The notes: a model not told the origin generated them from the letters alone. Positions 1-64,000 are shown, counted from the first letter of the stretch. The stretch is DNA of 64,000 nt from an uncultured Bacilli bacterium (GCA_944350315.1 CALVON010000025.1:1208-65207), one strand, 5' to 3'. Translations and numbers: made by a program.

Positions 1-680
1 TCTAGTGTTAATTGTCTTTGGAAACGTGATAATCGATTTATAGTTTCTACCATATGAACTGGAACTCTGATAGTTCTAGCTTGGTCAGCAATGGCTCTTG
101 TTATGGCTTGTCTTATCCACCAGGTAGCATAAGTAGAAAATTTATATCCTTTTCCAGCGTCAAATTTTTCGACTGCTTTCATTAAACCAATATTTCCTTC
201 TTGAATTAAATCTAAAAATAACATTCCTCTTCCAACATATCTTTTAGCAATAGATACAACTAATCGAAGATTAGATTCTGCCAATTTATTCTTAGCATCT
301 TCATCTCCTGCTACTATTCTAGCTGACAATTCCATTTCTTCTTCTAGCGTCAATAAGCTTATTTTCCCGATTTCCTTTAAATACATTCTTACGGGGTCAC
401 TAATTGTTAATTCTTTTGCAAGTGTATCATCTTTTAGTAAATCATCTAAATTTCCGCCACCACTACTATCTTCGCCGTCAGAACCATTTATATCTTCATC
501 TGTTACTACCTGAATATTCGCTTCCATCAAACTATTATATAAATCATCTAGCGAATCACTGTCTAACTCTAATCCTTTTAAAGAAGCTGCTAATTCTTCA
601 TAAGTAATATATCCTTTCTCAGTACCTTTTTTTATTAATTCTTTCTTTCTTTCGTCATAAGTCTTTATTTCTTCGATCAT
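1..680 (-). CDS. rpoD: RNA polymerase primary sigma factor SigA/RpoD (5' part; runs off window)
   Basis: Not in the ORF track; manual translation [19 protein letters not shown]...[12 protein letters not shown]...[12 protein letters not shown]...[37 protein letters not shown]; ATG overlaps dnaG stop (ATGA). Confidence 0.97.
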
Positions 681-2398
681 TGTGTCACTCCCTTTAATAT
701 TAACATTTCATTTAAAATTTTTGCTTGTTTCATAGGATCTTTTTCTTCTTTAATTTGTTTTTCTAATTCATTTATTTTTCTCTTTATTGGATAGTCATTA
801 ATCACTTTAATATAATCTTCTATTTCTTCATTTGTATACTTTTCTTTAATTCTAGCATTCATAATTTCATTAAATAAATTTAACAATTTTTCGTTATTTG
901 ATAAGTAACTTATAAAATCGGCAATATTTATTGAATTATATTTATGATAGTAAGATATTATTTCATTTGATAATGCGCGATATTCTTCATTTGGAAAAAA
1001 GGTAATTTTTTTCTCAACTAATTTTATTATCTTTTCATCTTTTAACATATAATAAACAATATTTTGAGTAGCTTTATCGTACTGATTTAATCTAACTACC
1101 TTTTTTATGTTATTTTCAGATATCTTGCTGTTTATCTTTTCTTTTGCTTTAATATATTTATTTTTTAAGATATCATACCCTATTTTAAATTCATTAGATA
1201 ATTTATTTATGGTTAATTCCACTAAAATATCATCATTTTCCTTTGATAATTCTAAAATGCTTTCATCTATATACTTGGAAACATCTTGTAGGTCACTAAA
1301 ATTTTTATTGTTTCTGTGGATTCGCATTAGATAGTCAATGGTATTTTCTGGATACGATATTTTAGACTTAAATTTATCAACACCATATTTTAATATATAT
1401 TCATCTGGATCTAAATTTTCTTCTAATCTAATTATTTTGGGATTTACATTTATTTCTTTAAAAATATTTATAGCATTGATAGTAGCTTCTTCTCCAGCAG
1501 CATCGCCATCAAAACATAAAATAATATTTTGGGCCATTTTTTTTAATAAATTTGCATTTTGCTTTGTTAGTGCTGTTCCCATGGTAGCAACGCAATTTGT
1601 GATGCCAATAGTATTGGCTCTAATTACGTCCATAAAACCCTCCATGACAATTATTGTATCATTTTTCTTAAGATGCTCATTAGCATTATGGTAGTTATAT
1701 AAAATATTTCCTTTTTTAAAGAGTATAGTTTCTTTAGTATTTATATATTTACTAGCGTCTTTAGTATTATATATTCTTCCTGAAAAGCCAATGATATTTC
1801 CTTCTAAATCATGTAATGGGAAAATTATTCTGTTAATAAATATATCTGTTCCATTTTCAGAGCTTATTCCTAAATCAATTAATTCTTTAAGAGTTATCTT
1901 TTTAGTTAATAAGTAATCCGTTAATGATGTTTTAGGAATAGATAATCCTATTTGAAATTTCTTTATAGTCTCTTTATCTATCTTTCTTTTTTCTAAGTAT
2001 TCTCTTGCATTTTTCCCTAAATTTGTATTTAGGTTATTTTGATAAAATTTGCATGATAAATTATAAATATTATAATACTTTTCATTTTTATTATCATTTT
2101 TCTTGATTGTTCCCAAATTGTACCCTACTTTATTTCCCAGTAGACGAACCGCCTCATAAAAATTGATGTGTTCGTAATCGGATACAAAGGTAAATACATT
2201 TCCAGTAGCGCCACAAGAAAAGCAGGTAAAGATTTGTTTTTCTCGTGATACACTCATACTTGGTGAGTGATCATCATGAAATGGGCACACTCCAAAATAA
2301 TTTTTTCCACGTTGTGTTAAAGGAATATAGTTTGATATAACATCAACAATATCTAGTTTATTTCTGATTTCATTTACAACTTCGTTTGTTATATTCAT
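677..2398 (-). CDS. dnaG: DNA primase
   Basis: CPFHDD...CFSC zinc finger, EGFMDV and FDGDAAG TOPRIM motifs; start moved to ATG 2398 behind GGAGG. Confidence 0.97.
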
Positions 2399-2500
2399 TT
2401 TTTCCTCCACATTAATGATATTCTTAAAAAATTTGCAAATTACTTTTATTTTTATTAACTTTTTGTTAATTTGACACAAATTTTACACATGATGTTAATT

Positions 2501-3523
2501 TTATTTGATAAACATTGAGTCTCCGAAAGAGAAAAAACGATACTTTTTCTTGACTGCTTCTGAATAGGCAGTTAATATTTTTTCTCTTCCTGCTAATGCA
2601 CTTACTAGCATTATTAATGTAGATTTAGGTAAATGAAAATTAGTAATTAGTGAATCTATTGCTTTAAATTCATAGCCTGGATAAATGAAGATGTCTGTCC
2701 AGCCATGACAAGCTTTAAATTCTCCATATAAATTTACAATACTTTCAAGTGTCCTTGTACTTGTTGTCCCAACACTTATTATTCTTTTTTGCTTACTCTT
2801 TGCTTCATTTAAAACTCTAGCAGTTTCTTCACTCATTTCATAGTATTCACTATGCATTTTATGATTTTCAATGTTATCCACATTTACTGGTCTAAATGTT
2901 CCAAGTCCTACATGTAATGTTATATATTCAATTAAAACACCTTTCTCTTGGATTTTTTCTAATAATTCTTTCGTGAAATGGAGCCCAGCGGTTGGGGCAG
3001 CCGCACTACCAATATTTTTAGCATATACAGTTTGATAACGATCTTTTTCTTTTAATTTTTCATGAATATATGGTGGTAATGGCATTTCTCCTAATTCATC
3101 TAATATTTCATAAAAGATTCCTTTATAGAAAAATTTTAGTTTTCTAATACCATCTTCTCCTATTTCAAGACATTGAGCTGTCAATTTATCACTAAATTTA
3201 ATAATAGTTCCTTTTTTTACTCTTTTTGCTGGTCTTGTGAGGCATGTCCAGATATCGGCTTGTTCTTCTTTTAACATTAATACTTCTATAACTGCATTAG
3301 TGTCTATCTTTGTACCAAATAATCTAGCAGGCATCACTTTAGTATCATTTAAAACCAAGACATCTCCTTCATTTAAATAATCAACAATGTCGCTAAAATG
3401 TTTGTGCTCAATTTCTCCGGTTTCTTTATCCAATACTAATAACCTCGATGCATCTCTTTTTTCTAGTGGTGTTTGGGCAATTAGTTCTTCTGGTAAATAA
3501 TAGTCAAATTCTTCCGTTCTCAC
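2501..3523 (-). CDS. queA: S-adenosylmethionine:tRNA ribosyltransferase-isomerase
   Basis: [42 protein letters not shown]; GTG start behind GGAGG. Confidence 0.97.
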
Positions 3524-3659
3524 ACTTATCCCTCCCAAATCGGACTATATTATATCACATTTTTCACATTTTGTTTATTATTTAATGTAATTTTTGTCTT
3601 TTTATGTCTTAATATTAATTTAAATTATATAAAAAAAATTAATGGCGTTAGCATTAATT

Positions 3660-4313
3660 TTAATTATTAGTCGAGTCACCATTGCCTTTTATTGAATAAA
3701 CTTCTCCTAAATATTTTGAAGAAGGGTGCCCTATACTTTTGAAAAAATCTTTTATTCTTGCTAAAAATTCACGAATATCTCGGTTTGATTGATTTGGATA
3801 TTTTATATCGTCTGTAGCTACTCCATAAGATTCTATCCCTAGCATATTTGCTATATATAAAGATCTATATAAATGATATTTTTGAGTTACAATAACAATT
3901 TTTTCAGTCTTAAAAATTTCTTTTGCGCGATATATACTATCATATGAAGATATTCCATAATGATCCATAAAAATATCTTCTGAAGGTATTCCATTTTCTA
4001 TTAAATAATTTTTCATAACGTTTACTTCATCATAGTCTTCTTGAGTATGATCGCCACTTACTAAAATTTTTTTTGAAATACCACTATTATATAGTTTAAT
4101 ACCAGTTATTAGACGATCTTCTAACATGGCACTAGGTTTTTTATTTTGAATACTTGCTCCTAGAATTAAAATACAGTCAATATCATCTTGTGGGACTTTT
4201 TCTAGTGGTAATATTTTATTTTTAGTACTAAAAATCATATATGCATTAATTAAGCATAGTGATACTGCTAATAACAATGTCATCTTTATTATTATCTTTA
4301 TTAATTTTTTCAT
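3660..4313 (-). CDS. SanA/YdcF (DUF218) family membrane protein
   Basis: ILILGA...MLEDRL, ILVSGD...YDEVNVMK, VTQKYHLYRSLY. Confidence 0.85.
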   Translation of the reverse strand: MKKLIKIIIKMTLLLAVSLCLINAYMIFSTKNKILPLEKVPQDDIDCILILGASIQNKKPSAMLEDRLITGIKLYNSGISKKILVSGDHTQEDYDEVNVMKNYLIENGIPSEDIFMDHYGISSYDSIYRAKEIFKTEKIVIVTQKYHLYRSLYIANMLGIESYGVATDDIKYPNQSNRDIREFLARIKDFFKSIGHPSSKYLGEVYSIKGNGDSTNN

Positions 4314-4428
4314 AGCTACCTCATATTAAGTATAACATTAAATAGAAAAAAACACAAATCCTTGTGCCTTTTCTATCACATATAGTGACACTTAATTATA
4401 TTATTTATTTATTATATTTATGACAAAA

Positions 4429-5562
4429 TTATCTTGGTATTTTTAAAATTTGATTAATACTTAAATTATTGGTTGTAAGATTATTTAATTTCTTTATTTC
4501 ATCAACGGTTACATTATATTTGTTAGCGATTGAATATAGGGTATCGCCTTTTACTACTGTATAGGTTATTATAGCTTCAGATTCTCCATTAGCAGGAATA
4601 TTTAATTTCATTCCAATACTTAAATTATTAGTTGATAAATTATTTAGTTTTTTAATTTCATCAACGGTTACGTTATATTTGTTAGCTATTGAATATAAGG
4701 TATCGCCTTTTACCACTGTATAAGCAATTACATCTTGGAGTTCTTCTTTGATTGGAATATTTAATTTCATTCCTATACTTAAATTATTAGATGTGAGATT
4801 ATTTAACTTCTTTATTTCATCAATGGTTACATTATATTTGTTAGCTATTGAATATAGGGTATCTCCTTTTACCACTGTATATGATATTTCTTTTTCTAAA
4901 TCTTCAGATTCTTCTTTGATTGGAATACTTAATTTCATGCCGATACTTAAATTATTGGTTGAAATATTATTTAACTTTTTGATTTCATCAACAGTTACAT
5001 TATATTTACTAGCAATTGAATATAAGGTATCTCCTTTTTTAACAGTATATATATTGGTAGGATTTATGTATGATGCAATACTGTCTACAATTATATCAAT
5101 AGCTTTTTCATAATCTGTAGCATCTAGATATTCAATAATAATTGTTTCATTGGGATTGGTATTTCTTATAACACTATAATAGTCTAACATTGTTGCAGTT
5201 GGTAATCTTCTTTGATAATAATTATCAACAGTAATATCTTGGGCTTCTAAATTATTACTTATTAAACTAGCTAATTTATCACTATTTCTTAATGGATATA
5301 TTATATTAAATTCGCCATCTTCAGATATCCTATTTTGAATAATTATATCATTATTGTTTTTTATTTCATTAATAATACTATTTCTCTCATCATCGGTTAA
5401 AGAAACATCATTTGTTCTTATTAGCTCAGTTTCAATTCCTTTTTTTGAGAAAGAATCTTTCATATAGTTAGAAATATTTAATAAAATATTTTTTTCATAT
5501 TGACCATTAATATTTTTTCCAGTATCATTACCTCCGCGGTATGGGTCAATAATAATTTTCAT
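4429..5562 (-). CDS. Amidase_3-like domain (degenerate) plus four LysM domains
   Basis: N-terminal IIIDPYRGGNDTG...EKN; four YTV(K/V)KGDTLYSIA.KYNVT.DEIKKLNN repeats. Confidence 0.88.
   Translation of the reverse strand: MKIIIDPYRGGNDTGKNINGQYEKNILLNISNYMKDSFSKKGIETELIRTNDVSLTDDERNSIINEIKNNNDIIIQNRISEDGEFNIIYPLRNSDKLASLISNNLEAQDITVDNYYQRRLPTATMLDYYSVIRNTNPNETIIIEYLDATDYEKAIDIIVDSIASYINPTNIYTVKKGDTLYSIASKYNVTVDEIKKLNNISTNNLSIGMKLSIPIKEESEDLEKEISYTVVKGDTLYSIANKYNVTIDEIKKLNNLTSNNLSIGMKLNIPIKEELQDVIAYTVVKGDTLYSIANKYNVTVDEIKKLNNLSTNNLSIGMKLNIPANGESEAIITYTVVKGDTLYSIANKYNVTVDEIKKLNNLTTNNLSINQILKIPR
4435..5050 (-). repeat. Four near-identical LysM-encoding repeats (about 155-170 bp period)
   Basis: Recurrent gaatata(g/a)ggtatc(g/t)cctttt and ttcatcaa blocks near 4530, 4690, 4850, 5020. 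Confidence 0.9.
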
Positions 5563-5621
5563 AATACATCACCTAGTTAATTATATTTTTATATTAATAA
5601 AAAATAACTTTTAATATAAAA

Positions 5622-5641
5622 GAGGCTTAATAGTAAGCCTC
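5622..5641 (-). terminator. Intrinsic terminator after the TasA-like pair
   Basis: GAGGCTTA-4nt-TAAGCCTC stem followed by T-tract on minus strand. Confidence 0.6.
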
Positions 5642-5650
5642 ATATTTATT

Positions 5651-6214
5651 TTAACTAACTGTTGTTCCAGTAAAGTTCTCTGTTTTGGCACCAATATATC
5701 CGACAAATTCAGAATTAAGAACACTATTGTCTACCATATTTCCATCTATCCATAAGTAAATAGTAAAACTGGTATTTTCTTCAGTTAAAGGATAATTTTC
5801 AACGACATTAACTATGCTATTATCAGTGTCATTGATATTTAAAAAGTTTCCTTTATTGGTGTATACTTGATCATTATTTTGTATTCCTACAACTTCCCAA
5901 ATAAATCCTTCAATGGCTAAATTAGGAGTTATTTTTTCTACATCAATATATATTGTTCCTGCGGCTAAGGCACTATTCTCAGCCATTTTTATATTTACTG
6001 TCGTACTAAGTCCATCTTCTTTTTGTTTACCAATTTTTAATGGGCCATTAATAGTTGTTCCTCCAGTATAAATAACTTCAAATTTCTTAGATTCAGAATT
6101 GACAGAGTTCTCATTACCACTTGAACTTGATGCTAAATAAGAGAATGTTGCTCCAACAATGATTGCTGATAGTAATAAAACGGCTAATATATAACATATA
6201 ATTTTTTTCAACAT
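5651..6214 (-). CDS. TasA/camelysin-like protein with SipW-type signal peptide
   Basis: Signal ends GATFSYL; C-terminal FTIYLWIDG...NSEFVGYI strand pair. Confidence 0.7.
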   Translation of the reverse strand: MLKKIICYILAVLLLSAIIVGATFSYLASSSSGNENSVNSESKKFEVIYTGGTTINGPLKIGKQKEDGLSTTVNIKMAENSALAAGTIYIDVEKITPNLAIEGFIWEVVGIQNNDQVYTNKGNFLNINDTDNSIVNVVENYPLTEENTSFTIYLWIDGNMVDNSVLNSEFVGYIGAKTENFTGTTVS

Positions 6215-6229
6215 TTTATTACCTTCTTT

Positions 6230-6799
6230 CTACTTTTTTACAGCGCTATTAACATTTATTTTGCCACTAAAATTCTTATTCATCAAATTATTTTGATTTG
6301 TGTTATCTTCACTTAACCAAATATATAATTCATAATTATATGTTTTAGGATAAGAGTCAGGGGTAATTATTGTCATAGGTAGTAGTTTTAATGTCGTATC
6401 ATTTCCAATATTGCTAAAGTCCCCACTAGCAACAGTGATGTCATCTTGTAGTAATTCATATTTATAATTTTTTATTTTAAGTTTTGGATCTATAGCAATA
6501 TTTATTAGTGATATTTCTATTCCAACTTCATATTGTTTTAAATTTTCATTGACAGTAATTGTAAAACTATTTTTATTTGCATAATTATATCTATCTTCAT
6601 CATAAATAGGCATATTTTGACTTGCTTTAATATATTCTGTTTGCGAAAAAATTACCGTTGGTACTTCTTTAATAGTATTTCCAGATACATTAGTTTGTGC
6701 ATCCTTATAAGCATACCAACTATAAGTAGCCCCAAATGTAAGGATAACTATTGTGACAATAGTGAACGTAAGTATAATTATCATTTTTTTAAATTCCAC
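6230..6799 (-). CDS. TasA/camelysin-like protein with SipW-type signal peptide
   Basis: Signal ends GATYSWY; C-terminal YELYIWLSE...QNNLMNKNFSGKINV. Confidence 0.72.
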   Translation of the reverse strand: MEFKKMIIILTFTIVTIVILTFGATYSWYAYKDAQTNVSGNTIKEVPTVIFSQTEYIKASQNMPIYDEDRYNYANKNSFTITVNENLKQYEVGIEISLINIAIDPKLKIKNYKYELLQDDITVASGDFSNIGNDTTLKLLPMTIITPDSYPKTYNYELYIWLSEDNTNQNNLMNKNFSGKINVNSAVKK

Positions 6800-6892
6800 T
6801 TTATCACCCTCACTCTACTATTTACTATATAATGATACCATAATTTAAAAATAATATCAATGTTATCTTTTTATTTTATAAAAAAGAACTCT

Positions 6893-7885
6893 TTATAACT
6901 TACTTAGAGTTCTTACCATTTGATATGAATAGCCCATTTCATTATCATACCAGGCAACAATGTGGACTAGCTGTTTTCCATCTACTTCAATTATATTAGT
7001 TAAATTACCATCGACAGTGGCTCCATAGGTTGAAGATATTATATCAGATGATACTATTGGATCATCTGTGTAATTTATAGTTTCATTCATGTTATTTTTA
7101 AAAGTTTCGTTAATTTTTTCTTTGGTTACATTTTCTTTTAATTCGACAACTAAATCAACTAGTGAACCATCTGATACTGGTACTCGTATTGCTGAGCCTA
7201 GTATTTTGCCATCTAAATTAGGTAATACTTTGCCAATTGCTTTAGCGGCTCCAGTTGATGTTGGGACTATGTTCATTGCACAAGCTCTACCACGTCTTTC
7301 ATAAATTCCTTTTTTGTGGGCTACATCAAGGGTCACTTGATCGTTTGTATATGCATGGATAGTTGTCATATTGCCCTTTACTATTTTAAAATTATCGTCT
7401 AATACTTTTAATACTGGTGCTAGACAATTGGTCGTACAAGAAGCAGCTGAAACAATAATGTCATCTTCAGTTAAAATATCATCATTAACGTTATATACAA
7501 CTGTTTTCATATCCCCTTTTCCAGGTGCTGATATTAATACTTTTTTTGCTCCTGAATTAATGTGAAGCATAGCTTTTTCTTTACTTGTAAATTTTCCAGT
7601 ACATTCTAATACTACATCAATGGCTAATTCTTTCCATGGCAAGTTTGATGGATCTAGCTCGCTAAAAACCCTCACTTTATGATTATCAACATAAATAAAA
7701 GCATCATCATAAGTTACATTTTTATCATACCTTCCATGATTTGTGTCATATTTAAGTAAATATGATAATTCTTCTGGTGTCGATAAGTCATTGATTGCTA
7801 CTACTTCCATGTCATCTAATTGTTCAATAATTCTAAACACTAATCTTCCTATTCTTCCAAAACCATTAATTGCTATTTTTTTCAT
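6893..7885 (-). CDS. gap: Glyceraldehyde-3-phosphate dehydrogenase type I
   Basis: INGFGRIGR, ASCTTNCLAP, WYDNEMGYS. Confidence 0.98.
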   Translation of the reverse strand: MKKIAINGFGRIGRLVFRIIEQLDDMEVVAINDLSTPEELSYLLKYDTNHGRYDKNVTYDDAFIYVDNHKVRVFSELDPSNLPWKELAIDVVLECTGKFTSKEKAMLHINSGAKKVLISAPGKGDMKTVVYNVNDDILTEDDIIVSAASCTTNCLAPVLKVLDDNFKIVKGNMTTIHAYTNDQVTLDVAHKKGIYERRGRACAMNIVPTSTGAAKAIGKVLPNLDGKILGSAIRVPVSDGSLVDLVVELKENVTKEKINETFKNNMNETINYTDDPIVSSDIISSTYGATVDGNLTNIIEVDGKQLVHIVAWYDNEMGYSYQMVRTLSKL

Positions 7886-7898
7886 AATTACCTCATTT

Positions 7899-8375
7899 CT
7901 ATTTTATTAAGATTTCCCCATTTTGGGCTAAATCTTTAATTTCTCCTTTTTCAAATCCTACTAGAGCTCCTACTAATATGTCAATTTGTGTATCACTATT
8001 GTTAACTATTTTTAAAGAGATACTTCTTGTCTGATTTGGTTTAATAATATTTTCTAATAAATCAAGTGAATCTTCTGATAAACTTACTATTAAACCATCA
8101 ACTTGGGTATTTGGTTCTATCATGTAATAATACATACCATATTTTACTGTTTGTGAATAAGTATTTGTTAGAACTATATCAACATATTTTTCTTCGTTTG
8201 GATTTATAATTATTTCTTTATTTGATTTTTCTTTTAATTGATATATAAAATTATAATTGGCTTCGGACTCTTCTAAAGTTGTATCTTCTTGATTATAAGC
8301 AAATGTTGTATATAGTGTTATTGAGCTTAATACAAGAAAAAATAATAAAATAATAATTATTGTTCTTTTTTTCAT
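7899..8375 (-). CDS. Secreted protein with SipW-like signal peptide end (TTFAY)
   Basis: KKR + hydrophobic core + YTTFAYN; beta-rich body; immediately downstream of prepilin peptidase. Confidence 0.5.
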   Translation of the reverse strand: MKKRTIIIILLFFLVLSSITLYTTFAYNQEDTTLEESEANYNFIYQLKEKSNKEIIINPNEEKYVDIVLTNTYSQTVKYGMYYYMIEPNTQVDGLIVSLSEDSLDLLENIIKPNQTRSISLKIVNNSDTQIDILVGALVGFEKGEIKDLAQNGEILIK

Positions 8376-8418
8376 AATACCTCCTTCTTATTTTTAACAA
8401 TTAAAATCTTTTTATGTT

Positions 8419-9183
8419 TTAATTAATCAAAAAGTTAATAATATCTGAAAAATTTAATCCCCATATATATAAAATTATTCCGGCCATGCTCAAGAAAGGT
8501 CCAAAGGGTATTATATTATCTTTTTTAAATATTAGTAAAAATAGAGCAATTGGAAAAGCAATAAATGTTGCAAAGAAAATATTACATATGGACATTGGAT
8601 ATCCTATTACTAATCCTACTAAAAACATTAGTTTTATATCTCCTCCGCCAAGAGACTCTTGTTTAAACATGATATCACCAATTTTTTTTATCAATATCAT
8701 AGTTATAAATGAGCCTAATCCAGATGCAACTTTAAAAGCTGTTTCATATAGGCCAATATCTATTATGTCAACAACAATGATAGAAAATATAGCAATAATT
8801 AATACTTCATCTAAAATTATCATATATTCAATATCACTTATAATAATTATTATTAGACTAGAGACAAAGATGAGAGCTACTATCAACTGAAGTGAATAAC
8901 CAAATACATGGTAACAGACGGCAAATAATATACCCGTACATATCTCCATTAAAATATAACTAATTGGCATTTTTGCTTTACACTTTCGACATTTACCACC
9001 TTGTATTAAGTAAGATATAATAGGTATTAGTTCATACCATTTTAAATAGTGATTACAATTTTCACAATGTGATGGTGGGCTAATAATCGATTTTCCTTTG
9101 GATAATCTCGAAGCTATCACGTGATAAAACGAGCCCATAACACTACCGAATACGAAAAAAATAGTTAAGTATAAGTATTCCAT
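8419..9183 (-). CDS. Prepilin peptidase (A24; PilD/ComC)
   Basis: SHCENC...ELIPIISY...GKCRKC, ISDIEY, LGGGDIKL, IPFGPFL. Confidence 0.95.
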   Translation of the reverse strand: MEYLYLTIFFVFGSVMGSFYHVIASRLSKGKSIISPPSHCENCNHYLKWYELIPIISYLIQGGKCRKCKAKMPISYILMEICTGILFAVCYHVFGYSLQLIVALIFVSSLIIIIISDIEYMIILDEVLIIAIFSIIVVDIIDIGLYETAFKVASGLGSFITMILIKKIGDIMFKQESLGGGDIKLMFLVGLVIGYPMSICNIFFATFIAFPIALFLLIFKKDNIIPFGPFLSMAGIILYIWGLNFSDIINFLIN

Positions 9184-9195
9184 ATAAAACTCCCC

Positions 9196-10533
9196 TTATA
9201 TAATTGTGCTATATATATCAAACATAGGTACTACAACAGCTAATAAGATAATTCCTACAATAACTGCTAACATGATTATCATGACAGGTTCTATTAAACT
9301 TTTAAGTCTAGATATAATATTAGTTTGTTCTTCTTGATAATATGCGGCAACATGTTCCATCATTTCACCTAGTTTACCAGTTTTTTCACCAGTTACTAAC
9401 ATTTCATAGGCAGTTTCTGGAAATGCCCAATGATTTTTAAAAGCGACAGACACGCCATTTCCTTTACTTAAATTATTAATTGAGTCATTAATTATTTTTT
9501 TATAAATTTCATTTTCAGTAATTCTACTTAAAATATCCATACTATCAGTTATAAAGACATCATGCTTAATCAAAGTAGAAAAGGTACTGGTAAATATTAC
9601 TAATTGATTATATTTAATAATATCCTTAACAACAGGAATATGCATAACAATATATTGAAGATAATATTTGAATTTTTTAGATGTTTTATAAAAGGTTGTA
9701 ATTGATAAAACAATAATTAAAATTATTCCTAAAATAAAATACCAATAATTAGTTACAAACTCACTCATATTCATAATACTAATAGTTATTTGTGGTAAAT
9801 TTGAGCCTGTTGTTTCATACATTGATGTAAATGATGGAACAACATATGTTATAACAAAGGTTAAAACAGCTACTGCAAAAATCATTAAAACAGAAGGATA
9901 TGTCATAGCATTGATAATTTGCTTACGATTACTATCTTGTCTTTTATAGTAAGCGGCCATATCATCAAGAACCTCAGTTAAGTCTCCGGTCATTTCTGAT
10001 GTCTTTAACATATTAATTAACATTTTAGGAAAAACTTTTCCTTGCTTTTCTAGGCATTGACTAAAAGATAGTCCTCTATTTAGATTAAAGACAATTCTTC
10101 TATATAGCATTTGTACACTTCTTTTTTTACTTTGATGGCTTAATATTTCCATTGAATCAAGAAGTGGTATACCTGATTTTACATAAGTAGATAATTGAGT
10201 TAAAAAGAATGTTAAATCTTTAGAACTCATTTTTCTAGTAGATGATAAATTTGCTAGGCCTAAACTAGTAGATAGTTTATCTTCTTCAATAGAAATAATT
10301 TCATACCCTTTATTTAAAAGAAAAGACTCTACGCTAACTTTGTTTTCAGCATCAAAGTAGCTTTCAATTATTTTCCCATCAGATTGTCTCACTTTGTATT
10401 TATATCTTTTTAGTTTATTGCTTGTATCATTGGTGGTTTTATCATTTAAATTGTTATTTAATTGATTAACAGGATTAATTAGTTTAGTATTATTTCCATT
10501 ATTGTACATATTAGGATTTTGACTATTATTCAC
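9196..10533 (-). CDS. Type IV pilus/T2SS F-family platform protein (PilC-like)
   Basis: FLTQLSTYVKSGIPL, AMTYPS, GEKTGKL, LIEPVMI...VPMFDIY. Confidence 0.93.
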   Translation of the reverse strand: MNNSQNPNMYNNGNNTKLINPVNQLNNNLNDKTTNDTSNKLKRYKYKVRQSDGKIIESYFDAENKVSVESFLLNKGYEIISIEEDKLSTSLGLANLSSTRKMSSKDLTFFLTQLSTYVKSGIPLLDSMEILSHQSKKRSVQMLYRRIVFNLNRGLSFSQCLEKQGKVFPKMLINMLKTSEMTGDLTEVLDDMAAYYKRQDSNRKQIINAMTYPSVLMIFAVAVLTFVITYVVPSFTSMYETTGSNLPQITISIMNMSEFVTNYWYFILGIILIIVLSITTFYKTSKKFKYYLQYIVMHIPVVKDIIKYNQLVIFTSTFSTLIKHDVFITDSMDILSRITENEIYKKIINDSINNLSKGNGVSVAFKNHWAFPETAYEMLVTGEKTGKLGEMMEHVAAYYQEEQTNIISRLKSLIEPVMIIMLAVIVGIILLAVVVPMFDIYSTII

Positions 10534-10644
10534 AATTTCACCACCTTTTACTTTTTACTTATATTATAATTGTATCACAAATATTATTTTTTTTAAAACT
10601 TTTTTTATATTTTTACATATATTAGTATAGGAAGGGATATTAAT

Positions 10645-11064
10645 ATGAATCCACAAAGATTTTTTATACCAAATATGTATAATATGAGAATGCCTGCTGC
10701 TTCAATGATGAGAATGGGAAGTACGGGATCTAGAGGAATTGGTTTATTTAATAGACTGGGAATTAATTTTAAAAATTTTAGTTTTAGTGGGTTACTTAGT
10801 GGTGCTAATAAAACTTTAAACGTTGTCAATCAAACAATTCCACTTGTTAGACAAGCAAAACCGATGGTAAACAATGTAAGATCAATGTTAAAACTAGCAA
10901 GAGCATTTGGAAATGAGACTATTTCTAAAAATAATGCTAATAATATAGAAAATAATAAAATGAGTAATAATATAAATATTACAAACACCAATAGTAATGG
11001 TAAAGAGATAATTGATAATAATGTGAATAATTATTATGATAATTATCCTAATTTCTTTATATAA
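10645..11064 (+). CDS. VrrA/YqfQ-like sporulation-associated protein
   Basis: GLLSGANKTLNVVNQTIPLVRQAKPMVNNVRSMLKL core, Asn-rich tail. Confidence 0.65.
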   Translation: MNPQRFFIPNMYNMRMPAASMMRMGSTGSRGIGLFNRLGINFKNFSFSGLLSGANKTLNVVNQTIPLVRQAKPMVNNVRSMLKLARAFGNETISKNNANNIENNKMSNNINITNTNSNGKEIIDNNVNNYYDNYPNFFI

Positions 11065-11098
11065 AAAGGACTTTATGTTTTTAAATAAAGTCCTTTTT
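11063..11098. terminator. Bidirectional intrinsic terminator
   Basis: AAAAAGGACTTTAT...ATAAAGTCCTTTTT between convergent genes. Confidence 0.75.
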
Positions 11099-20244: not shown

Positions 20245-22323
20245 TTATGGTTTATAATTATAAATTTGATAATTATTATCTTTAATGTTTATTTCTATGC
20301 TTCCATTTATATCGGTTCGATGGATGGTACAATAATTATATAATGTATTTAACACTTCATTACTGGGATGATGATACCAATTATTTTTCCCTACAGAAAT
20401 TATACAATTTTGAGGATTAATGGTGTCGATAAAGAATTTACTAGAAGAAGTATTTGAACCATGATGAGCAATTTTTATAAAATCAATGTCTTGTAAATTA
20501 TATTTTGCAATCAAAGAATCTTCTACCTTACTACTAGCATCACCCATAAATAAAAATTTAAAATTATTTATTTTAGTATAAATAATAATTGAATTATCAT
20601 TTTCATCTTTATAGTTATTATTATTTAAGAAATATAACTTATTATTTGATATATTTAATTCTTTAGGACAACTATAGTAAGGAATTTCTTTTTTATCTAA
20701 TATTTTTTTTAAGTTTTGTTCTGATTCATTAAAATCTCCACAATTGAAAATTATTTTTTTGACTTTAAAATTTTCGACTAAATTAATCGCTTCTCCAAGA
20801 TGATCATAATCTCCATGAGTTAAGATTAAGTAATCAATTTGATTAATTCCAATACTTTTTAGATATGGAATTATTTTATCTATAGCTATACTATAACTAC
20901 TATTTATTAAGCCTCCAGTATCTATTAAAATATTTCCTTTATTATATGGATATTTGATAAAAATAGAATCTCCTTGGCCTACGTCTAAATATGTTATTTT
21001 AGTATAAGGGTTTAAATAGATATTGTATTTGTGTAGCAAAATAATAAAAAATATATAAATATGCTTTTTATTATTTAAAAATAAAATAATAAAAAGATAG
21101 TAAATTATAATTAATAGAAAATGCGGTTTTGAGAAATTAACTATTCCTAAATGATATTTGGATATAATTAAAGAGATATTTTGCAATAAGTTTGTGGCTA
21201 TCTTTAAAATTATTGATAGTTTAGGAATAATTAAGCTAATTAATGATAAGGGAAATATTATTATACTTACAAAAGGAATAAATATAATATTTAAGATAAT
21301 GGATAAAAAATTTACTTGGTAAAAATTATAAAGACATATTGGCAATGAAATTAAAAAAGAAATTAAAGATGTATAGAATGATTTTAATATTTTATTGTTA
21401 ATAGTAGATATTTTTTTACTATACAATACTAAAAAAAATGATATTAAATATGAATATTGAAATGATATGTTATAGAGGTAAAACGGGTTTATGATAAGCA
21501 TAATTATTAATACAATAAGCATAATATCAAGTTTTTTTATTTTTAAATTAAATAATTTATTGAAAGAAAAAATAATATACATAGTAATACTTCTTATAAC
21601 AGATGGTGAAGAACCAATAAGAATAGCATAAAATAATAGAAAAGTAATTACTACTCCATAGTTATAATAATTATTGTAAGAAATTCTTTTGACGAAATAA
21701 AAGATAATAGAAGCAAAAAGGCTGATATGCATTCCTGATATTGAAAATAAATGTGATATTCCATTTTCACGAAAACTTTCTAAAATCTTTTCATCTAATA
21801 ATGAAGAATCTCCAAGAATAAAGATACTTATGTATTCATTAGCGTTTGTTATGTTAGCAATATGATTAGCAATTTTTTCTTTTAAGTAATATATAATATT
21901 AGTATTGTTAGAAATTTTTTTAATGCTACTTGCTGTTAGAGTATAATAAATGCCATTATAAGATAAGTATTTTTTATAGTTAAAAAGATTAGGAATAGTG
22001 TTATTTGAAGGTTCTTTTAAATTACCTACTACATATATTTTATCTCCTAAAGAAATATCTTCTTCTAATGTATCATAATAATTTACAACTAGTTTTTCTT
22101 TGCCTAAAATATAGATAGTTGTTTTTTCTTCAGTTATTTTTATTTTATATACCTTGCCATAAAATTCTGTATCGGATATATTATAAATACTTTTTGAGGT
22201 TATAAAATTTGTTTTTACAAGAGCAAACAAGACAGTAAATAAACAAAATATTTTAAATAAATATTTATGTTGTAATATATATCTTAATCTCTTCGTATGT
22301 CTTTTCACCAATTCCATCAACAT
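20245..22323 (-). CDS. comEC: DNA uptake channel ComEC/Rec2 (start uncertain)
   Basis: GISHLFSISGMH, YLDVGQGDS, ILTHGDYDHLG, KIAHHGS. Confidence 0.95.
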   Translation of the reverse strand: MLMELVKRHTKRLRYILQHKYLFKIFCLFTVLFALVKTNFITSKSIYNISDTEFYGKVYKIKITEEKTTIYILGKEKLVVNYYDTLEEDISLGDKIYVVGNLKEPSNNTIPNLFNYKKYLSYNGIYYTLTASSIKKISNNTNIIYYLKEKIANHIANITNANEYISIFILGDSSLLDEKILESFRENGISHLFSISGMHISLFASIIFYFVKRISYNNYYNYGVVITFLLFYAILIGSSPSVIRSITMYIIFSFNKLFNLKIKKLDIMLIVLIIMLIINPFYLYNISFQYSYLISFFLVLYSKKISTINNKILKSFYTSLISFLISLPICLYNFYQVNFLSIILNIIFIPFVSIIIFPLSLISLIIPKLSIILKIATNLLQNISLIISKYHLGIVNFSKPHFLLIIIYYLFIILFLNNKKHIYIFFIILLHKYNIYLNPYTKITYLDVGQGDSIFIKYPYNKGNILIDTGGLINSSYSIAIDKIIPYLKSIGINQIDYLILTHGDYDHLGEAINLVENFKVKKIIFNCGDFNESEQNLKKILDKKEIPYYSCPKELNISNNKLYFLNNNNYKDENDNSIIIYTKINNFKFLFMGDASSKVEDSLIAKYNLQDIDFIKIAHHGSNTSSSKFFIDTINPQNCIISVGKNNWYHHPSNEVLNTLYNYCTIHRTDINGSIEINIKDNNYQIYNYKP

Positions 22324-22942
22324 TTAATAATTCTTCAATACTTTTAAAATCGCCATTCTTTTCTCGATAGTCAATAATAGTTTTTGCTTTAGATTCTCCT
22401 ATTCCTGGTAATGTTTGTAATTGTTCTAGGGTTGCTGTATTAATATTTATTAGTTTTGAATCATTATTACCTATTTCATCGGTTATTTCCGTATTGATAC
22501 AACCATCATTTTTTATATTAGGACAAACGCATTCGCTTTCTACATATTTTATTACAGTATCTACTACATTTGAATTTTTAACTTCTTCGTTAGTGTAAAT
22601 TATAATAACCATCTCATCAGTTATTTTTTTAGCTAAATTTATAACTGATGTATTGGCATCTTCATTTAATCCTCCTGCTAAAGATATTACATCATTAACG
22701 TATTTACCACACTCTATTTGATATACTCCAGGTTTTTTTACTGCCCCTTTAATATCTACTGTACATTCTTGTATTTGATTATCATCTTTTTCTACAATGT
22801 CATTTAGTAATAGATCTTCTGTTTCATTTTCTAATTGATATTCATTATTATTTAGATTTTTTTGTATAATAAATAGGATTATTATTATAATGCATACTAT
22901 AAAAAGGGTTATTAAGTATTTAAATTTTTTTATTATTTTCAT
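22265..22942 (-). CDS. comEA: Competence DNA receptor ComEA
   Basis: TM, VDIKGAVKKPGVY (SLBB), ININTAT...LPGIGESKA (HhH). Confidence 0.93.
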   Translation of the reverse strand: MKIIKKFKYLITLFIVCIIIIILFIIQKNLNNNEYQLENETEDLLLNDIVEKDDNQIQECTVDIKGAVKKPGVYQIECGKYVNDVISLAGGLNEDANTSVINLAKKITDEMVIIIYTNEEVKNSNVVDTVIKYVESECVCPNIKNDGCINTEITDEIGNNDSKLININTATLEQLQTLPGIGESKAKTIIDYREKNGDFKSIEELLNVDGIGEKTYEEIKIYITT

Positions 22943-23036
22943 TTTCCTCCTTTGGCTCTTCATATATATTATTATAAAAAAATTTAAATTTTTCTTTTAA
23001 TTTTACAAAAAAAGCAAAAGTTTTTTTCTTTTACTT

Positions 23037-24686
23037 TTAATTATATTTTTTCTTTTTATTTTTTACTATCATTCTAATTATGTTAAGAAATAATAAAACG
23101 GAGATAATACCAATAAAATAAATTGTATAATTTTCTTTCTTTTTAATGTTTATAATGTAAGTCACTTTTTTTTCATCGTTAATAGTAATGGTAATAACAC
23201 TACCATTTTTTAAATTTTCATTTCCTTTTATACTATATTTTTTAGAATCAATATTAATATTAAAAGATAATTTTTCTTCATTTCCTATTTTTAATGTATA
23301 TTCTAATACATCTTTATCAAATCCTAATTTATAGCCAACAACTTCAATGTTAAGAGGATCAGGTTCTTTTTCTAAAACGGTTATTTTAGTTGAAGCGGTA
23401 ATACTACCATCATCGTTTGAAATAGTAATAGTAGTAGTACCTGGCTTGATAGCTGTAATAATGCCATCTTCGACAGTAGCAACTGTTTCATCACTGCTTG
23501 TCCAGACAGGATTGTTAATACTTGATCCTTCTGGATAAGGAATAGTTTTTAAAGTTGTTTTTGTTCCAACATAAACATTTTGTTCTTCTAATGAAAAGGA
23601 AATTGATTCTATTGGAGGTGAGATGACAGTTACTTTGCATATTGCTGTCTTTTTACCTTCTTCACTAGTAACAGTAATATCTACTGTTCCTTTCTTAATT
23701 GCAGTAATGACACCATCTTTGACAGTAGCAATCTTTTTATCACTACTTTCCCAAGTAACATTTTTGTTTTCAGCATAATCTGGTTCATAAATAACTTTTA
23801 AAGTGTCTTCTTTTCCGGCTTCAAGAGTTAATTCTGTTTTATCTAGTTTTATGCTTTTTAATTCTTTAGAGAGAGCCGTAACCGTTACTTTACAGGTTGC
23901 TACATAACCTCCATCGTTTGATATAGCTCTTATCTCTGTAGTTCCTGCTTTTTTGGCGGTAACGTTGCCACTGCCATCTACAGTAGCAATACTTTCATCA
24001 CTGCTTTTCCAAGTTATTTTTTTATCAGTTGCATTTGTTGGATTATAGGTAACAGATAACTTAGCGCTATTATTTTCTATTAATTCTAAACTATTTTTAA
24101 TACTAATAGATTTTAAAGATATTTTATCAATAACGCTTATATGTAGGTATATTTTATTACTACTTTGGTATTCTGGATCTAATATTGTTATATAAGAATC
24201 GCCAACTTTCTTACCTGTAATCGTTCCATTTGAGCTTATACTTATTATATCTGGATTTGAACTTGAATAAACAAGATTTTTATTGCTTGCATTACCAGGG
24301 GAAAAATTAATACTTAATTGTTTACTTTCATTTAGCATTATTGTTTGAATTGAATTATTTAAACTTATATTCGTTATTGGTATATAATTTTTAATTACGG
24401 TAACATCACAGATAGCTTTATTGTTGTTAGCATCAGTAGCAGTTATTATGGCTGTTCCACTATTATAGGTAGTAAGTATCCCATTGTTGACACTAACTAC
24501 ATTAGGATTACTACTAGACCAAATAATAGCTGTCGTATCACCATCTTCAAAATTTACTTTGAGATTGTATTTTCTATTCATACCAGCCGTTAATGTTGAT
24601 GGTGATATACTTATTCCTTTTGCATATACTTTACCGGTAAAAATTGTTAATACAAGTATTGCTACTAATAGACATTTTTTCTTCAT
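23037..24686 (-). CDS. Secreted protein with about five Big_2 Ig-like domains and C-terminal membrane anchor
   Basis: Repeated W.SS(N/D)..(V/I)ATV..G.(V/I)TA.K.GT..IT motifs. Confidence 0.88.
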   Translation of the reverse strand: MKKKCLLVAILVLTIFTGKVYAKGISISPSTLTAGMNRKYNLKVNFEDGDTTAIIWSSSNPNVVSVNNGILTTYNSGTAIITATDANNNKAICDVTVIKNYIPITNISLNNSIQTIMLNESKQLSINFSPGNASNKNLVYSSSNPDIISISSNGTITGKKVGDSYITILDPEYQSSNKIYLHISVIDKISLKSISIKNSLELIENNSAKLSVTYNPTNATDKKITWKSSDESIATVDGSGNVTAKKAGTTEIRAISNDGGYVATCKVTVTALSKELKSIKLDKTELTLEAGKEDTLKVIYEPDYAENKNVTWESSDKKIATVKDGVITAIKKGTVDITVTSEEGKKTAICKVTVISPPIESISFSLEEQNVYVGTKTTLKTIPYPEGSSINNPVWTSSDETVATVEDGIITAIKPGTTTITISNDDGSITASTKITVLEKEPDPLNIEVVGYKLGFDKDVLEYTLKIGNEEKLSFNINIDSKKYSIKGNENLKNGSVITITINDEKKVTYIINIKKKENYTIYFIGIISVLLFLNIIRMIVKNKKKKYN

Positions 24687-24747
24687 GTTACCCCTCCTAT
24701 TATAAATAAATTATAATATAAAAAAGGAAGTTAGTAAAGAAAAAGAG

Positions 24748-25959
24748 TTAATATTTTTCGGTTAACTCTAAAACTTCTTTATTTAATTGTTTTTGAACAT
24801 CTTCATTGTCAATATTTTTTAAACATTTAGAAATTATCTTTCCTACTTTAATAAAATCTTCTTCGGTAAATCCTCTAGTTGTCATTGCAGGAGTTCCTAA
24901 TCTTATTCCGGAAGTTTTCATTGGGCTTTCAGTTTCATTAGGAATGGTATTCTTGTTGACAGTTATATGGATTTTATCTAGGGCGGTTTCAGCTTCTTTT
25001 CCTGTTATACCTAATTTACTTTTTACATCTACTAACATTAAATGATTTTCTGTATCACCACTAACTATGCGAAAGCCTTCATCTTTTAATGTTTGACACA
25101 AAACTTTAGCATTTTTTACTACTTTTTGTTGATATTCTTTAAATTCTGGTTGTAAGGCTTCATAAAAACACTGAGCTTTGGCAGCAATGATATGCATTAA
25201 AGGGCCGCCTTGTATTCCTGGAAAAACAGTTTTATTTATCTTTTTGATTATTTCTTCACTATTTGTTAAAATAATTCCTCCTCGTGGTCCTCTTAAAGTT
25301 TTATGAGTGGTAGAGGTTACAACATCCGCATAAGGAACGGGATTAGGATGAAGGCCAGCGGCTACTAAGCCTGCTATATGGGCCATATCTACCATTAAAT
25401 AAGCTCCTACGCTATCGGCAATTTCTCTAAATTTTTGGAAATCAATTATTCTAGAGTATGCACTGGCACCAGCAATTATCATTTTAGGCTTTTCTTTTTT
25501 TACTAGTTCTGCTAATTGTTCATAATTGATAGTTTCTGTTACGGGATCAACATCATAAGAAACTATTTCATAATCTTGCCCACTAAAGTTTAAACCGTGT
25601 CCATGGGTTAAGTGTCCTCCATGACTTAAATTCATTCCCATAACTTTATCTTTAGGATTTAATAAGGCACGATATACTGCCATATTAGCACTTGATCCAG
25701 AGTGTGGCTGTACATTCGCATATTGACAGTTAAAAATTTCTTTTAAGTATGAAATAGCCAATTCTTCTATCATATCCACATATTGGCAACCACCATAATA
25801 TCTTTTGCCTGGATATCCTTCAGCATATTTGTTTGTAAAAATACTTCCTTGTAATTTCATGACATCTTTTGAAGCATAATTTTCACTTGCAATTAATTCA
25901 ATATTGTTTTTTTCTCTTTCTTTTTCCAATCGTAATATTTTAGTTATTTTTTTATCCAT
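24748..25959 (-). CDS. glyA: Serine hydroxymethyltransferase
   Basis: [33 protein letters not shown]. Confidence 0.98.
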
Positions 25960-25974
25960 TTTCTTACTCCTTTA

Positions 25975-27126
25975 CTATTTTTCTAATAACTTTTTTGATA
26001 ATTTGTATATTTTTTCAACCGATTTATTATCGTCTATTTCATTTAGTTTTCTTTTCATATTCAGAATAATATTTTTCTTTTTCAATAGCTTACCTACTGA
26101 TTTAGCTAACTTTCTTGGAGTTTTACAATTTATACCAAAGCCTTTTTTACAAACATATTTGGCATTATATCTTTCATGTCCACCATTTCCTGGTATTAGG
26201 ATCATATGTATTTTCATTTTTAAAAATTCAGTAACACTTACTCCTCCTGGTTTGCTGATAACAACATCACTTATATTTAATAATTCATCAACCTTTTTAG
26301 TATAACCAATAGGATATACATTTTTATAATTTTGTTTTTCTATTAATTTTTCAGCTTTTGATTTTACTTTTGCATTTTTACCACATGCATAAATAACATT
26401 AATATCATATTCTTCTTCTAATAATCGTTTTAAGAACTTATATGAAAATGATGATCCAATAGTTCCACCAGCAAAGAATAAAAATGTCTTTTTGCCATTA
26501 TTTACGTGATATTTTTCTTTAATAGATTGCATATTATTTTTATTAATATTGTTTTCGTTAAAAATTTGGGATACTGGTATACCGAAAGGATATATTTTAT
26601 AACTATCAACGCCTTTAGCAATTAATTCATTTTTTACTATCTCATTGCTAACAATTATTGCGTCTAATTCTTCTTTATATTTAGTAAACATTTCATGCCC
26701 GTCATAATCCGTAACGATACTGATAACTTTAGCACCGGTAACTTTCTTTTCTTTAAGAATTCCCATAACAATACTACCTAAGAAAAAAGTTGAAATTACT
26801 AGATCAGGATTAAAAGAGGTTATATATTGTTGCAATTTCTTATTTTTATGTACCATTTTTGCCATAACTTTATAAGGTATTGGCTGTATTTTTAAATCAA
26901 ACAGTTCATAGTATATACTATAGATGAAGCTTCCTAGGCGATATTTAAAATTTTGTTCAAATAGTTTATTACTCAAGAAGCCAATTATGTTTTCGTATTC
27001 TACTAGATCAAGAGTTTTTACTTCATAATTACTATTTTTTATAAAATATTCATATAAACTATTAGTAACACTTTTATGTCCCGATCCTAGCGTTGCATAT
27101 AATATCAATATTTTTTTCTTTTCCAT
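25975..27126 (-). CDS. GT28 glycolipid synthase (MGDG synthase/UgtP-like)
   Basis: GSGHKS, PDLVIST, VTDY, GIPV, ISKPGGVSVTE, GHERYNA. Confidence 0.85.
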   Translation of the reverse strand: MEKKKILILYATLGSGHKSVTNSLYEYFIKNSNYEVKTLDLVEYENIIGFLSNKLFEQNFKYRLGSFIYSIYYELFDLKIQPIPYKVMAKMVHKNKKLQQYITSFNPDLVISTFFLGSIVMGILKEKKVTGAKVISIVTDYDGHEMFTKYKEELDAIIVSNEIVKNELIAKGVDSYKIYPFGIPVSQIFNENNINKNNMQSIKEKYHVNNGKKTFLFFAGGTIGSSFSYKFLKRLLEEEYDINVIYACGKNAKVKSKAEKLIEKQNYKNVYPIGYTKKVDELLNISDVVISKPGGVSVTEFLKMKIHMILIPGNGGHERYNAKYVCKKGFGINCKTPRKLAKSVGKLLKKKNIILNMKRKLNEIDDNKSVEKIYKLSKKLLEK

Positions 27127-27154
27127 ATGTTTTTTATATCCTCCAAAAAGTATC

Positions 27155-27550
27155 TTACTTTAAGTATCTTTTAAGATATTCTTCTTTAATCATTCTTTTT
27201 CCTTTATAATTTTTTTTATCTAACCATTCTTTTTCAAAATTATTCAATAAATCATTTATACGTCTTAAGTTACTCATATCTATGTATCCTTGTGTATTAA
27301 TGCAAATTAGTTCAGCTGTTATCGCATTATAAATATCCTCATCCATAAGTTCAATTAAATGAATATATGGATGAGATGTATGAGTACATAAAATTGCTCC
27401 ATTTGAATCTTCTGTTAGTCCACCATCTCTACTAGGAATTATATGATGAAAAGAATAACTATCTTCCTTTTGTAATGAATAACCCATAAAGTCATATCCT
27501 AAATTCATAATTTTAAATCTTTTTATTAATCTAATTTTTATTGATTTCAT
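27155..27550 (-). CDS. Small HNH-like protein
   Basis: FHHIIPSRDGGLTEDSNGAILC...SHPYIH. Confidence 0.6.
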   Translation of the reverse strand: MKSIKIRLIKRFKIMNLGYDFMGYSLQKEDSYSFHHIIPSRDGGLTEDSNGAILCTHTSHPYIHLIELMDEDIYNAITAELICINTQGYIDMSNLRRINDLLNNFEKEWLDKKNYKGKRMIKEEYLKRYLK

Positions 27551-27749
27551 TGCGTCACTTACCTTATTTACTTTTTTGGTAACTTTTTATTTCTTTTTTT
27601 AATTATATCATACTATGTATATTAAAAAAATCTTTATTACTAATTTTTATTAAAAATATGGTTAATTTATGCACCTATTATAATAAATTTGACAACTTTC
27701 TTTTTTTGTAGTAAAATTTTATAGGTGTTTTGAAAGCGAGGAGGATAGA

Positions 27750-28262
27750 ATGTATTCTATCGATGATAAAAAATATAAACATATTGTTAAGCCAATACTT
27801 CGCAATGAAAATTTTAAAAAGACTTATAATATAGAACATCATGGGATTAGTCGAATGGAACATTCTTTAAAAGTTTCTTATTATTCTTATCTTATTGCTA
27901 AAAAATTAAAATTTGATTATGAAGCTGTTGCTAGAGGTGGATTACTACATGATTTTTATTTAGACGGTGATCAGAGATGTTCAAAGGATAAGTTTTTAGA
28001 TGTTTTTATTCATCCAAAAAAAGCCCTTCTCACTTCTAAAAAATTTTTTGAATTATCAAAATTGGAAGAAAATATCATCGTTAGTCATATGTTTCCTTTT
28101 TCTGTATGTTTGGCTATTCCTAAATATAAAGAAAGCATACTAGTGGATTGTGTAGATAAAGTTATTGGGGCATATGAAATGCTACGTGAAGTAAAATGTA
28201 AGACAGTTTATAAATTTAATTATGTTTTAATATTAATTATGTTATTTATTGCTAATAATTAA
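27750..28262 (+). CDS. HD-domain phosphohydrolase
   Basis: HHGISRMEHS, GLLHDFY, HP, IIVSHMFP, VDK. Confidence 0.88.
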   Translation: MYSIDDKKYKHIVKPILRNENFKKTYNIEHHGISRMEHSLKVSYYSYLIAKKLKFDYEAVARGGLLHDFYLDGDQRCSKDKFLDVFIHPKKALLTSKKFFELSKLEENIIVSHMFPFSVCLAIPKYKESILVDCVDKVIGAYEMLREVKCKTVYKFNYVLILIMLFIANN

Positions 28263-28310
28263 AAAACCTTAATAATGATGTTATCATCAAAATTAAGGAT
28301 TTTTTTATAA

Positions 28311-28386
28311 TGGTGACCTGTATGGGATTTGAACCCATGAATGTTACCTTGAGAGGGTAATGTGTTAACCATTTCACCAACAGGCC
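28311..28386 (-). tRNA. tRNA-Glu (anticodon CTC)
   Basis: GGCCTGT/ACAGGTC acceptor stem, TTACC-CTCTCAA-GGTAA anticodon arm, GGTTCAAATCC, encoded CCA. Confidence 0.93.
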
Positions 28387-28436
28387 ATAAATGTCTTATA
28401 AAAAGACATTAATAATTTTAACATATCTTGTTTTTT

Positions 28437-30092
28437 TTAGCAACTGATAATTGCTTTTTTTATTCTTTCTTTGATACGTTGTTCTTTAAGTATCTTCATT
28501 ATTTCATATAAATCAGGAGTCATGTTGCTACTTGTTATTGCTACTCTAATGACTGTAGAGATATCAGCAACACTTCCTTTATATTTTTCAGGATTTTCTT
28601 TATATTCTTTCATATTAGACGAATATCCTAATTCTTCAGTTAATTGTTTTATTTTATTAAACCAGGTATCTTTATCATCTGTTTCATTATAGTATTTTTC
28701 TATATATGTATTTAAAATATTTTTTATTTCATCTGGATCAACTATTTTTTGATAATTATAAGTTACGTCATTAAATAGTTCATCATACATATACCATATA
28801 TTTTTTTTAATACTTGACCAAGATTCATAATCTTTACGTGGCTTTTTTTGATATCTTTCAATGCTAAAAATATTTATTGTATATTCTTTATATTTAGATA
28901 TCAATTCATATAGTTGTTTATCATATTCTTTGGCCCAATATAATACGTTATCATATACTTCTTCAGCTTTTAAATAACTAATGTAGTTTCTTGAAATATT
29001 AATCAATTTTTCTAAATCAAATAGAGAACCACTAGCAGATATTTTACGAAAATCAAATTTAAAGTCATCAATCGATTTATCTTTGTTTTGGTCATACCAT
29101 TGTTCAAAATTAGTATTGGCAATAGTCATTAAGTATAGATGAACTGCTTGAATTGGAATTCCTAGTTTTGTGTAGTAACTCATGGCTGCTTCAGGGTCTT
29201 TTCTTTTTGATAATTTTCTTTTAGTATCCCCTTCTTGCTTCATGATTGGTGAAAGATGAGCATACTTTGGAGGGTTAAAGCCAAATACTTGAAATAATTG
29301 GATATGAATTGGAAGAGATGAAACCCATTCATCGCCTCTAGTTACGTGAGTTGTTCGCATTAAGTGATCATCTACTAGATGGGCAAAATGATAAGTTGGT
29401 AAGCCATCTGATTTCATTATCACAATATCTAAATCATTTTCCGGAAACTCTATTTTTCCTTTTACTAGATCATTGACAATAATCTTTTTTTCAAAATCTC
29501 CTGGTGATTTTAATCTAATAATATATTTTTCTCCATTTTTAATACGGTTATATGCTTCTTCTATTTTTATATTTCGACATACGGCATATCTACCATAATA
29601 TCCGATTCTCGATTTAGTGGCTTCTTGCATTTGTCTAATTTCTTCTAGATGTTTTTCAGAGCAAAAGCAAGGATATGCTAAACCTCTTTCTATTAAATTT
29701 TTTATAAAGGCGTGATATATTTCTTTTCTTTCACTTTGAATATATGGTCCATAGTTGCCAAGTGATTCGGTTCTTGACAAGGCTCCTTCATCAATATCTA
29801 TTTTAAAATTTTTTAGGTCATTGACTATTCCTTCGATACCATTTTCAACTTCTCTTTTTTGATCAGTGTCTTCTATTCTTAAATAAAAAACTCCGTTAGT
29901 ATCTTTTGCAGCCTTACTGGAAATAAATGATGCAAGTAAACTTCCCATATGAACAAATCCAGTTGGTGATGGTGCAAAACGAGTTACCATCGCACCTTCA
30001 GCTAATTTTCTTTCTGGATATATTTTTTCATAATCATCAATTGTTTTTGCTATGTTAGGAAAAATCAAATCGGCTAAATCTTTTTGTGTCAT
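28437..30092 (-). CDS. gltX: Glutamate--tRNA ligase
   Basis: RFAPSPTGFVHMG, LRIEDTD, HVTRGDEW, KLSKRK; start at MTQK behind AAGGAG. Confidence 0.96.
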   Translation of the reverse strand: MTQKDLADLIFPNIAKTIDDYEKIYPERKLAEGAMVTRFAPSPTGFVHMGSLLASFISSKAAKDTNGVFYLRIEDTDQKREVENGIEGIVNDLKNFKIDIDEGALSRTESLGNYGPYIQSERKEIYHAFIKNLIERGLAYPCFCSEKHLEEIRQMQEATKSRIGYYGRYAVCRNIKIEEAYNRIKNGEKYIIRLKSPGDFEKKIIVNDLVKGKIEFPENDLDIVIMKSDGLPTYHFAHLVDDHLMRTTHVTRGDEWVSSLPIHIQLFQVFGFNPPKYAHLSPIMKQEGDTKRKLSKRKDPEAAMSYYTKLGIPIQAVHLYLMTIANTNFEQWYDQNKDKSIDDFKFDFRKISASGSLFDLEKLINISRNYISYLKAEEVYDNVLYWAKEYDKQLYELISKYKEYTINIFSIERYQKKPRKDYESWSSIKKNIWYMYDELFNDVTYNYQKIVDPDEIKNILNTYIEKYYNETDDKDTWFNKIKQLTEELGYSSNMKEYKENPEKYKGSVADISTVIRVAITSSNMTPDLYEIMKILKEQRIKERIKKAIISC

Positions 30093-30115
30093 ATAAATCA
30101 CTCCTTAATAATAAG

Positions 30116-30189
30116 TGGTTGCCCCAGCTAGATTCGAACTAGCGATGATGGAGTCAGAGTCCACTGCCTTACCGCTTGGCTATGGGGCA
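30116..30189 (-). tRNA. tRNA-Gln (anticodon CTG)
   Basis: TGCCCCA/TGGGGCA stem, GCCAAGCGGTAAGGC D-arm, GTGGA-CTCTGAC-TCCAT, TTCGAAT, CCA. Confidence 0.93.
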
Positions 30190-30253
30190 ATATTTTTCTG
30201 TTGACGTTTATGATTATATCATAAAAAGATGGAAAAAAAAAGACTTTCGTCTT

Positions 30254-31048
30254 TTAAAAACAAAAATATTTTATAAGAATGATAATAGCAAAAATTACTC
30301 TGTAAATGGCAAAGATTGAAAAATCATGTTTTTTGATATAATTTAGTAAAAATTTAATTGATATTACTCCTACAACAAAGGCAATAAATATTCCTAATAA
30401 AGTTTCATAGCTAAATGCTAAGTTGCCTATTTCTAAAATTGTAGCTCCTGCTATTATTGGGACTGACAATAAAAAGGTAAATTTAGTAGCAGCACTTTTT
30501 GATAATCCCATTAATCTAGCTGATAAAATTGTAGTTCCACTTCGTGAAAATCCAGGAATAATAGCTAGTGCTTGTGATAAGCCAATAATAAATGCTTGGT
30601 GTAACCTAATATGTTCATAATCTGTTTCTATTTTGTAGTGTTTATCTGCCCATCTATCACCAAGATAGATTAAAACGCCCATAACAGCAAGTGAAGTCGC
30701 AATTAACCAAATTTTTTGTCTAAATACATTTTCAACTACATCATCTAATAAAAAACCTATTAATGCCCCAGGAATGGTTGCAATAACTAAATACCAAAAC
30801 ATTTTATTTTCAAATGATTCTTTTTTCTTTGTTACTTTTGCTAAAGCTCCTTTAAATAGTGACCACCACTCATTGAAAAAAACAGTTAAAACGGCCAATA
30901 AAGTTCCAAAATGTAGGGCAATGTCAAAAGCCATTGATGATTGTTCCCAACCAAGTAAATATGGAACTAATATTAAATGAGCAGATGATGATATAGGTAA
31001 AAACTCACCTATTCCTTGAATAATTCCTAAAATAATACTTTTTAACAT
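30254..31048 (-). CDS. uppP: Undecaprenyl-diphosphate phosphatase
   Basis: GIIQGIGEFLPISSSAH, PGFSRSGTT. Confidence 0.96.
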   Translation of the reverse strand: MLKSIILGIIQGIGEFLPISSSAHLILVPYLLGWEQSSMAFDIALHFGTLLAVLTVFFNEWWSLFKGALAKVTKKKESFENKMFWYLVIATIPGALIGFLLDDVVENVFRQKIWLIATSLAVMGVLIYLGDRWADKHYKIETDYEHIRLHQAFIIGLSQALAIIPGFSRSGTTILSARLMGLSKSAATKFTFLLSVPIIAGATILEIGNLAFSYETLLGIFIAFVVGVISIKFLLNYIKKHDFSIFAIYRVIFAIIILIKYFCF

Positions 31049-31072
31049 AATGCATCTCCTTAATTAATTATA

Positions 31073-33412
31073 TTACTTTTTTTGAATAAATTCTAGTAAA
31101 CTAATAAACATATTAATATATTTTGGCTCTAAGCCAGATTTTTTTAGTTTACGCAACCCTATTCTTTTTTTGTTTATAGGTAATTCGCTAAATATTATGG
31201 CATCAATTTTTTCTTTTAAAAGAGTATTTATTTCTAGATCGTCTAGTATTCCTTCAATTTCTTCATTAATGACACTAATAGTTTCTATTTCAATATTTTT
31301 TCCAATTATATTTACTTCAATTGGTTGATAAACATCAATATCATTTAATTTTACTATAAGATCATTTTTTTCAATTTCATATTTATGCTCTTTTTGTTCA
31401 TTTTGATAATTTACGATAACTTTTTCTGGACTTTTCATATTTCTAAAACGGAGTAGATAATTTCTATTTGGAATGTTATAATTGCCATCTTTTCTTACAA
31501 TAGTAAATTTATATCCATTTTCTACTTTATCTAGATTCATTTTAGTAATTAAGAAATTCTGTTTATTGTTTAAAGATATTCCATCATCTTCATATAATTC
31601 ATAACTACCATATAGACCATTTTCAGCAGGAAAAATTTGTAGTTCCATATTTGTTGGTACTTCGGTTGTTTCTTCTAGTGACATTGGAATAATTGAACCT
31701 TCTTTTATAAATATTGGATATTCTTCATCTTTATAAAATTCAACATAATATTTGTTTCCAGTAAATTTTTTACCTGTTGTATAATCATACCATATACCAT
31801 TAGGAATGAATATTCTTTGTACAACACGATTCATCTCTAGATTTTTTCTTTTAATAATTGGACTTATCATAATTTTACTACCAAAGAAATATTGATTTAC
31901 ATAGTTTGGTTCATCATATATTTTAGGATATTTATAATATAATGGTTGAATGATTGGAACACCGAACTGATGATATGTATATCCTTCATTATATATATAT
32001 GGTACTAGTTTATTTCTTAATTGCATGTATTCTCTAATGACTGATAAATTTAGTTGATTCCATTTCCATGGTTCTCTTTTATAGTACTTACCAGTATCAC
32101 TGGCTAAGATAAAGATTGGATTAAAGACACCAAATTGAATATATCTTATATATAATTCATCATCTTCAATTCCACCATAATAGCCACCGATTGCATGGGC
32201 ATACCAAGATATTCCCATATTAGCAGCACTATTATTGTAATTTGGTAAAACTCTTAATGTATCCCAACTTACTCTAGTCTTGCCACTATATATAATTGGA
32301 TATCTATGTGGAGCAATGCCTGGATTACGTGATAATATAATTCCTAGTTCATTTAAATTTGCGATTGTATAGTGATAATGATTTAATAAAAACAATCCTT
32401 GTAAATCCGCTTTGTTATAATAATCAATATTAAAAATATTAATACCGGTATTTTTTAAACTACTTAGAACAATATTTAAGTAAGAATTGATTGTATTATT
32501 ATTTAATGGAACAAAACTTATATAATCTTTATAATTATTGATACTTCCTACTAGACTTGGATATAGTGGATCGTTATGATATATTGGTAATTCTGGGTTT
32601 AATGTCAAGCCAAATTTTTGAATTTTATTTTGATAATAGGTATGTAAGGATGATATATCAAACAACGTTTTATCATATGAAAAATTCTCAATATTATTAT
32701 GCCATTTATTTCCTAAAAGAAAAACAGAAATAGGAATATGATTATCATTAAATTTCTTGATGATATTATCAATATCATACATGTTATAAGGGTCATTTTT
32801 GTACCACCATGATCCAAGAGCATATCGCGGTATCATTGGAGGATAACCAGTAAGATTAAAATAATCTTGTAAACATAATCCTAAATCTTGTTTATATACA
32901 AAAAGATATAAATCAAAAAAATCTTCTCTATTTACAAACATTTCATTATCAATGGCAAAAGTATTATCATAAATAGTTGCAAACCCATCAAACGAATATA
33001 ATCCTTTATTTAATTTCAAGTTTTTATCTAAATCATCTAATGAATAATTTATTGTTCCAAGGTTTCTTACTTCTTTTATTTCTGGATACCATTCTTTATC
33101 AGTACCATTAATTACTACTTTAATATTTTTACCATTTATGGGAGCACTTTTGATATATGTAAGAGTAAAATACTCCGTTGTAATTGTCAAAGAAATATCT
33201 GTTTGATTTATAGTGTAAGGAGTGTATCCAAAGTCTCTTTTAACCACTAAGGCTGTAGCTCTATCTTCAAATTTATTATTTTTATTATATTCAATTCTAA
33301 TTAGCCTTGGAGATAAGACAGTAAAACGATATTTATCTCCTCTTACAATATTTCTTCTATTTGCTATCAAGTCTTTTGAATTTTTGACAAAATACGAACA
33401 CAAACCAGCCAT
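31073..33412 (-). CDS. GH31 family protein (altered catalytic acid/base)
   Basis: LTGYPPMIPRYALGSWW, HRYPIIYSGKT, HAIGGY, RYIQFGVFNPI, LYEDDG. Confidence 0.85.
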   Translation of the reverse strand: MAGLCSYFVKNSKDLIANRRNIVRGDKYRFTVLSPRLIRIEYNKNNKFEDRATALVVKRDFGYTPYTINQTDISLTITTEYFTLTYIKSAPINGKNIKVVINGTDKEWYPEIKEVRNLGTINYSLDDLDKNLKLNKGLYSFDGFATIYDNTFAIDNEMFVNREDFFDLYLFVYKQDLGLCLQDYFNLTGYPPMIPRYALGSWWYKNDPYNMYDIDNIIKKFNDNHIPISVFLLGNKWHNNIENFSYDKTLFDISSLHTYYQNKIQKFGLTLNPELPIYHNDPLYPSLVGSINNYKDYISFVPLNNNTINSYLNIVLSSLKNTGINIFNIDYYNKADLQGLFLLNHYHYTIANLNELGIILSRNPGIAPHRYPIIYSGKTRVSWDTLRVLPNYNNSAANMGISWYAHAIGGYYGGIEDDELYIRYIQFGVFNPIFILASDTGKYYKREPWKWNQLNLSVIREYMQLRNKLVPYIYNEGYTYHQFGVPIIQPLYYKYPKIYDEPNYVNQYFFGSKIMISPIIKRKNLEMNRVVQRIFIPNGIWYDYTTGKKFTGNKYYVEFYKDEEYPIFIKEGSIIPMSLEETTEVPTNMELQIFPAENGLYGSYELYEDDGISLNNKQNFLITKMNLDKVENGYKFTIVRKDGNYNIPNRNYLLRFRNMKSPEKVIVNYQNEQKEHKYEIEKNDLIVKLNDIDVYQPIEVNIIGKNIEIETISVINEEIEGILDDLEINTLLKEKIDAIIFSELPINKKRIGLRKLKKSGLEPKYINMFISLLEFIQKK

Positions 33413-33527
33413 ACTATCACCCTTTATTTTAATTTATTATATCATAACTTGCAAAAAAAAGAAATATTTGTTTAAAAAGATAATAATTAAATTTAAAAAG
33501 ACCTTAATGGTCTTTCATGTAATAAAA

Positions 33528-34079
33528 TTATTTACTTCTATTTTTCTCGCTTGATGAATTTATTTCTTCTAAAAAGCTTTCCGAAGCAATATCCCCAAGT
33601 GAGGATGCATGATCAAGGTAGAATTGTGCTAAAGGGTCATTTTTTTCTGGACCTTCACTTTTATAATAAATTATTCCTAAAGTTCTTATTGCATCAACAT
33701 TCCCTAACTTAGATGCTTCTTTATACCATTTTATAGCTTCATTAGTATTTTGTTCTACACCTAATCCTTTTAAATATAACATTCCTAACTTGCACATTGC
33801 GTCATCATGACCTTTTTCAGCTGCGGCTTCTAACCAACTTTTAGCAGTTTGGTAATCTTGAGAACAACCAATACCATATAAGTACATTCTTCCTAGCATG
33901 TACATTGCTCCGATATGACCTAAACTAGCTGCTTTTTCATATAGTTCTATAGCTTTTTTATAGTTTTGTTTAACAACATAGTTACGATAGTTATATCCAA
34001 AATAATATCTATTTCCTTCAAAATAATCTTCATTTGCTAGTTCTTCTTGTGTTCTTCCTTTTTCATAATTACTCTCCAT
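33528..34079 (-). CDS. Sel1-repeat protein
   Basis: AMYMLGRMYLYGIG...AAAEKGH repeats. Confidence 0.9.
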   Translation of the reverse strand: MESNYEKGRTQEELANEDYFEGNRYYFGYNYRNYVVKQNYKKAIELYEKAASLGHIGAMYMLGRMYLYGIGCSQDYQTAKSWLEAAAEKGHDDAMCKLGMLYLKGLGVEQNTNEAIKWYKEASKLGNVDAIRTLGIIYYKSEGPEKNDPLAQFYLDHASSLGDIASESFLEEINSSSEKNRSK

Positions 34080-34153
34080 TTACAAAAACTCCCTTCGTAA
34101 TATTGATTTTTTATATTATATCATATTTTATAAAAAATAACAAATGGGGCTTT

Positions 34154-36436
34154 TTAACTGTTTTTAATAATAATCCTTGTAGTTAAATTATCACTAGCAT
34201 TATCTTTTGTATAATTATAATTAAAAATTGTAGAACTACTCTCGTTGGCTATTCCTCCTCTTGATAACCAATTATTAACACTGTCCATATAACTATAATT
34301 ATTACTATCCCATATGCCATTATTTAATAATAATTCTTTAGTGGCATCTCCAAGGATAAAACTGTTATTATAATATAAATCATAATCATTATTACTTATA
34401 GCTATGTTTTGGAAATTAGAATTAGTTAACGATATTTCACTATCTTTGGTTGTGTAATTTGCCATAGTAAATTCTGCTTTACTACCGGCCATATCATATA
34501 CTCCATAAATGTTTAGTGTTGTACTATCTAAATTGTTGGTTCCACTAATATATGTATTGTTGGCTTCAATTTTTTTGCATGTATTATTTTGACATACTCC
34601 ATATTTAGAGTGCGATAAGTACACGATTGCTCCCCATTCACTATTTTTTATAACACTATATTCATTACCTAGTTTTTTTATCGATTGATAGAAGTTAGCT
34701 AAATTGTTATTACTCCAAACGTTACCACCATACTTACTTTCTAACTTTAATGAGGTATTTTGGCAATTGCTTTTATCTGTTTGGTTACAATTACTATCGG
34801 TTGTGGATACTTCATATTTACTAACCCATATTCCTGATAATTCATTATCTACTGTAGTAAATGCGGGATGAGTATAATACTTTCCATTATCAGTTTCATT
34901 AACAGGAGTTACCTTCAAGGTATCACTATAACAATTACTGTTTTCACAATATATTGTTCCTGAAGTCGAAGTATCTCTTTCGAAAATAATATCAATTCCA
35001 TTTTGATAAGCATTATAACTATCTATACCAGACTCTCCAGTAACATTCCATAATTTATATTTAAATCTCGGTATCCAAACATAATATGAATTAATATCAT
35101 CATTATTAATGGCTGTTCCGTTAGGTCTTGATAAGTAATATTCTTTTACAGTCATTGGGGTAAATTCATTGTATCCTTCAATTAAACCATTATAAATAAT
35201 ATCTATATCATCTTTATAATTATTATTAATTTCATCTTCGGTTAAAATACTATTATATATATATATATCACTCAATATTAGATTGCTTACTTTATCATTA
35301 TTAATATTTGTCCCTACTTTAAATGATGAAGGGGATTTAATTTTTGATGATATTTTGGCTGATGACAATAATAGACCGTTGGAATAAAATTTAACTGTAT
35401 CTTCATCGTAAGTAAATCCTAAAGTATACCACATTTTTTCGCTTAAAATATATGCTGATGAAGTAACTTTAACGTCACCATTTTCAAAAACAAATTTTTT
35501 TAATGATGAATTATAATAATAACTTATTTTATTATTAGTTAGGATATATATATTATCCGTATTTATTTCATCTAATTTTATTTTAACAATAGAACTTATT
35601 TTATCATATTGATAATTTTGAAGCCCTATATCAAGATAGTCTTCTTGAATAATTAAATTACTATTATTGATAGTAGGATTATCAATTATTAAATTGTTAT
35701 TTCCTGTTACATCATATATTTGCTTACTACTTTCATTTAATATCGCCGTATTAGCCCAAATACTAGAATCATAGTCATACCAAAGATATTTTTTATTAGT
35801 GTTACTTGAATCAGCTTTTTTCCATGTATTTTCATTTTTGTCATAATAAATTGGAATCATATCTTCAGTTAAGTTTGGGTAATTAGCTCCGCTTGAATCA
35901 AGCGTTTTATAGATAGCTGATCCGGAAGATACAACTTTAGCATCAAATTTTTTTCCAAGTTCACTATTAGGAGTATCAATATCTAACCAAATACTAATTT
36001 TAAATGTTAATTGTTCGTTTGGACGAATTATAATATTAGAAGCAATAATACTTTCAAGATTTGATAAGGTATCTGGCATATTATCATTTACTTTTACTTT
36101 AATATATTTACTATTTATAATATTTTCATCATCTGTAGATAACATTTTTAAATCAAATAAATAAGTAAGAGTTCCATTATTTTTTATAGTTAAAGTATAT
36201 GGAGTAAGTTTTTCACCATCACTATCATACATTGGAAAGGCAGAATCTAGTTTTATTTGTTCATCTTCAATAAATTGTAAATCTAATATTCCAGTATTAT
36301 AGTTAAATGATTCCGTATTATCTGATTTTAAAAATAAAGAATAAGTTGTATCACTAAGGCTGACAATAACGAAAAATATTGCTAGTGCCATTAAGTAATT
36401 TTTTTTAGTTTCTATAAATTTTAACATTATTATCAT
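34154..36436 (-). CDS. TasA-like domain + LamG/ConA-like insertion + FGE/CLec-fold domain protein
   Basis: DTTYSLF signal end, NNGTL, FKISIWLD...GKKFDAKV; WYTLGFTYD...FYSNG...IYNSILTEDEI; GVYDMAG, WLSRGG. Confidence 0.72.
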   Translation of the reverse strand: MIIMLKFIETKKNYLMALAIFFVIVSLSDTTYSLFLKSDNTESFNYNTGILDLQFIEDEQIKLDSAFPMYDSDGEKLTPYTLTIKNNGTLTYLFDLKMLSTDDENIINSKYIKVKVNDNMPDTLSNLESIIASNIIIRPNEQLTFKISIWLDIDTPNSELGKKFDAKVVSSGSAIYKTLDSSGANYPNLTEDMIPIYYDKNENTWKKADSSNTNKKYLWYDYDSSIWANTAILNESSKQIYDVTGNNNLIIDNPTINNSNLIIQEDYLDIGLQNYQYDKISSIVKIKLDEINTDNIYILTNNKISYYYNSSLKKFVFENGDVKVTSSAYILSEKMWYTLGFTYDEDTVKFYSNGLLLSSAKISSKIKSPSSFKVGTNINNDKVSNLILSDIYIYNSILTEDEINNNYKDDIDIIYNGLIEGYNEFTPMTVKEYYLSRPNGTAINNDDINSYYVWIPRFKYKLWNVTGESGIDSYNAYQNGIDIIFERDTSTSGTIYCENSNCYSDTLKVTPVNETDNGKYYTHPAFTTVDNELSGIWVSKYEVSTTDSNCNQTDKSNCQNTSLKLESKYGGNVWSNNNLANFYQSIKKLGNEYSVIKNSEWGAIVYLSHSKYGVCQNNTCKKIEANNTYISGTNNLDSTTLNIYGVYDMAGSKAEFTMANYTTKDSEISLTNSNFQNIAISNNDYDLYYNNSFILGDATKELLLNNGIWDSNNYSYMDSVNNWLSRGGIANESSSTIFNYNYTKDNASDNLTTRIIIKNS

Positions 36437-36451
36437 CGCCTCTTTTCTATT

Positions 36452-38104
36452 TTATCCTTCTATCCATGAGTATACTTTTATTGTTCCATAAAAATATTTA
36501 TTTTGCATAGAGTTAGGAATTGTTTCATAATCTGTCCATAACATTAATCGTATATCTACGGTATCATATGGTTCTATGACATCATCTAGTAAGATATAAT
36601 TGGTTCCTTTTATGTTTAAAGAATTACTAATATTATCTTGATACCAAATGTTATTATCTAAACGTTTGGCTTGATAATATTTTTCTTTTACTTGAAGTTG
36701 ATACCGGATATATTGAACATCTAAATCAGTTTTATCAGATTTTTCTATAACAAGTCGATATTTTATTTCTTTATCAGTATTATTGGTTATGGTAAATATA
36801 TTATCTTCTTCTTCTAATTCATCAGTTGTAATTTTTTCAATTTTACCATCTTTATCATACAATATTCCATCTTTAGGAACTATTGCTATATAATCACTAG
36901 TTTCTATCACTGCCGTTTTTTCAAATTGGCTAACTTTTTCATCTTCAATGTTAGTTGTTTTGGTCAACTCTTCTTTTTCACCTTCAACTGTAGAAATTTG
37001 ATTATTTTGATATTTTATATTGCTATTTTCATCAGTGTAATATGTTTTATTGTTATAATTAAATACGGCTCCACCATTAGTGTAATATGTTATATTATCA
37101 ACTTTATAGCTTACTTCAACATATATGTTATCAACAATTTCATATATGTCATTATCATTAATAATTATACTATTACTTTTTCTTACACTAATTGTTTTAG
37201 TGCCATCTTTAATGATGGCTCCACCATCTTGATAATAATCGATGACTATGCCATTTTTCATTTTTTTAGTTTTAATAATTGTAGCAGCATTATTATTCTT
37301 AAATAAAACATCATTATCAGTGATATTAAGATCATTCTCGCTTCTAACAATAAAATTTTGATTATTTTTTTCTACTAAAATGGTTCCATCATAATAATAG
37401 TTTAACTTTATTTTTCCTATGCTCTTTGTTTCTTTTAAGTATGTTACTTTATTGTTTGAAATGTAATTGTCTGAAATATCTTTAGCATTTCTAACAAACA
37501 TATCTATTTCAGAATTAGTTATTTCTGCAGAACCGTCAGAAAAATACGAAACGGTTCCCCAAGGGTATTCCTTAGTGGTTGTTAAATAAATATCTTTTAT
37601 AGTAGCATTTGTGTTTATTACTCCATATTTATCAATTCCATAATCACCATTTTCTAATGGATTGATTCTAGTTATTAAGTTACTATTTTTCATTATTTTT
37701 AAGGCAGTTTTGTCACTATAAAATTTAATAATATAGTTACTAGATTCGACTACTTTAATTGTTAATACTTCACCATTTGGTTTAAATTTACTATTATTTA
37801 AAAATTGATTTTTAGCAGCATCTTCTGTAAGTGGAATAGGACTTCCTGTTATATATTTATTTTCATCAGTCAAAGATGTTTCTAGAGGAGTCTCAGTAAC
37901 GGTTGGCTGATTGCTTTTATAGATATTAGATATGAAGATAAACATTCCGCCAATAAATATAAGAAAAGCTAGGACTAATAAAATAGCTAGGAGACGAAAA
38001 CGATGCTTATGCCAAAAGGCAACTATGTAGTTCTGTTTTTCTTCAAGAACAATTTGTTCTTCTTGCTTATTTAATTCGACAACTTCTAATTTCTTTTTAA
38101 ACAT
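36452..38104 (-). CDS. Membrane-anchored beta-repeat protein with C-terminal TasA-like domain
   Basis: N-terminal TM; repeats FYSDKTA/YFSDGSA/YYYDGTI/YYQDGGA/YYTNGGA; IRLMLWTD...MQNKYFYGTIKV. Confidence 0.62.
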   Translation of the reverse strand: MFKKKLEVVELNKQEEQIVLEEKQNYIVAFWHKHRFRLLAILLVLAFLIFIGGMFIFISNIYKSNQPTVTETPLETSLTDENKYITGSPIPLTEDAAKNQFLNNSKFKPNGEVLTIKVVESSNYIIKFYSDKTALKIMKNSNLITRINPLENGDYGIDKYGVINTNATIKDIYLTTTKEYPWGTVSYFSDGSAEITNSEIDMFVRNAKDISDNYISNNKVTYLKETKSIGKIKLNYYYDGTILVEKNNQNFIVRSENDLNITDNDVLFKNNNAATIIKTKKMKNGIVIDYYQDGGAIIKDGTKTISVRKSNSIIINDNDIYEIVDNIYVEVSYKVDNITYYTNGGAVFNYNNKTYYTDENSNIKYQNNQISTVEGEKEELTKTTNIEDEKVSQFEKTAVIETSDYIAIVPKDGILYDKDGKIEKITTDELEEEDNIFTITNNTDKEIKYRLVIEKSDKTDLDVQYIRYQLQVKEKYYQAKRLDNNIWYQDNISNSLNIKGTNYILLDDVIEPYDTVDIRLMLWTDYETIPNSMQNKYFYGTIKVYSWIEG

Positions 38105-38131
38105 ATTATCATTCCTAACTATTATTAAATA

Positions 38132-38788
38132 TTATTCTTTAATTAATTTAGTTTTTTGACCAAGTTTTTTAAACATTTTCATTATGTCATAAGACAAAAT
38201 AATTAAACAAGGGATAAGAACTACGATGATTAATCCGCCTTTGCTAGATAAAATATCTTGAAGATATCCTAATTTGGGTATTTTTAAAATTACTTTACCT
38301 AAAATATTATCATTAGGAACCAATGCACTGTCAGCAACATTATTATTATCTCCTCTTGTCCGATAAGAATAGGTTCCAAGTGATTCATCATAAAATTTAT
38401 CAACTATACGGTGAGTTATTGATATTCCTCCAAATCTGGTATCAGGAGAAATAAAAGTGATAATATCTCCTATTTCTAATTCGTCTTCAGCTACTTTTTT
38501 GGTGACTACGATATCTTTAATTTGAATTTCGGGAAGCATACTACCTGATAGAACAACATAGGCATTAAATGTAGGAGCAGAATAATCTCCTTTCATAGCT
38601 CTTATTTTTATATCTGCAATATACAAAAGGAGTGTTCCTCCTACTAGTAATAGAAAAATAAAAATAGCATATGACATGACACTTACGAGATATCTAAAAG
38701 CATTTTCTTTGTGTTTAATTATTTTTACTTTATAGTGTTTTACTTTAAAGATATTATTATTACCGGCTAGTTCAATATTTGTATCCAT
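38132..38788 (-). CDS. sipW: Signal peptidase I, SipW/ER-type (Ser-His dyad)
   Basis: VVLSGSMLPEI, GDIITF, ITHRIV, TRGDNNNVAD, IPKLGY. Confidence 0.88.
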   Translation of the reverse strand: MDTNIELAGNNNIFKVKHYKVKIIKHKENAFRYLVSVMSYAIFIFLLLVGGTLLLYIADIKIRAMKGDYSAPTFNAYVVLSGSMLPEIQIKDIVVTKKVAEDELEIGDIITFISPDTRFGGISITHRIVDKFYDESLGTYSYRTRGDNNNVADSALVPNDNILGKVILKIPKLGYLQDILSSKGGLIIVVLIPCLIILSYDIMKMFKKLGQKTKLIKE

Positions 38789-38916
38789 AGAAACACTCCC
38801 TTATTCTCTGTTAATTATTATAATATAGTTTTAGGTAAAAAACAAGATGTATTAGGAAAAATATTATGATATTTATTGATAATAAAAACAACATCAATGC
38901 ATAAATGTTGTTTTTA

Positions 38917-39747
38917 TTATATATCTAATAAATTGAAGATAATTCCACAGAAACTAGAAAAGATAATTAACGTTAAAACAATTAAAATGTTTTCTTTTAA
39001 ACGCTTATTTTGTTTAAATAATATTAATCCCCCCACTCCAGAACCTGCTAATAATCCAGAAATACAACTACCAAAAGAAATAACTTTTTCTATATATAAT
39101 TGGGTAATAATGACACTGGATGCACAGTTAGGAATTAATCCAATAACACTAGTAATAATTGGAGATATTATCTTGTTATTTTGAGTAAAAGTAGCAATTA
39201 TACTTTTATCTATTATTGAATTTAAAAATATATTAATAATTAAAATAAAAAAAGTAATTTTCATAGTGTGAATAATACTTGATTTAATAACACTATCTTC
39301 ACAGTGACAATTTTCATGTTGGCAAAATTTCTCAATTTCTTTAGTACTTTGCTTTCTTTTATATACTAAATCAACAAGCATACCAAAGATAAGCCCTAAT
39401 AAAAACTTAATTAGTAATATTTCAAAGATTATCTTACTACTTACTTTGCTTGATATAAGAATAGGAAGCATTTCATCAGATGTTGATAAATAAATAGAAA
39501 AAAGCGTACCTAGGGTAATAACTCTAGCGGCATAAAGATTGGAGGCTAAAGCGGAAAAACCACATTGAGGAATAATTCCTAATGTTGCTCCTGCTAATGG
39601 GCCAAATTTATTAATTTTAGCTAACTTTTTTTTATTATTAAATTTATGTTCAATTAGTTCCATAATAATAAATGAAACAAATAAGAAGGGAATTAATTTT
39701 AATGAATCAAGCATAGCATCAATTAATATTTCTATCATTTTTATCAC
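38917..39747 (-). CDS. Putative metal (Mn/As-type) permease
   Basis: GIIPQCGFS, STSDE, CQHENCHC loop, GLIPNCASSV. Confidence 0.75.
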   Translation of the reverse strand: MIKMIEILIDAMLDSLKLIPFLFVSFIIMELIEHKFNNKKKLAKINKFGPLAGATLGIIPQCGFSALASNLYAARVITLGTLFSIYLSTSDEMLPILISSKVSSKIIFEILLIKFLLGLIFGMLVDLVYKRKQSTKEIEKFCQHENCHCEDSVIKSSIIHTMKITFFILIINIFLNSIIDKSIIATFTQNNKIISPIITSVIGLIPNCASSVIITQLYIEKVISFGSCISGLLAGSGVGGLILFKQNKRLKENILIVLTLIIFSSFCGIIFNLLDI

Positions 39748-39874
39748 ACTTTCTTTTAATTAATTATTTTTCACAAGAGAATTTGTAATTCAATTTTTTT
39801 TATTATACTATATGTTTTTTTATATGTAAACAATTAAAAAGAATAGAGGTTATCTATTCTTTAATATTCATTAG

Positions 39875-40084
39875 TTATTTATTTTGATTATAAGAACCAC
39901 TTAATTGATTTTGTCCTAATTTAACTAATCTCTTAGTGATTTCTCCACCAACTGATCCGTTAGCTCTTGAAGTTGCATCTGGTCCTAAGTTAACACCAAA
40001 TTCGTTAGCTATTTCATATTTCATTCTTTCGATAGCTTGTTTTGCTCCTGGAACAACTAGTTTGCTATTGTTTGAATTATTCAT
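39875..40084 (-). CDS. Alpha/beta-type small acid-soluble spore protein
   Basis: [34 protein letters not shown]. Confidence 0.97.
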
Positions 40085-40104
40085 TATTTCACCTCCTACA
40101 CTTA

Positions 40105-40133
40105 TAGATTGTGAAATAATATAAATTTAATAC
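40105..40133 (-). promoter_or_regulatory. SigG-like promoter of the SASP gene
   Basis: GTATT-17bp-CAATCTA resembling the GHATR/CATWHTA consensus. Confidence 0.4.
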
Positions 40134-40163
40134 CCTTTTTTTAATGGTAATTTTTACATATAA

Positions 40164-40793
40164 TTATTTTACTATTACATATCGTGTTTTAGTAGTAGTA
40201 ACTCCAGAAGAATTTACTACTGTATAAATAACAGTATAAGTTCCTTCTTTTGAAGTATCTACATTATTAGTCACTGTAACTTTATTAGTTATATCACTGT
40301 CTAATGAGTCAATAGCAATATATCCAGGTTCATTATAAGCAGAACCAACTGAAAGTGATAGGTGTTCTTCACCTTTTAGATAAATAGTTGTATTACCTAC
40401 TCCTCTTTCAATTACCGTTATAGTTCTCTTTTTAACTGTATCTTTTAATCTATAAATTATTTCATATGTTCCAACAGTGTTAGTATCAATATTATTTTCA
40501 ACAGTAACTTCACTTGTCAAATCATTTTGCTTATTATCAAATCCCTCATATCCTAATTCATAGTATGTAGTCCCTTGATATATAGTAATTTTTTCTTCGC
40601 CTTCTAATGTTATAAAGTACTTTGTTCTATTTGCAAAAATGACGATAACCATTATTATAATTATTAAAGCTAAAACAACACCACCAATTATTAATGGTAA
40701 CTTTAATTTAGATAAATTAATACTAAAACCTTTTTTAAACTGATTATCAATATTAGTATTTCCTCTTTCAGTATTTAAATACATATTAACCAC
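40164..40793 (-). CDS. Membrane protein with two DUF5011-type Ig-like domains
   Basis: ITLEG...ELGYEGFD...DLTSEV...IDTNTVGTYEIIY, repeated twice. Confidence 0.85.
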   Translation of the reverse strand: MVNMYLNTERGNTNIDNQFKKGFSINLSKLKLPLIIGGVVLALIIIIMVIVIFANRTKYFITLEGEEKITIYQGTTYYELGYEGFDNKQNDLTSEVTVENNIDTNTVGTYEIIYRLKDTVKKRTITVIERGVGNTTIYLKGEEHLSLSVGSAYNEPGYIAIDSLDSDITNKVTVTNNVDTSKEGTYTVIYTVVNSSGVTTTKTRYVIVK

Positions 40794-40838
40794 CTCTAGA
40801 ATAATTTAATTATACTATAAAATAATTAATTATTCAAA

Positions 40839-42017
40839 CTATATGTCTATTTTTTTATAATTTTTATCAATTATAACAGTTTCTTTATTATCTATAGCTT
40901 TTTCTATTAGTGATTGATAATCAAAAGTATTTTCATACTCAATAGCTTTTTCTAAATTGGGATTAATAACTGGATGTTTGGGAAGAAAAATTGTGCAGCA
41001 ATCTTCATATGGTAAAATAGATGTTTCATACGTACCTATTTTTTTGGCAATATCTATTATTTCAAGTTTATCAAGGCAGGCAACTGGCCTTATAACAGGT
41101 AAATTAGTTACATTATTTATAACTTGCATACTAGTTAATGTTTGGCTTGCGACTTGTCCAACTGATTCACCATTTATTAATACAAGACATTTTCTTTGTT
41201 TTAAAACTTTTTCAGATATACGATACATCATTCTTCTCATAATGGTAATCATATATGATGGATCTATATTTTTATAAATAGCTTCTTGAAGTTCCGTAAA
41301 ATTAATAATATGTAAACAAATACTTGGTTGATATTTGTTTAGTATACTAACTAGTTCTTTTACTTTATTTTTAGCAGCAACACTAGTATGAGGAGGTGAT
41401 TCAAAGTAGATACATTCTATTTTTATTCCTCTTTTCATAGCCATATAACCAGCTACTGGTGAATCTATTCCTCCTGATAGCATGAGTAAACCTTTACCTG
41501 CTACTCCTAATGGATAACCGCCAAGAGCTTTTATTTCTTTTGAATAAATATATGTATAATCATTGCGAATTTCAATTTTTAATAAATATTCTGGATGATG
41601 TACATCTACTTTTTTATTAGAAATGTTTTTTAATATTAAACCTCCTATCTCTTTAGAAAATTCAATACTATTAATAGGAAATGATTTATCAGCACGATCT
41701 GTTTCTACTTTGAATGTAGAAAAACAAGTATTTTTAGCAATTTCTAAAACACTGTTTTTGATAAGATCAATATTAGTATTAACTTTATATGCTATAACAA
41801 TACTATGTATACCAAAAATATTTTTAATTATATCAATAACTTCTTCTATTTGTTCATCCTTAACAGAAATAAACATTCTCACTCTATTTTTAATTATTTT
41901 AACATCATAATTTGCTAATGATTCTTTTATATTTTCATATATTTTGTTTACAAATAAATTTCTGTTAGCTTTTTTAGTAGTTAATTCTCCATATTTTATA
42001 AGAATTATTTTTTCCAT
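40839..42017 (-). CDS. thiI: tRNA 4-thiouridine synthase
   Basis: IKYGEL, THUMP region, MLSGGIDSPVA, GESVGQVASQT, PYEDCC. Confidence 0.96.
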   Translation of the reverse strand: MEKIILIKYGELTTKKANRNLFVNKIYENIKESLANYDVKIIKNRVRMFISVKDEQIEEVIDIIKNIFGIHSIVIAYKVNTNIDLIKNSVLEIAKNTCFSTFKVETDRADKSFPINSIEFSKEIGGLILKNISNKKVDVHHPEYLLKIEIRNDYTYIYSKEIKALGGYPLGVAGKGLLMLSGGIDSPVAGYMAMKRGIKIECIYFESPPHTSVAAKNKVKELVSILNKYQPSICLHIINFTELQEAIYKNIDPSYMITIMRRMMYRISEKVLKQRKCLVLINGESVGQVASQTLTSMQVINNVTNLPVIRPVACLDKLEIIDIAKKIGTYETSILPYEDCCTIFLPKHPVINPNLEKAIEYENTFDYQSLIEKAIDNKETVIIDKNYKKIDI

Positions 42018-42075
42018 ATATTCACTTCCAATCTCTTATGTATAATAACATAATTATAAAAAAAAGAAAAGACTA

Positions 42076-42582
42076 TCACTTTATCTTCTTTTCATAAAAT
42101 TTATAATAAATTTTTTTTAAGATTAAATAACTAATCGTAGTATAAATAATTGTATTTATTGTACTTTTTAAAATTATATTTAAAAATATTTTCATATCAT
42201 AACTATTATAATGTGTTAGTAAAAGAATTATAAAAGTCATTATGTGATATGTATATATTGCTACCAATGATTTTATATTGATTGTAAATATATTATTAGA
42301 AATATAGTAATCTAGTTGTTTTATGATAAGGTATATTATAATAAAAATAATAACATTTAGTAAAAAGGTGTTAGTATAAACAATATCAAATAAAATAGCT
42401 GTGATAATAATTACTAAAAGATATTTTTTTTGATTTTCAAAATAATCATATATTATAACTATGGATATTATAGAAAAAATAGTTGTTAAATAGCTTAATT
42501 CAATAATATTAGCATTTAAATAAGTTGAAATTAGACCATCTAAAGTAAAAGATAATATAATATATATTAAAATAATAATCAT
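42076..42582 (-). CDS. mreD: Rod shape-determining protein MreD-like
   Basis: Hydrophobic, LFDIVYTN motif, overlaps mreC stop. Confidence 0.7.
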   Translation of the reverse strand: MIIILIYIILSFTLDGLISTYLNANIIELSYLTTIFSIISIVIIYDYFENQKKYLLVIIITAILFDIVYTNTFLLNVIIFIIIYLIIKQLDYYISNNIFTINIKSLVAIYTYHIMTFIILLLTHYNSYDMKIFLNIILKSTINTIIYTTISYLILKKIYYKFYEKKIK

Positions 42583-43430
42583 TTATTTATCTCTTTTCTT
42601 TTTAAGATAGCAACATAATTTATATCATTAAAATCAGCTATAGGGGTAACATCAATTATTTTGGCTAAATCATATTCATCTGTAGAGATTTCGGCTACTT
42701 TTCCTATCAATATACCACTAGGAAAAATTTCTCCTAAACCACTAGTATAGACATAGTCGCCAATATTTATCGTCTCAGTATTACTAATTCCTTCAACTTC
42801 TAAATATTTAGTATTATAATTATATCCTTTAATAAGACCATTTATTTTGTTTTCTCCATTACTTATAGTAATACTTATCTTATTATCAGTTTCTTTTGTA
42901 GTAATTAGTCTGATGTCACTAGTGAACGTTGTTGTCGAAACTACTTTGCCAATCAATCCTTGACTATTTACTACAACCATATCTACTTCAACACCGTTAT
43001 ATGTTCCCTTATCAACAGTAATAGTATTATACCATGAGGCAACATTTCTATAAATAACTGTAGCATTTAAAAAAGAATACTGATTTAGAGTATAATCGAT
43101 AGATAATTCTTCTTTCATAGCTTCTAATTGTTTTCTTAATTCAATATTTTCTGCTTCAAGTGATTCTATTCTAGAAACTTCTGGTAATAAATTTTGATAT
43201 TTTTCTTTAATATTTATTAATTCTTTAAAATCTTCAAATTTATCAATTACAAATCTAAATGGGTAAAAGATAATTTTTTCAACAGAGACAACACTATCTT
43301 TAATTAAAGATTCAAATTTATTTAATTGTCTATCTTCTTTTAAAGTTAAAGAAAAAATAGCAATAATAATAAAAATTAAGATAATAATTAAAATTATAAC
43401 TTGTTTTGTTTGTAATTTATTTTTTTTCAT
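42579..43430 (-). CDS. mreC: Rod shape-determining protein MreC
   Basis: TM + coiled coil, ITVDKG, GLIGKV, TSGLGEIFPSGILIG. Confidence 0.94.
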   Translation of the reverse strand: MKKNKLQTKQVIILIIILIFIIIAIFSLTLKEDRQLNKFESLIKDSVVSVEKIIFYPFRFVIDKFEDFKELINIKEKYQNLLPEVSRIESLEAENIELRKQLEAMKEELSIDYTLNQYSFLNATVIYRNVASWYNTITVDKGTYNGVEVDMVVVNSQGLIGKVVSTTTFTSDIRLITTKETDNKISITISNGENKINGLIKGYNYNTKYLEVEGISNTETINIGDYVYTSGLGEIFPSGILIGKVAEISTDEYDLAKIIDVTPIADFNDINYVAILKRKEINK

Positions 43431-43482
43431 TGTCTCTCCTTTTCTTAATTATTATTATTAGCAATTAATGATAAATGAATAC

Positions 43483-44511
43483 TTAGAGATTAATATTAGG
43501 AATTAATTCATCTTGATAAAGGCAAATCTTCCCACTTTTTAAATTTTTTAAAATATCTAATTCATTTATTTTTACAAAATTCTTTTCACGATAATTATAA
43601 CCATAATGACAATTATTATAAGTTATCATAATAAAATGATTTTTATTTTTATTATTTAAATATAAATTATTTATCTTTATATCATAATTAGGACAATATT
43701 TGTCAAATAAATATTTATATATGATTGATAATTCAGTTGGTTTAATTATATTTAGATTTAATATTTTTTCAGTCGTCGTTAAGATTTTTTGAACGCAATC
43801 TTCTCTAGTATAATCAATACTTCTTAATGATTTATCAAGATAGTAATCGTTATATTTATTCTTTATATATTTTATTTTTCTATCTAATTCTAAACTATCA
43901 TTATAAGTTGAGAAAAATCTTGTTTGCATTTGAGCTTGTATATATGGTATATCTTTAAATAAATCTACTAATAATATTTGATTATTAATATTTAAACGAT
44001 TTAAAACATCTTTAGTATTATTATCAACAACTAATGTTATATCAATATCTAGTCGACGACATAAATAATAGTATATTTTTGAAGCACTCTTATCATTTAC
44101 TTTTCCTATTGCTAAACTTCCCCATAAATTATTAATATTATTTATTAAAGATAGATGACATAGTTCTATTTTATCTTCTGAAATATTGTTATCAAAAGAA
44201 ACAAACTTGGCAATGGCAATATATAAATATCTAGCAATTTCTAGCTCATTTAAGTCTTTTGGCATATTGGCATAAATAACATCAATTATTGATTCTGCTT
44301 TAACAAATTGTTCATAATTAATATATATATATCCTAAATTTCCATCAATAGTTTCTGAATATAAATAATTATTTCCATTATTTATAAAGTATGAAATAAT
44401 TTCATGATTATAATTTGTAATATCAATATTAATATATTTTGTATTGTCGTTTATTTTATCAATATCGCTTATATCAGAAACATGAACTACCAAAGACTTG
44501 TTAGCTTTCAT
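43483..44511 (-). CDS. Hypothetical protein, possibly degenerate transglutaminase-like fold
   Basis: LNELEIARYLY...SKIYYYLCRRLDID pattern without an obvious catalytic Cys. Confidence 0.45.
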   Translation of the reverse strand: MKANKSLVVHVSDISDIDKINDNTKYINIDITNYNHEIISYFINNGNNYLYSETIDGNLGYIYINYEQFVKAESIIDVIYANMPKDLNELEIARYLYIAIAKFVSFDNNISEDKIELCHLSLINNINNLWGSLAIGKVNDKSASKIYYYLCRRLDIDITLVVDNNTKDVLNRLNINNQILLVDLFKDIPYIQAQMQTRFFSTYNDSLELDRKIKYIKNKYNDYYLDKSLRSIDYTREDCVQKILTTTEKILNLNIIKPTELSIIYKYLFDKYCPNYDIKINNLYLNNKNKNHFIMITYNNCHYGYNYREKNFVKINELDILKNLKSGKICLYQDELIPNINL

Positions 44512-44591
44512 ATTATCACCATAATATAATTATATATCATGTAGTTAACTTTGTAAATATTCAAAAAGAAAAAGAACCTAAATATAAAATT

Positions 44592-46199
44592 TTATATTGT
44601 AGGATCTTCAGTACCCATTAAATAATCATCTAATCCAGTATCTTCTAATAACTCCATAATACCATCATTTTCAAATAATTTTAATAATATTTCATAAATA
44701 TCATCTTCTGTTAAGTCATCAATTAAAACTGCATTATCAGTTGATAGTTTATCAACACCTTTTGTTGTATCAATTTTACTATTTAAATTAAATTTAAAAC
44801 TGATTTCTTCTTCTAGATTATCTATATTTAATGAAATATCAATTTCTTCTTCCGTTAATTTATTTATTGTCAAATCGCTTTGATATACTAAAGTATAATT
44901 TTCACTGTATTCAAAGTGGTAAGAACTTTCTTTTTTTGTTAATTCAATTTGTTCTTTTTCACCATCATCTATTTCTAGTTTTATAAATTCATTGTTGAAT
45001 ATACTTAAATAAATGGAAACTTTTGTTATATCATCATTTAAATTAGATAGTGTTTCGTTTAGGGAATCAGTTAATTCTTCAGGAGTAGTTCCATATATGT
45101 TAGCATAACTTTCAATAAATTTTTCATCATTTAACAACTTTGTTATTACTGTTTCTTTAAACTTTTTATCTAAATCAACGGTTATTTTTTTCACATTTTC
45201 ATTATCTACTTTAGTATATTCTTTAGTATATTTAGCATTTTCTAAAGTTTCTCTTACTGCTTTTGTAAATGAATTTAGAACAATTTGATAATCTTGACTA
45301 TTTATATCAATATCTTCTTCTGATATTTCAGATGTTGATTCTACTTTTAAAACCTGACTATATAGGTCTTTTAAGTATATATAACTATTACCATTTTCTT
45401 CTAGTTCTAGAAGCATCTGAATACTTGGTAATTGATTATCTTTGTATAATGTATTTAATATAATAGAGCCTTGATTATCAGTTTTACTATAACCTATTCT
45501 TCCAGAAAAACTTAAATCATTTAAAATATCATATATGTATTGTTCTTCTTGATTATTTGATATTATATCAAGATCTATAGAATATTCATAATTATATTGT
45601 TCATATTCTTCGGTATTTCCATTTTGGATTAAAGATAATGCATTATCGTAAGTTTTTAAAAATAATTTTTGTGGGTTATCCAATACAAAATAATAAATTG
45701 CACACCCAGCAATAATTAAAACTAAAAGTATCATAATTATAATTAAAGCTATTGGCTTTTTCTTTGGTTCTACAAAACTATCATCCATTTTACTTTCAGT
45801 TGGTGGAAGATTATTACCTCCCTGAGAAATATTATTTAATGTAGGTTGCGTAGATTTTTCTATACTACTAGTTTCTACATTATTTATAGTTTGGTCTCCT
45901 GTTACTCCATTTATATTATTATTTTCAGTATTTAGAGAGACATCATTTAGAGAAACATTGTTTGTATCTTGATTACTTGTAAATGGAAAACTTCCGCCCT
46001 GACTAGGTTGGTTTGATATTGGCTCTTGCCTAACTTCACTTGATTGAATATTTTCATTTAATGGACTTTGATTAATCATACTACTAATAGTTTTGGGTGC
46101 GTTTAAATCATTTATATCACTACTAGGATATTGATTAACATTTTGTGTATTTAGATTATTTTCTGGAGTTTGATTATTATTTAGATTATTATCATTCAT
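44592..46199 (-). CDS. Membrane protein with Asn/Gln-rich disordered N-terminus and acidic extracellular domain
   Basis: Low-complexity N-terminus, single TM after KKKP. Confidence 0.7.
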   Translation of the reverse strand: MNDNNLNNNQTPENNLNTQNVNQYPSSDINDLNAPKTISSMINQSPLNENIQSSEVRQEPISNQPSQGGSFPFTSNQDTNNVSLNDVSLNTENNNINGVTGDQTINNVETSSIEKSTQPTLNNISQGGNNLPPTESKMDDSFVEPKKKPIALIIIMILLVLIIAGCAIYYFVLDNPQKLFLKTYDNALSLIQNGNTEEYEQYNYEYSIDLDIISNNQEEQYIYDILNDLSFSGRIGYSKTDNQGSIILNTLYKDNQLPSIQMLLELEENGNSYIYLKDLYSQVLKVESTSEISEEDIDINSQDYQIVLNSFTKAVRETLENAKYTKEYTKVDNENVKKITVDLDKKFKETVITKLLNDEKFIESYANIYGTTPEELTDSLNETLSNLNDDITKVSIYLSIFNNEFIKLEIDDGEKEQIELTKKESSYHFEYSENYTLVYQSDLTINKLTEEEIDISLNIDNLEEEISFKFNLNSKIDTTKGVDKLSTDNAVLIDDLTEDDIYEILLKLFENDGIMELLEDTGLDDYLMGTEDPTI

Positions 46200-46317
46200 T
46201 TTACTTCCCTCTTTCTATTTTATTAATTTTATTTTATCATAGATGTATTATTTTTTCAAACAAAATTATACTTTAATCGACATTTTTAAATAATTGCAAT
46301 AAAAAAGAAAGTATTTT

Positions 46318-46875
46318 TTACTTTCTTGATACATATTTACCGTCTTTAGTAGAAACAATAATTTCTTCTCCTTGTTCTATAAAAAGTGGTACTTTTACTA
46401 ATAGTCCAGTCTCAATTATAGCATCTTTAGTAGCATTAGTAGCAGTATTTCCTTTTATTGCAGGTTCTGTTTCTGTAATGACATAGTCTATTTTTTCTGG
46501 TAATTCTATTCCTAACATTTCTCCTTCATAAAAGAAAATCAATACTTCTAATCCTTCTTTTAAAAATTTTGCTTCATTTTCAATTTGACTTTTTGTTAAA
46601 TCTACTTGTTCATAGGTATTCATATTCATAAATGTATATGAACCACCATTTTCATATAGATATTGCATTTTAATTTTTTCAACATGAGCTGCTGGAACCT
46701 TAATTCCAGAATTGAAAGTTTGTTCTATTATTGATCCAGTTCTTAAATTTTTTAATTTGGTTTTTACAATAGCTGCTCCTTTTCCAGGCTTTACATGTTG
46801 AAACTCTAGAACTTGATATAAATTATTGTCATAACTTATAGTCATCCCTGTTTTAAAGTCATTAACATTTATCAT
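46318..46875 (-). CDS. efp: Elongation factor P
   Basis: [23 protein letters not shown]. Confidence 0.97.
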
Positions 46876-46893
46876 AATTTATTCCTTTCTTAA

Positions 46894-47061
46894 TTATTTT
46901 TTTTCTTTATGTGTTGTGTTTTTACGACATTTAGGACAATATTTATTTAGTTCTAAACGTTCAGTGGTATTTTTTTTATTTTTACTAACAGTATAGTTTG
47001 GAGTTTTACATTCTTCGCATACTAATGATACTAAAACTCTATTTTCATTTTTCTTTGCCAT
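46894..47061 (-). CDS. rpmG: 50S ribosomal protein L33 (zinc-binding type)
   Basis: Not in ORF track; [63 protein letters not shown]. Confidence 0.95.
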
Positions 47062-47151
47062 GATTTCCCTCCTTCAAAATATCAATGGTATTATAACATA
47101 AATTAACTAATTTAGACAACTATTTTCTAATCCTTATATATTTTTTTATCT

Positions 47152-49287
47152 TTATTTATAAAATTCATAATATTTATTAACCATTTTAGCTGATATTCTT
47201 TTTGTCACTAAACTTTGATAATTAGAATTAGGTGTACTAATATCTGGTGAAACAACAACAATGCTCATTTTAGGATTTTCACTTGGAGAATATCCTACAA
47301 AAGCAGTAGTAATAGTTTCTGTATCTACTACACCATTATTATCTGTGTCTATAAAACTTTGACTAGTTCCGGTTTTTCCACTTGAATTAGTATAATTACC
47401 CATATAGCCGTATCCTAAGCCATCTGTTACTACTTGATTAAATCCTAATCGAACGCGGTCAAGGTATTTTTTTTCAATATCAACAGTCCCTAAAACTTCT
47501 TTTTCACTTGCATAGATGAGTTCTCCAAAGGTTTCATCTTTGTTTGCCGATGGAGAATAAACTTCTTTTAAAAGATATGGTTTTAATCTTGATCCGCCAT
47601 TTGCAATTGTGTTGATATATTGCGATAATTGAATAGGAGTGTATGTATCATATTGACCAATTGAAAAATCTAAAAGATGTCCTGGTAAAGTCGAGGTACC
47701 AGTATATCCTAGACTTTCTACAGGTAAATCAATACCTGTTTTTACTCCAAGCCCAAAAGAAGCATACATACTTCGATACTTTTCAAAAGCTCTTTCATCT
47801 ATTTTTAAGGCTTCATTGTACTGATAATTACCATTTCCTACTTTTATAGCAATTTTATATTGATAAACATTAGATGAGTATCTTAATGCATATAAGTCAT
47901 CAATATCTCCTAAAGTTTTCCAAGAGCATTTTTCCGGTGTATCTTTTATTTTTATACATTCATCCGTTAGAACATCACCAATATCGATAGCTCCATATTT
48001 ATATCCGACTAGCATAGAAGCTCCTTTTACAACTGAACCAGGCGTTACTGGTAAGGTAACAATTCCTGGAGTATAGTCAACAACTTCTTTTTCCCCTTTA
48101 TCATTTTCTCTAACTTGTTTTCCTGACATGGCTAATATTTCTCCAGTATTGGGATTGGAAATAATTGCAAAAGAACGATTATAATAAGTTGTATTTGGTT
48201 CATAAGTAGCATTTAAAACCTCTTCTTTTAAAGTATCTTCAAGATATTTTTGAAGCTCAATATCAATAGTCAAAACGATATCATTTCCACGTTTTCCAAA
48301 ACTAACTAATTCGTAGTTGTTATTTTCGCCAATTTTATAAATTGGTTTGGTTCCTTTTAAATAATCTTCATATTGATATTCAAGGTAACTTATTCCTACC
48401 CGATCATCTAGACTATAACCTTTTTCTAAATAAATACTTGCCAATTCTTCCGGTATTCCTTGAGTATCGGAGGAAACTGTTCCTAATATTGATTTAAATA
48501 CGTCCCCATATAAATAAATTCTTTCCCAATCTAATTTAGTATTAAAACCTTTTAAATTGTCAATATTTTCACTAATTTTTGCATATTCTTCATCGGTAAC
48601 ATCTTTATTTTTAATAATTTTTTCAGCATAAGAATATCCTTTATTCATTAAATAATATATGTATGCTGCTTCTTTATCTATTTCATTATAGTCAGCTAAA
48701 TCCTCTTCTGTAATCCTTTCAAAAATTAAATCTTCAATATCACCATCATCAAGTTTTCTTTTACTATAATCATCCCATTCTTTTTCAGTTATTAAATCTT
48801 TACATTTTTCAATATTATTTTGATAATAAAAATTTTTTAAACGATAGGTAGATAAATTACTATAATCAATATCTAACATTTGGCCAACAGTATATGCCAA
48901 TTCTATTTCTTCTTTAGTAGTAATTCCAGTTTGTTTTTTGTAATAAATTGTTTTTATAGCCTCATTATCTACTAATAAATTATAATTTCTATCATATATT
49001 CTTCCTCTAGGGGCACTAGAGCCTTCCACTGTTTTTTCAGTAGCAATAGACAATTTATCTAAATAAGTCTCATAATCAATAATTTGAAGTTTAAATAAAC
49101 GAGATGATATAAATAGAAAAAAGATAAGAAATAAAAATTCAATTAAAAGATATCTTTTATGAATTATTTTATCAAGGTTTTTATTATCTACTTTATTTTT
49201 TTTATTAATTGGTTTAAGTTTGTTTTGTTTTTTTACTTTTTTACTTTTAGTAATTCTATTTATTCGTTTATGTTTAATTATGCTCAT
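47152..49287 (-). CDS. Class B penicillin-binding protein (PbpA/YqgF-like)
   Basis: APRGRIYDRN, PGSVVK, YSSNVY, GKTGTSQ. Confidence 0.93.
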   Translation of the reverse strand: MSIIKHKRINRITKSKKVKKQNKLKPINKKNKVDNKNLDKIIHKRYLLIEFLFLIFFLFISSRLFKLQIIDYETYLDKLSIATEKTVEGSSAPRGRIYDRNYNLLVDNEAIKTIYYKKQTGITTKEEIELAYTVGQMLDIDYSNLSTYRLKNFYYQNNIEKCKDLITEKEWDDYSKRKLDDGDIEDLIFERITEEDLADYNEIDKEAAYIYYLMNKGYSYAEKIIKNKDVTDEEYAKISENIDNLKGFNTKLDWERIYLYGDVFKSILGTVSSDTQGIPEELASIYLEKGYSLDDRVGISYLEYQYEDYLKGTKPIYKIGENNNYELVSFGKRGNDIVLTIDIELQKYLEDTLKEEVLNATYEPNTTYYNRSFAIISNPNTGEILAMSGKQVRENDKGEKEVVDYTPGIVTLPVTPGSVVKGASMLVGYKYGAIDIGDVLTDECIKIKDTPEKCSWKTLGDIDDLYALRYSSNVYQYKIAIKVGNGNYQYNEALKIDERAFEKYRSMYASFGLGVKTGIDLPVESLGYTGTSTLPGHLLDFSIGQYDTYTPIQLSQYINTIANGGSRLKPYLLKEVYSPSANKDETFGELIYASEKEVLGTVDIEKKYLDRVRLGFNQVVTDGLGYGYMGNYTNSSGKTGTSQSFIDTDNNGVVDTETITTAFVGYSPSENPKMSIVVVSPDISTPNSNYQSLVTKRISAKMVNKYYEFYK

Positions 49288-49374
49288 TGTATCTATCCTT
49301 TCATGATTATGATTTCTTATTATTTATTATATCATAAAATCTATCATTTATCATAAATTTAATTAGGTGAGAAT

Positions 49375-49635
49375 ATGAATAAGCTATTTATTTATCAATA
49401 TGTTATGAATATTAAAAAAAGTGATATTTATAATTTTGGTTTGAAGCAAGGAATAAAACTAGATGAAGAGGAATTAGCTCTTTTAGATAATTATATAAAA
49501 AATGATTTTAAAAAAATTATCGATAATCCTGAAAGAATATTAATGGATGCTAAAAATAAATTAAAAGTAAGTACTTATAATAAATTACTTGAGTTATATG
49601 ATACTTATAAAGAAAAATTAGCATTATTAAAATAA
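49375..49635 (+). CDS. DUF2624/YqfT-like small protein
   Basis: 86 aa next to nfo; DIYNFGLKQGIKL motif. Confidence 0.5.
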   Translation: MNKLFIYQYVMNIKKSDIYNFGLKQGIKLDEEELALLDNYIKNDFKKIIDNPERILMDAKNKLKVSTYNKLLELYDTYKEKLALLK

Positions 49636-49645
49636 AAGATAAGAA

Positions 49646-50557
49646 CTATTCATTATTTCTTATCTTTTCTAATAACTTATTATCAAATTCTTTGTTTTTT
49701 ATCATTTTTATTTCGTATTTATATGGAGGATATATTTTTTCTTTATCATTATCACTTAATGCTACATAAGGTGTTTCTAAAATTCTAGGAATATCTTTTA
49801 ATCTTTCATTATATATAATATCAATTAGGGTATTAAAGCCAATATTTCCTAAACCAATATTTTCATGACGGTCTTTATGTGATCCTGATAAATTTTTGGA
49901 ATCATTTATATGTATGCATTTAATGTATTTAATTCCTATTTCTTTATCAAAATCATCTAAATAGGCATCAAAGTTATTTAAATCAACGCCACTATCAAAC
50001 AAATGACAAGTATCTAGGCAAACTCCTATTTTATCTTTGAATTTTACTTTTTCAATTATTTCTTTCAATTCTTCAAGTGTAGAGCCTATTTCAGTACCTT
50101 TACCAGCCATAGTTTCTAGTAAAATAGTAACATCTTTATCATTATCTAGTATAATATTTAGTCCATCTATAATACTATTTAAAGCCTGCTCTTTGGTGTA
50201 TGAAACAGATGCTCCTGGATGAAGAACCATATACTTAATTCCTAGAGTTGATGCTCTTTCTATTTCACCTTGTAAAAAAGAAACAGAAAAATCAAAATTA
50301 GCTAAATTACCCAAATTAACAATGTAGGGAGCATGAATAATTATTTTTGATAAATCTATACTATTTTCTTTCATAAGTTGATATGCTTCGTATGTTAAAT
50401 TATCATCTAATGGTAATCTTTTAGTATTTTGAGGGGCACCAGTATAAAACATAAATGTGTTGGCACCATATGATAGTGCTTCTTTGACAGACCCCAAAAG
50501 TTGTTCTTTACTTGAAAATCCTACATGGGATCCTATTATTAAATCTTCTTTTTTCAT
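49646..50557 (-). CDS. nfo: Endonuclease IV
   Basis: IGSHV, HAPYIVN, LETMAGKG, CLDTCH, HINDSK, KDRHE, LETP. Confidence 0.96.
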   Translation of the reverse strand: MKKEDLIIGSHVGFSSKEQLLGSVKEALSYGANTFMFYTGAPQNTKRLPLDDNLTYEAYQLMKENSIDLSKIIIHAPYIVNLGNLANFDFSVSFLQGEIERASTLGIKYMVLHPGASVSYTKEQALNSIIDGLNIILDNDKDVTILLETMAGKGTEIGSTLEELKEIIEKVKFKDKIGVCLDTCHLFDSGVDLNNFDAYLDDFDKEIGIKYIKCIHINDSKNLSGSHKDRHENIGLGNIGFNTLIDIIYNERLKDIPRILETPYVALSDNDKEKIYPPYKYEIKMIKNKEFDNKLLEKIRNNE

Positions 50558-50603
50558 ATAATTCCTTCTTCTTAATAAAAAAAGATTATTAACTAATCAT
50601 TTT

Positions 50604-51098
50604 CTATTGACAATTACCACCTTTTACTTGATTATTGTTAGTTCCTTGATTTCCATGTCCTGCATAGTCGCCAGTTTCGTTAGCAGTTAGAGTTACACAT
50701 GCTCTTCCTTGATTAAATGTTACTGTTATTGATGAAACATTCCCTGTCTTTAAACCAGCAGCCATAATTAAATTAGCATCTGATGATGGTTCAGGATTTT
50801 CTATTGTCGATGAGGGACCACCACATGCACCATTTCCACTAGTTTTATTTACACCACTACAAAAACTAGCATAATTAGTATCAACAGCAGAAATATTTAT
50901 ATCTCCTACTAATGATGATTGATACTGTCTATCAAACCAATCAGCAGCAGTGTCAGCGGCAGTTTGAAATGCTTTTGATTTAGTATTATCTATAGTAGTT
51001 AGGATGGCAGGAATTGAAATACCTACTACTATTGCTAGGATAATAATTACTGCTAATAATTCTACTAATGTAAATCCTTTATTATTCAATTTTCTCAT
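50604..51098 (-). CDS. Type IV pilin
   Basis: MRKLNNKG/FTLVELLAVIIILAI class III signal; four Cys; start behind GGAGG. Confidence 0.9.
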   Translation of the reverse strand: MRKLNNKGFTLVELLAVIIILAIVVGISIPAILTTIDNTKSKAFQTAADTAADWFDRQYQSSLVGDINISAVDTNYASFCSGVNKTSGNGACGGPSSTIENPEPSSDANLIMAAGLKTGNVSSITVTFNQGRACVTLTANETGDYAGHGNQGTNNNQVKGGNCQ

Positions 51099-51173
51099 TT
51101 TTTTATCCTCCTTATATAATAAAAATATATCATATAAGGTGATTATTGTCAATTACAAATACTTGTATTTTAT

Positions 51174-51722
51174 TTATTCTTTAATAAATATACTTATTGA
51201 TTTATTACCATAATTTCTTTCTTTATATAGGGTTAAATTGTGATATTTATTTAAAAATTTTAAATTGTGATGTTCTAGAATAAGTAGGCCATTATCTTTT
51301 AATAAATTTAAGGTAAATACCTTTTCAATAATTTTTTCATATACATTATAATCATATGGTGGATCTATAAAAATTAAATCAAAAGTTATATTTCTACTAC
51401 TAAAATCATTTAATGCTTTTTTCCAATCTGATAAAATAATTGTTGATTGACTTTCTATATTTAAATTTTTAATATTATTTTTTAATATTTTGATAGCTTC
51501 TTTATTATTATCTATAAAATAGCAATGCTTTGTTCCATTTGATATAGCTTCTATTCCTAAATTTCCTGACCCCGCAAATAAATCTAAAGTAATACTATTT
51601 TTTATTTTGTCTTGAATCATTGCAAACAATGATTCTTTAACACGATTCATTGTTGGCCTTGTGCCATCAATATTATATCCTTCGATGTTTCTTCCTTTTA
51701 AATTTCCACTTATTATTTTCAT
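51174..51722 (-). CDS. rsmD: 16S rRNA m2G966 methyltransferase
   Basis: RPTMNRVKESLF, LDLFAGSG, FIDPPY. Confidence 0.94.
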   Translation of the reverse strand: MKIISGNLKGRNIEGYNIDGTRPTMNRVKESLFAMIQDKIKNSITLDLFAGSGNLGIEAISNGTKHCYFIDNNKEAIKILKNNIKNLNIESQSTIILSDWKKALNDFSSRNITFDLIFIDPPYDYNVYEKIIEKVFTLNLLKDNGLLILEHHNLKFLNKYHNLTLYKERNYGNKSISIFIKE

Positions 51723-51732
51723 ACTTACATCA

Positions 51733-52401
51733 TTATCCCTTTATCATAACAATTAAATAATTTCTTTTATCAGTATGATTATAGCGATATGAATAAAAGA
51801 TATCATTGTGGCAATAAGTACATACATTATTATTAAATATATGTTCTTTTAAAACTCCGGTTTTTATTGCATCATCAATTACTATTTGTGGAAGATCAAG
51901 ATAATATTTTTCATTTTTTTTAATAGCATATTCTTTAATATTTGCTAATTTTTGAGCAAATTGATCATATACATCTTTGCCAATTTCAAAATGACACTTT
52001 TTAATTGATGGATATAAATAAAGATATAGGGCTTTAGGATTAGAAGAAAAGTTATCAATCATACTATTGATTGTTTTTTCGATTATACTATTTAGCGTTC
52101 CTTTCCATCCTGAATGAATAGCACCAATAATTTTTTGCTTTTTATCATAAATTACCATAGGAATACAATCGGCGGTTCTAATTACTAAAGCGTAATTAGG
52201 TATTTTAGTAATAAAAGCATCACCATCTTTCTTATCTTGATAATTTTCATCTGCAATATGCACAATGTTTGAATGTATTTGATTTAAACAGAAATAATTT
52301 TTAATATTTAATTTTTTTAAGGCAGTAGATAAATCATATTCTTTTGTTGTAAAAAAATTAATTATATCTTTATCTATATCATAACTTATTAATTTTTCCA
52401 T
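51733..52401 (-). CDS. pgeF: PgeF/YfiH (YlmD) family protein
   Basis: QIHS, TADCIP, HSGWKG, CTYC...YSYR. Confidence 0.9.
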   Translation of the reverse strand: MEKLISYDIDKDIINFFTTKEYDLSTALKKLNIKNYFCLNQIHSNIVHIADENYQDKKDGDAFITKIPNYALVIRTADCIPMVIYDKKQKIIGAIHSGWKGTLNSIIEKTINSMIDNFSSNPKALYLYLYPSIKKCHFEIGKDVYDQFAQKLANIKEYAIKKNEKYYLDLPQIVIDDAIKTGVLKEHIFNNNVCTYCHNDIFYSYRYNHTDKRNYLIVMIKG

Positions 52402-52412
52402 ATTACTCCTTT

Positions 52413-52706
52413 TTAGTTACAATTTGTAGTATTAGTATATTCTTTATATTTGTTATTTATTTTTAAAACTATCAAAGCTAGTTCATTATATGATTTTATA
52501 TAATTTTGATAATCTTTATCTAAAAGAATTAATTTTTTAATAGCTATTTTCTCATGGATATTTTTTTCATTTTGATACTGTTTTATTAAAGATAAAAGAT
52601 TATCATTTTTTAGTAATCTTGTTTTAGAAATTGTCATTTTTTTTATCATATTAGATGATTCTATAGCATCTAATAATTCATATGTTTTTATGATGATATC
52701 TGACAT
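52413..52706 (-). CDS. YlbF/RicF-like protein
   Basis: ELLDAIESS N-terminus; synteny after ylbD/ylbE-like genes. Confidence 0.5.
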   Translation of the reverse strand: MSDIIIKTYELLDAIESSNMIKKMTISKTRLLKNDNLLSLIKQYQNEKNIHEKIAIKKLILLDKDYQNYIKSYNELALIVLKINNKYKEYTNTTNCN

Positions 52707-52756
52707 ATTATCACCTAGATATATAATAGCATAATAGTAAAAAGATGTCTATAAAA

Positions 52757-52978
52757 TCATTTTAAGACATCTAAAAACGTTTTAAACATATTAATATTAT
52801 CCATCATTTTATTTATTTTATCAGATGGCTTTAATTTATATTTATCTTTCATATCATTTATAAAATCTTTATAGTACATACTATTTCTATTTAAGTATTT
52901 ATACCAATATGAGTTTTCTCTTAAAAATATTTTTTGCTTTTCGTCTTGATTAATTCGATATTGAATATCTAGCTGCAT
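52757..52978 (-). CDS. YlbE-like protein
   Basis: FLRENSYWYKYLNRN...DKINK motif. Confidence 0.75.
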   Translation of the reverse strand: MQLDIQYRINQDEKQKIFLRENSYWYKYLNRNSMYYKDFINDMKDKYKLKPSDKINKMMDNINMFKTFLDVLK

Positions 52979-52980
52979 TA

Positions 52981-53337
52981 TTAATCCTCAAATCTTTTAT
53001 ATATTGCTCTTGGCTTATATGTATCTGCTTTAGGAGTTGACTTATTTGCAAACAAATCACTAAATAGTCCTACCGCTTTACTTAATGACTCTACTCCTGT
53101 TTGAAGTTTATCAACATCAATATTTTTAGCAAGAGTAATCACATCGTTTAAGGTTGTAGAGCTTTTTTTTGTATTATTTTGGTAGTCATTCCAAATTTCA
53201 TTATCTTCTCCATACATATCATATAATTCATAAAATTTTTGCCATGTCATTGACCCATCTTTAATATAATTTGCAAAGCTAGGATTTTTTTTAACAAATG
53301 CTTTAAAATTATCTATTTGACTCATATTGAACATCAC
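52981..53337 (-). CDS. YlbD-like spore coat protein
   Basis: FKAFVKKNP...TWQKFYELYDMYGED..IW. Confidence 0.8.
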   Translation of the reverse strand: MMFNMSQIDNFKAFVKKNPSFANYIKDGSMTWQKFYELYDMYGEDNEIWNDYQNNTKKSSTTLNDVITLAKNIDVDKLQTGVESLSKAVGLFSDLFANKSTPKADTYKPRAIYKRFED

Positions 53338-53414
53338 CTATTACATTATATGTCAAATTGTTCTATTTTTGACAGATTATGCTAAAGTAGTGTTATAATA
53401 TTTTATTGTAAGGA

Positions 53415-53882
53415 GTGGTTATGAAAAAGAATTATTTAATTATATTTGCTATTATCTTATTTACATTGTGCGGTTGTAGTAATAAATCTAAGGAAGTTAA
53501 GGGCATTGATGAATTTAATGAAATTAGTGTAAATAATGATTTTAAAGTTGTTGATAATATGAATTCTTATGAAAATATTAATTACATTGATTATGCTACT
53601 TTAGCAGTAATTGATGATGATAGTAATCTTGAAATGGTAATTTATGAATCAGTTGATTATGCAAAAGAAGTGCAAGAAAATCAGATAGAAAATTTTGCTA
53701 GTCGTAAAAGTACAGGAGCTACAGAGAAAAAAGATAAAGGAAAAAATTATTATAAATATTCTTTAATTTCTAATAATCGCTACATGGTTAGCTCCAGAGT
53801 TGAAAACACACTAATTTTTTGTAATACATCTTTGTCTAACAAAAGTAGTGTCGATGCAATATTAGAAGAATTAGAATATTAA
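53415..53882 (+). CDS. Lipoprotein, hypothetical
   Basis: MKKNYLIIFAIILFTLCGC lipobox. Confidence 0.75.
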   Translation: MVMKKNYLIIFAIILFTLCGCSNKSKEVKGIDEFNEISVNNDFKVVDNMNSYENINYIDYATLAVIDDDSNLEMVIYESVDYAKEVQENQIENFASRKSTGATEKKDKGKNYYKYSLISNNRYMVSSRVENTLIFCNTSLSNKSSVDAILEELEY

Positions 53883-53921
53883 TAAAAAGTATCTTGAGAA
53901 TTTCAAGGTACTTTTTTTATT

Positions 53922-55739
53922 TTATGATGCTTTTTTAGCATCAAATTTTTTTCTTTGCTCAGTATTTAAAATTTTCTTTCTTAATCTTAAGAAATGTGGA
54001 GTTACTTCTAAGAGTTCATCTGAATTTATATAGTCTAGGCAGTATTCTAGAGTGATTTGTCTTGGCCTTTTTAAAACAACTGTATGGTCTGATCCGGCAG
54101 CTCTAGTATTAGTTAATTGCTTTCCTTTTACCACATTAACTGCTAAATCATTTTCACGATTACACTCTCCTACAATCATGCCTTCGTATACTTCTTCACC
54201 TGGTTCAATAAACATTGTTCCTCTATCCTCAAGGTTACCAATGGCATAAGCAGTAGTTTTTCCATTTTCCATAGATACTAAAACGCCTAATTTTCTTTCA
54301 CCAACATGTATGTCCTCAATAGGCAAAAATTCTTTAAAAGAATGATTTAATATTCCATATCCTTTTGTCATAGTCATGAAATCAGTAGAAAAGCCAATTA
54401 AGCCTCTTGATGGGATAGTATAGTTAAGTCTTACCAAATTATTGACATTTGTCATATTTTTCATTTTTGCACCACGAAGTCCTAAGGCTTCAATAACATT
54501 ACCAACTGATTCTTCAGGAACTTCTATTTGCACTTCTTCATATGGTTCATATTTTTTATCATCAATTTCTTTAATTATTACTTCTGGTTTAGATACTTGA
54601 AGCTCATATCCTTCTCTTCTTAAGTTTTCAATTAAAATTGATAAGTGTAATTCACCACGACCAGAAACTATCCATGAATCTTGACCAGACGTTTCTACGC
54701 GAAGCGAAACGTCTCTCTGTGTTTCACGATATAATCTTTCTTCTATTTTTCTAGCTGTAACAAATTCACCATCTTTGCCAACAAAAGGACTATCGTTAGT
54801 CATAAAAGTCATCTTTAACGTAGGCTCATCGATTCTTAATATTGGAAGCGCTTCGATTTGTCCAATATCTGTAACAGTTTCTCCGACAGAAATATCAGGA
54901 AGGCCTGCAATAGCTATAATATCTCCAGCACGAGCTTCTTTTACCTCTATTCTTTTTAGACCAGAAAATCCAAACAATTTTTGAATTCTAAATTGTTTAA
55001 TTGTTCCATCTAATCTAATACAAGATACCATTTGGTTTTCTTTAACAATACCAGATTTAATACAACCAACACCTATTCTTCCTACAAATTCATTATAGTC
55101 AAGAAGAGCTGGTTGAAATTTTAGTGGAGCATTAACATCTACTTTAGGAGCTGGTATTTCATTAATAATTAAATTATATATACAAGAATAATCTTCTGCT
55201 TGAGTTGATAAATCTGGACTTAATGACGCTGTTCCATTTAAGGCTGAAACGTATGCTACATTAAAATCTAGCTGATCATCATTTGCTCCTAGTTCAATAA
55301 ACAAATCAATAACTTCATCGACAACCTCTTGAAGTCTTGCTGTAGGTTTATCAACTTTATTAATAATTACTATTGGTTTAACATTAGCTTCAAGAGCTTT
55401 TTTTAATACAAATCTAGTTTGAGGCATAGTTCCTTCATATGCATCTACTAATAAAAGAACTCCATCAACCATATTCATTATTCTTTCAACTTCACCGCCA
55501 AAATCAGCATGTCCTGGAGTGTCTAATATATTTATTTTATATTCATTATAATTTATTGATGTTGGTTTTGCTAAAATTGTAATTCCGCGTTCCCTTTCTA
55601 TATCATTTGAGTCCATAGCACGAACTTCTACTTGTTCATTTTCTCTAAATGTTCCTGATTTTTTTAATAACTGATCTACTAAGGTTGTTTTTCCATGGTC
55701 TACGTGAGCTATTATTGCAATGTTTCTAATACTATCCAT
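53922..55739 (-). CDS. typA: Translational GTPase TypA/BipA
   Basis: [37 protein letters not shown]. Confidence 0.98.
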
Positions 55740-55847
55740 AATTATCCTTCTTTCTCTCACACAAGTTATAATTATATGACATAAGTTATAAAAAAACAAG
55801 AAAAAATAAATATTTTTTTACTTATTACATAAATAATACATTGTTTA

Positions 55848-56474
55848 TTAATTGTTTATTTTATCTTTATTCTCATAAACAGGTTTATAACTTAAGCGAT
55901 GATATTTTGTTATACCATATTTTTTTATGGCTTCAATGTGTTTTTTTGTTCCGTACCCTTTATTATTTTTTAAATCGTACATCGGATATTCTTTATCAAT
56001 TTCATATAGCATATGATCTCTTGTAACTTTGGCTATTACCGAAGCTGCTGATATGGAAATGCTTAAAAGGTCTCCTTTAATAATAGAGGTTGTTGGAATA
56101 TCTAAATTTAGAGGCATAGCGTCAATTAAGATATGATCTGGTTTTATATTTAAATTATTAATAGCCATAATCATAGCTTCTTTTGTGGCTTCATATATAT
56201 TAATTTCATCAATTCTTTTTTCGGAGATAATACCAATACCTATAGAAATAGCTTGTTCTTTAATAATTTGATAAAACATTTCTCTTTTCTTTTCTGATAA
56301 TTTTTTGGAATCAGTCAACCCTTCCAAAGTAAAATTTTCAGGAAGTATTACTGCTGCTGCTACTACCGGTCCAATTAATGGTCCTCTCCCTACTTCATCT
56401 ACGCCAGCAATATATTTTTTTCCTTTTTTATATAATTCTTTTTCATATTTATAATTGTCTATTAATTCTTTCAT
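55848..56474 (-). CDS. rnhB: Ribonuclease HII
   Basis: AGVDEVGRGPL, DSKKL, SAASVIAKV, KGYGT. Confidence 0.97.
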   Translation of the reverse strand: MKELIDNYKYEKELYKKGKKYIAGVDEVGRGPLIGPVVAAAVILPENFTLEGLTDSKKLSEKKREMFYQIIKEQAISIGIGIISEKRIDEINIYEATKEAMIMAINNLNIKPDHILIDAMPLNLDIPTTSIIKGDLLSISISAASVIAKVTRDHMLYEIDKEYPMYDLKNNKGYGTKKHIEAIKKYGITKYHRLSYKPVYENKDKINN

Positions 56475-56538
56475 AATATCACACTTTCAATACCATTATA
56501 AAAAAAAAGAAGGAATAAATCAATTACTTAAATTACCT

Positions 56539-56640
56539 TTATTCATCTTCTTTAATATTTAAATAAGAATTTAATTTAATAAAAGACACATTATCTATCA
56601 TTTCATCTATTATATCATCTAATAAAACATATTCTGGCAT
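56539..56640 (-). CDS. Putative 33-aa acidic peptide
   Basis: MPEYVLLDDIIDEMIDNVSFIKLNSYLNIKEDE with AAAGGAG RBS; below ORF-track cutoff. Confidence 0.5.
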   Translation of the reverse strand: MPEYVLLDDIIDEMIDNVSFIKLNSYLNIKEDE

Positions 56641-56697
56641 ATCTTTTCTCCTTTACTTTTATTAGATAATATCATAAAAAAATTTTTTTGTGTTAAA

Positions 56698-56704
56698 TTC
56701 GACA
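56698..56704 (-). promoter_or_regulatory. Spo0A box (TGTCGAA)
   Basis: Exact TGNCGAA match upstream of the 33-aa ORF. Confidence 0.35.
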
Positions 56705-56711
56705 AAACTAG

Positions 56712-56936
56712 TTATTTATTTCTAGTATCAACTAGAATAATATCATCTCCTATTTTTACAATTTGACTCCACGATACATTATACTCTTCTCTCGTAAATT
56801 TACGTCCTCTTTTTTCTTCTAAAACTAAAGTTTTTATAAATCCTTTTTCATCTACAACTGCATCTACTATTACACCAATTCTTTTTCCATTATATATATT
56901 TACAATTTCTTTTAATTGAAGATCTGATAATCTCAT
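56712..56936 (-). CDS. YlmC/YmxH PRC-barrel sporulation protein
   Basis: MRLSDLQLKEIVNIYNGKRIG...WSQIVKIGDDIILVD. Confidence 0.92.
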   Translation of the reverse strand: MRLSDLQLKEIVNIYNGKRIGVIVDAVVDEKGFIKTLVLEEKRGRKFTREEYNVSWSQIVKIGDDIILVDTRNK

Positions 56937-56959
56937 ATTATCACCTATTTAAATATATT

Positions 56960-57733
56960 CTATTTAATTAATTTTTTGATATTTGTAATGGCACTTTTTT
57001 CAATTCTTGATATTTGTGCTTGACTAATACCTAGCTCGCTAGCTATTTCCATTTGTGTTTTTCCTATTAAAAAGCGATCTCTTAAAATTTGAAGTTCTCT
57101 TACTTTTAATTTTTCCATGGCCTTTTCTAATGCTAATTTTAAGTCTTTATCGTATTCATCTTTAGGAGATGATAATTGATCATATAGATAAATCGTATCT
57201 CCACCATCGTTATAAATCGGTTCATACATACTTACAGGTTCTTTTAACGAAGTTAGGGCGTTAGCAATATCATATTCGGATACTCCTAAAATTTCTGATA
57301 GTTCTTTGTCTGTAGGCATTTTTCCATCAATGGTCATTAATTCTTCTCTTAATTTTATTATTTTGTGTGCTAAATCCTTGACACTCCTAGAAATTCTTAA
57401 TGAGATATTATCTCTAATATATCTTTTCATTTCTCCGATAATTAATGGACATGCATATGTTGATAAAGTAACATTATAAGATAGGTCAAAATTATCTATT
57501 GCCTTTACTAATCCTAAACATCCTACTTGAAATAAATCATCTAAATTATCAACTTTATTATTATATTTTTTTAAAATTGATAAGACTAACTTTAAATTAC
57601 CTTTTATCAAATCTTCTCTAGCAAAGGGATCTCCATTTTTCATTTTAATAAATAATTGATAATTTTCTTCATTAGTCAAAGGTTTTAATAAACTTGTATT
57701 AATACCACAAATATCTACTTTATATTTTGACAT
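56960..57733 (-). CDS. sigG: Forespore sigma factor SigG
   Basis: KVDICGINTS, DDLFQVGCLGL, YEPIYNDGGDTIY, GKTQMEIA; followed by ylmC. Confidence 0.94.
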   Translation of the reverse strand: MSKYKVDICGINTSLLKPLTNEENYQLFIKMKNGDPFAREDLIKGNLKLVLSILKKYNNKVDNLDDLFQVGCLGLVKAIDNFDLSYNVTLSTYACPLIIGEMKRYIRDNISLRISRSVKDLAHKIIKLREELMTIDGKMPTDKELSEILGVSEYDIANALTSLKEPVSMYEPIYNDGGDTIYLYDQLSSPKDEYDKDLKLALEKAMEKLKVRELQILRDRFLIGKTQMEIASELGISQAQISRIEKSAITNIKKLIK

Positions 57734-57896
57734 AAAAAAGCTCCTTTCACTTATATATTGTTATGAAAAGAGTCTTTTTAAACATTTATTTATTTTTTTA
57801 TGTTTTATTATTTTTTTATAGGCTAGTTTCAAATCTGGTTTTAGTTATAATTTTCAATAAAATTTTTACTTTATAATAAATTACTTTAAATTGCTG

Positions 57897-58547
57897 TTAT
57901 AAATATTTCTTTAGCTTTTTCTTAGCTTTTGATTTAATTGTTTTATCACCAATAAAAATGATTATAAATAGAAGAATAGCTACTGTAACTATATCAAATT
58001 TTGTATAATCATTTGTTTCTTCTCCATCTTTTTTTTCTATTGTTGTATCCATAACTTCTCCATCATAATTATTAGCAGCTTCAGTATTCCATATACCAAT
58101 ATTTTTAGCTGATGCTAGTTCTTGTTTTTCTTCTAATAAATTGGTATATTTATAATCGTCATATAGATATGCTACTTTGGCATAGCCATTTTCTACTAAT
58201 AATTCTTGAAGAAGTTCATCATCAACAAAAACCCAAGCCAGTAATCGATCATATTTGTCGTTTTTATCACTATTTGCATCATATTCTAACTCAATTTTTT
58301 TGGCGTTTGTTAATTTATCACATGTATAGTTACTGGCTTCTTTTCCATAGTATTCTACTCCTTTTGTAGGATGAACCGTTTCTGGAGTATCTACTGCTAG
58401 CATTCTAACGGTGTATTCTTCTTCGTTTAAAATTACTTTAAAAGTATCTCCATCGACGCATTTGGAAAATGTTACTTCTTCGTTAGCGTAGACATTTGCT
58501 ATTGGCAAAATAAATATAATAAATACAAAAATTAATTTTCTTTTCAC
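57897..58547 (-). CDS. Thermonuclease (SNase) family, membrane anchored
   Basis: VDGDT, VRMLAVDTPE, DKYDRLLAWV, LVENGYA. Confidence 0.92.
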   Translation of the reverse strand: MKRKLIFVFIIFILPIANVYANEEVTFSKCVDGDTFKVILNEEEYTVRMLAVDTPETVHPTKGVEYYGKEASNYTCDKLTNAKKIELEYDANSDKNDKYDRLLAWVFVDDELLQELLVENGYAKVAYLYDDYKYTNLLEEKQELASAKNIGIWNTEAANNYDGEVMDTTIEKKDGEETNDYTKFDIVTVAILLFIIIFIGDKTIKSKAKKKLKKYL

Positions 58548-58597
58548 TTTATACTACCTCTAGATTAAGTATAGCAAAAAATTAATTATTTGTAAAT

Positions 58598-59023
58598 TTA
58601 ATTTATAAACATAAAGTTTAGATATAGAGCTACTAATAACCAAATAATATAGGGAATTTGCAGATATCCCGATAGTTTATTTATTGATAAGAACTTTTTA
58701 ATCATTATTGCTACTAAAATTATTAAAATAATAATCCAAATAAATGCTAATAAGAAATTTTTTAAGGAAAAAAAGATAAATACCCATAGATAGTTAAAAA
58801 TTAATTGAATAATATATATTTTAGGAACAGTGTAAATTTTTTCATATACTATATATGAAGAAATTCCCATTAATGTATATAATATTGTCCATACTACAGG
58901 AAATATCCAAGACGGAATAATACTATCAATATTAGAATTGGATACGGTAAGTAAGCCAATAACTCCTCCTATAAATATAGGAATAATAATAAAAATACTA
59001 AGTAGTTTGTAATTTATTTTCAT
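58598..59023 (-). CDS. TspO/MBR family protein
   Basis: PSWIFPVVWTILYTLMGIS, QLIFNYLW..IFF, PYIIWL. Confidence 0.9.
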   Translation of the reverse strand: MKINYKLLSIFIIIPIFIGGVIGLLTVSNSNIDSIIPSWIFPVVWTILYTLMGISSYIVYEKIYTVPKIYIIQLIFNYLWVFIFFSLKNFLLAFIWIIILIILVAIMIKKFLSINKLSGYLQIPYIIWLLVALYLNFMFIN

Positions 59024-59065
59024 AAATCCTCCTTAGTATTAATATACTTATTTTTTTTATATTTA

Positions 59066-59956
59066 TTATTTATTTTTTATTTCTTTATAGTAATCATGAC
59101 GTGGGTTTTGATTATATTCCTCTTCTATTGCTTTCAAAATTGATTCATTATTTTCTGATGAATATCCTGTAAAAAATTGATCACCAATTATTATACAGGG
59201 AACATATTTTGTCGATATTCCAGAAACATCAGAAAACTCTTTCATTAAATTACTATTTTCTTGATCATACCATACTTCAAAAGCATAAATATTAATTTTA
59301 TCTTGATATTCATCATAAATACTTTCTAAGAATGCAAATTCATTTTCACAATTTGCACAACCATTTCCCCAAAATAAATAAATATTTAATTTGTCTGTGT
59401 CATTAGTTATATCTTCTTCATGATAGTATCTATTTATATTATTTGCAATTAAAGTGTCGGAATCGTCATCTTCTTCGGTTTTATTAAAATTATCCTCTTC
59501 TTGTGGCTTTTCTAATATAATCTTTTTTGTAAACCATTCATAAAAGCCATCTTTTGTTTCATAGTATTTTAAATGCTCTTCTTTATCAGCTTCAAGAAAA
59601 GAAATAATTTCTCCTTCTTGATATATTGCTACTGTTGGAAAATATTTTAGTTTTTCTTTTATTTCAGTGTTATCTATTTCTGTACCAGAAATTTTGTAGA
59701 AACTTATTTCATATTCTGTTAAAAATTCATTTAATACTGTGTTAAAATTTGCTGAAGTGATGCAATTTGGCATATATACAAATACGGCAAATGATTTTTG
59801 ATTATTTTCAAGTTCTTTTAGTTTGCTATTATCTATTTCTATAAATCCTACATCTTGCTTATATTCTTCACTTAAACTATAGGAATAATTTTCTTCTTTT
59901 TGGCATCCTGTTAATAAAAGGAAAACTAAGAAGAAGTATTTTATAATTTTTTTCAT
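59066..59956 (-). CDS. Lipoprotein with two thioredoxin-like domains
   Basis: LLTGC lipobox; PNCITS...YFPT and WGNGCANC...YVPCIIIG. Confidence 0.75.
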   Translation of the reverse strand: MKKIIKYFFLVFLLLTGCQKEENYSYSLSEEYKQDVGFIEIDNSKLKELENNQKSFAVFVYMPNCITSANFNTVLNEFLTEYEISFYKISGTEIDNTEIKEKLKYFPTVAIYQEGEIISFLEADKEEHLKYYETKDGFYEWFTKKIILEKPQEEDNFNKTEEDDDSDTLIANNINRYYHEEDITNDTDKLNIYLFWGNGCANCENEFAFLESIYDEYQDKINIYAFEVWYDQENSNLMKEFSDVSGISTKYVPCIIIGDQFFTGYSSENNESILKAIEEEYNQNPRHDYYKEIKNK

Positions 59957-60621
59957 TTTGTTACCTCGTGTAAAATAGTAAAATCAATATTATGATATGG
60001 AACTTTCCAAAAATCATATGTTACTTCGCCATCTTCTGTATCTTTTACTTGAACATTATTTTCTCCTTCGTAGTACCAATAGCCACCAATATTATATATT
60101 TTATTTTCATCCCATCCTAAAGCTACTAACATATTTTTAGTCATTCCTGCATATCCACCACCACCACACATTAAGAAAATATATTTATCTTTTGGAAAAT
60201 AATATTCTAATATTTCTAATGATTCTTCATAATTAGCTATATAATCTCCATCATCTGTTAATGTGTATAAAGTTTTTCCTGTATATCCTGTGCCAACTTC
60301 TTCTGGTAAGTCTTTAACAGTACATAGTAATGGATATGGAATAACCTCAAATCCTTTAATAAATCCTGATAAATATGAGTCTCCACCAATATTTTCATAG
60401 TCTGCTTCGTCAACTAACATACGCATATCATAGTATACTGTATCATCTCGTTGTAAGTAAGAATCAATTGTAGATTCATTTATGTTTGCATCAATTCCAA
60501 AGCTCCCTCTTAATCCTTCTGTTACTTCAGGTTTAGGTAATTCATTATTATTGCATCCGCATAGTAAAAATAATATTAAAGTAAATATAATGGTTATTTT
60601 ATATTTATTTTTTTTAGTCAT
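59953..60621 (-). CDS. Rhodanese-like lipoprotein
   Basis: LLCGC lipobox; YYDMR, GFIKGF, FLMCGGGGYAG, IYNIGG. Confidence 0.7.
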   Translation of the reverse strand: MTKKNKYKITIIFTLILFLLCGCNNNELPKPEVTEGLRGSFGIDANINESTIDSYLQRDDTVYYDMRMLVDEADYENIGGDSYLSGFIKGFEVIPYPLLCTVKDLPEEVGTGYTGKTLYTLTDDGDYIANYEESLEILEYYFPKDKYIFLMCGGGGYAGMTKNMLVALGWDENKIYNIGGYWYYEGENNVQVKDTEDGEVTYDFWKVPYHNIDFTILHEVTK

Positions 60622-60688
60622 GTGTTCCTCCTTCATGTTTAATATTTTATATTTATATTTGTTTTTTTGCAATAAAGAGGCAGTTGAA

Positions 60689-60712
60689 AAAACTCAACGC
60701 TTGGTTGAGTTT
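60689..60712 (-). terminator. Intrinsic terminator after XRE gene
   Basis: AAACTCAAC-5nt-GTTGAGTTT stem with T-tract. Confidence 0.6.
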
Positions 60713-61429
60713 TTATTTTGTACAGTTGTCTTCTAGTTCTAATGGTATTTTATAGGTTGTTATTTTTCCATTAGTATCAGTTGCATTAATTAATAAATAT
60801 AGGGTATCTTTTTGATATTTTTTGCATGTACTAGTATAATCATCAATATTAAAAGTAATATCTTTCAAAAAATCATCTAATTTTATTGTATTATTATCTA
60901 AATAATTATAGCTATCTATAATAGTTTCTATATTATTATTTTTTTCATATAATGAACATTCAATTTTTTGATAATCAGTATTATCATGCTCTCCACAATA
61001 TGAAATATTTGAAATATAGATTGATGACTTTGTTTGATTATAGGCAATGCTTCCTGATATCTCAAAATGATCACAATTTGTAGAAATTGTCTTAAATTCA
61101 AATGATTCATTTTGAGTATATTTATATATTATAAAAGAAAATATTAAAACAATTACAACTACAATAAATAAAATAATTAAGCGATAGTTTCTTTTTACAG
61201 ATATATTAGATGGCAATTTTCCATCTAATATATCTTCAATATTTATATTAAAGTCTTCACTTATTCTTTTTAACAAAGAAATATCAGGCATATTTTTGCC
61301 ATTTTCCCATTTGGAAACAGCTTGATAGGTAACACCATATTTTTCTGCTAAATCTTTTTGTGTCAAATTATTTTTTTTTCTTATTTCTTTAATAAAATTT
61401 CCTATCTTTTCTTGATTCATAATTATCAC
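60713..61429 (-). CDS. XRE-family HTH regulator with TM helix and Cys-containing C-terminal domain
   Basis: LTQKDLAEKYGVTYQAVSKWENG..PD, hydrophobic segment. Confidence 0.88.
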   Translation of the reverse strand: MIIMNQEKIGNFIKEIRKKNNLTQKDLAEKYGVTYQAVSKWENGKNMPDISLLKRISEDFNINIEDILDGKLPSNISVKRNYRLIILFIVVVIVLIFSFIIYKYTQNESFEFKTISTNCDHFEISGSIAYNQTKSSIYISNISYCGEHDNTDYQKIECSLYEKNNNIETIIDSYNYLDNNTIKLDDFLKDITFNIDDYTSTCKKYQKDTLYLLINATDTNGKITTYKIPLELEDNCTK

Positions 61430-61569
61430 TTCCTAACTATATAAATTAATATTTAATTATGAATTTTATATAATTTATTATATCATAAAAAAATAACAAT
61501 TATAATTATTTTTTTATTATTGATATATTAATTATTTTAAATAGTATAACAAAAAATTAATCAAGTTAA

Positions 61570-61980
61570 TTATTTGATTAATTTTTTGTTATTTTCATTA
61601 CTAATTTCAAGTTTATAATAGTATTCTTCTTCTGATAAAGCTTTATAGTCCATTTTACCATCTGCTCTTTGATAGTAATATAGATAATATTTTTTCCAGT
61701 ATTTTCCTGTTTCAAAACAAATGGCTATACAGAAACTTGTACTTCAGAAGGAACACTTACAAAAGTAATTTTGTCATCTTTAATGATAACTAAATCAATA
61801 ATACTAGATATTTTGTTTGCATAGACACCACTTTTTAAATAATCTGATTCTAAAAATCTTTTTTCTGGAAGTGAAACACTAGTGATACCATTATATCCAA
61901 ACATAAAGCTATCAATAAATGTTGTATTTTGTCCTTCTTTCATGTTAATTGTCAATTGATTTTTATATATTTGTAGTATT
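61570..61980 (-). pseudogene. Possible frameshifted gene remnant
   Basis: 76-aa ORF without a clear RBS; protein-like continuation in another frame (FETGKYWKKYYLYYYQRADGKMDYKALSEEEYYYKLE). Confidence 0.3.
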
Positions 61981-61984
61981 ATTG

Positions 61985-62869
61985 TTAGTCGATATTTATT
62001 AATTCGTATTCACGACTTCCTAATTTATGCTGACATGCTGCTTCTATAGTATGAATTCCATGCCTTGATGTCATTCTTTCTATTAATGAGGCTTTTCCTT
62101 TATCTGGTGAATTAATTACAGAATCGTAACAAGCTTGATCTATAGCTACTGGATCTAGAGACGCAAAAATACCGATATCAGCCATTTCTGGTTTATGTGG
62201 ATTAGGATCACAATCGCAATCTACTGATAAGTTATTAGCTACATTGATGTATATAATATTTTCTTTTCCTTTATAGTCAATAATTGATTTTACAGCATCT
62301 GCCATAGATTCTAAGAAATCATCTTGTTTTGGAAGGTTAGCCCATGTCTTTTCTTGATCTAGACTTGTTCCAGCTGAATGAATATTTAATTTCCCTTTTG
62401 TTGATGCAAAACCTATAGCCATATTTTTTAATGCTCCGCCAAATCCACCCATTGCATGTCCTTTAAAGTGTGATAGACATAATATTGAATCATATTTATC
62501 GATGTTTTTACCAACAATATTTTTATTTAAATGAAATCCATTTTCTATGGGGATTTCAAAGTCGCCATCTTCATCCATAATGTCACATGGAGCAATTTTT
62601 TTAAATCCATGTTCTTCGATGACTTTCCAATGGTCTTTGGGATTTTGTCTTTTACCACCATAAGCGGTTCCACATTCAATAATTGTACCATTTAATTTTT
62701 GGACTAAATCTTTAATTAAATTGGGATCTAAGAAATTATTTCCTCCTGGTTCTCCAGTTGATATTTTAACTCCTACTTTTCCTTTTAAATCTACTCCTAA
62801 TGATTCATAAATTCTAATCAAACTATCGGAGGTTACATTACTTGTAAAATATACTTTCGATTTATTCAT
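61985..62869 (-). CDS. DUF362 domain Fe-S-associated protein
   Basis: VKISTGEPG, LSHFKGHAMGGFGGALKN, VDCDC, ASLDPVAIDQAC. Confidence 0.88.
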   Translation of the reverse strand: MNKSKVYFTSNVTSDSLIRIYESLGVDLKGKVGVKISTGEPGGNNFLDPNLIKDLVQKLNGTIIECGTAYGGKRQNPKDHWKVIEEHGFKKIAPCDIMDEDGDFEIPIENGFHLNKNIVGKNIDKYDSILCLSHFKGHAMGGFGGALKNMAIGFASTKGKLNIHSAGTSLDQEKTWANLPKQDDFLESMADAVKSIIDYKGKENIIYINVANNLSVDCDCDPNPHKPEMADIGIFASLDPVAIDQACYDSVINSPDKGKASLIERMTSRHGIHTIEAACQHKLGSREYELINID

Positions 62870-62938
62870 AAATTAATCAATCCTTTCTTCTACATTTATT
62901 CAATTTTATTATTTTATAACAACACACTAAATAATTAT

Positions 62939-63331
62939 TTACATTAATCCTTTTTCTATTAAGCTTGGTATTACGTAATTTTCCAAGATGCTTCCTAGCT
63001 TTATTCCCTCTTTTTTGTAATTTTTGTCTATCCAGATAGCTTCTTTTATTTCGTTATTACATTTTATTTCTCCCTCTGTTTTGACAATATATGTTTGTAC
63101 GTAAATTGGTTCTTTTGAGAAACAAGCAATGTCATCATATCCTCCTAAAAAATCTGATTCGATAAGTATTAATGATAGTTCCTCATATAACTCTCTTTTT
63201 AATGTTTCAAAATCTGTTTCTTTTCCTTCTCTTTTTCCACCCGGAATAATACATTCTTCTTTACCATTCTTTTTTCTTTGTACTAATATTTTCTTGTCTT
63301 TTAAAATTACGCCACCAACCTTATCTATCAT
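62939..63331 (-). CDS. NUDIX hydrolase
   Basis: PGGKREGKETDFETLKRELYEEL Nudix box. Confidence 0.9.
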   Translation of the reverse strand: MIDKVGGVILKDKKILVQRKKNGKEECIIPGGKREGKETDFETLKRELYEELSLILIESDFLGGYDDIACFSKEPIYVQTYIVKTEGEIKCNNEIKEAIWIDKNYKKEGIKLGSILENYVIPSLIEKGLM

Positions 63332-63373
63332 TTTTCCTCCTTTTATTATGTATTTATTTTTATATTGTAATAT

Positions 63374-64000
63374 TTAAATAAATTTAACAATTTCATTCAT
63401 TTTTTTTCTTATGTTATGTAGTGGATTTCCTTTATAATCATCAGATGCATATCCTAGTGGTAATAAGCAAATTACTTCAATATTCTCAGACAAATTAAAT
63501 TCCTTTTTCAGTTCATCATTATCAAACATTTCTATCCAAATATTATCAATACCAACATTTGTTGCCTCCAACATCATATGGGTTGCCGCAATACATGCAT
63601 CCATTTCATAACTAGAATAGTCTTTTTTCGTCCATGCAATATTTTTATCGCTACATACAACTAATACAGTTGGAGCTCCAAAACGACATGGAGTAATTTT
63701 GTCAATTTTTTCTATTCCTTCTTTAGACTGGACTACTAGTATTTTTTGAGGTTGTAAATTTTTTGCAGTTGGTGCTAGCCTACCAGACTCCAATATTCTT
63801 TCTAATTTTTCTTTGGGAATCTGTTTGTCTTTAAACTTTCTTGTCGCAGTTCTCCTCATTATAACTTTTTCAAATTCATTACTTCCAAATCCGTTATTAT
63901 TTTCTAAATTCATGTTAGCTTCAATCTCCTTTTTTAGTAAAATTTTGTATTTCTTGTAATTCGAATCTATATCTTTGCTTGATATACGGATATTTCTCAT
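63374..64000 (-). CDS. Nitroreductase family protein (N-terminus may extend beyond window)
   Basis: RRTATRKF, APTAKNLQP, DACIAATHMML, LPLGY. Confidence 0.9.
   Translation of the reverse strand: MRNIRISSKDIDSNYKKYKILLKKEIEANMNLENNNGFGSNEFEKVIMRRTATRKFKDKQIPKEKLERILESGRLAPTAKNLQPQKILVVQSKEGIEKIDKITPCRFGAPTVLVVCSDKNIAWTKKDYSSYEMDACIAATHMMLEATNVGIDNIWIEMFDNDELKKEFNLSENIEVICLLPLGYASDDYKGNPLHNIRKKMNEIVKFI

Follow-up and report, generated by a model that had tools for sequence, protein, structure and literature searches.

Does the SipW-type signal peptidase gene in the 64,000-nt window (the whole stretch of DNA analysed here, from an uncultured Bacilli bacterium) serve the secreted proteins encoded around it, and are these proteins built into a fibre? 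A window-local system of about eight subunits had been proposed in the original prediction; its observation is confirmed by the present analysis and its interpretation is partly supported, the family being instead genome-wide with 17-22 copies. We put at about even the chances that the window holds a portion of a surface-protein system that depends on SipW, extends over the whole genome and uses a single N-terminal module, a predicted jelly-roll or beta-sandwich of ~195 amino acids (aa) located behind a signal peptide with a strongly conserved end. The SipW dependence of the family is well supported by context, and its donor-strand polymerisation we infer by analogy. Proteins are named below by their first coordinate (Table 1).

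Table 1. Features of the window (all on the minus strand). E-values refer to an HMM made from foreign sequences only; strict, G[AG]T[FYL][AS][YW].
Feature	Position	Strand	Length	Signal-peptide end	Remarks
Single-domain member	5651-6214	-	187 aa	GATFSY (strict)	HMM 4.3e-19
Single-domain member	6230-6799	-	189 aa	GATYSW (strict)	HMM 2.5e-18
Secreted protein, doubtful member	7899-8375	-	158 aa	YTTFAY (looser)	SipW-like signal end TTFAY
pilD, prepilin peptidase	8419-9183	-			among family genes
pilC, type IV pilus platform protein	9196-10533	-			among family genes
Single-domain member, modelled protein	11099-11737	-	212 aa	GATFAY (strict)	HMM 4.1e-55
Single-domain member	11748-12326	-	192 aa	GATFAW (strict)	HMM 5.1e-27; syntenic orthologue in genome G245
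Perfect 14-bp hairpin	12410-12447	-			~75 nt downstream of the 12523 stop codon, as beside DGR target sites
Modular protein	12523-14379	-	618 aa	GGTLAY (strict)	HMM 2.2e-68; family N-domain 1-195, DGR variable-protein domain of C-type-lectin/FGE-sulfatase fold 196-618
DGR variable region (VR)	12534-12646	-	113 nt		codons ~578-616 of 618 in 12523 (last ~38 codons)
Probable distant member	34154-36436	-	760 aa	DTTYSL (looser)	family-like N-domain ~1-178; Laminin_G_3 281-404; C-type-lectin-fold domain
Membrane-anchored protein, probable distant member	36452-38104	-	550 aa		hydrophobic segment ~37-60, beta-rich middle, C-terminal family-like domain ~380-546
ER/SipW-type signal peptidase I	38132-38788	-	218 aa		hydrophobic segments at the N-terminus and C-terminus

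The SipW-type peptidase is real. With TIGR02228, the model of archaeal/ER-type signal peptidase I, its product scores 97.2 bits (cut-off 51.85; model positions 7-156 of 158) and is the sole match above that cut-off in a profile search of the whole 1.18-Mb genome; the second signal peptidase I (SPase I) of the genome, on contig C16, is of the bacterial type (TIGR02227, 159.6 bits). Against NF046067, the equivalog model of Bacillus SipW, it reaches 92.3 bits, under the cut-off of 190, and by these scores it is to be classed as SipW-like and not as an orthologue of Bacillus SipW. The sequences LSGSMLP and ITHRIV are present in the translation, and the Ser of SGSM and the His of THR are the putative catalytic pair of an ER-type peptidase. 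Peptidases of this type are widespread, occurring in 252 of 399 genomes of the class and 47 of 49 in the taxonomic family; their presence in all 33 genomes that carry the N-terminal domain family says little, because they are so common in the class.

The family was delimited with an HMM made from 66 foreign sequences, none of which reaches 45% identity to any ORF of this genome. Seventeen own ORFs were recovered, including 12523, 11099, 11748, 5651 and 6230, which by sequence make up one N-terminal domain family; 34154, 36452 and 7899 were not recovered in this search. In pairwise BLASTP (without composition correction) 11099 matches the N-terminus of 12523 at 3e-18, 11748 matches 5651 at 6e-14, and 5651 matches 6230 at 2e-8. 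The links of the C-terminus of 36452 to 5651 (8e-6) and of 34154 to 6230 (2e-5) are more distant, and both proteins are probable remote members: by hhalign against the foreign-sequence profile, 36452 gives a probability of 49% (E 1.8e-4, 95 columns) and the N-domain of 34154 gives 41% (E 2.8e-4, 158 columns), and among the 30 nearest clusters of 34154 in the ESM Atlas nine are named camelysin (score 0.91). Membership of 7899 is doubtful, since its match is confined to the signal peptide (hhalign 27 columns; HMM i-E 0.86); its BLASTP matches to the family are weak (best 3e-3), and its camelysin lead in the ESM Atlas scores only 0.84. The predicted C-terminal strand pair was borne out in an alignment of ten sequences (A1), in which two residues are nearly invariant, the W in IWLD and, ~30 residues on, a G; the last 170 aa of 36452 can be aligned to this region. 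Searched against a library, the family finds 2388 representatives at E<=1e-3, of which 512 reach E<=1e-10; in the best 150 matches listed the domain is N-terminal, in proteins of 157-2362 aa. Flg_new, ALK_LTK_GRD and Gly_rich_2 domains lie behind the module in foreign members, and elsewhere in this genome module-bearing proteins reach 1402 aa. No family member is among the five ORFs of the genome whose ends resemble an LPXTG-type sorting signal in a regular-expression scan; a single sortase gene is present, on C39.

Seven signal peptides with similar ends had been predicted, of which five have the strict motif and two, those of 7899 and 34154, only a looser form. Of 1844 ORFs (>=60 aa) in the genome, ten have the strict motif, in every case within the first 60 residues, and all ten are family members by the foreign-sequence HMM. 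In 200 shuffles of the N-termini it appeared on average 0.015 times and at most once; its occurrence is not due to chance. The family consensus at the signal-peptide end is G-G-T-(F/L/Y)-A-Y-W, with a nearly invariant T (alignments A1 and A3). These paralogues are a real family of secreted proteins, in which the end of the signal peptide is conserved and SipW-cognate-like.

The proposed check with the SipW-cognate signal model TIGR04088 and with Peptidase_M73 (PF12389) left every window protein under the cut-offs. With TIGR04088 (cut-off 19 bits) the window proteins reach only 10.3-12.4 (5651, 12.4), and with PF12389 (gathering score 22.5) they reach at most 12.8 bits, over residues 1-34 and within the signal peptide only. 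Four further family members of the genome (loci L117-L119) also fall under the TIGR04088 cut-off and have no PF12389 match; a fifth own-genome protein scanned (L120) is not a family member by either ORF-level HMM. TIGR04088 is the NCBIfam model matched by most A3 members (15 of 48 at E<=0.1), and by eye the window motif appears to be of the same class. Three relatives found by the family HMM pass: L097:6921-7496 scores 21.3 with TIGR04088, and L096:5704-6270 and L092:5553-6152 (in a cluster named 'CalY family protein') score 29.3 and 22.4 with TIGR04088 and 27.7 and 49.9 with PF12389, the latter matches covering mostly the N-terminal 75-79 model positions. When mature domains were compared as profiles with six PF12389-positive proteins, the probability was only 10.6% (E 0.003, 83 columns), and TasA was not recovered in a profile search of PDB sequences with the family. 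An AlphaFold2 (AF2) model of 11099 (pLDDT 88.7) consists of a helix (residues 2-28), a low-confidence stretch (26-48) and a beta-sandwich (50-211); among PDB entries Foldseek ranks the TasA fibre (8aur) first for this model, but at background Z. The segment after the predicted cut is conserved across the family, yet it is the lowest-confidence part of this monomer model.

In the window, sipW lies next to 36452 and 34154. A family match is found within ~4 kb of a TIGR02228 match in at least 11 of the 32 other family-positive genomes, and in 12 of 12 loci chosen for such proximity (11 genomes) sipW adjoins one to three family genes. The membrane-anchored, family-like 36452 recurs beside sipW in two other genera: an orthologue comes immediately after sipW in each (G245, E 2e-170; G090, E 7e-25), and the order sipW, 36452-like gene, N-domain protein gene is retained in both. 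Tandem arrays of three or four one-domain members of ~200 aa recur in relatives with or without sipW. Paralogues of ~600 aa are dispersed: of 79 such loci, only two have a SipW homologue no more than 10 kb away.

Lectin-type heads are present as predicted, with a Laminin_G_3 domain in 34154 (32.6 bits, cut-off 27.6) and homologous C-type-lectin-fold domains in 34154 and 12523 (BLASTP to 12523 residues 252-613, 4e-29). In Pfam, 12523 reaches 21.9 bits with FGE-sulfatase, just below the cut-off of 23.3. An AF2 model of its residues 196-618 (pLDDT 76, pTM 0.85) retrieved by Foldseek at E<=1e-3 only three chains of 5vf4 (TaqVP, a Thermus DGR variable protein), the best at 1.7e-5 with 20% identity over 284 columns. 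One head had been called hypervariable, and it is: the C-terminus of 12523 has been rewritten by a diversity-generating retroelement (DGR). Its VR is 81% identical to a template repeat on another contig (G000:C1:58014-58126), and 18 of the 21 mismatches fall at template adenines, which account for 30 of the 113 template bases (27%). A single template is shared by at least four targets, spread over four contigs, with template-adenine mismatches of 21/25 in a C1 target and 17/28 in a C39 target. The low-confidence stretch 389-411 of the head model falls within the VR, and the downstream hairpin folds as DNA at -19.1 kcal/mol (z -5.56; 0 of 200 shuffles equal); a near-identical hairpin also follows the VR of the C1 paralogue. 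As a consequence of such rewriting the binding surface can change quickly with the assembly module kept constant. In the assembly, which is 95% complete, no DGR reverse transcriptase (RT) or Avd was found: PF00078 gives one RT only, a retron type III-A enzyme (PADLOC 348.7 bits), and a search with a relative's DGR RT gave no match. With neither of them found, it may be that diversification has ceased; at this completeness their absence is not proven. In relatives (L031, L035 and L047) an RT adjoins homologous targets, in L047 together with bAvd.

The motif and the gene neighbourhood bear on how the family is processed. We think it unlikely that the proteins are ordinary Sec substrates of the C16 enzyme, with SipW acting on other proteins or only on its operon neighbours and the motif reflecting common descent. 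SPase I can accept a T-x-A site with an aromatic residue behind it, and most family genes of this genome are distant from sipW; against this, members below 45% identity retain the motif and 120 of 148 foreign representatives have one of its class, although the signal peptide otherwise varies, some relatives pass the SipW-cognate model, and sipW is found inside family gene clusters in at least 11 other genomes. It is very improbable that the family consists of atypical pilins or pseudopilins, with PilD as their processing enzyme and PilC as their assembly platform. Such a relationship might be read from the position of pilC (T2SSF 175 bits) and pilD (A24_N_bact 105.5 bits, Peptidase_A24 42 bits) between family genes, and from its recurrence: a yqfQ-pilC-pilD core exists in 5 of 5 relatives examined, with family genes at most 6 kb away in three, and a gene with a SipW-type signal immediately follows pilD in three of six foreign loci (in G245 it is the 7899 orthologue, E 6.5e-51). 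Some N-termini also weakly match UpsB and archaeal sequences of pilin or archaellin type (E 0.007 to 1.2). No family protein has a G/FTLxE prepilin site, however, and none of the eight candidates matches N_methyl or TIGR02532, whereas a genuine pilin of this genome (50604-51152) does (31.8 and 27.5 bits); in addition, the hydrophobic stretch precedes the conserved motif, the reverse of the order at a prepilin site.

A serious possibility, if a minority one, is that the proteins do not polymerise: the module would be a stalk or attachment domain, released by a signal peptidase or held by an uncleaved signal anchor, with the variable heads displayed singly, the one-domain members being secreted or surface proteins in their own right, and no fibre. 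The background Z of the TasA match and the weak mature-domain link to PF12389 are in line with this, as are the helix that AF2 draws through the motif of 11099 and the single, scattered occurrence of the ~600-aa paralogues away from SipW. DGR targets, too, are frequently stand-alone surface proteins. On the other side, an invariant signal-peptide-end motif would be typical of the substrates of a dedicated peptidase, and tandem arrays of one-domain members are hard to explain as stalks with no cargo. In the complete DGR cassette of a related MAG (bAvd and RT included), moreover, this C-type-lectin-fold head follows a type IV pilin N-terminus (N_methyl 29.8 bits), which suggests that the N-module position is a slot for a filament subunit.

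Under the SipW-dependent reading that we prefer, SipW would cut after the small residue of the motif, as the motif class and gene neighbourhood suggest, and the cut would expose the conserved, beta-prone N-terminal segment. Through it 11099, 11748, 6230 and 5651 might assemble head-to-tail, comparable to the donor-strand exchange of TasA and BsaA. Proteins with the module and a C-terminal head, 12523 (C-type-lectin fold) and 34154 (Laminin-G and C-type-lectin fold), would join as adhesins, and 36452 could, speculatively and by analogy to TapA, be a candidate base or nucleator. One SipW, a large TasA-like family and some DGR-rewritten heads look like a modular, rapidly evolving adhesion system. 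A bolder version appears to us rather doubtful: in these gut Bacilli with small genomes, a sortase-independent, SipW-processed heteropolymeric pilus of TasA-like subunits, whose tip or lateral C-type-lectin heads are continuously rewritten by the DGR in trans at several loci and swappable between TasA-like and type IV pilin carriers, with pilC-pilD taking part in fibre export or assembly.

The system resembles TasA/TapA/SipW of B. subtilis and CalY of B. cereus in its ER-type SipW, in signal peptides ending G-G-T-x-A-aromatic, in a beta-sandwich or jelly-roll mature domain (here a predicted model) and, in relatives, in the location of sipW within the subunit gene cluster; the second sipW-adjacent protein here could be a TapA-like starter. 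It differs in that the window proteins fall under the PF12389 and TIGR04088 cut-offs, with mature domains not confidently alignable, in its 17-22 paralogues versus one to three, in the scattering of its genes over the genome, and in the fusion of the module to adhesin heads (up to ~1400 aa in this genome, 2362 aa elsewhere). We know of no fusions of TasA or CalY to large adhesin heads. The conserved segment directly after the predicted cut site has the place of the TasA donor strand, described as the first 11 mature residues (PMC9674648).

Similarities to adhesins of Bacteroides type V pili, as reported by Macadangdang et al. (10.1101/2024.11.15.621889), and to TaqVP (5vf4) include template and variable repeats with adenine-specific changes and a C-terminal C-type-lectin-fold variable domain, joined to a filament-subunit-type module. 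In contrast, the carrier module here is not a type V pilin but SipW/TasA-like, and in one relative type IV pilin-like, and the one template has targets on several contigs of an assembly in which RT and Avd were not found. BsaA/BsaB-SipW-BsaC of Clostridium perfringens, as far as described in the accessible part of Kivimaki et al. (PMC11580942), are likewise remote TasA relatives barely linked by sequence searches, with several paralogues per locus, heteropolymers proposed, and membrane rather than sortase anchoring. A partner with a von Willebrand A domain was not seen here, and heads and DGR targeting are not mentioned for Bsa in that part of the paper. A dependence of Bsa secretion on type IV pilus genes, reported there as non-definitive, is echoed by pilC-pilD among the family genes, and the 2,172 Bsa-family proteins listed in the same source may already include the present family.

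Eight proteins encoded in the window had been proposed as candidate subunits of a fibre system, seven of them with a recurring motif at the end of the signal peptide. Translation bears out these motifs: the strict form G[AG]T[FYL][AS][YW] closes the signal peptide in the products of genes 5651, 6230, 11099, 11748 and 12523 (named by their start coordinates), and looser versions are found in 7899 and 34154. Genome-wide the strict motif occurs in 10 of 1844 open reading frames (ORFs), against 0.015 expected from shuffling; all ten occurrences are N-terminal and all ten fall in members of one family of TasA-like proteins with an N-terminal module of ~195 aa. The C-terminal strand pair ascribed to the candidates is visible in a 10-sequence alignment as ...IWLD... 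and ...G.I... elements. A profile of the window paralogues matched 22 places in the genome, or 18 ORFs. Because this profile includes the window sequences themselves, a second HMM was built from 66 foreign sequences, none of them reaching 45% identity with an own ORF; with it 17 own ORFs (8245 aa in total) were recovered, including the five window proteins with E-values in the table below, while 34154, 36452 and 7899 were not recovered in this search. In profile-profile comparison with the family, the N-domain of 34154 gave 41% over 158 columns, the C-domain of 36452 gave 49% over 95 columns, and the alignment of 7899 was confined to the signal peptide. Among 30 ESM Atlas matches to residues 1-200 of 34154, nine are camelysin-named clusters (score 0.91); 7899 reached a camelysin cluster at 0.84, which is a lead only, and a PDB sequence search with 7899 gave no match. 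On these HMM, profile-profile and ESM Atlas results, the proposed set of eight is reduced to five members that we regard as firm and two as probable (34154 and 36452), with 7899, in which the signal peptide alone aligns, left as doubtful.

Beyond this genome the family is large. An exhaustive HMMER search with the window-paralogue profile yielded 2388 cluster representatives with E<=1e-3, of which 512 reach E<=1e-10 and 27 reach E<=1e-30; in the best 150 of the 2388 matches the domain is N-terminal in proteins of 157-2362 aa, and the long members bear Flg_new, ALK_LTK_GRD and Gly_rich_2 domains. The motif class is present in 120 of 148 foreign representatives, with the consensus G-G-T-(F/L/Y)-A-Y-W. 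Of 399 genomes sampled from the class, 33 have family members, among them 23 of the 49 from the window's own family; a 48-sequence family alignment searched against a phylum-level sample identified the family in 6 of 299 genomes, all six in the same class. In the source genome (1.18 Mb in 46 contigs, 95% complete, ~26% G+C; the window is G000:C25:1208-65207) the 17 ORFs together with 34154 and 36452 come to some 9.6 kaa, or around 2.4% of the genome. This is a large family without a name, with a dedicated-looking signal motif and an N-terminal module, and its 2388 cluster representatives merit a domain-database model even without fibre formation. A regex scan of the genome ORFs found no LPXTG-type sorting signal at the C-terminus of any family member. 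Elsewhere the genome encodes one sortase and, among five regex matches, two clear candidate substrates of the PQTG type.

The likeness to TasA lies in the signal, the predicted fold and the gene context. Of the NCBIfam models, TIGR04088 (SipW-cognate signal) has the most matches among members of the 48-sequence alignment (15 of 48 at E<=0.1). The suggested HMM check with TIGR04088 and Peptidase_M73 (PF12389) went against the window proteins, which score 10-13 bits on both models and in which the module is not covered by any model of Pfam or NCBIfam; relatives found with the family HMM do pass (table). The AlphaFold model of 11099, computed from the 48-sequence alignment (pLDDT 88.7), consists of an N-terminal helix followed by a beta-sandwich, with residues 26-48 at low confidence, and in the PDB Foldseek gave it a single match at E<=1e-3, to the TasA fibre 8aur (E 8.6e-4, probability 1.0). 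Alignment of the mature domain by hhalign with six PF12389-positive proteins gave a probability of 10.6%, and the family profile searched against PDB sequences did not find TasA, the only matches being transmembrane-like or pilin-like and N-terminal (E 0.06 to 1.2). Because of these weak mature-domain, PDB-sequence and TIGR04088/PF12389 scores, the window proteins are not filed under PF12389; they share signal class, predicted fold class and gene context with TasA/PF12389 proteins. In a class sample PF12389 matched in 4 of 151 genomes, each time over N-terminal model positions only, and did not yield a good TasA profile.

Features of the window, contigs of the source genome and related loci, with scores
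Feature	Location	Strand	Details
Family protein 12523	window 12523-14379		foreign HMM E 2e-68
Family protein 11099	window, from 11099		foreign HMM E 4e-55
Family protein 11748	window, from 11748		foreign HMM E 5e-27
Family protein 5651	window, from 5651		foreign HMM E 4e-19
Family protein 6230	window, from 6230		foreign HMM E 2.5e-18
Family-HMM relative	L096:5704-6270		TIGR04088 29.3, PF12389 27.7; above curated cut-offs
Family-HMM relative, named CalY family protein	L092:5553-6152		PF12389 49.9, TIGR04088 22.4; above cut-offs
Family-HMM relative	L097:6921-7496		TIGR04088 21.3; above cut-off
YqfQ-like gene	window 10645-11064	+	37 bits; divergent, upstream of pilC; conserved there in 5/5 relatives examined
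Window variable region	window 12534-12646		against C1 template: 21 differences, 18 at template adenines
C1 variable region	adjacent to template		25 differences, 21 at A
C39 variable region	C39:59939-60049		28 differences from template, 17 at A
C34 variable region	C34:9909-10009		gapped alignment to template
Perfect 14-bp hairpin	window 12410-12447		3' of window variable region; z -5.56

TasA is described as a jelly roll whose donor strand is formed by the first 11 mature residues, with TapA proposed as the source of the first strand (PMC9674648), and the BsaA/TasA family as large, barely connected by sequence and with several paralogues per operon (PMC11580942). By analogy with TasA and BsaA, the proteins described here could plausibly assemble via their conserved N-terminal segment; cleavage of the family signal peptides by SipW is fairly likely, judging from motif class and gene neighbourhood, and 36452 might, more speculatively, act as base or nucleator. 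The present system goes beyond tapA-sipW-tasA in its modularity, its expansion and the dispersal of its genes, and carries a lectin head rewritten by a diversity-generating retroelement (DGR); the fibre itself is a prediction.

The SipW-type peptidase reported at 38132-38788 (minus strand) was confirmed as ER-type and SipW-like: the 218-aa product scores 97.2 bits on TIGR02228 (archaeal/ER-type signal peptidase I, cut-off 51.85) and 92.3 bits on the Bacillus SipW equivalog, under the cut-off of 190. It is the one ER-type peptidase above the TIGR02228 cut-off in the genome; there is also one bacterial-type SPase I, on contig C16. In many genomes of the lineage a SipW-like domain forms the N-terminal part of ~380-400-aa fusion proteins, e.g., G245:C3:218502-218903 (same genus), G090:C31:3098-3493 (another genus) and several in the related genome G322, and the SipW-type matches number as many as eight per genome.

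Adjacency of family genes to sipW is recurrent in relatives. A family match lies no more than about 4 kb from an ER-type peptidase in at least 11 of the 32 other genomes with the family, and in 12 of 12 loci examined, which were chosen for that proximity, sipW has between one and three family genes next to it, usually within runs of 180-260-aa genes; three additional loci contain four family genes in tandem, with no sipW in the stretch examined. The order sipW, 36452-like membrane protein, N-terminal-module protein is kept in both G245 and G090. Co-occurrence with sipW across genomes, the check originally suggested, was found in 33 of 33 family-positive genomes but tells little, since almost every genome of this taxonomic family has a SipW-type peptidase (47 of 49; 252 of 399 in the class). 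The ~600-aa paralogues are scattered: of 79 loci, two have a SipW homologue within 10 kb and one has pilC/pilD within that distance.

Located between family genes of the window are pilC (T2SSF, 175 bits) and pilD (A24_N_bact, 105.5 bits). The yqfQ-pilC-pilD core is present in all five relatives examined, with family genes <=6 kb away in three of the five, and in three of six foreign loci (G245, G090 and locus L076) the gene directly 3' of pilD has a SipW-type signal. Pfam and NCBIfam scans detected no prepilin site in the family proteins and detected one in the genome's true pilins. In C. perfringens, BsaC and SipW-dependent oligomers of BsaA are reported to rely partly on type IV pilus genes for their secretion, a result described by its authors as not definitive (PMC11580942). 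As a lead, and no more, the pilC-pilD adjacency points the same way, and a role for the two genes would be speculative. Also present are ComEC (275.5 bits) and ComEA-like genes and type IV pilin genes that carry the canonical GFTLVE site (window 20245-22963 and 50604-51152; G000:C39:60236-60670); one pilin gene is situated directly 3' of the 1037-aa family/DGR-target gene on contig C39.

Over its final ~115 nt, gene 12523 is rich in G+C and poor in A, against an AT-rich genome. Just 3' of a paralogue on contig C1 is a 113-nt, AAC-codon-rich copy (G000:C1:58014-58126; A = 30/113), the template with which the variable regions in the table are compared; a hairpin nearly identical to that of the window lies 3' of the C1 copy. 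The model of residues 196-618 of 12523 (pLDDT 76, pTM 0.85) is least confident exactly at the variable stretch, and its only Foldseek matches at E<=1e-3 are three chains of 5vf4, a Thermus DGR variable protein (best match E 1.7e-5, 20% identity). The adenine-biased differences, the hairpin and the DGR-type fold match are the signature of a DGR, in which one template appears to serve at least four targets on four contigs (C1, C34, C39 and C25, the contig of the window). The hypervariable lectin-type adhesin of the original prediction is identified, the C-terminus of 12523 being a DGR variable region; the N-terminal module is fused in modular fashion to adhesin-type heads, one of which in the window is a DGR target. 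Since the syntenic locus of G245 is present and lacks gene 12523, the window copy is a recent insertion or duplication. The queried stretch was found in 20 sequencing runs, none of them on record as RNA, and the four best covering it are all chicken gut metagenomes from one study. Assemblies of runs X1-X4 over window positions 12350-14400 gave many short contigs with paralogue-like differences and were confounded by paralogues; this fragmentation is consistent with a multi-copy variable family and is no evidence of ongoing diversification.

The 95%-complete assembly yielded neither a DGR reverse transcriptase (RT) nor an Avd; the RT was sought with PF00078 and with the DGR RT of a relative. 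The single RT of the genome (C13:2651-3688, i.e., L099:1276-2313) was rejected as a DGR RT: it is a retron type III-A enzyme (PADLOC RT_III-A, 348.7 bits), a defence-system gene unrelated to the DGR. The RT of G245 has no template-like repeat beside it. In three related loci (L031, L035 and L047), RTs with an IG...SQ motif are located 3' of homologous targets, and L047:5440-9229, from a related MAG, is a complete DGR cassette of target, template, bAvd (63.1 bits) and RT (RVT_1, 68.5 bits), whose target has a type IV pilin N-terminus (N_methyl, 29.8 bits) followed by a C-type-lectin-fold head of the 12523 type.

DGRs in Bacteroides are reported to diversify type V pilus adhesins (10.1101/2024.11.15.621889). 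In the library searched, no paper joins "diversity-generating retroelement" with "TasA", and TIGR04088, SipW-cognate or SipW-dependent gave only unrelated matches. Should the module polymerise, Gram-positive bacteria would have a third way of making pili, in addition to the sortase and type IV pathways, here in an uncultured gut lineage with a reduced genome. The TasA/BsaA superfamily would then reach from matrix fibres to modular adhesin carriers, with a Gram-positive counterpart of the DGR-diversified pilus adhesins of Bacteroides, and host or partner attachment in these organisms would be directly testable. The window of this 1.18-Mb genome also contains sporulation-type genes (17855-19311 and 56960-57733), all under equivalog cut-offs: SigE-like at 313.6 bits (cut-off 339), SpoIIGA-like at 93.1 bits (209.55) and SigG-like at 332.9 bits (372).
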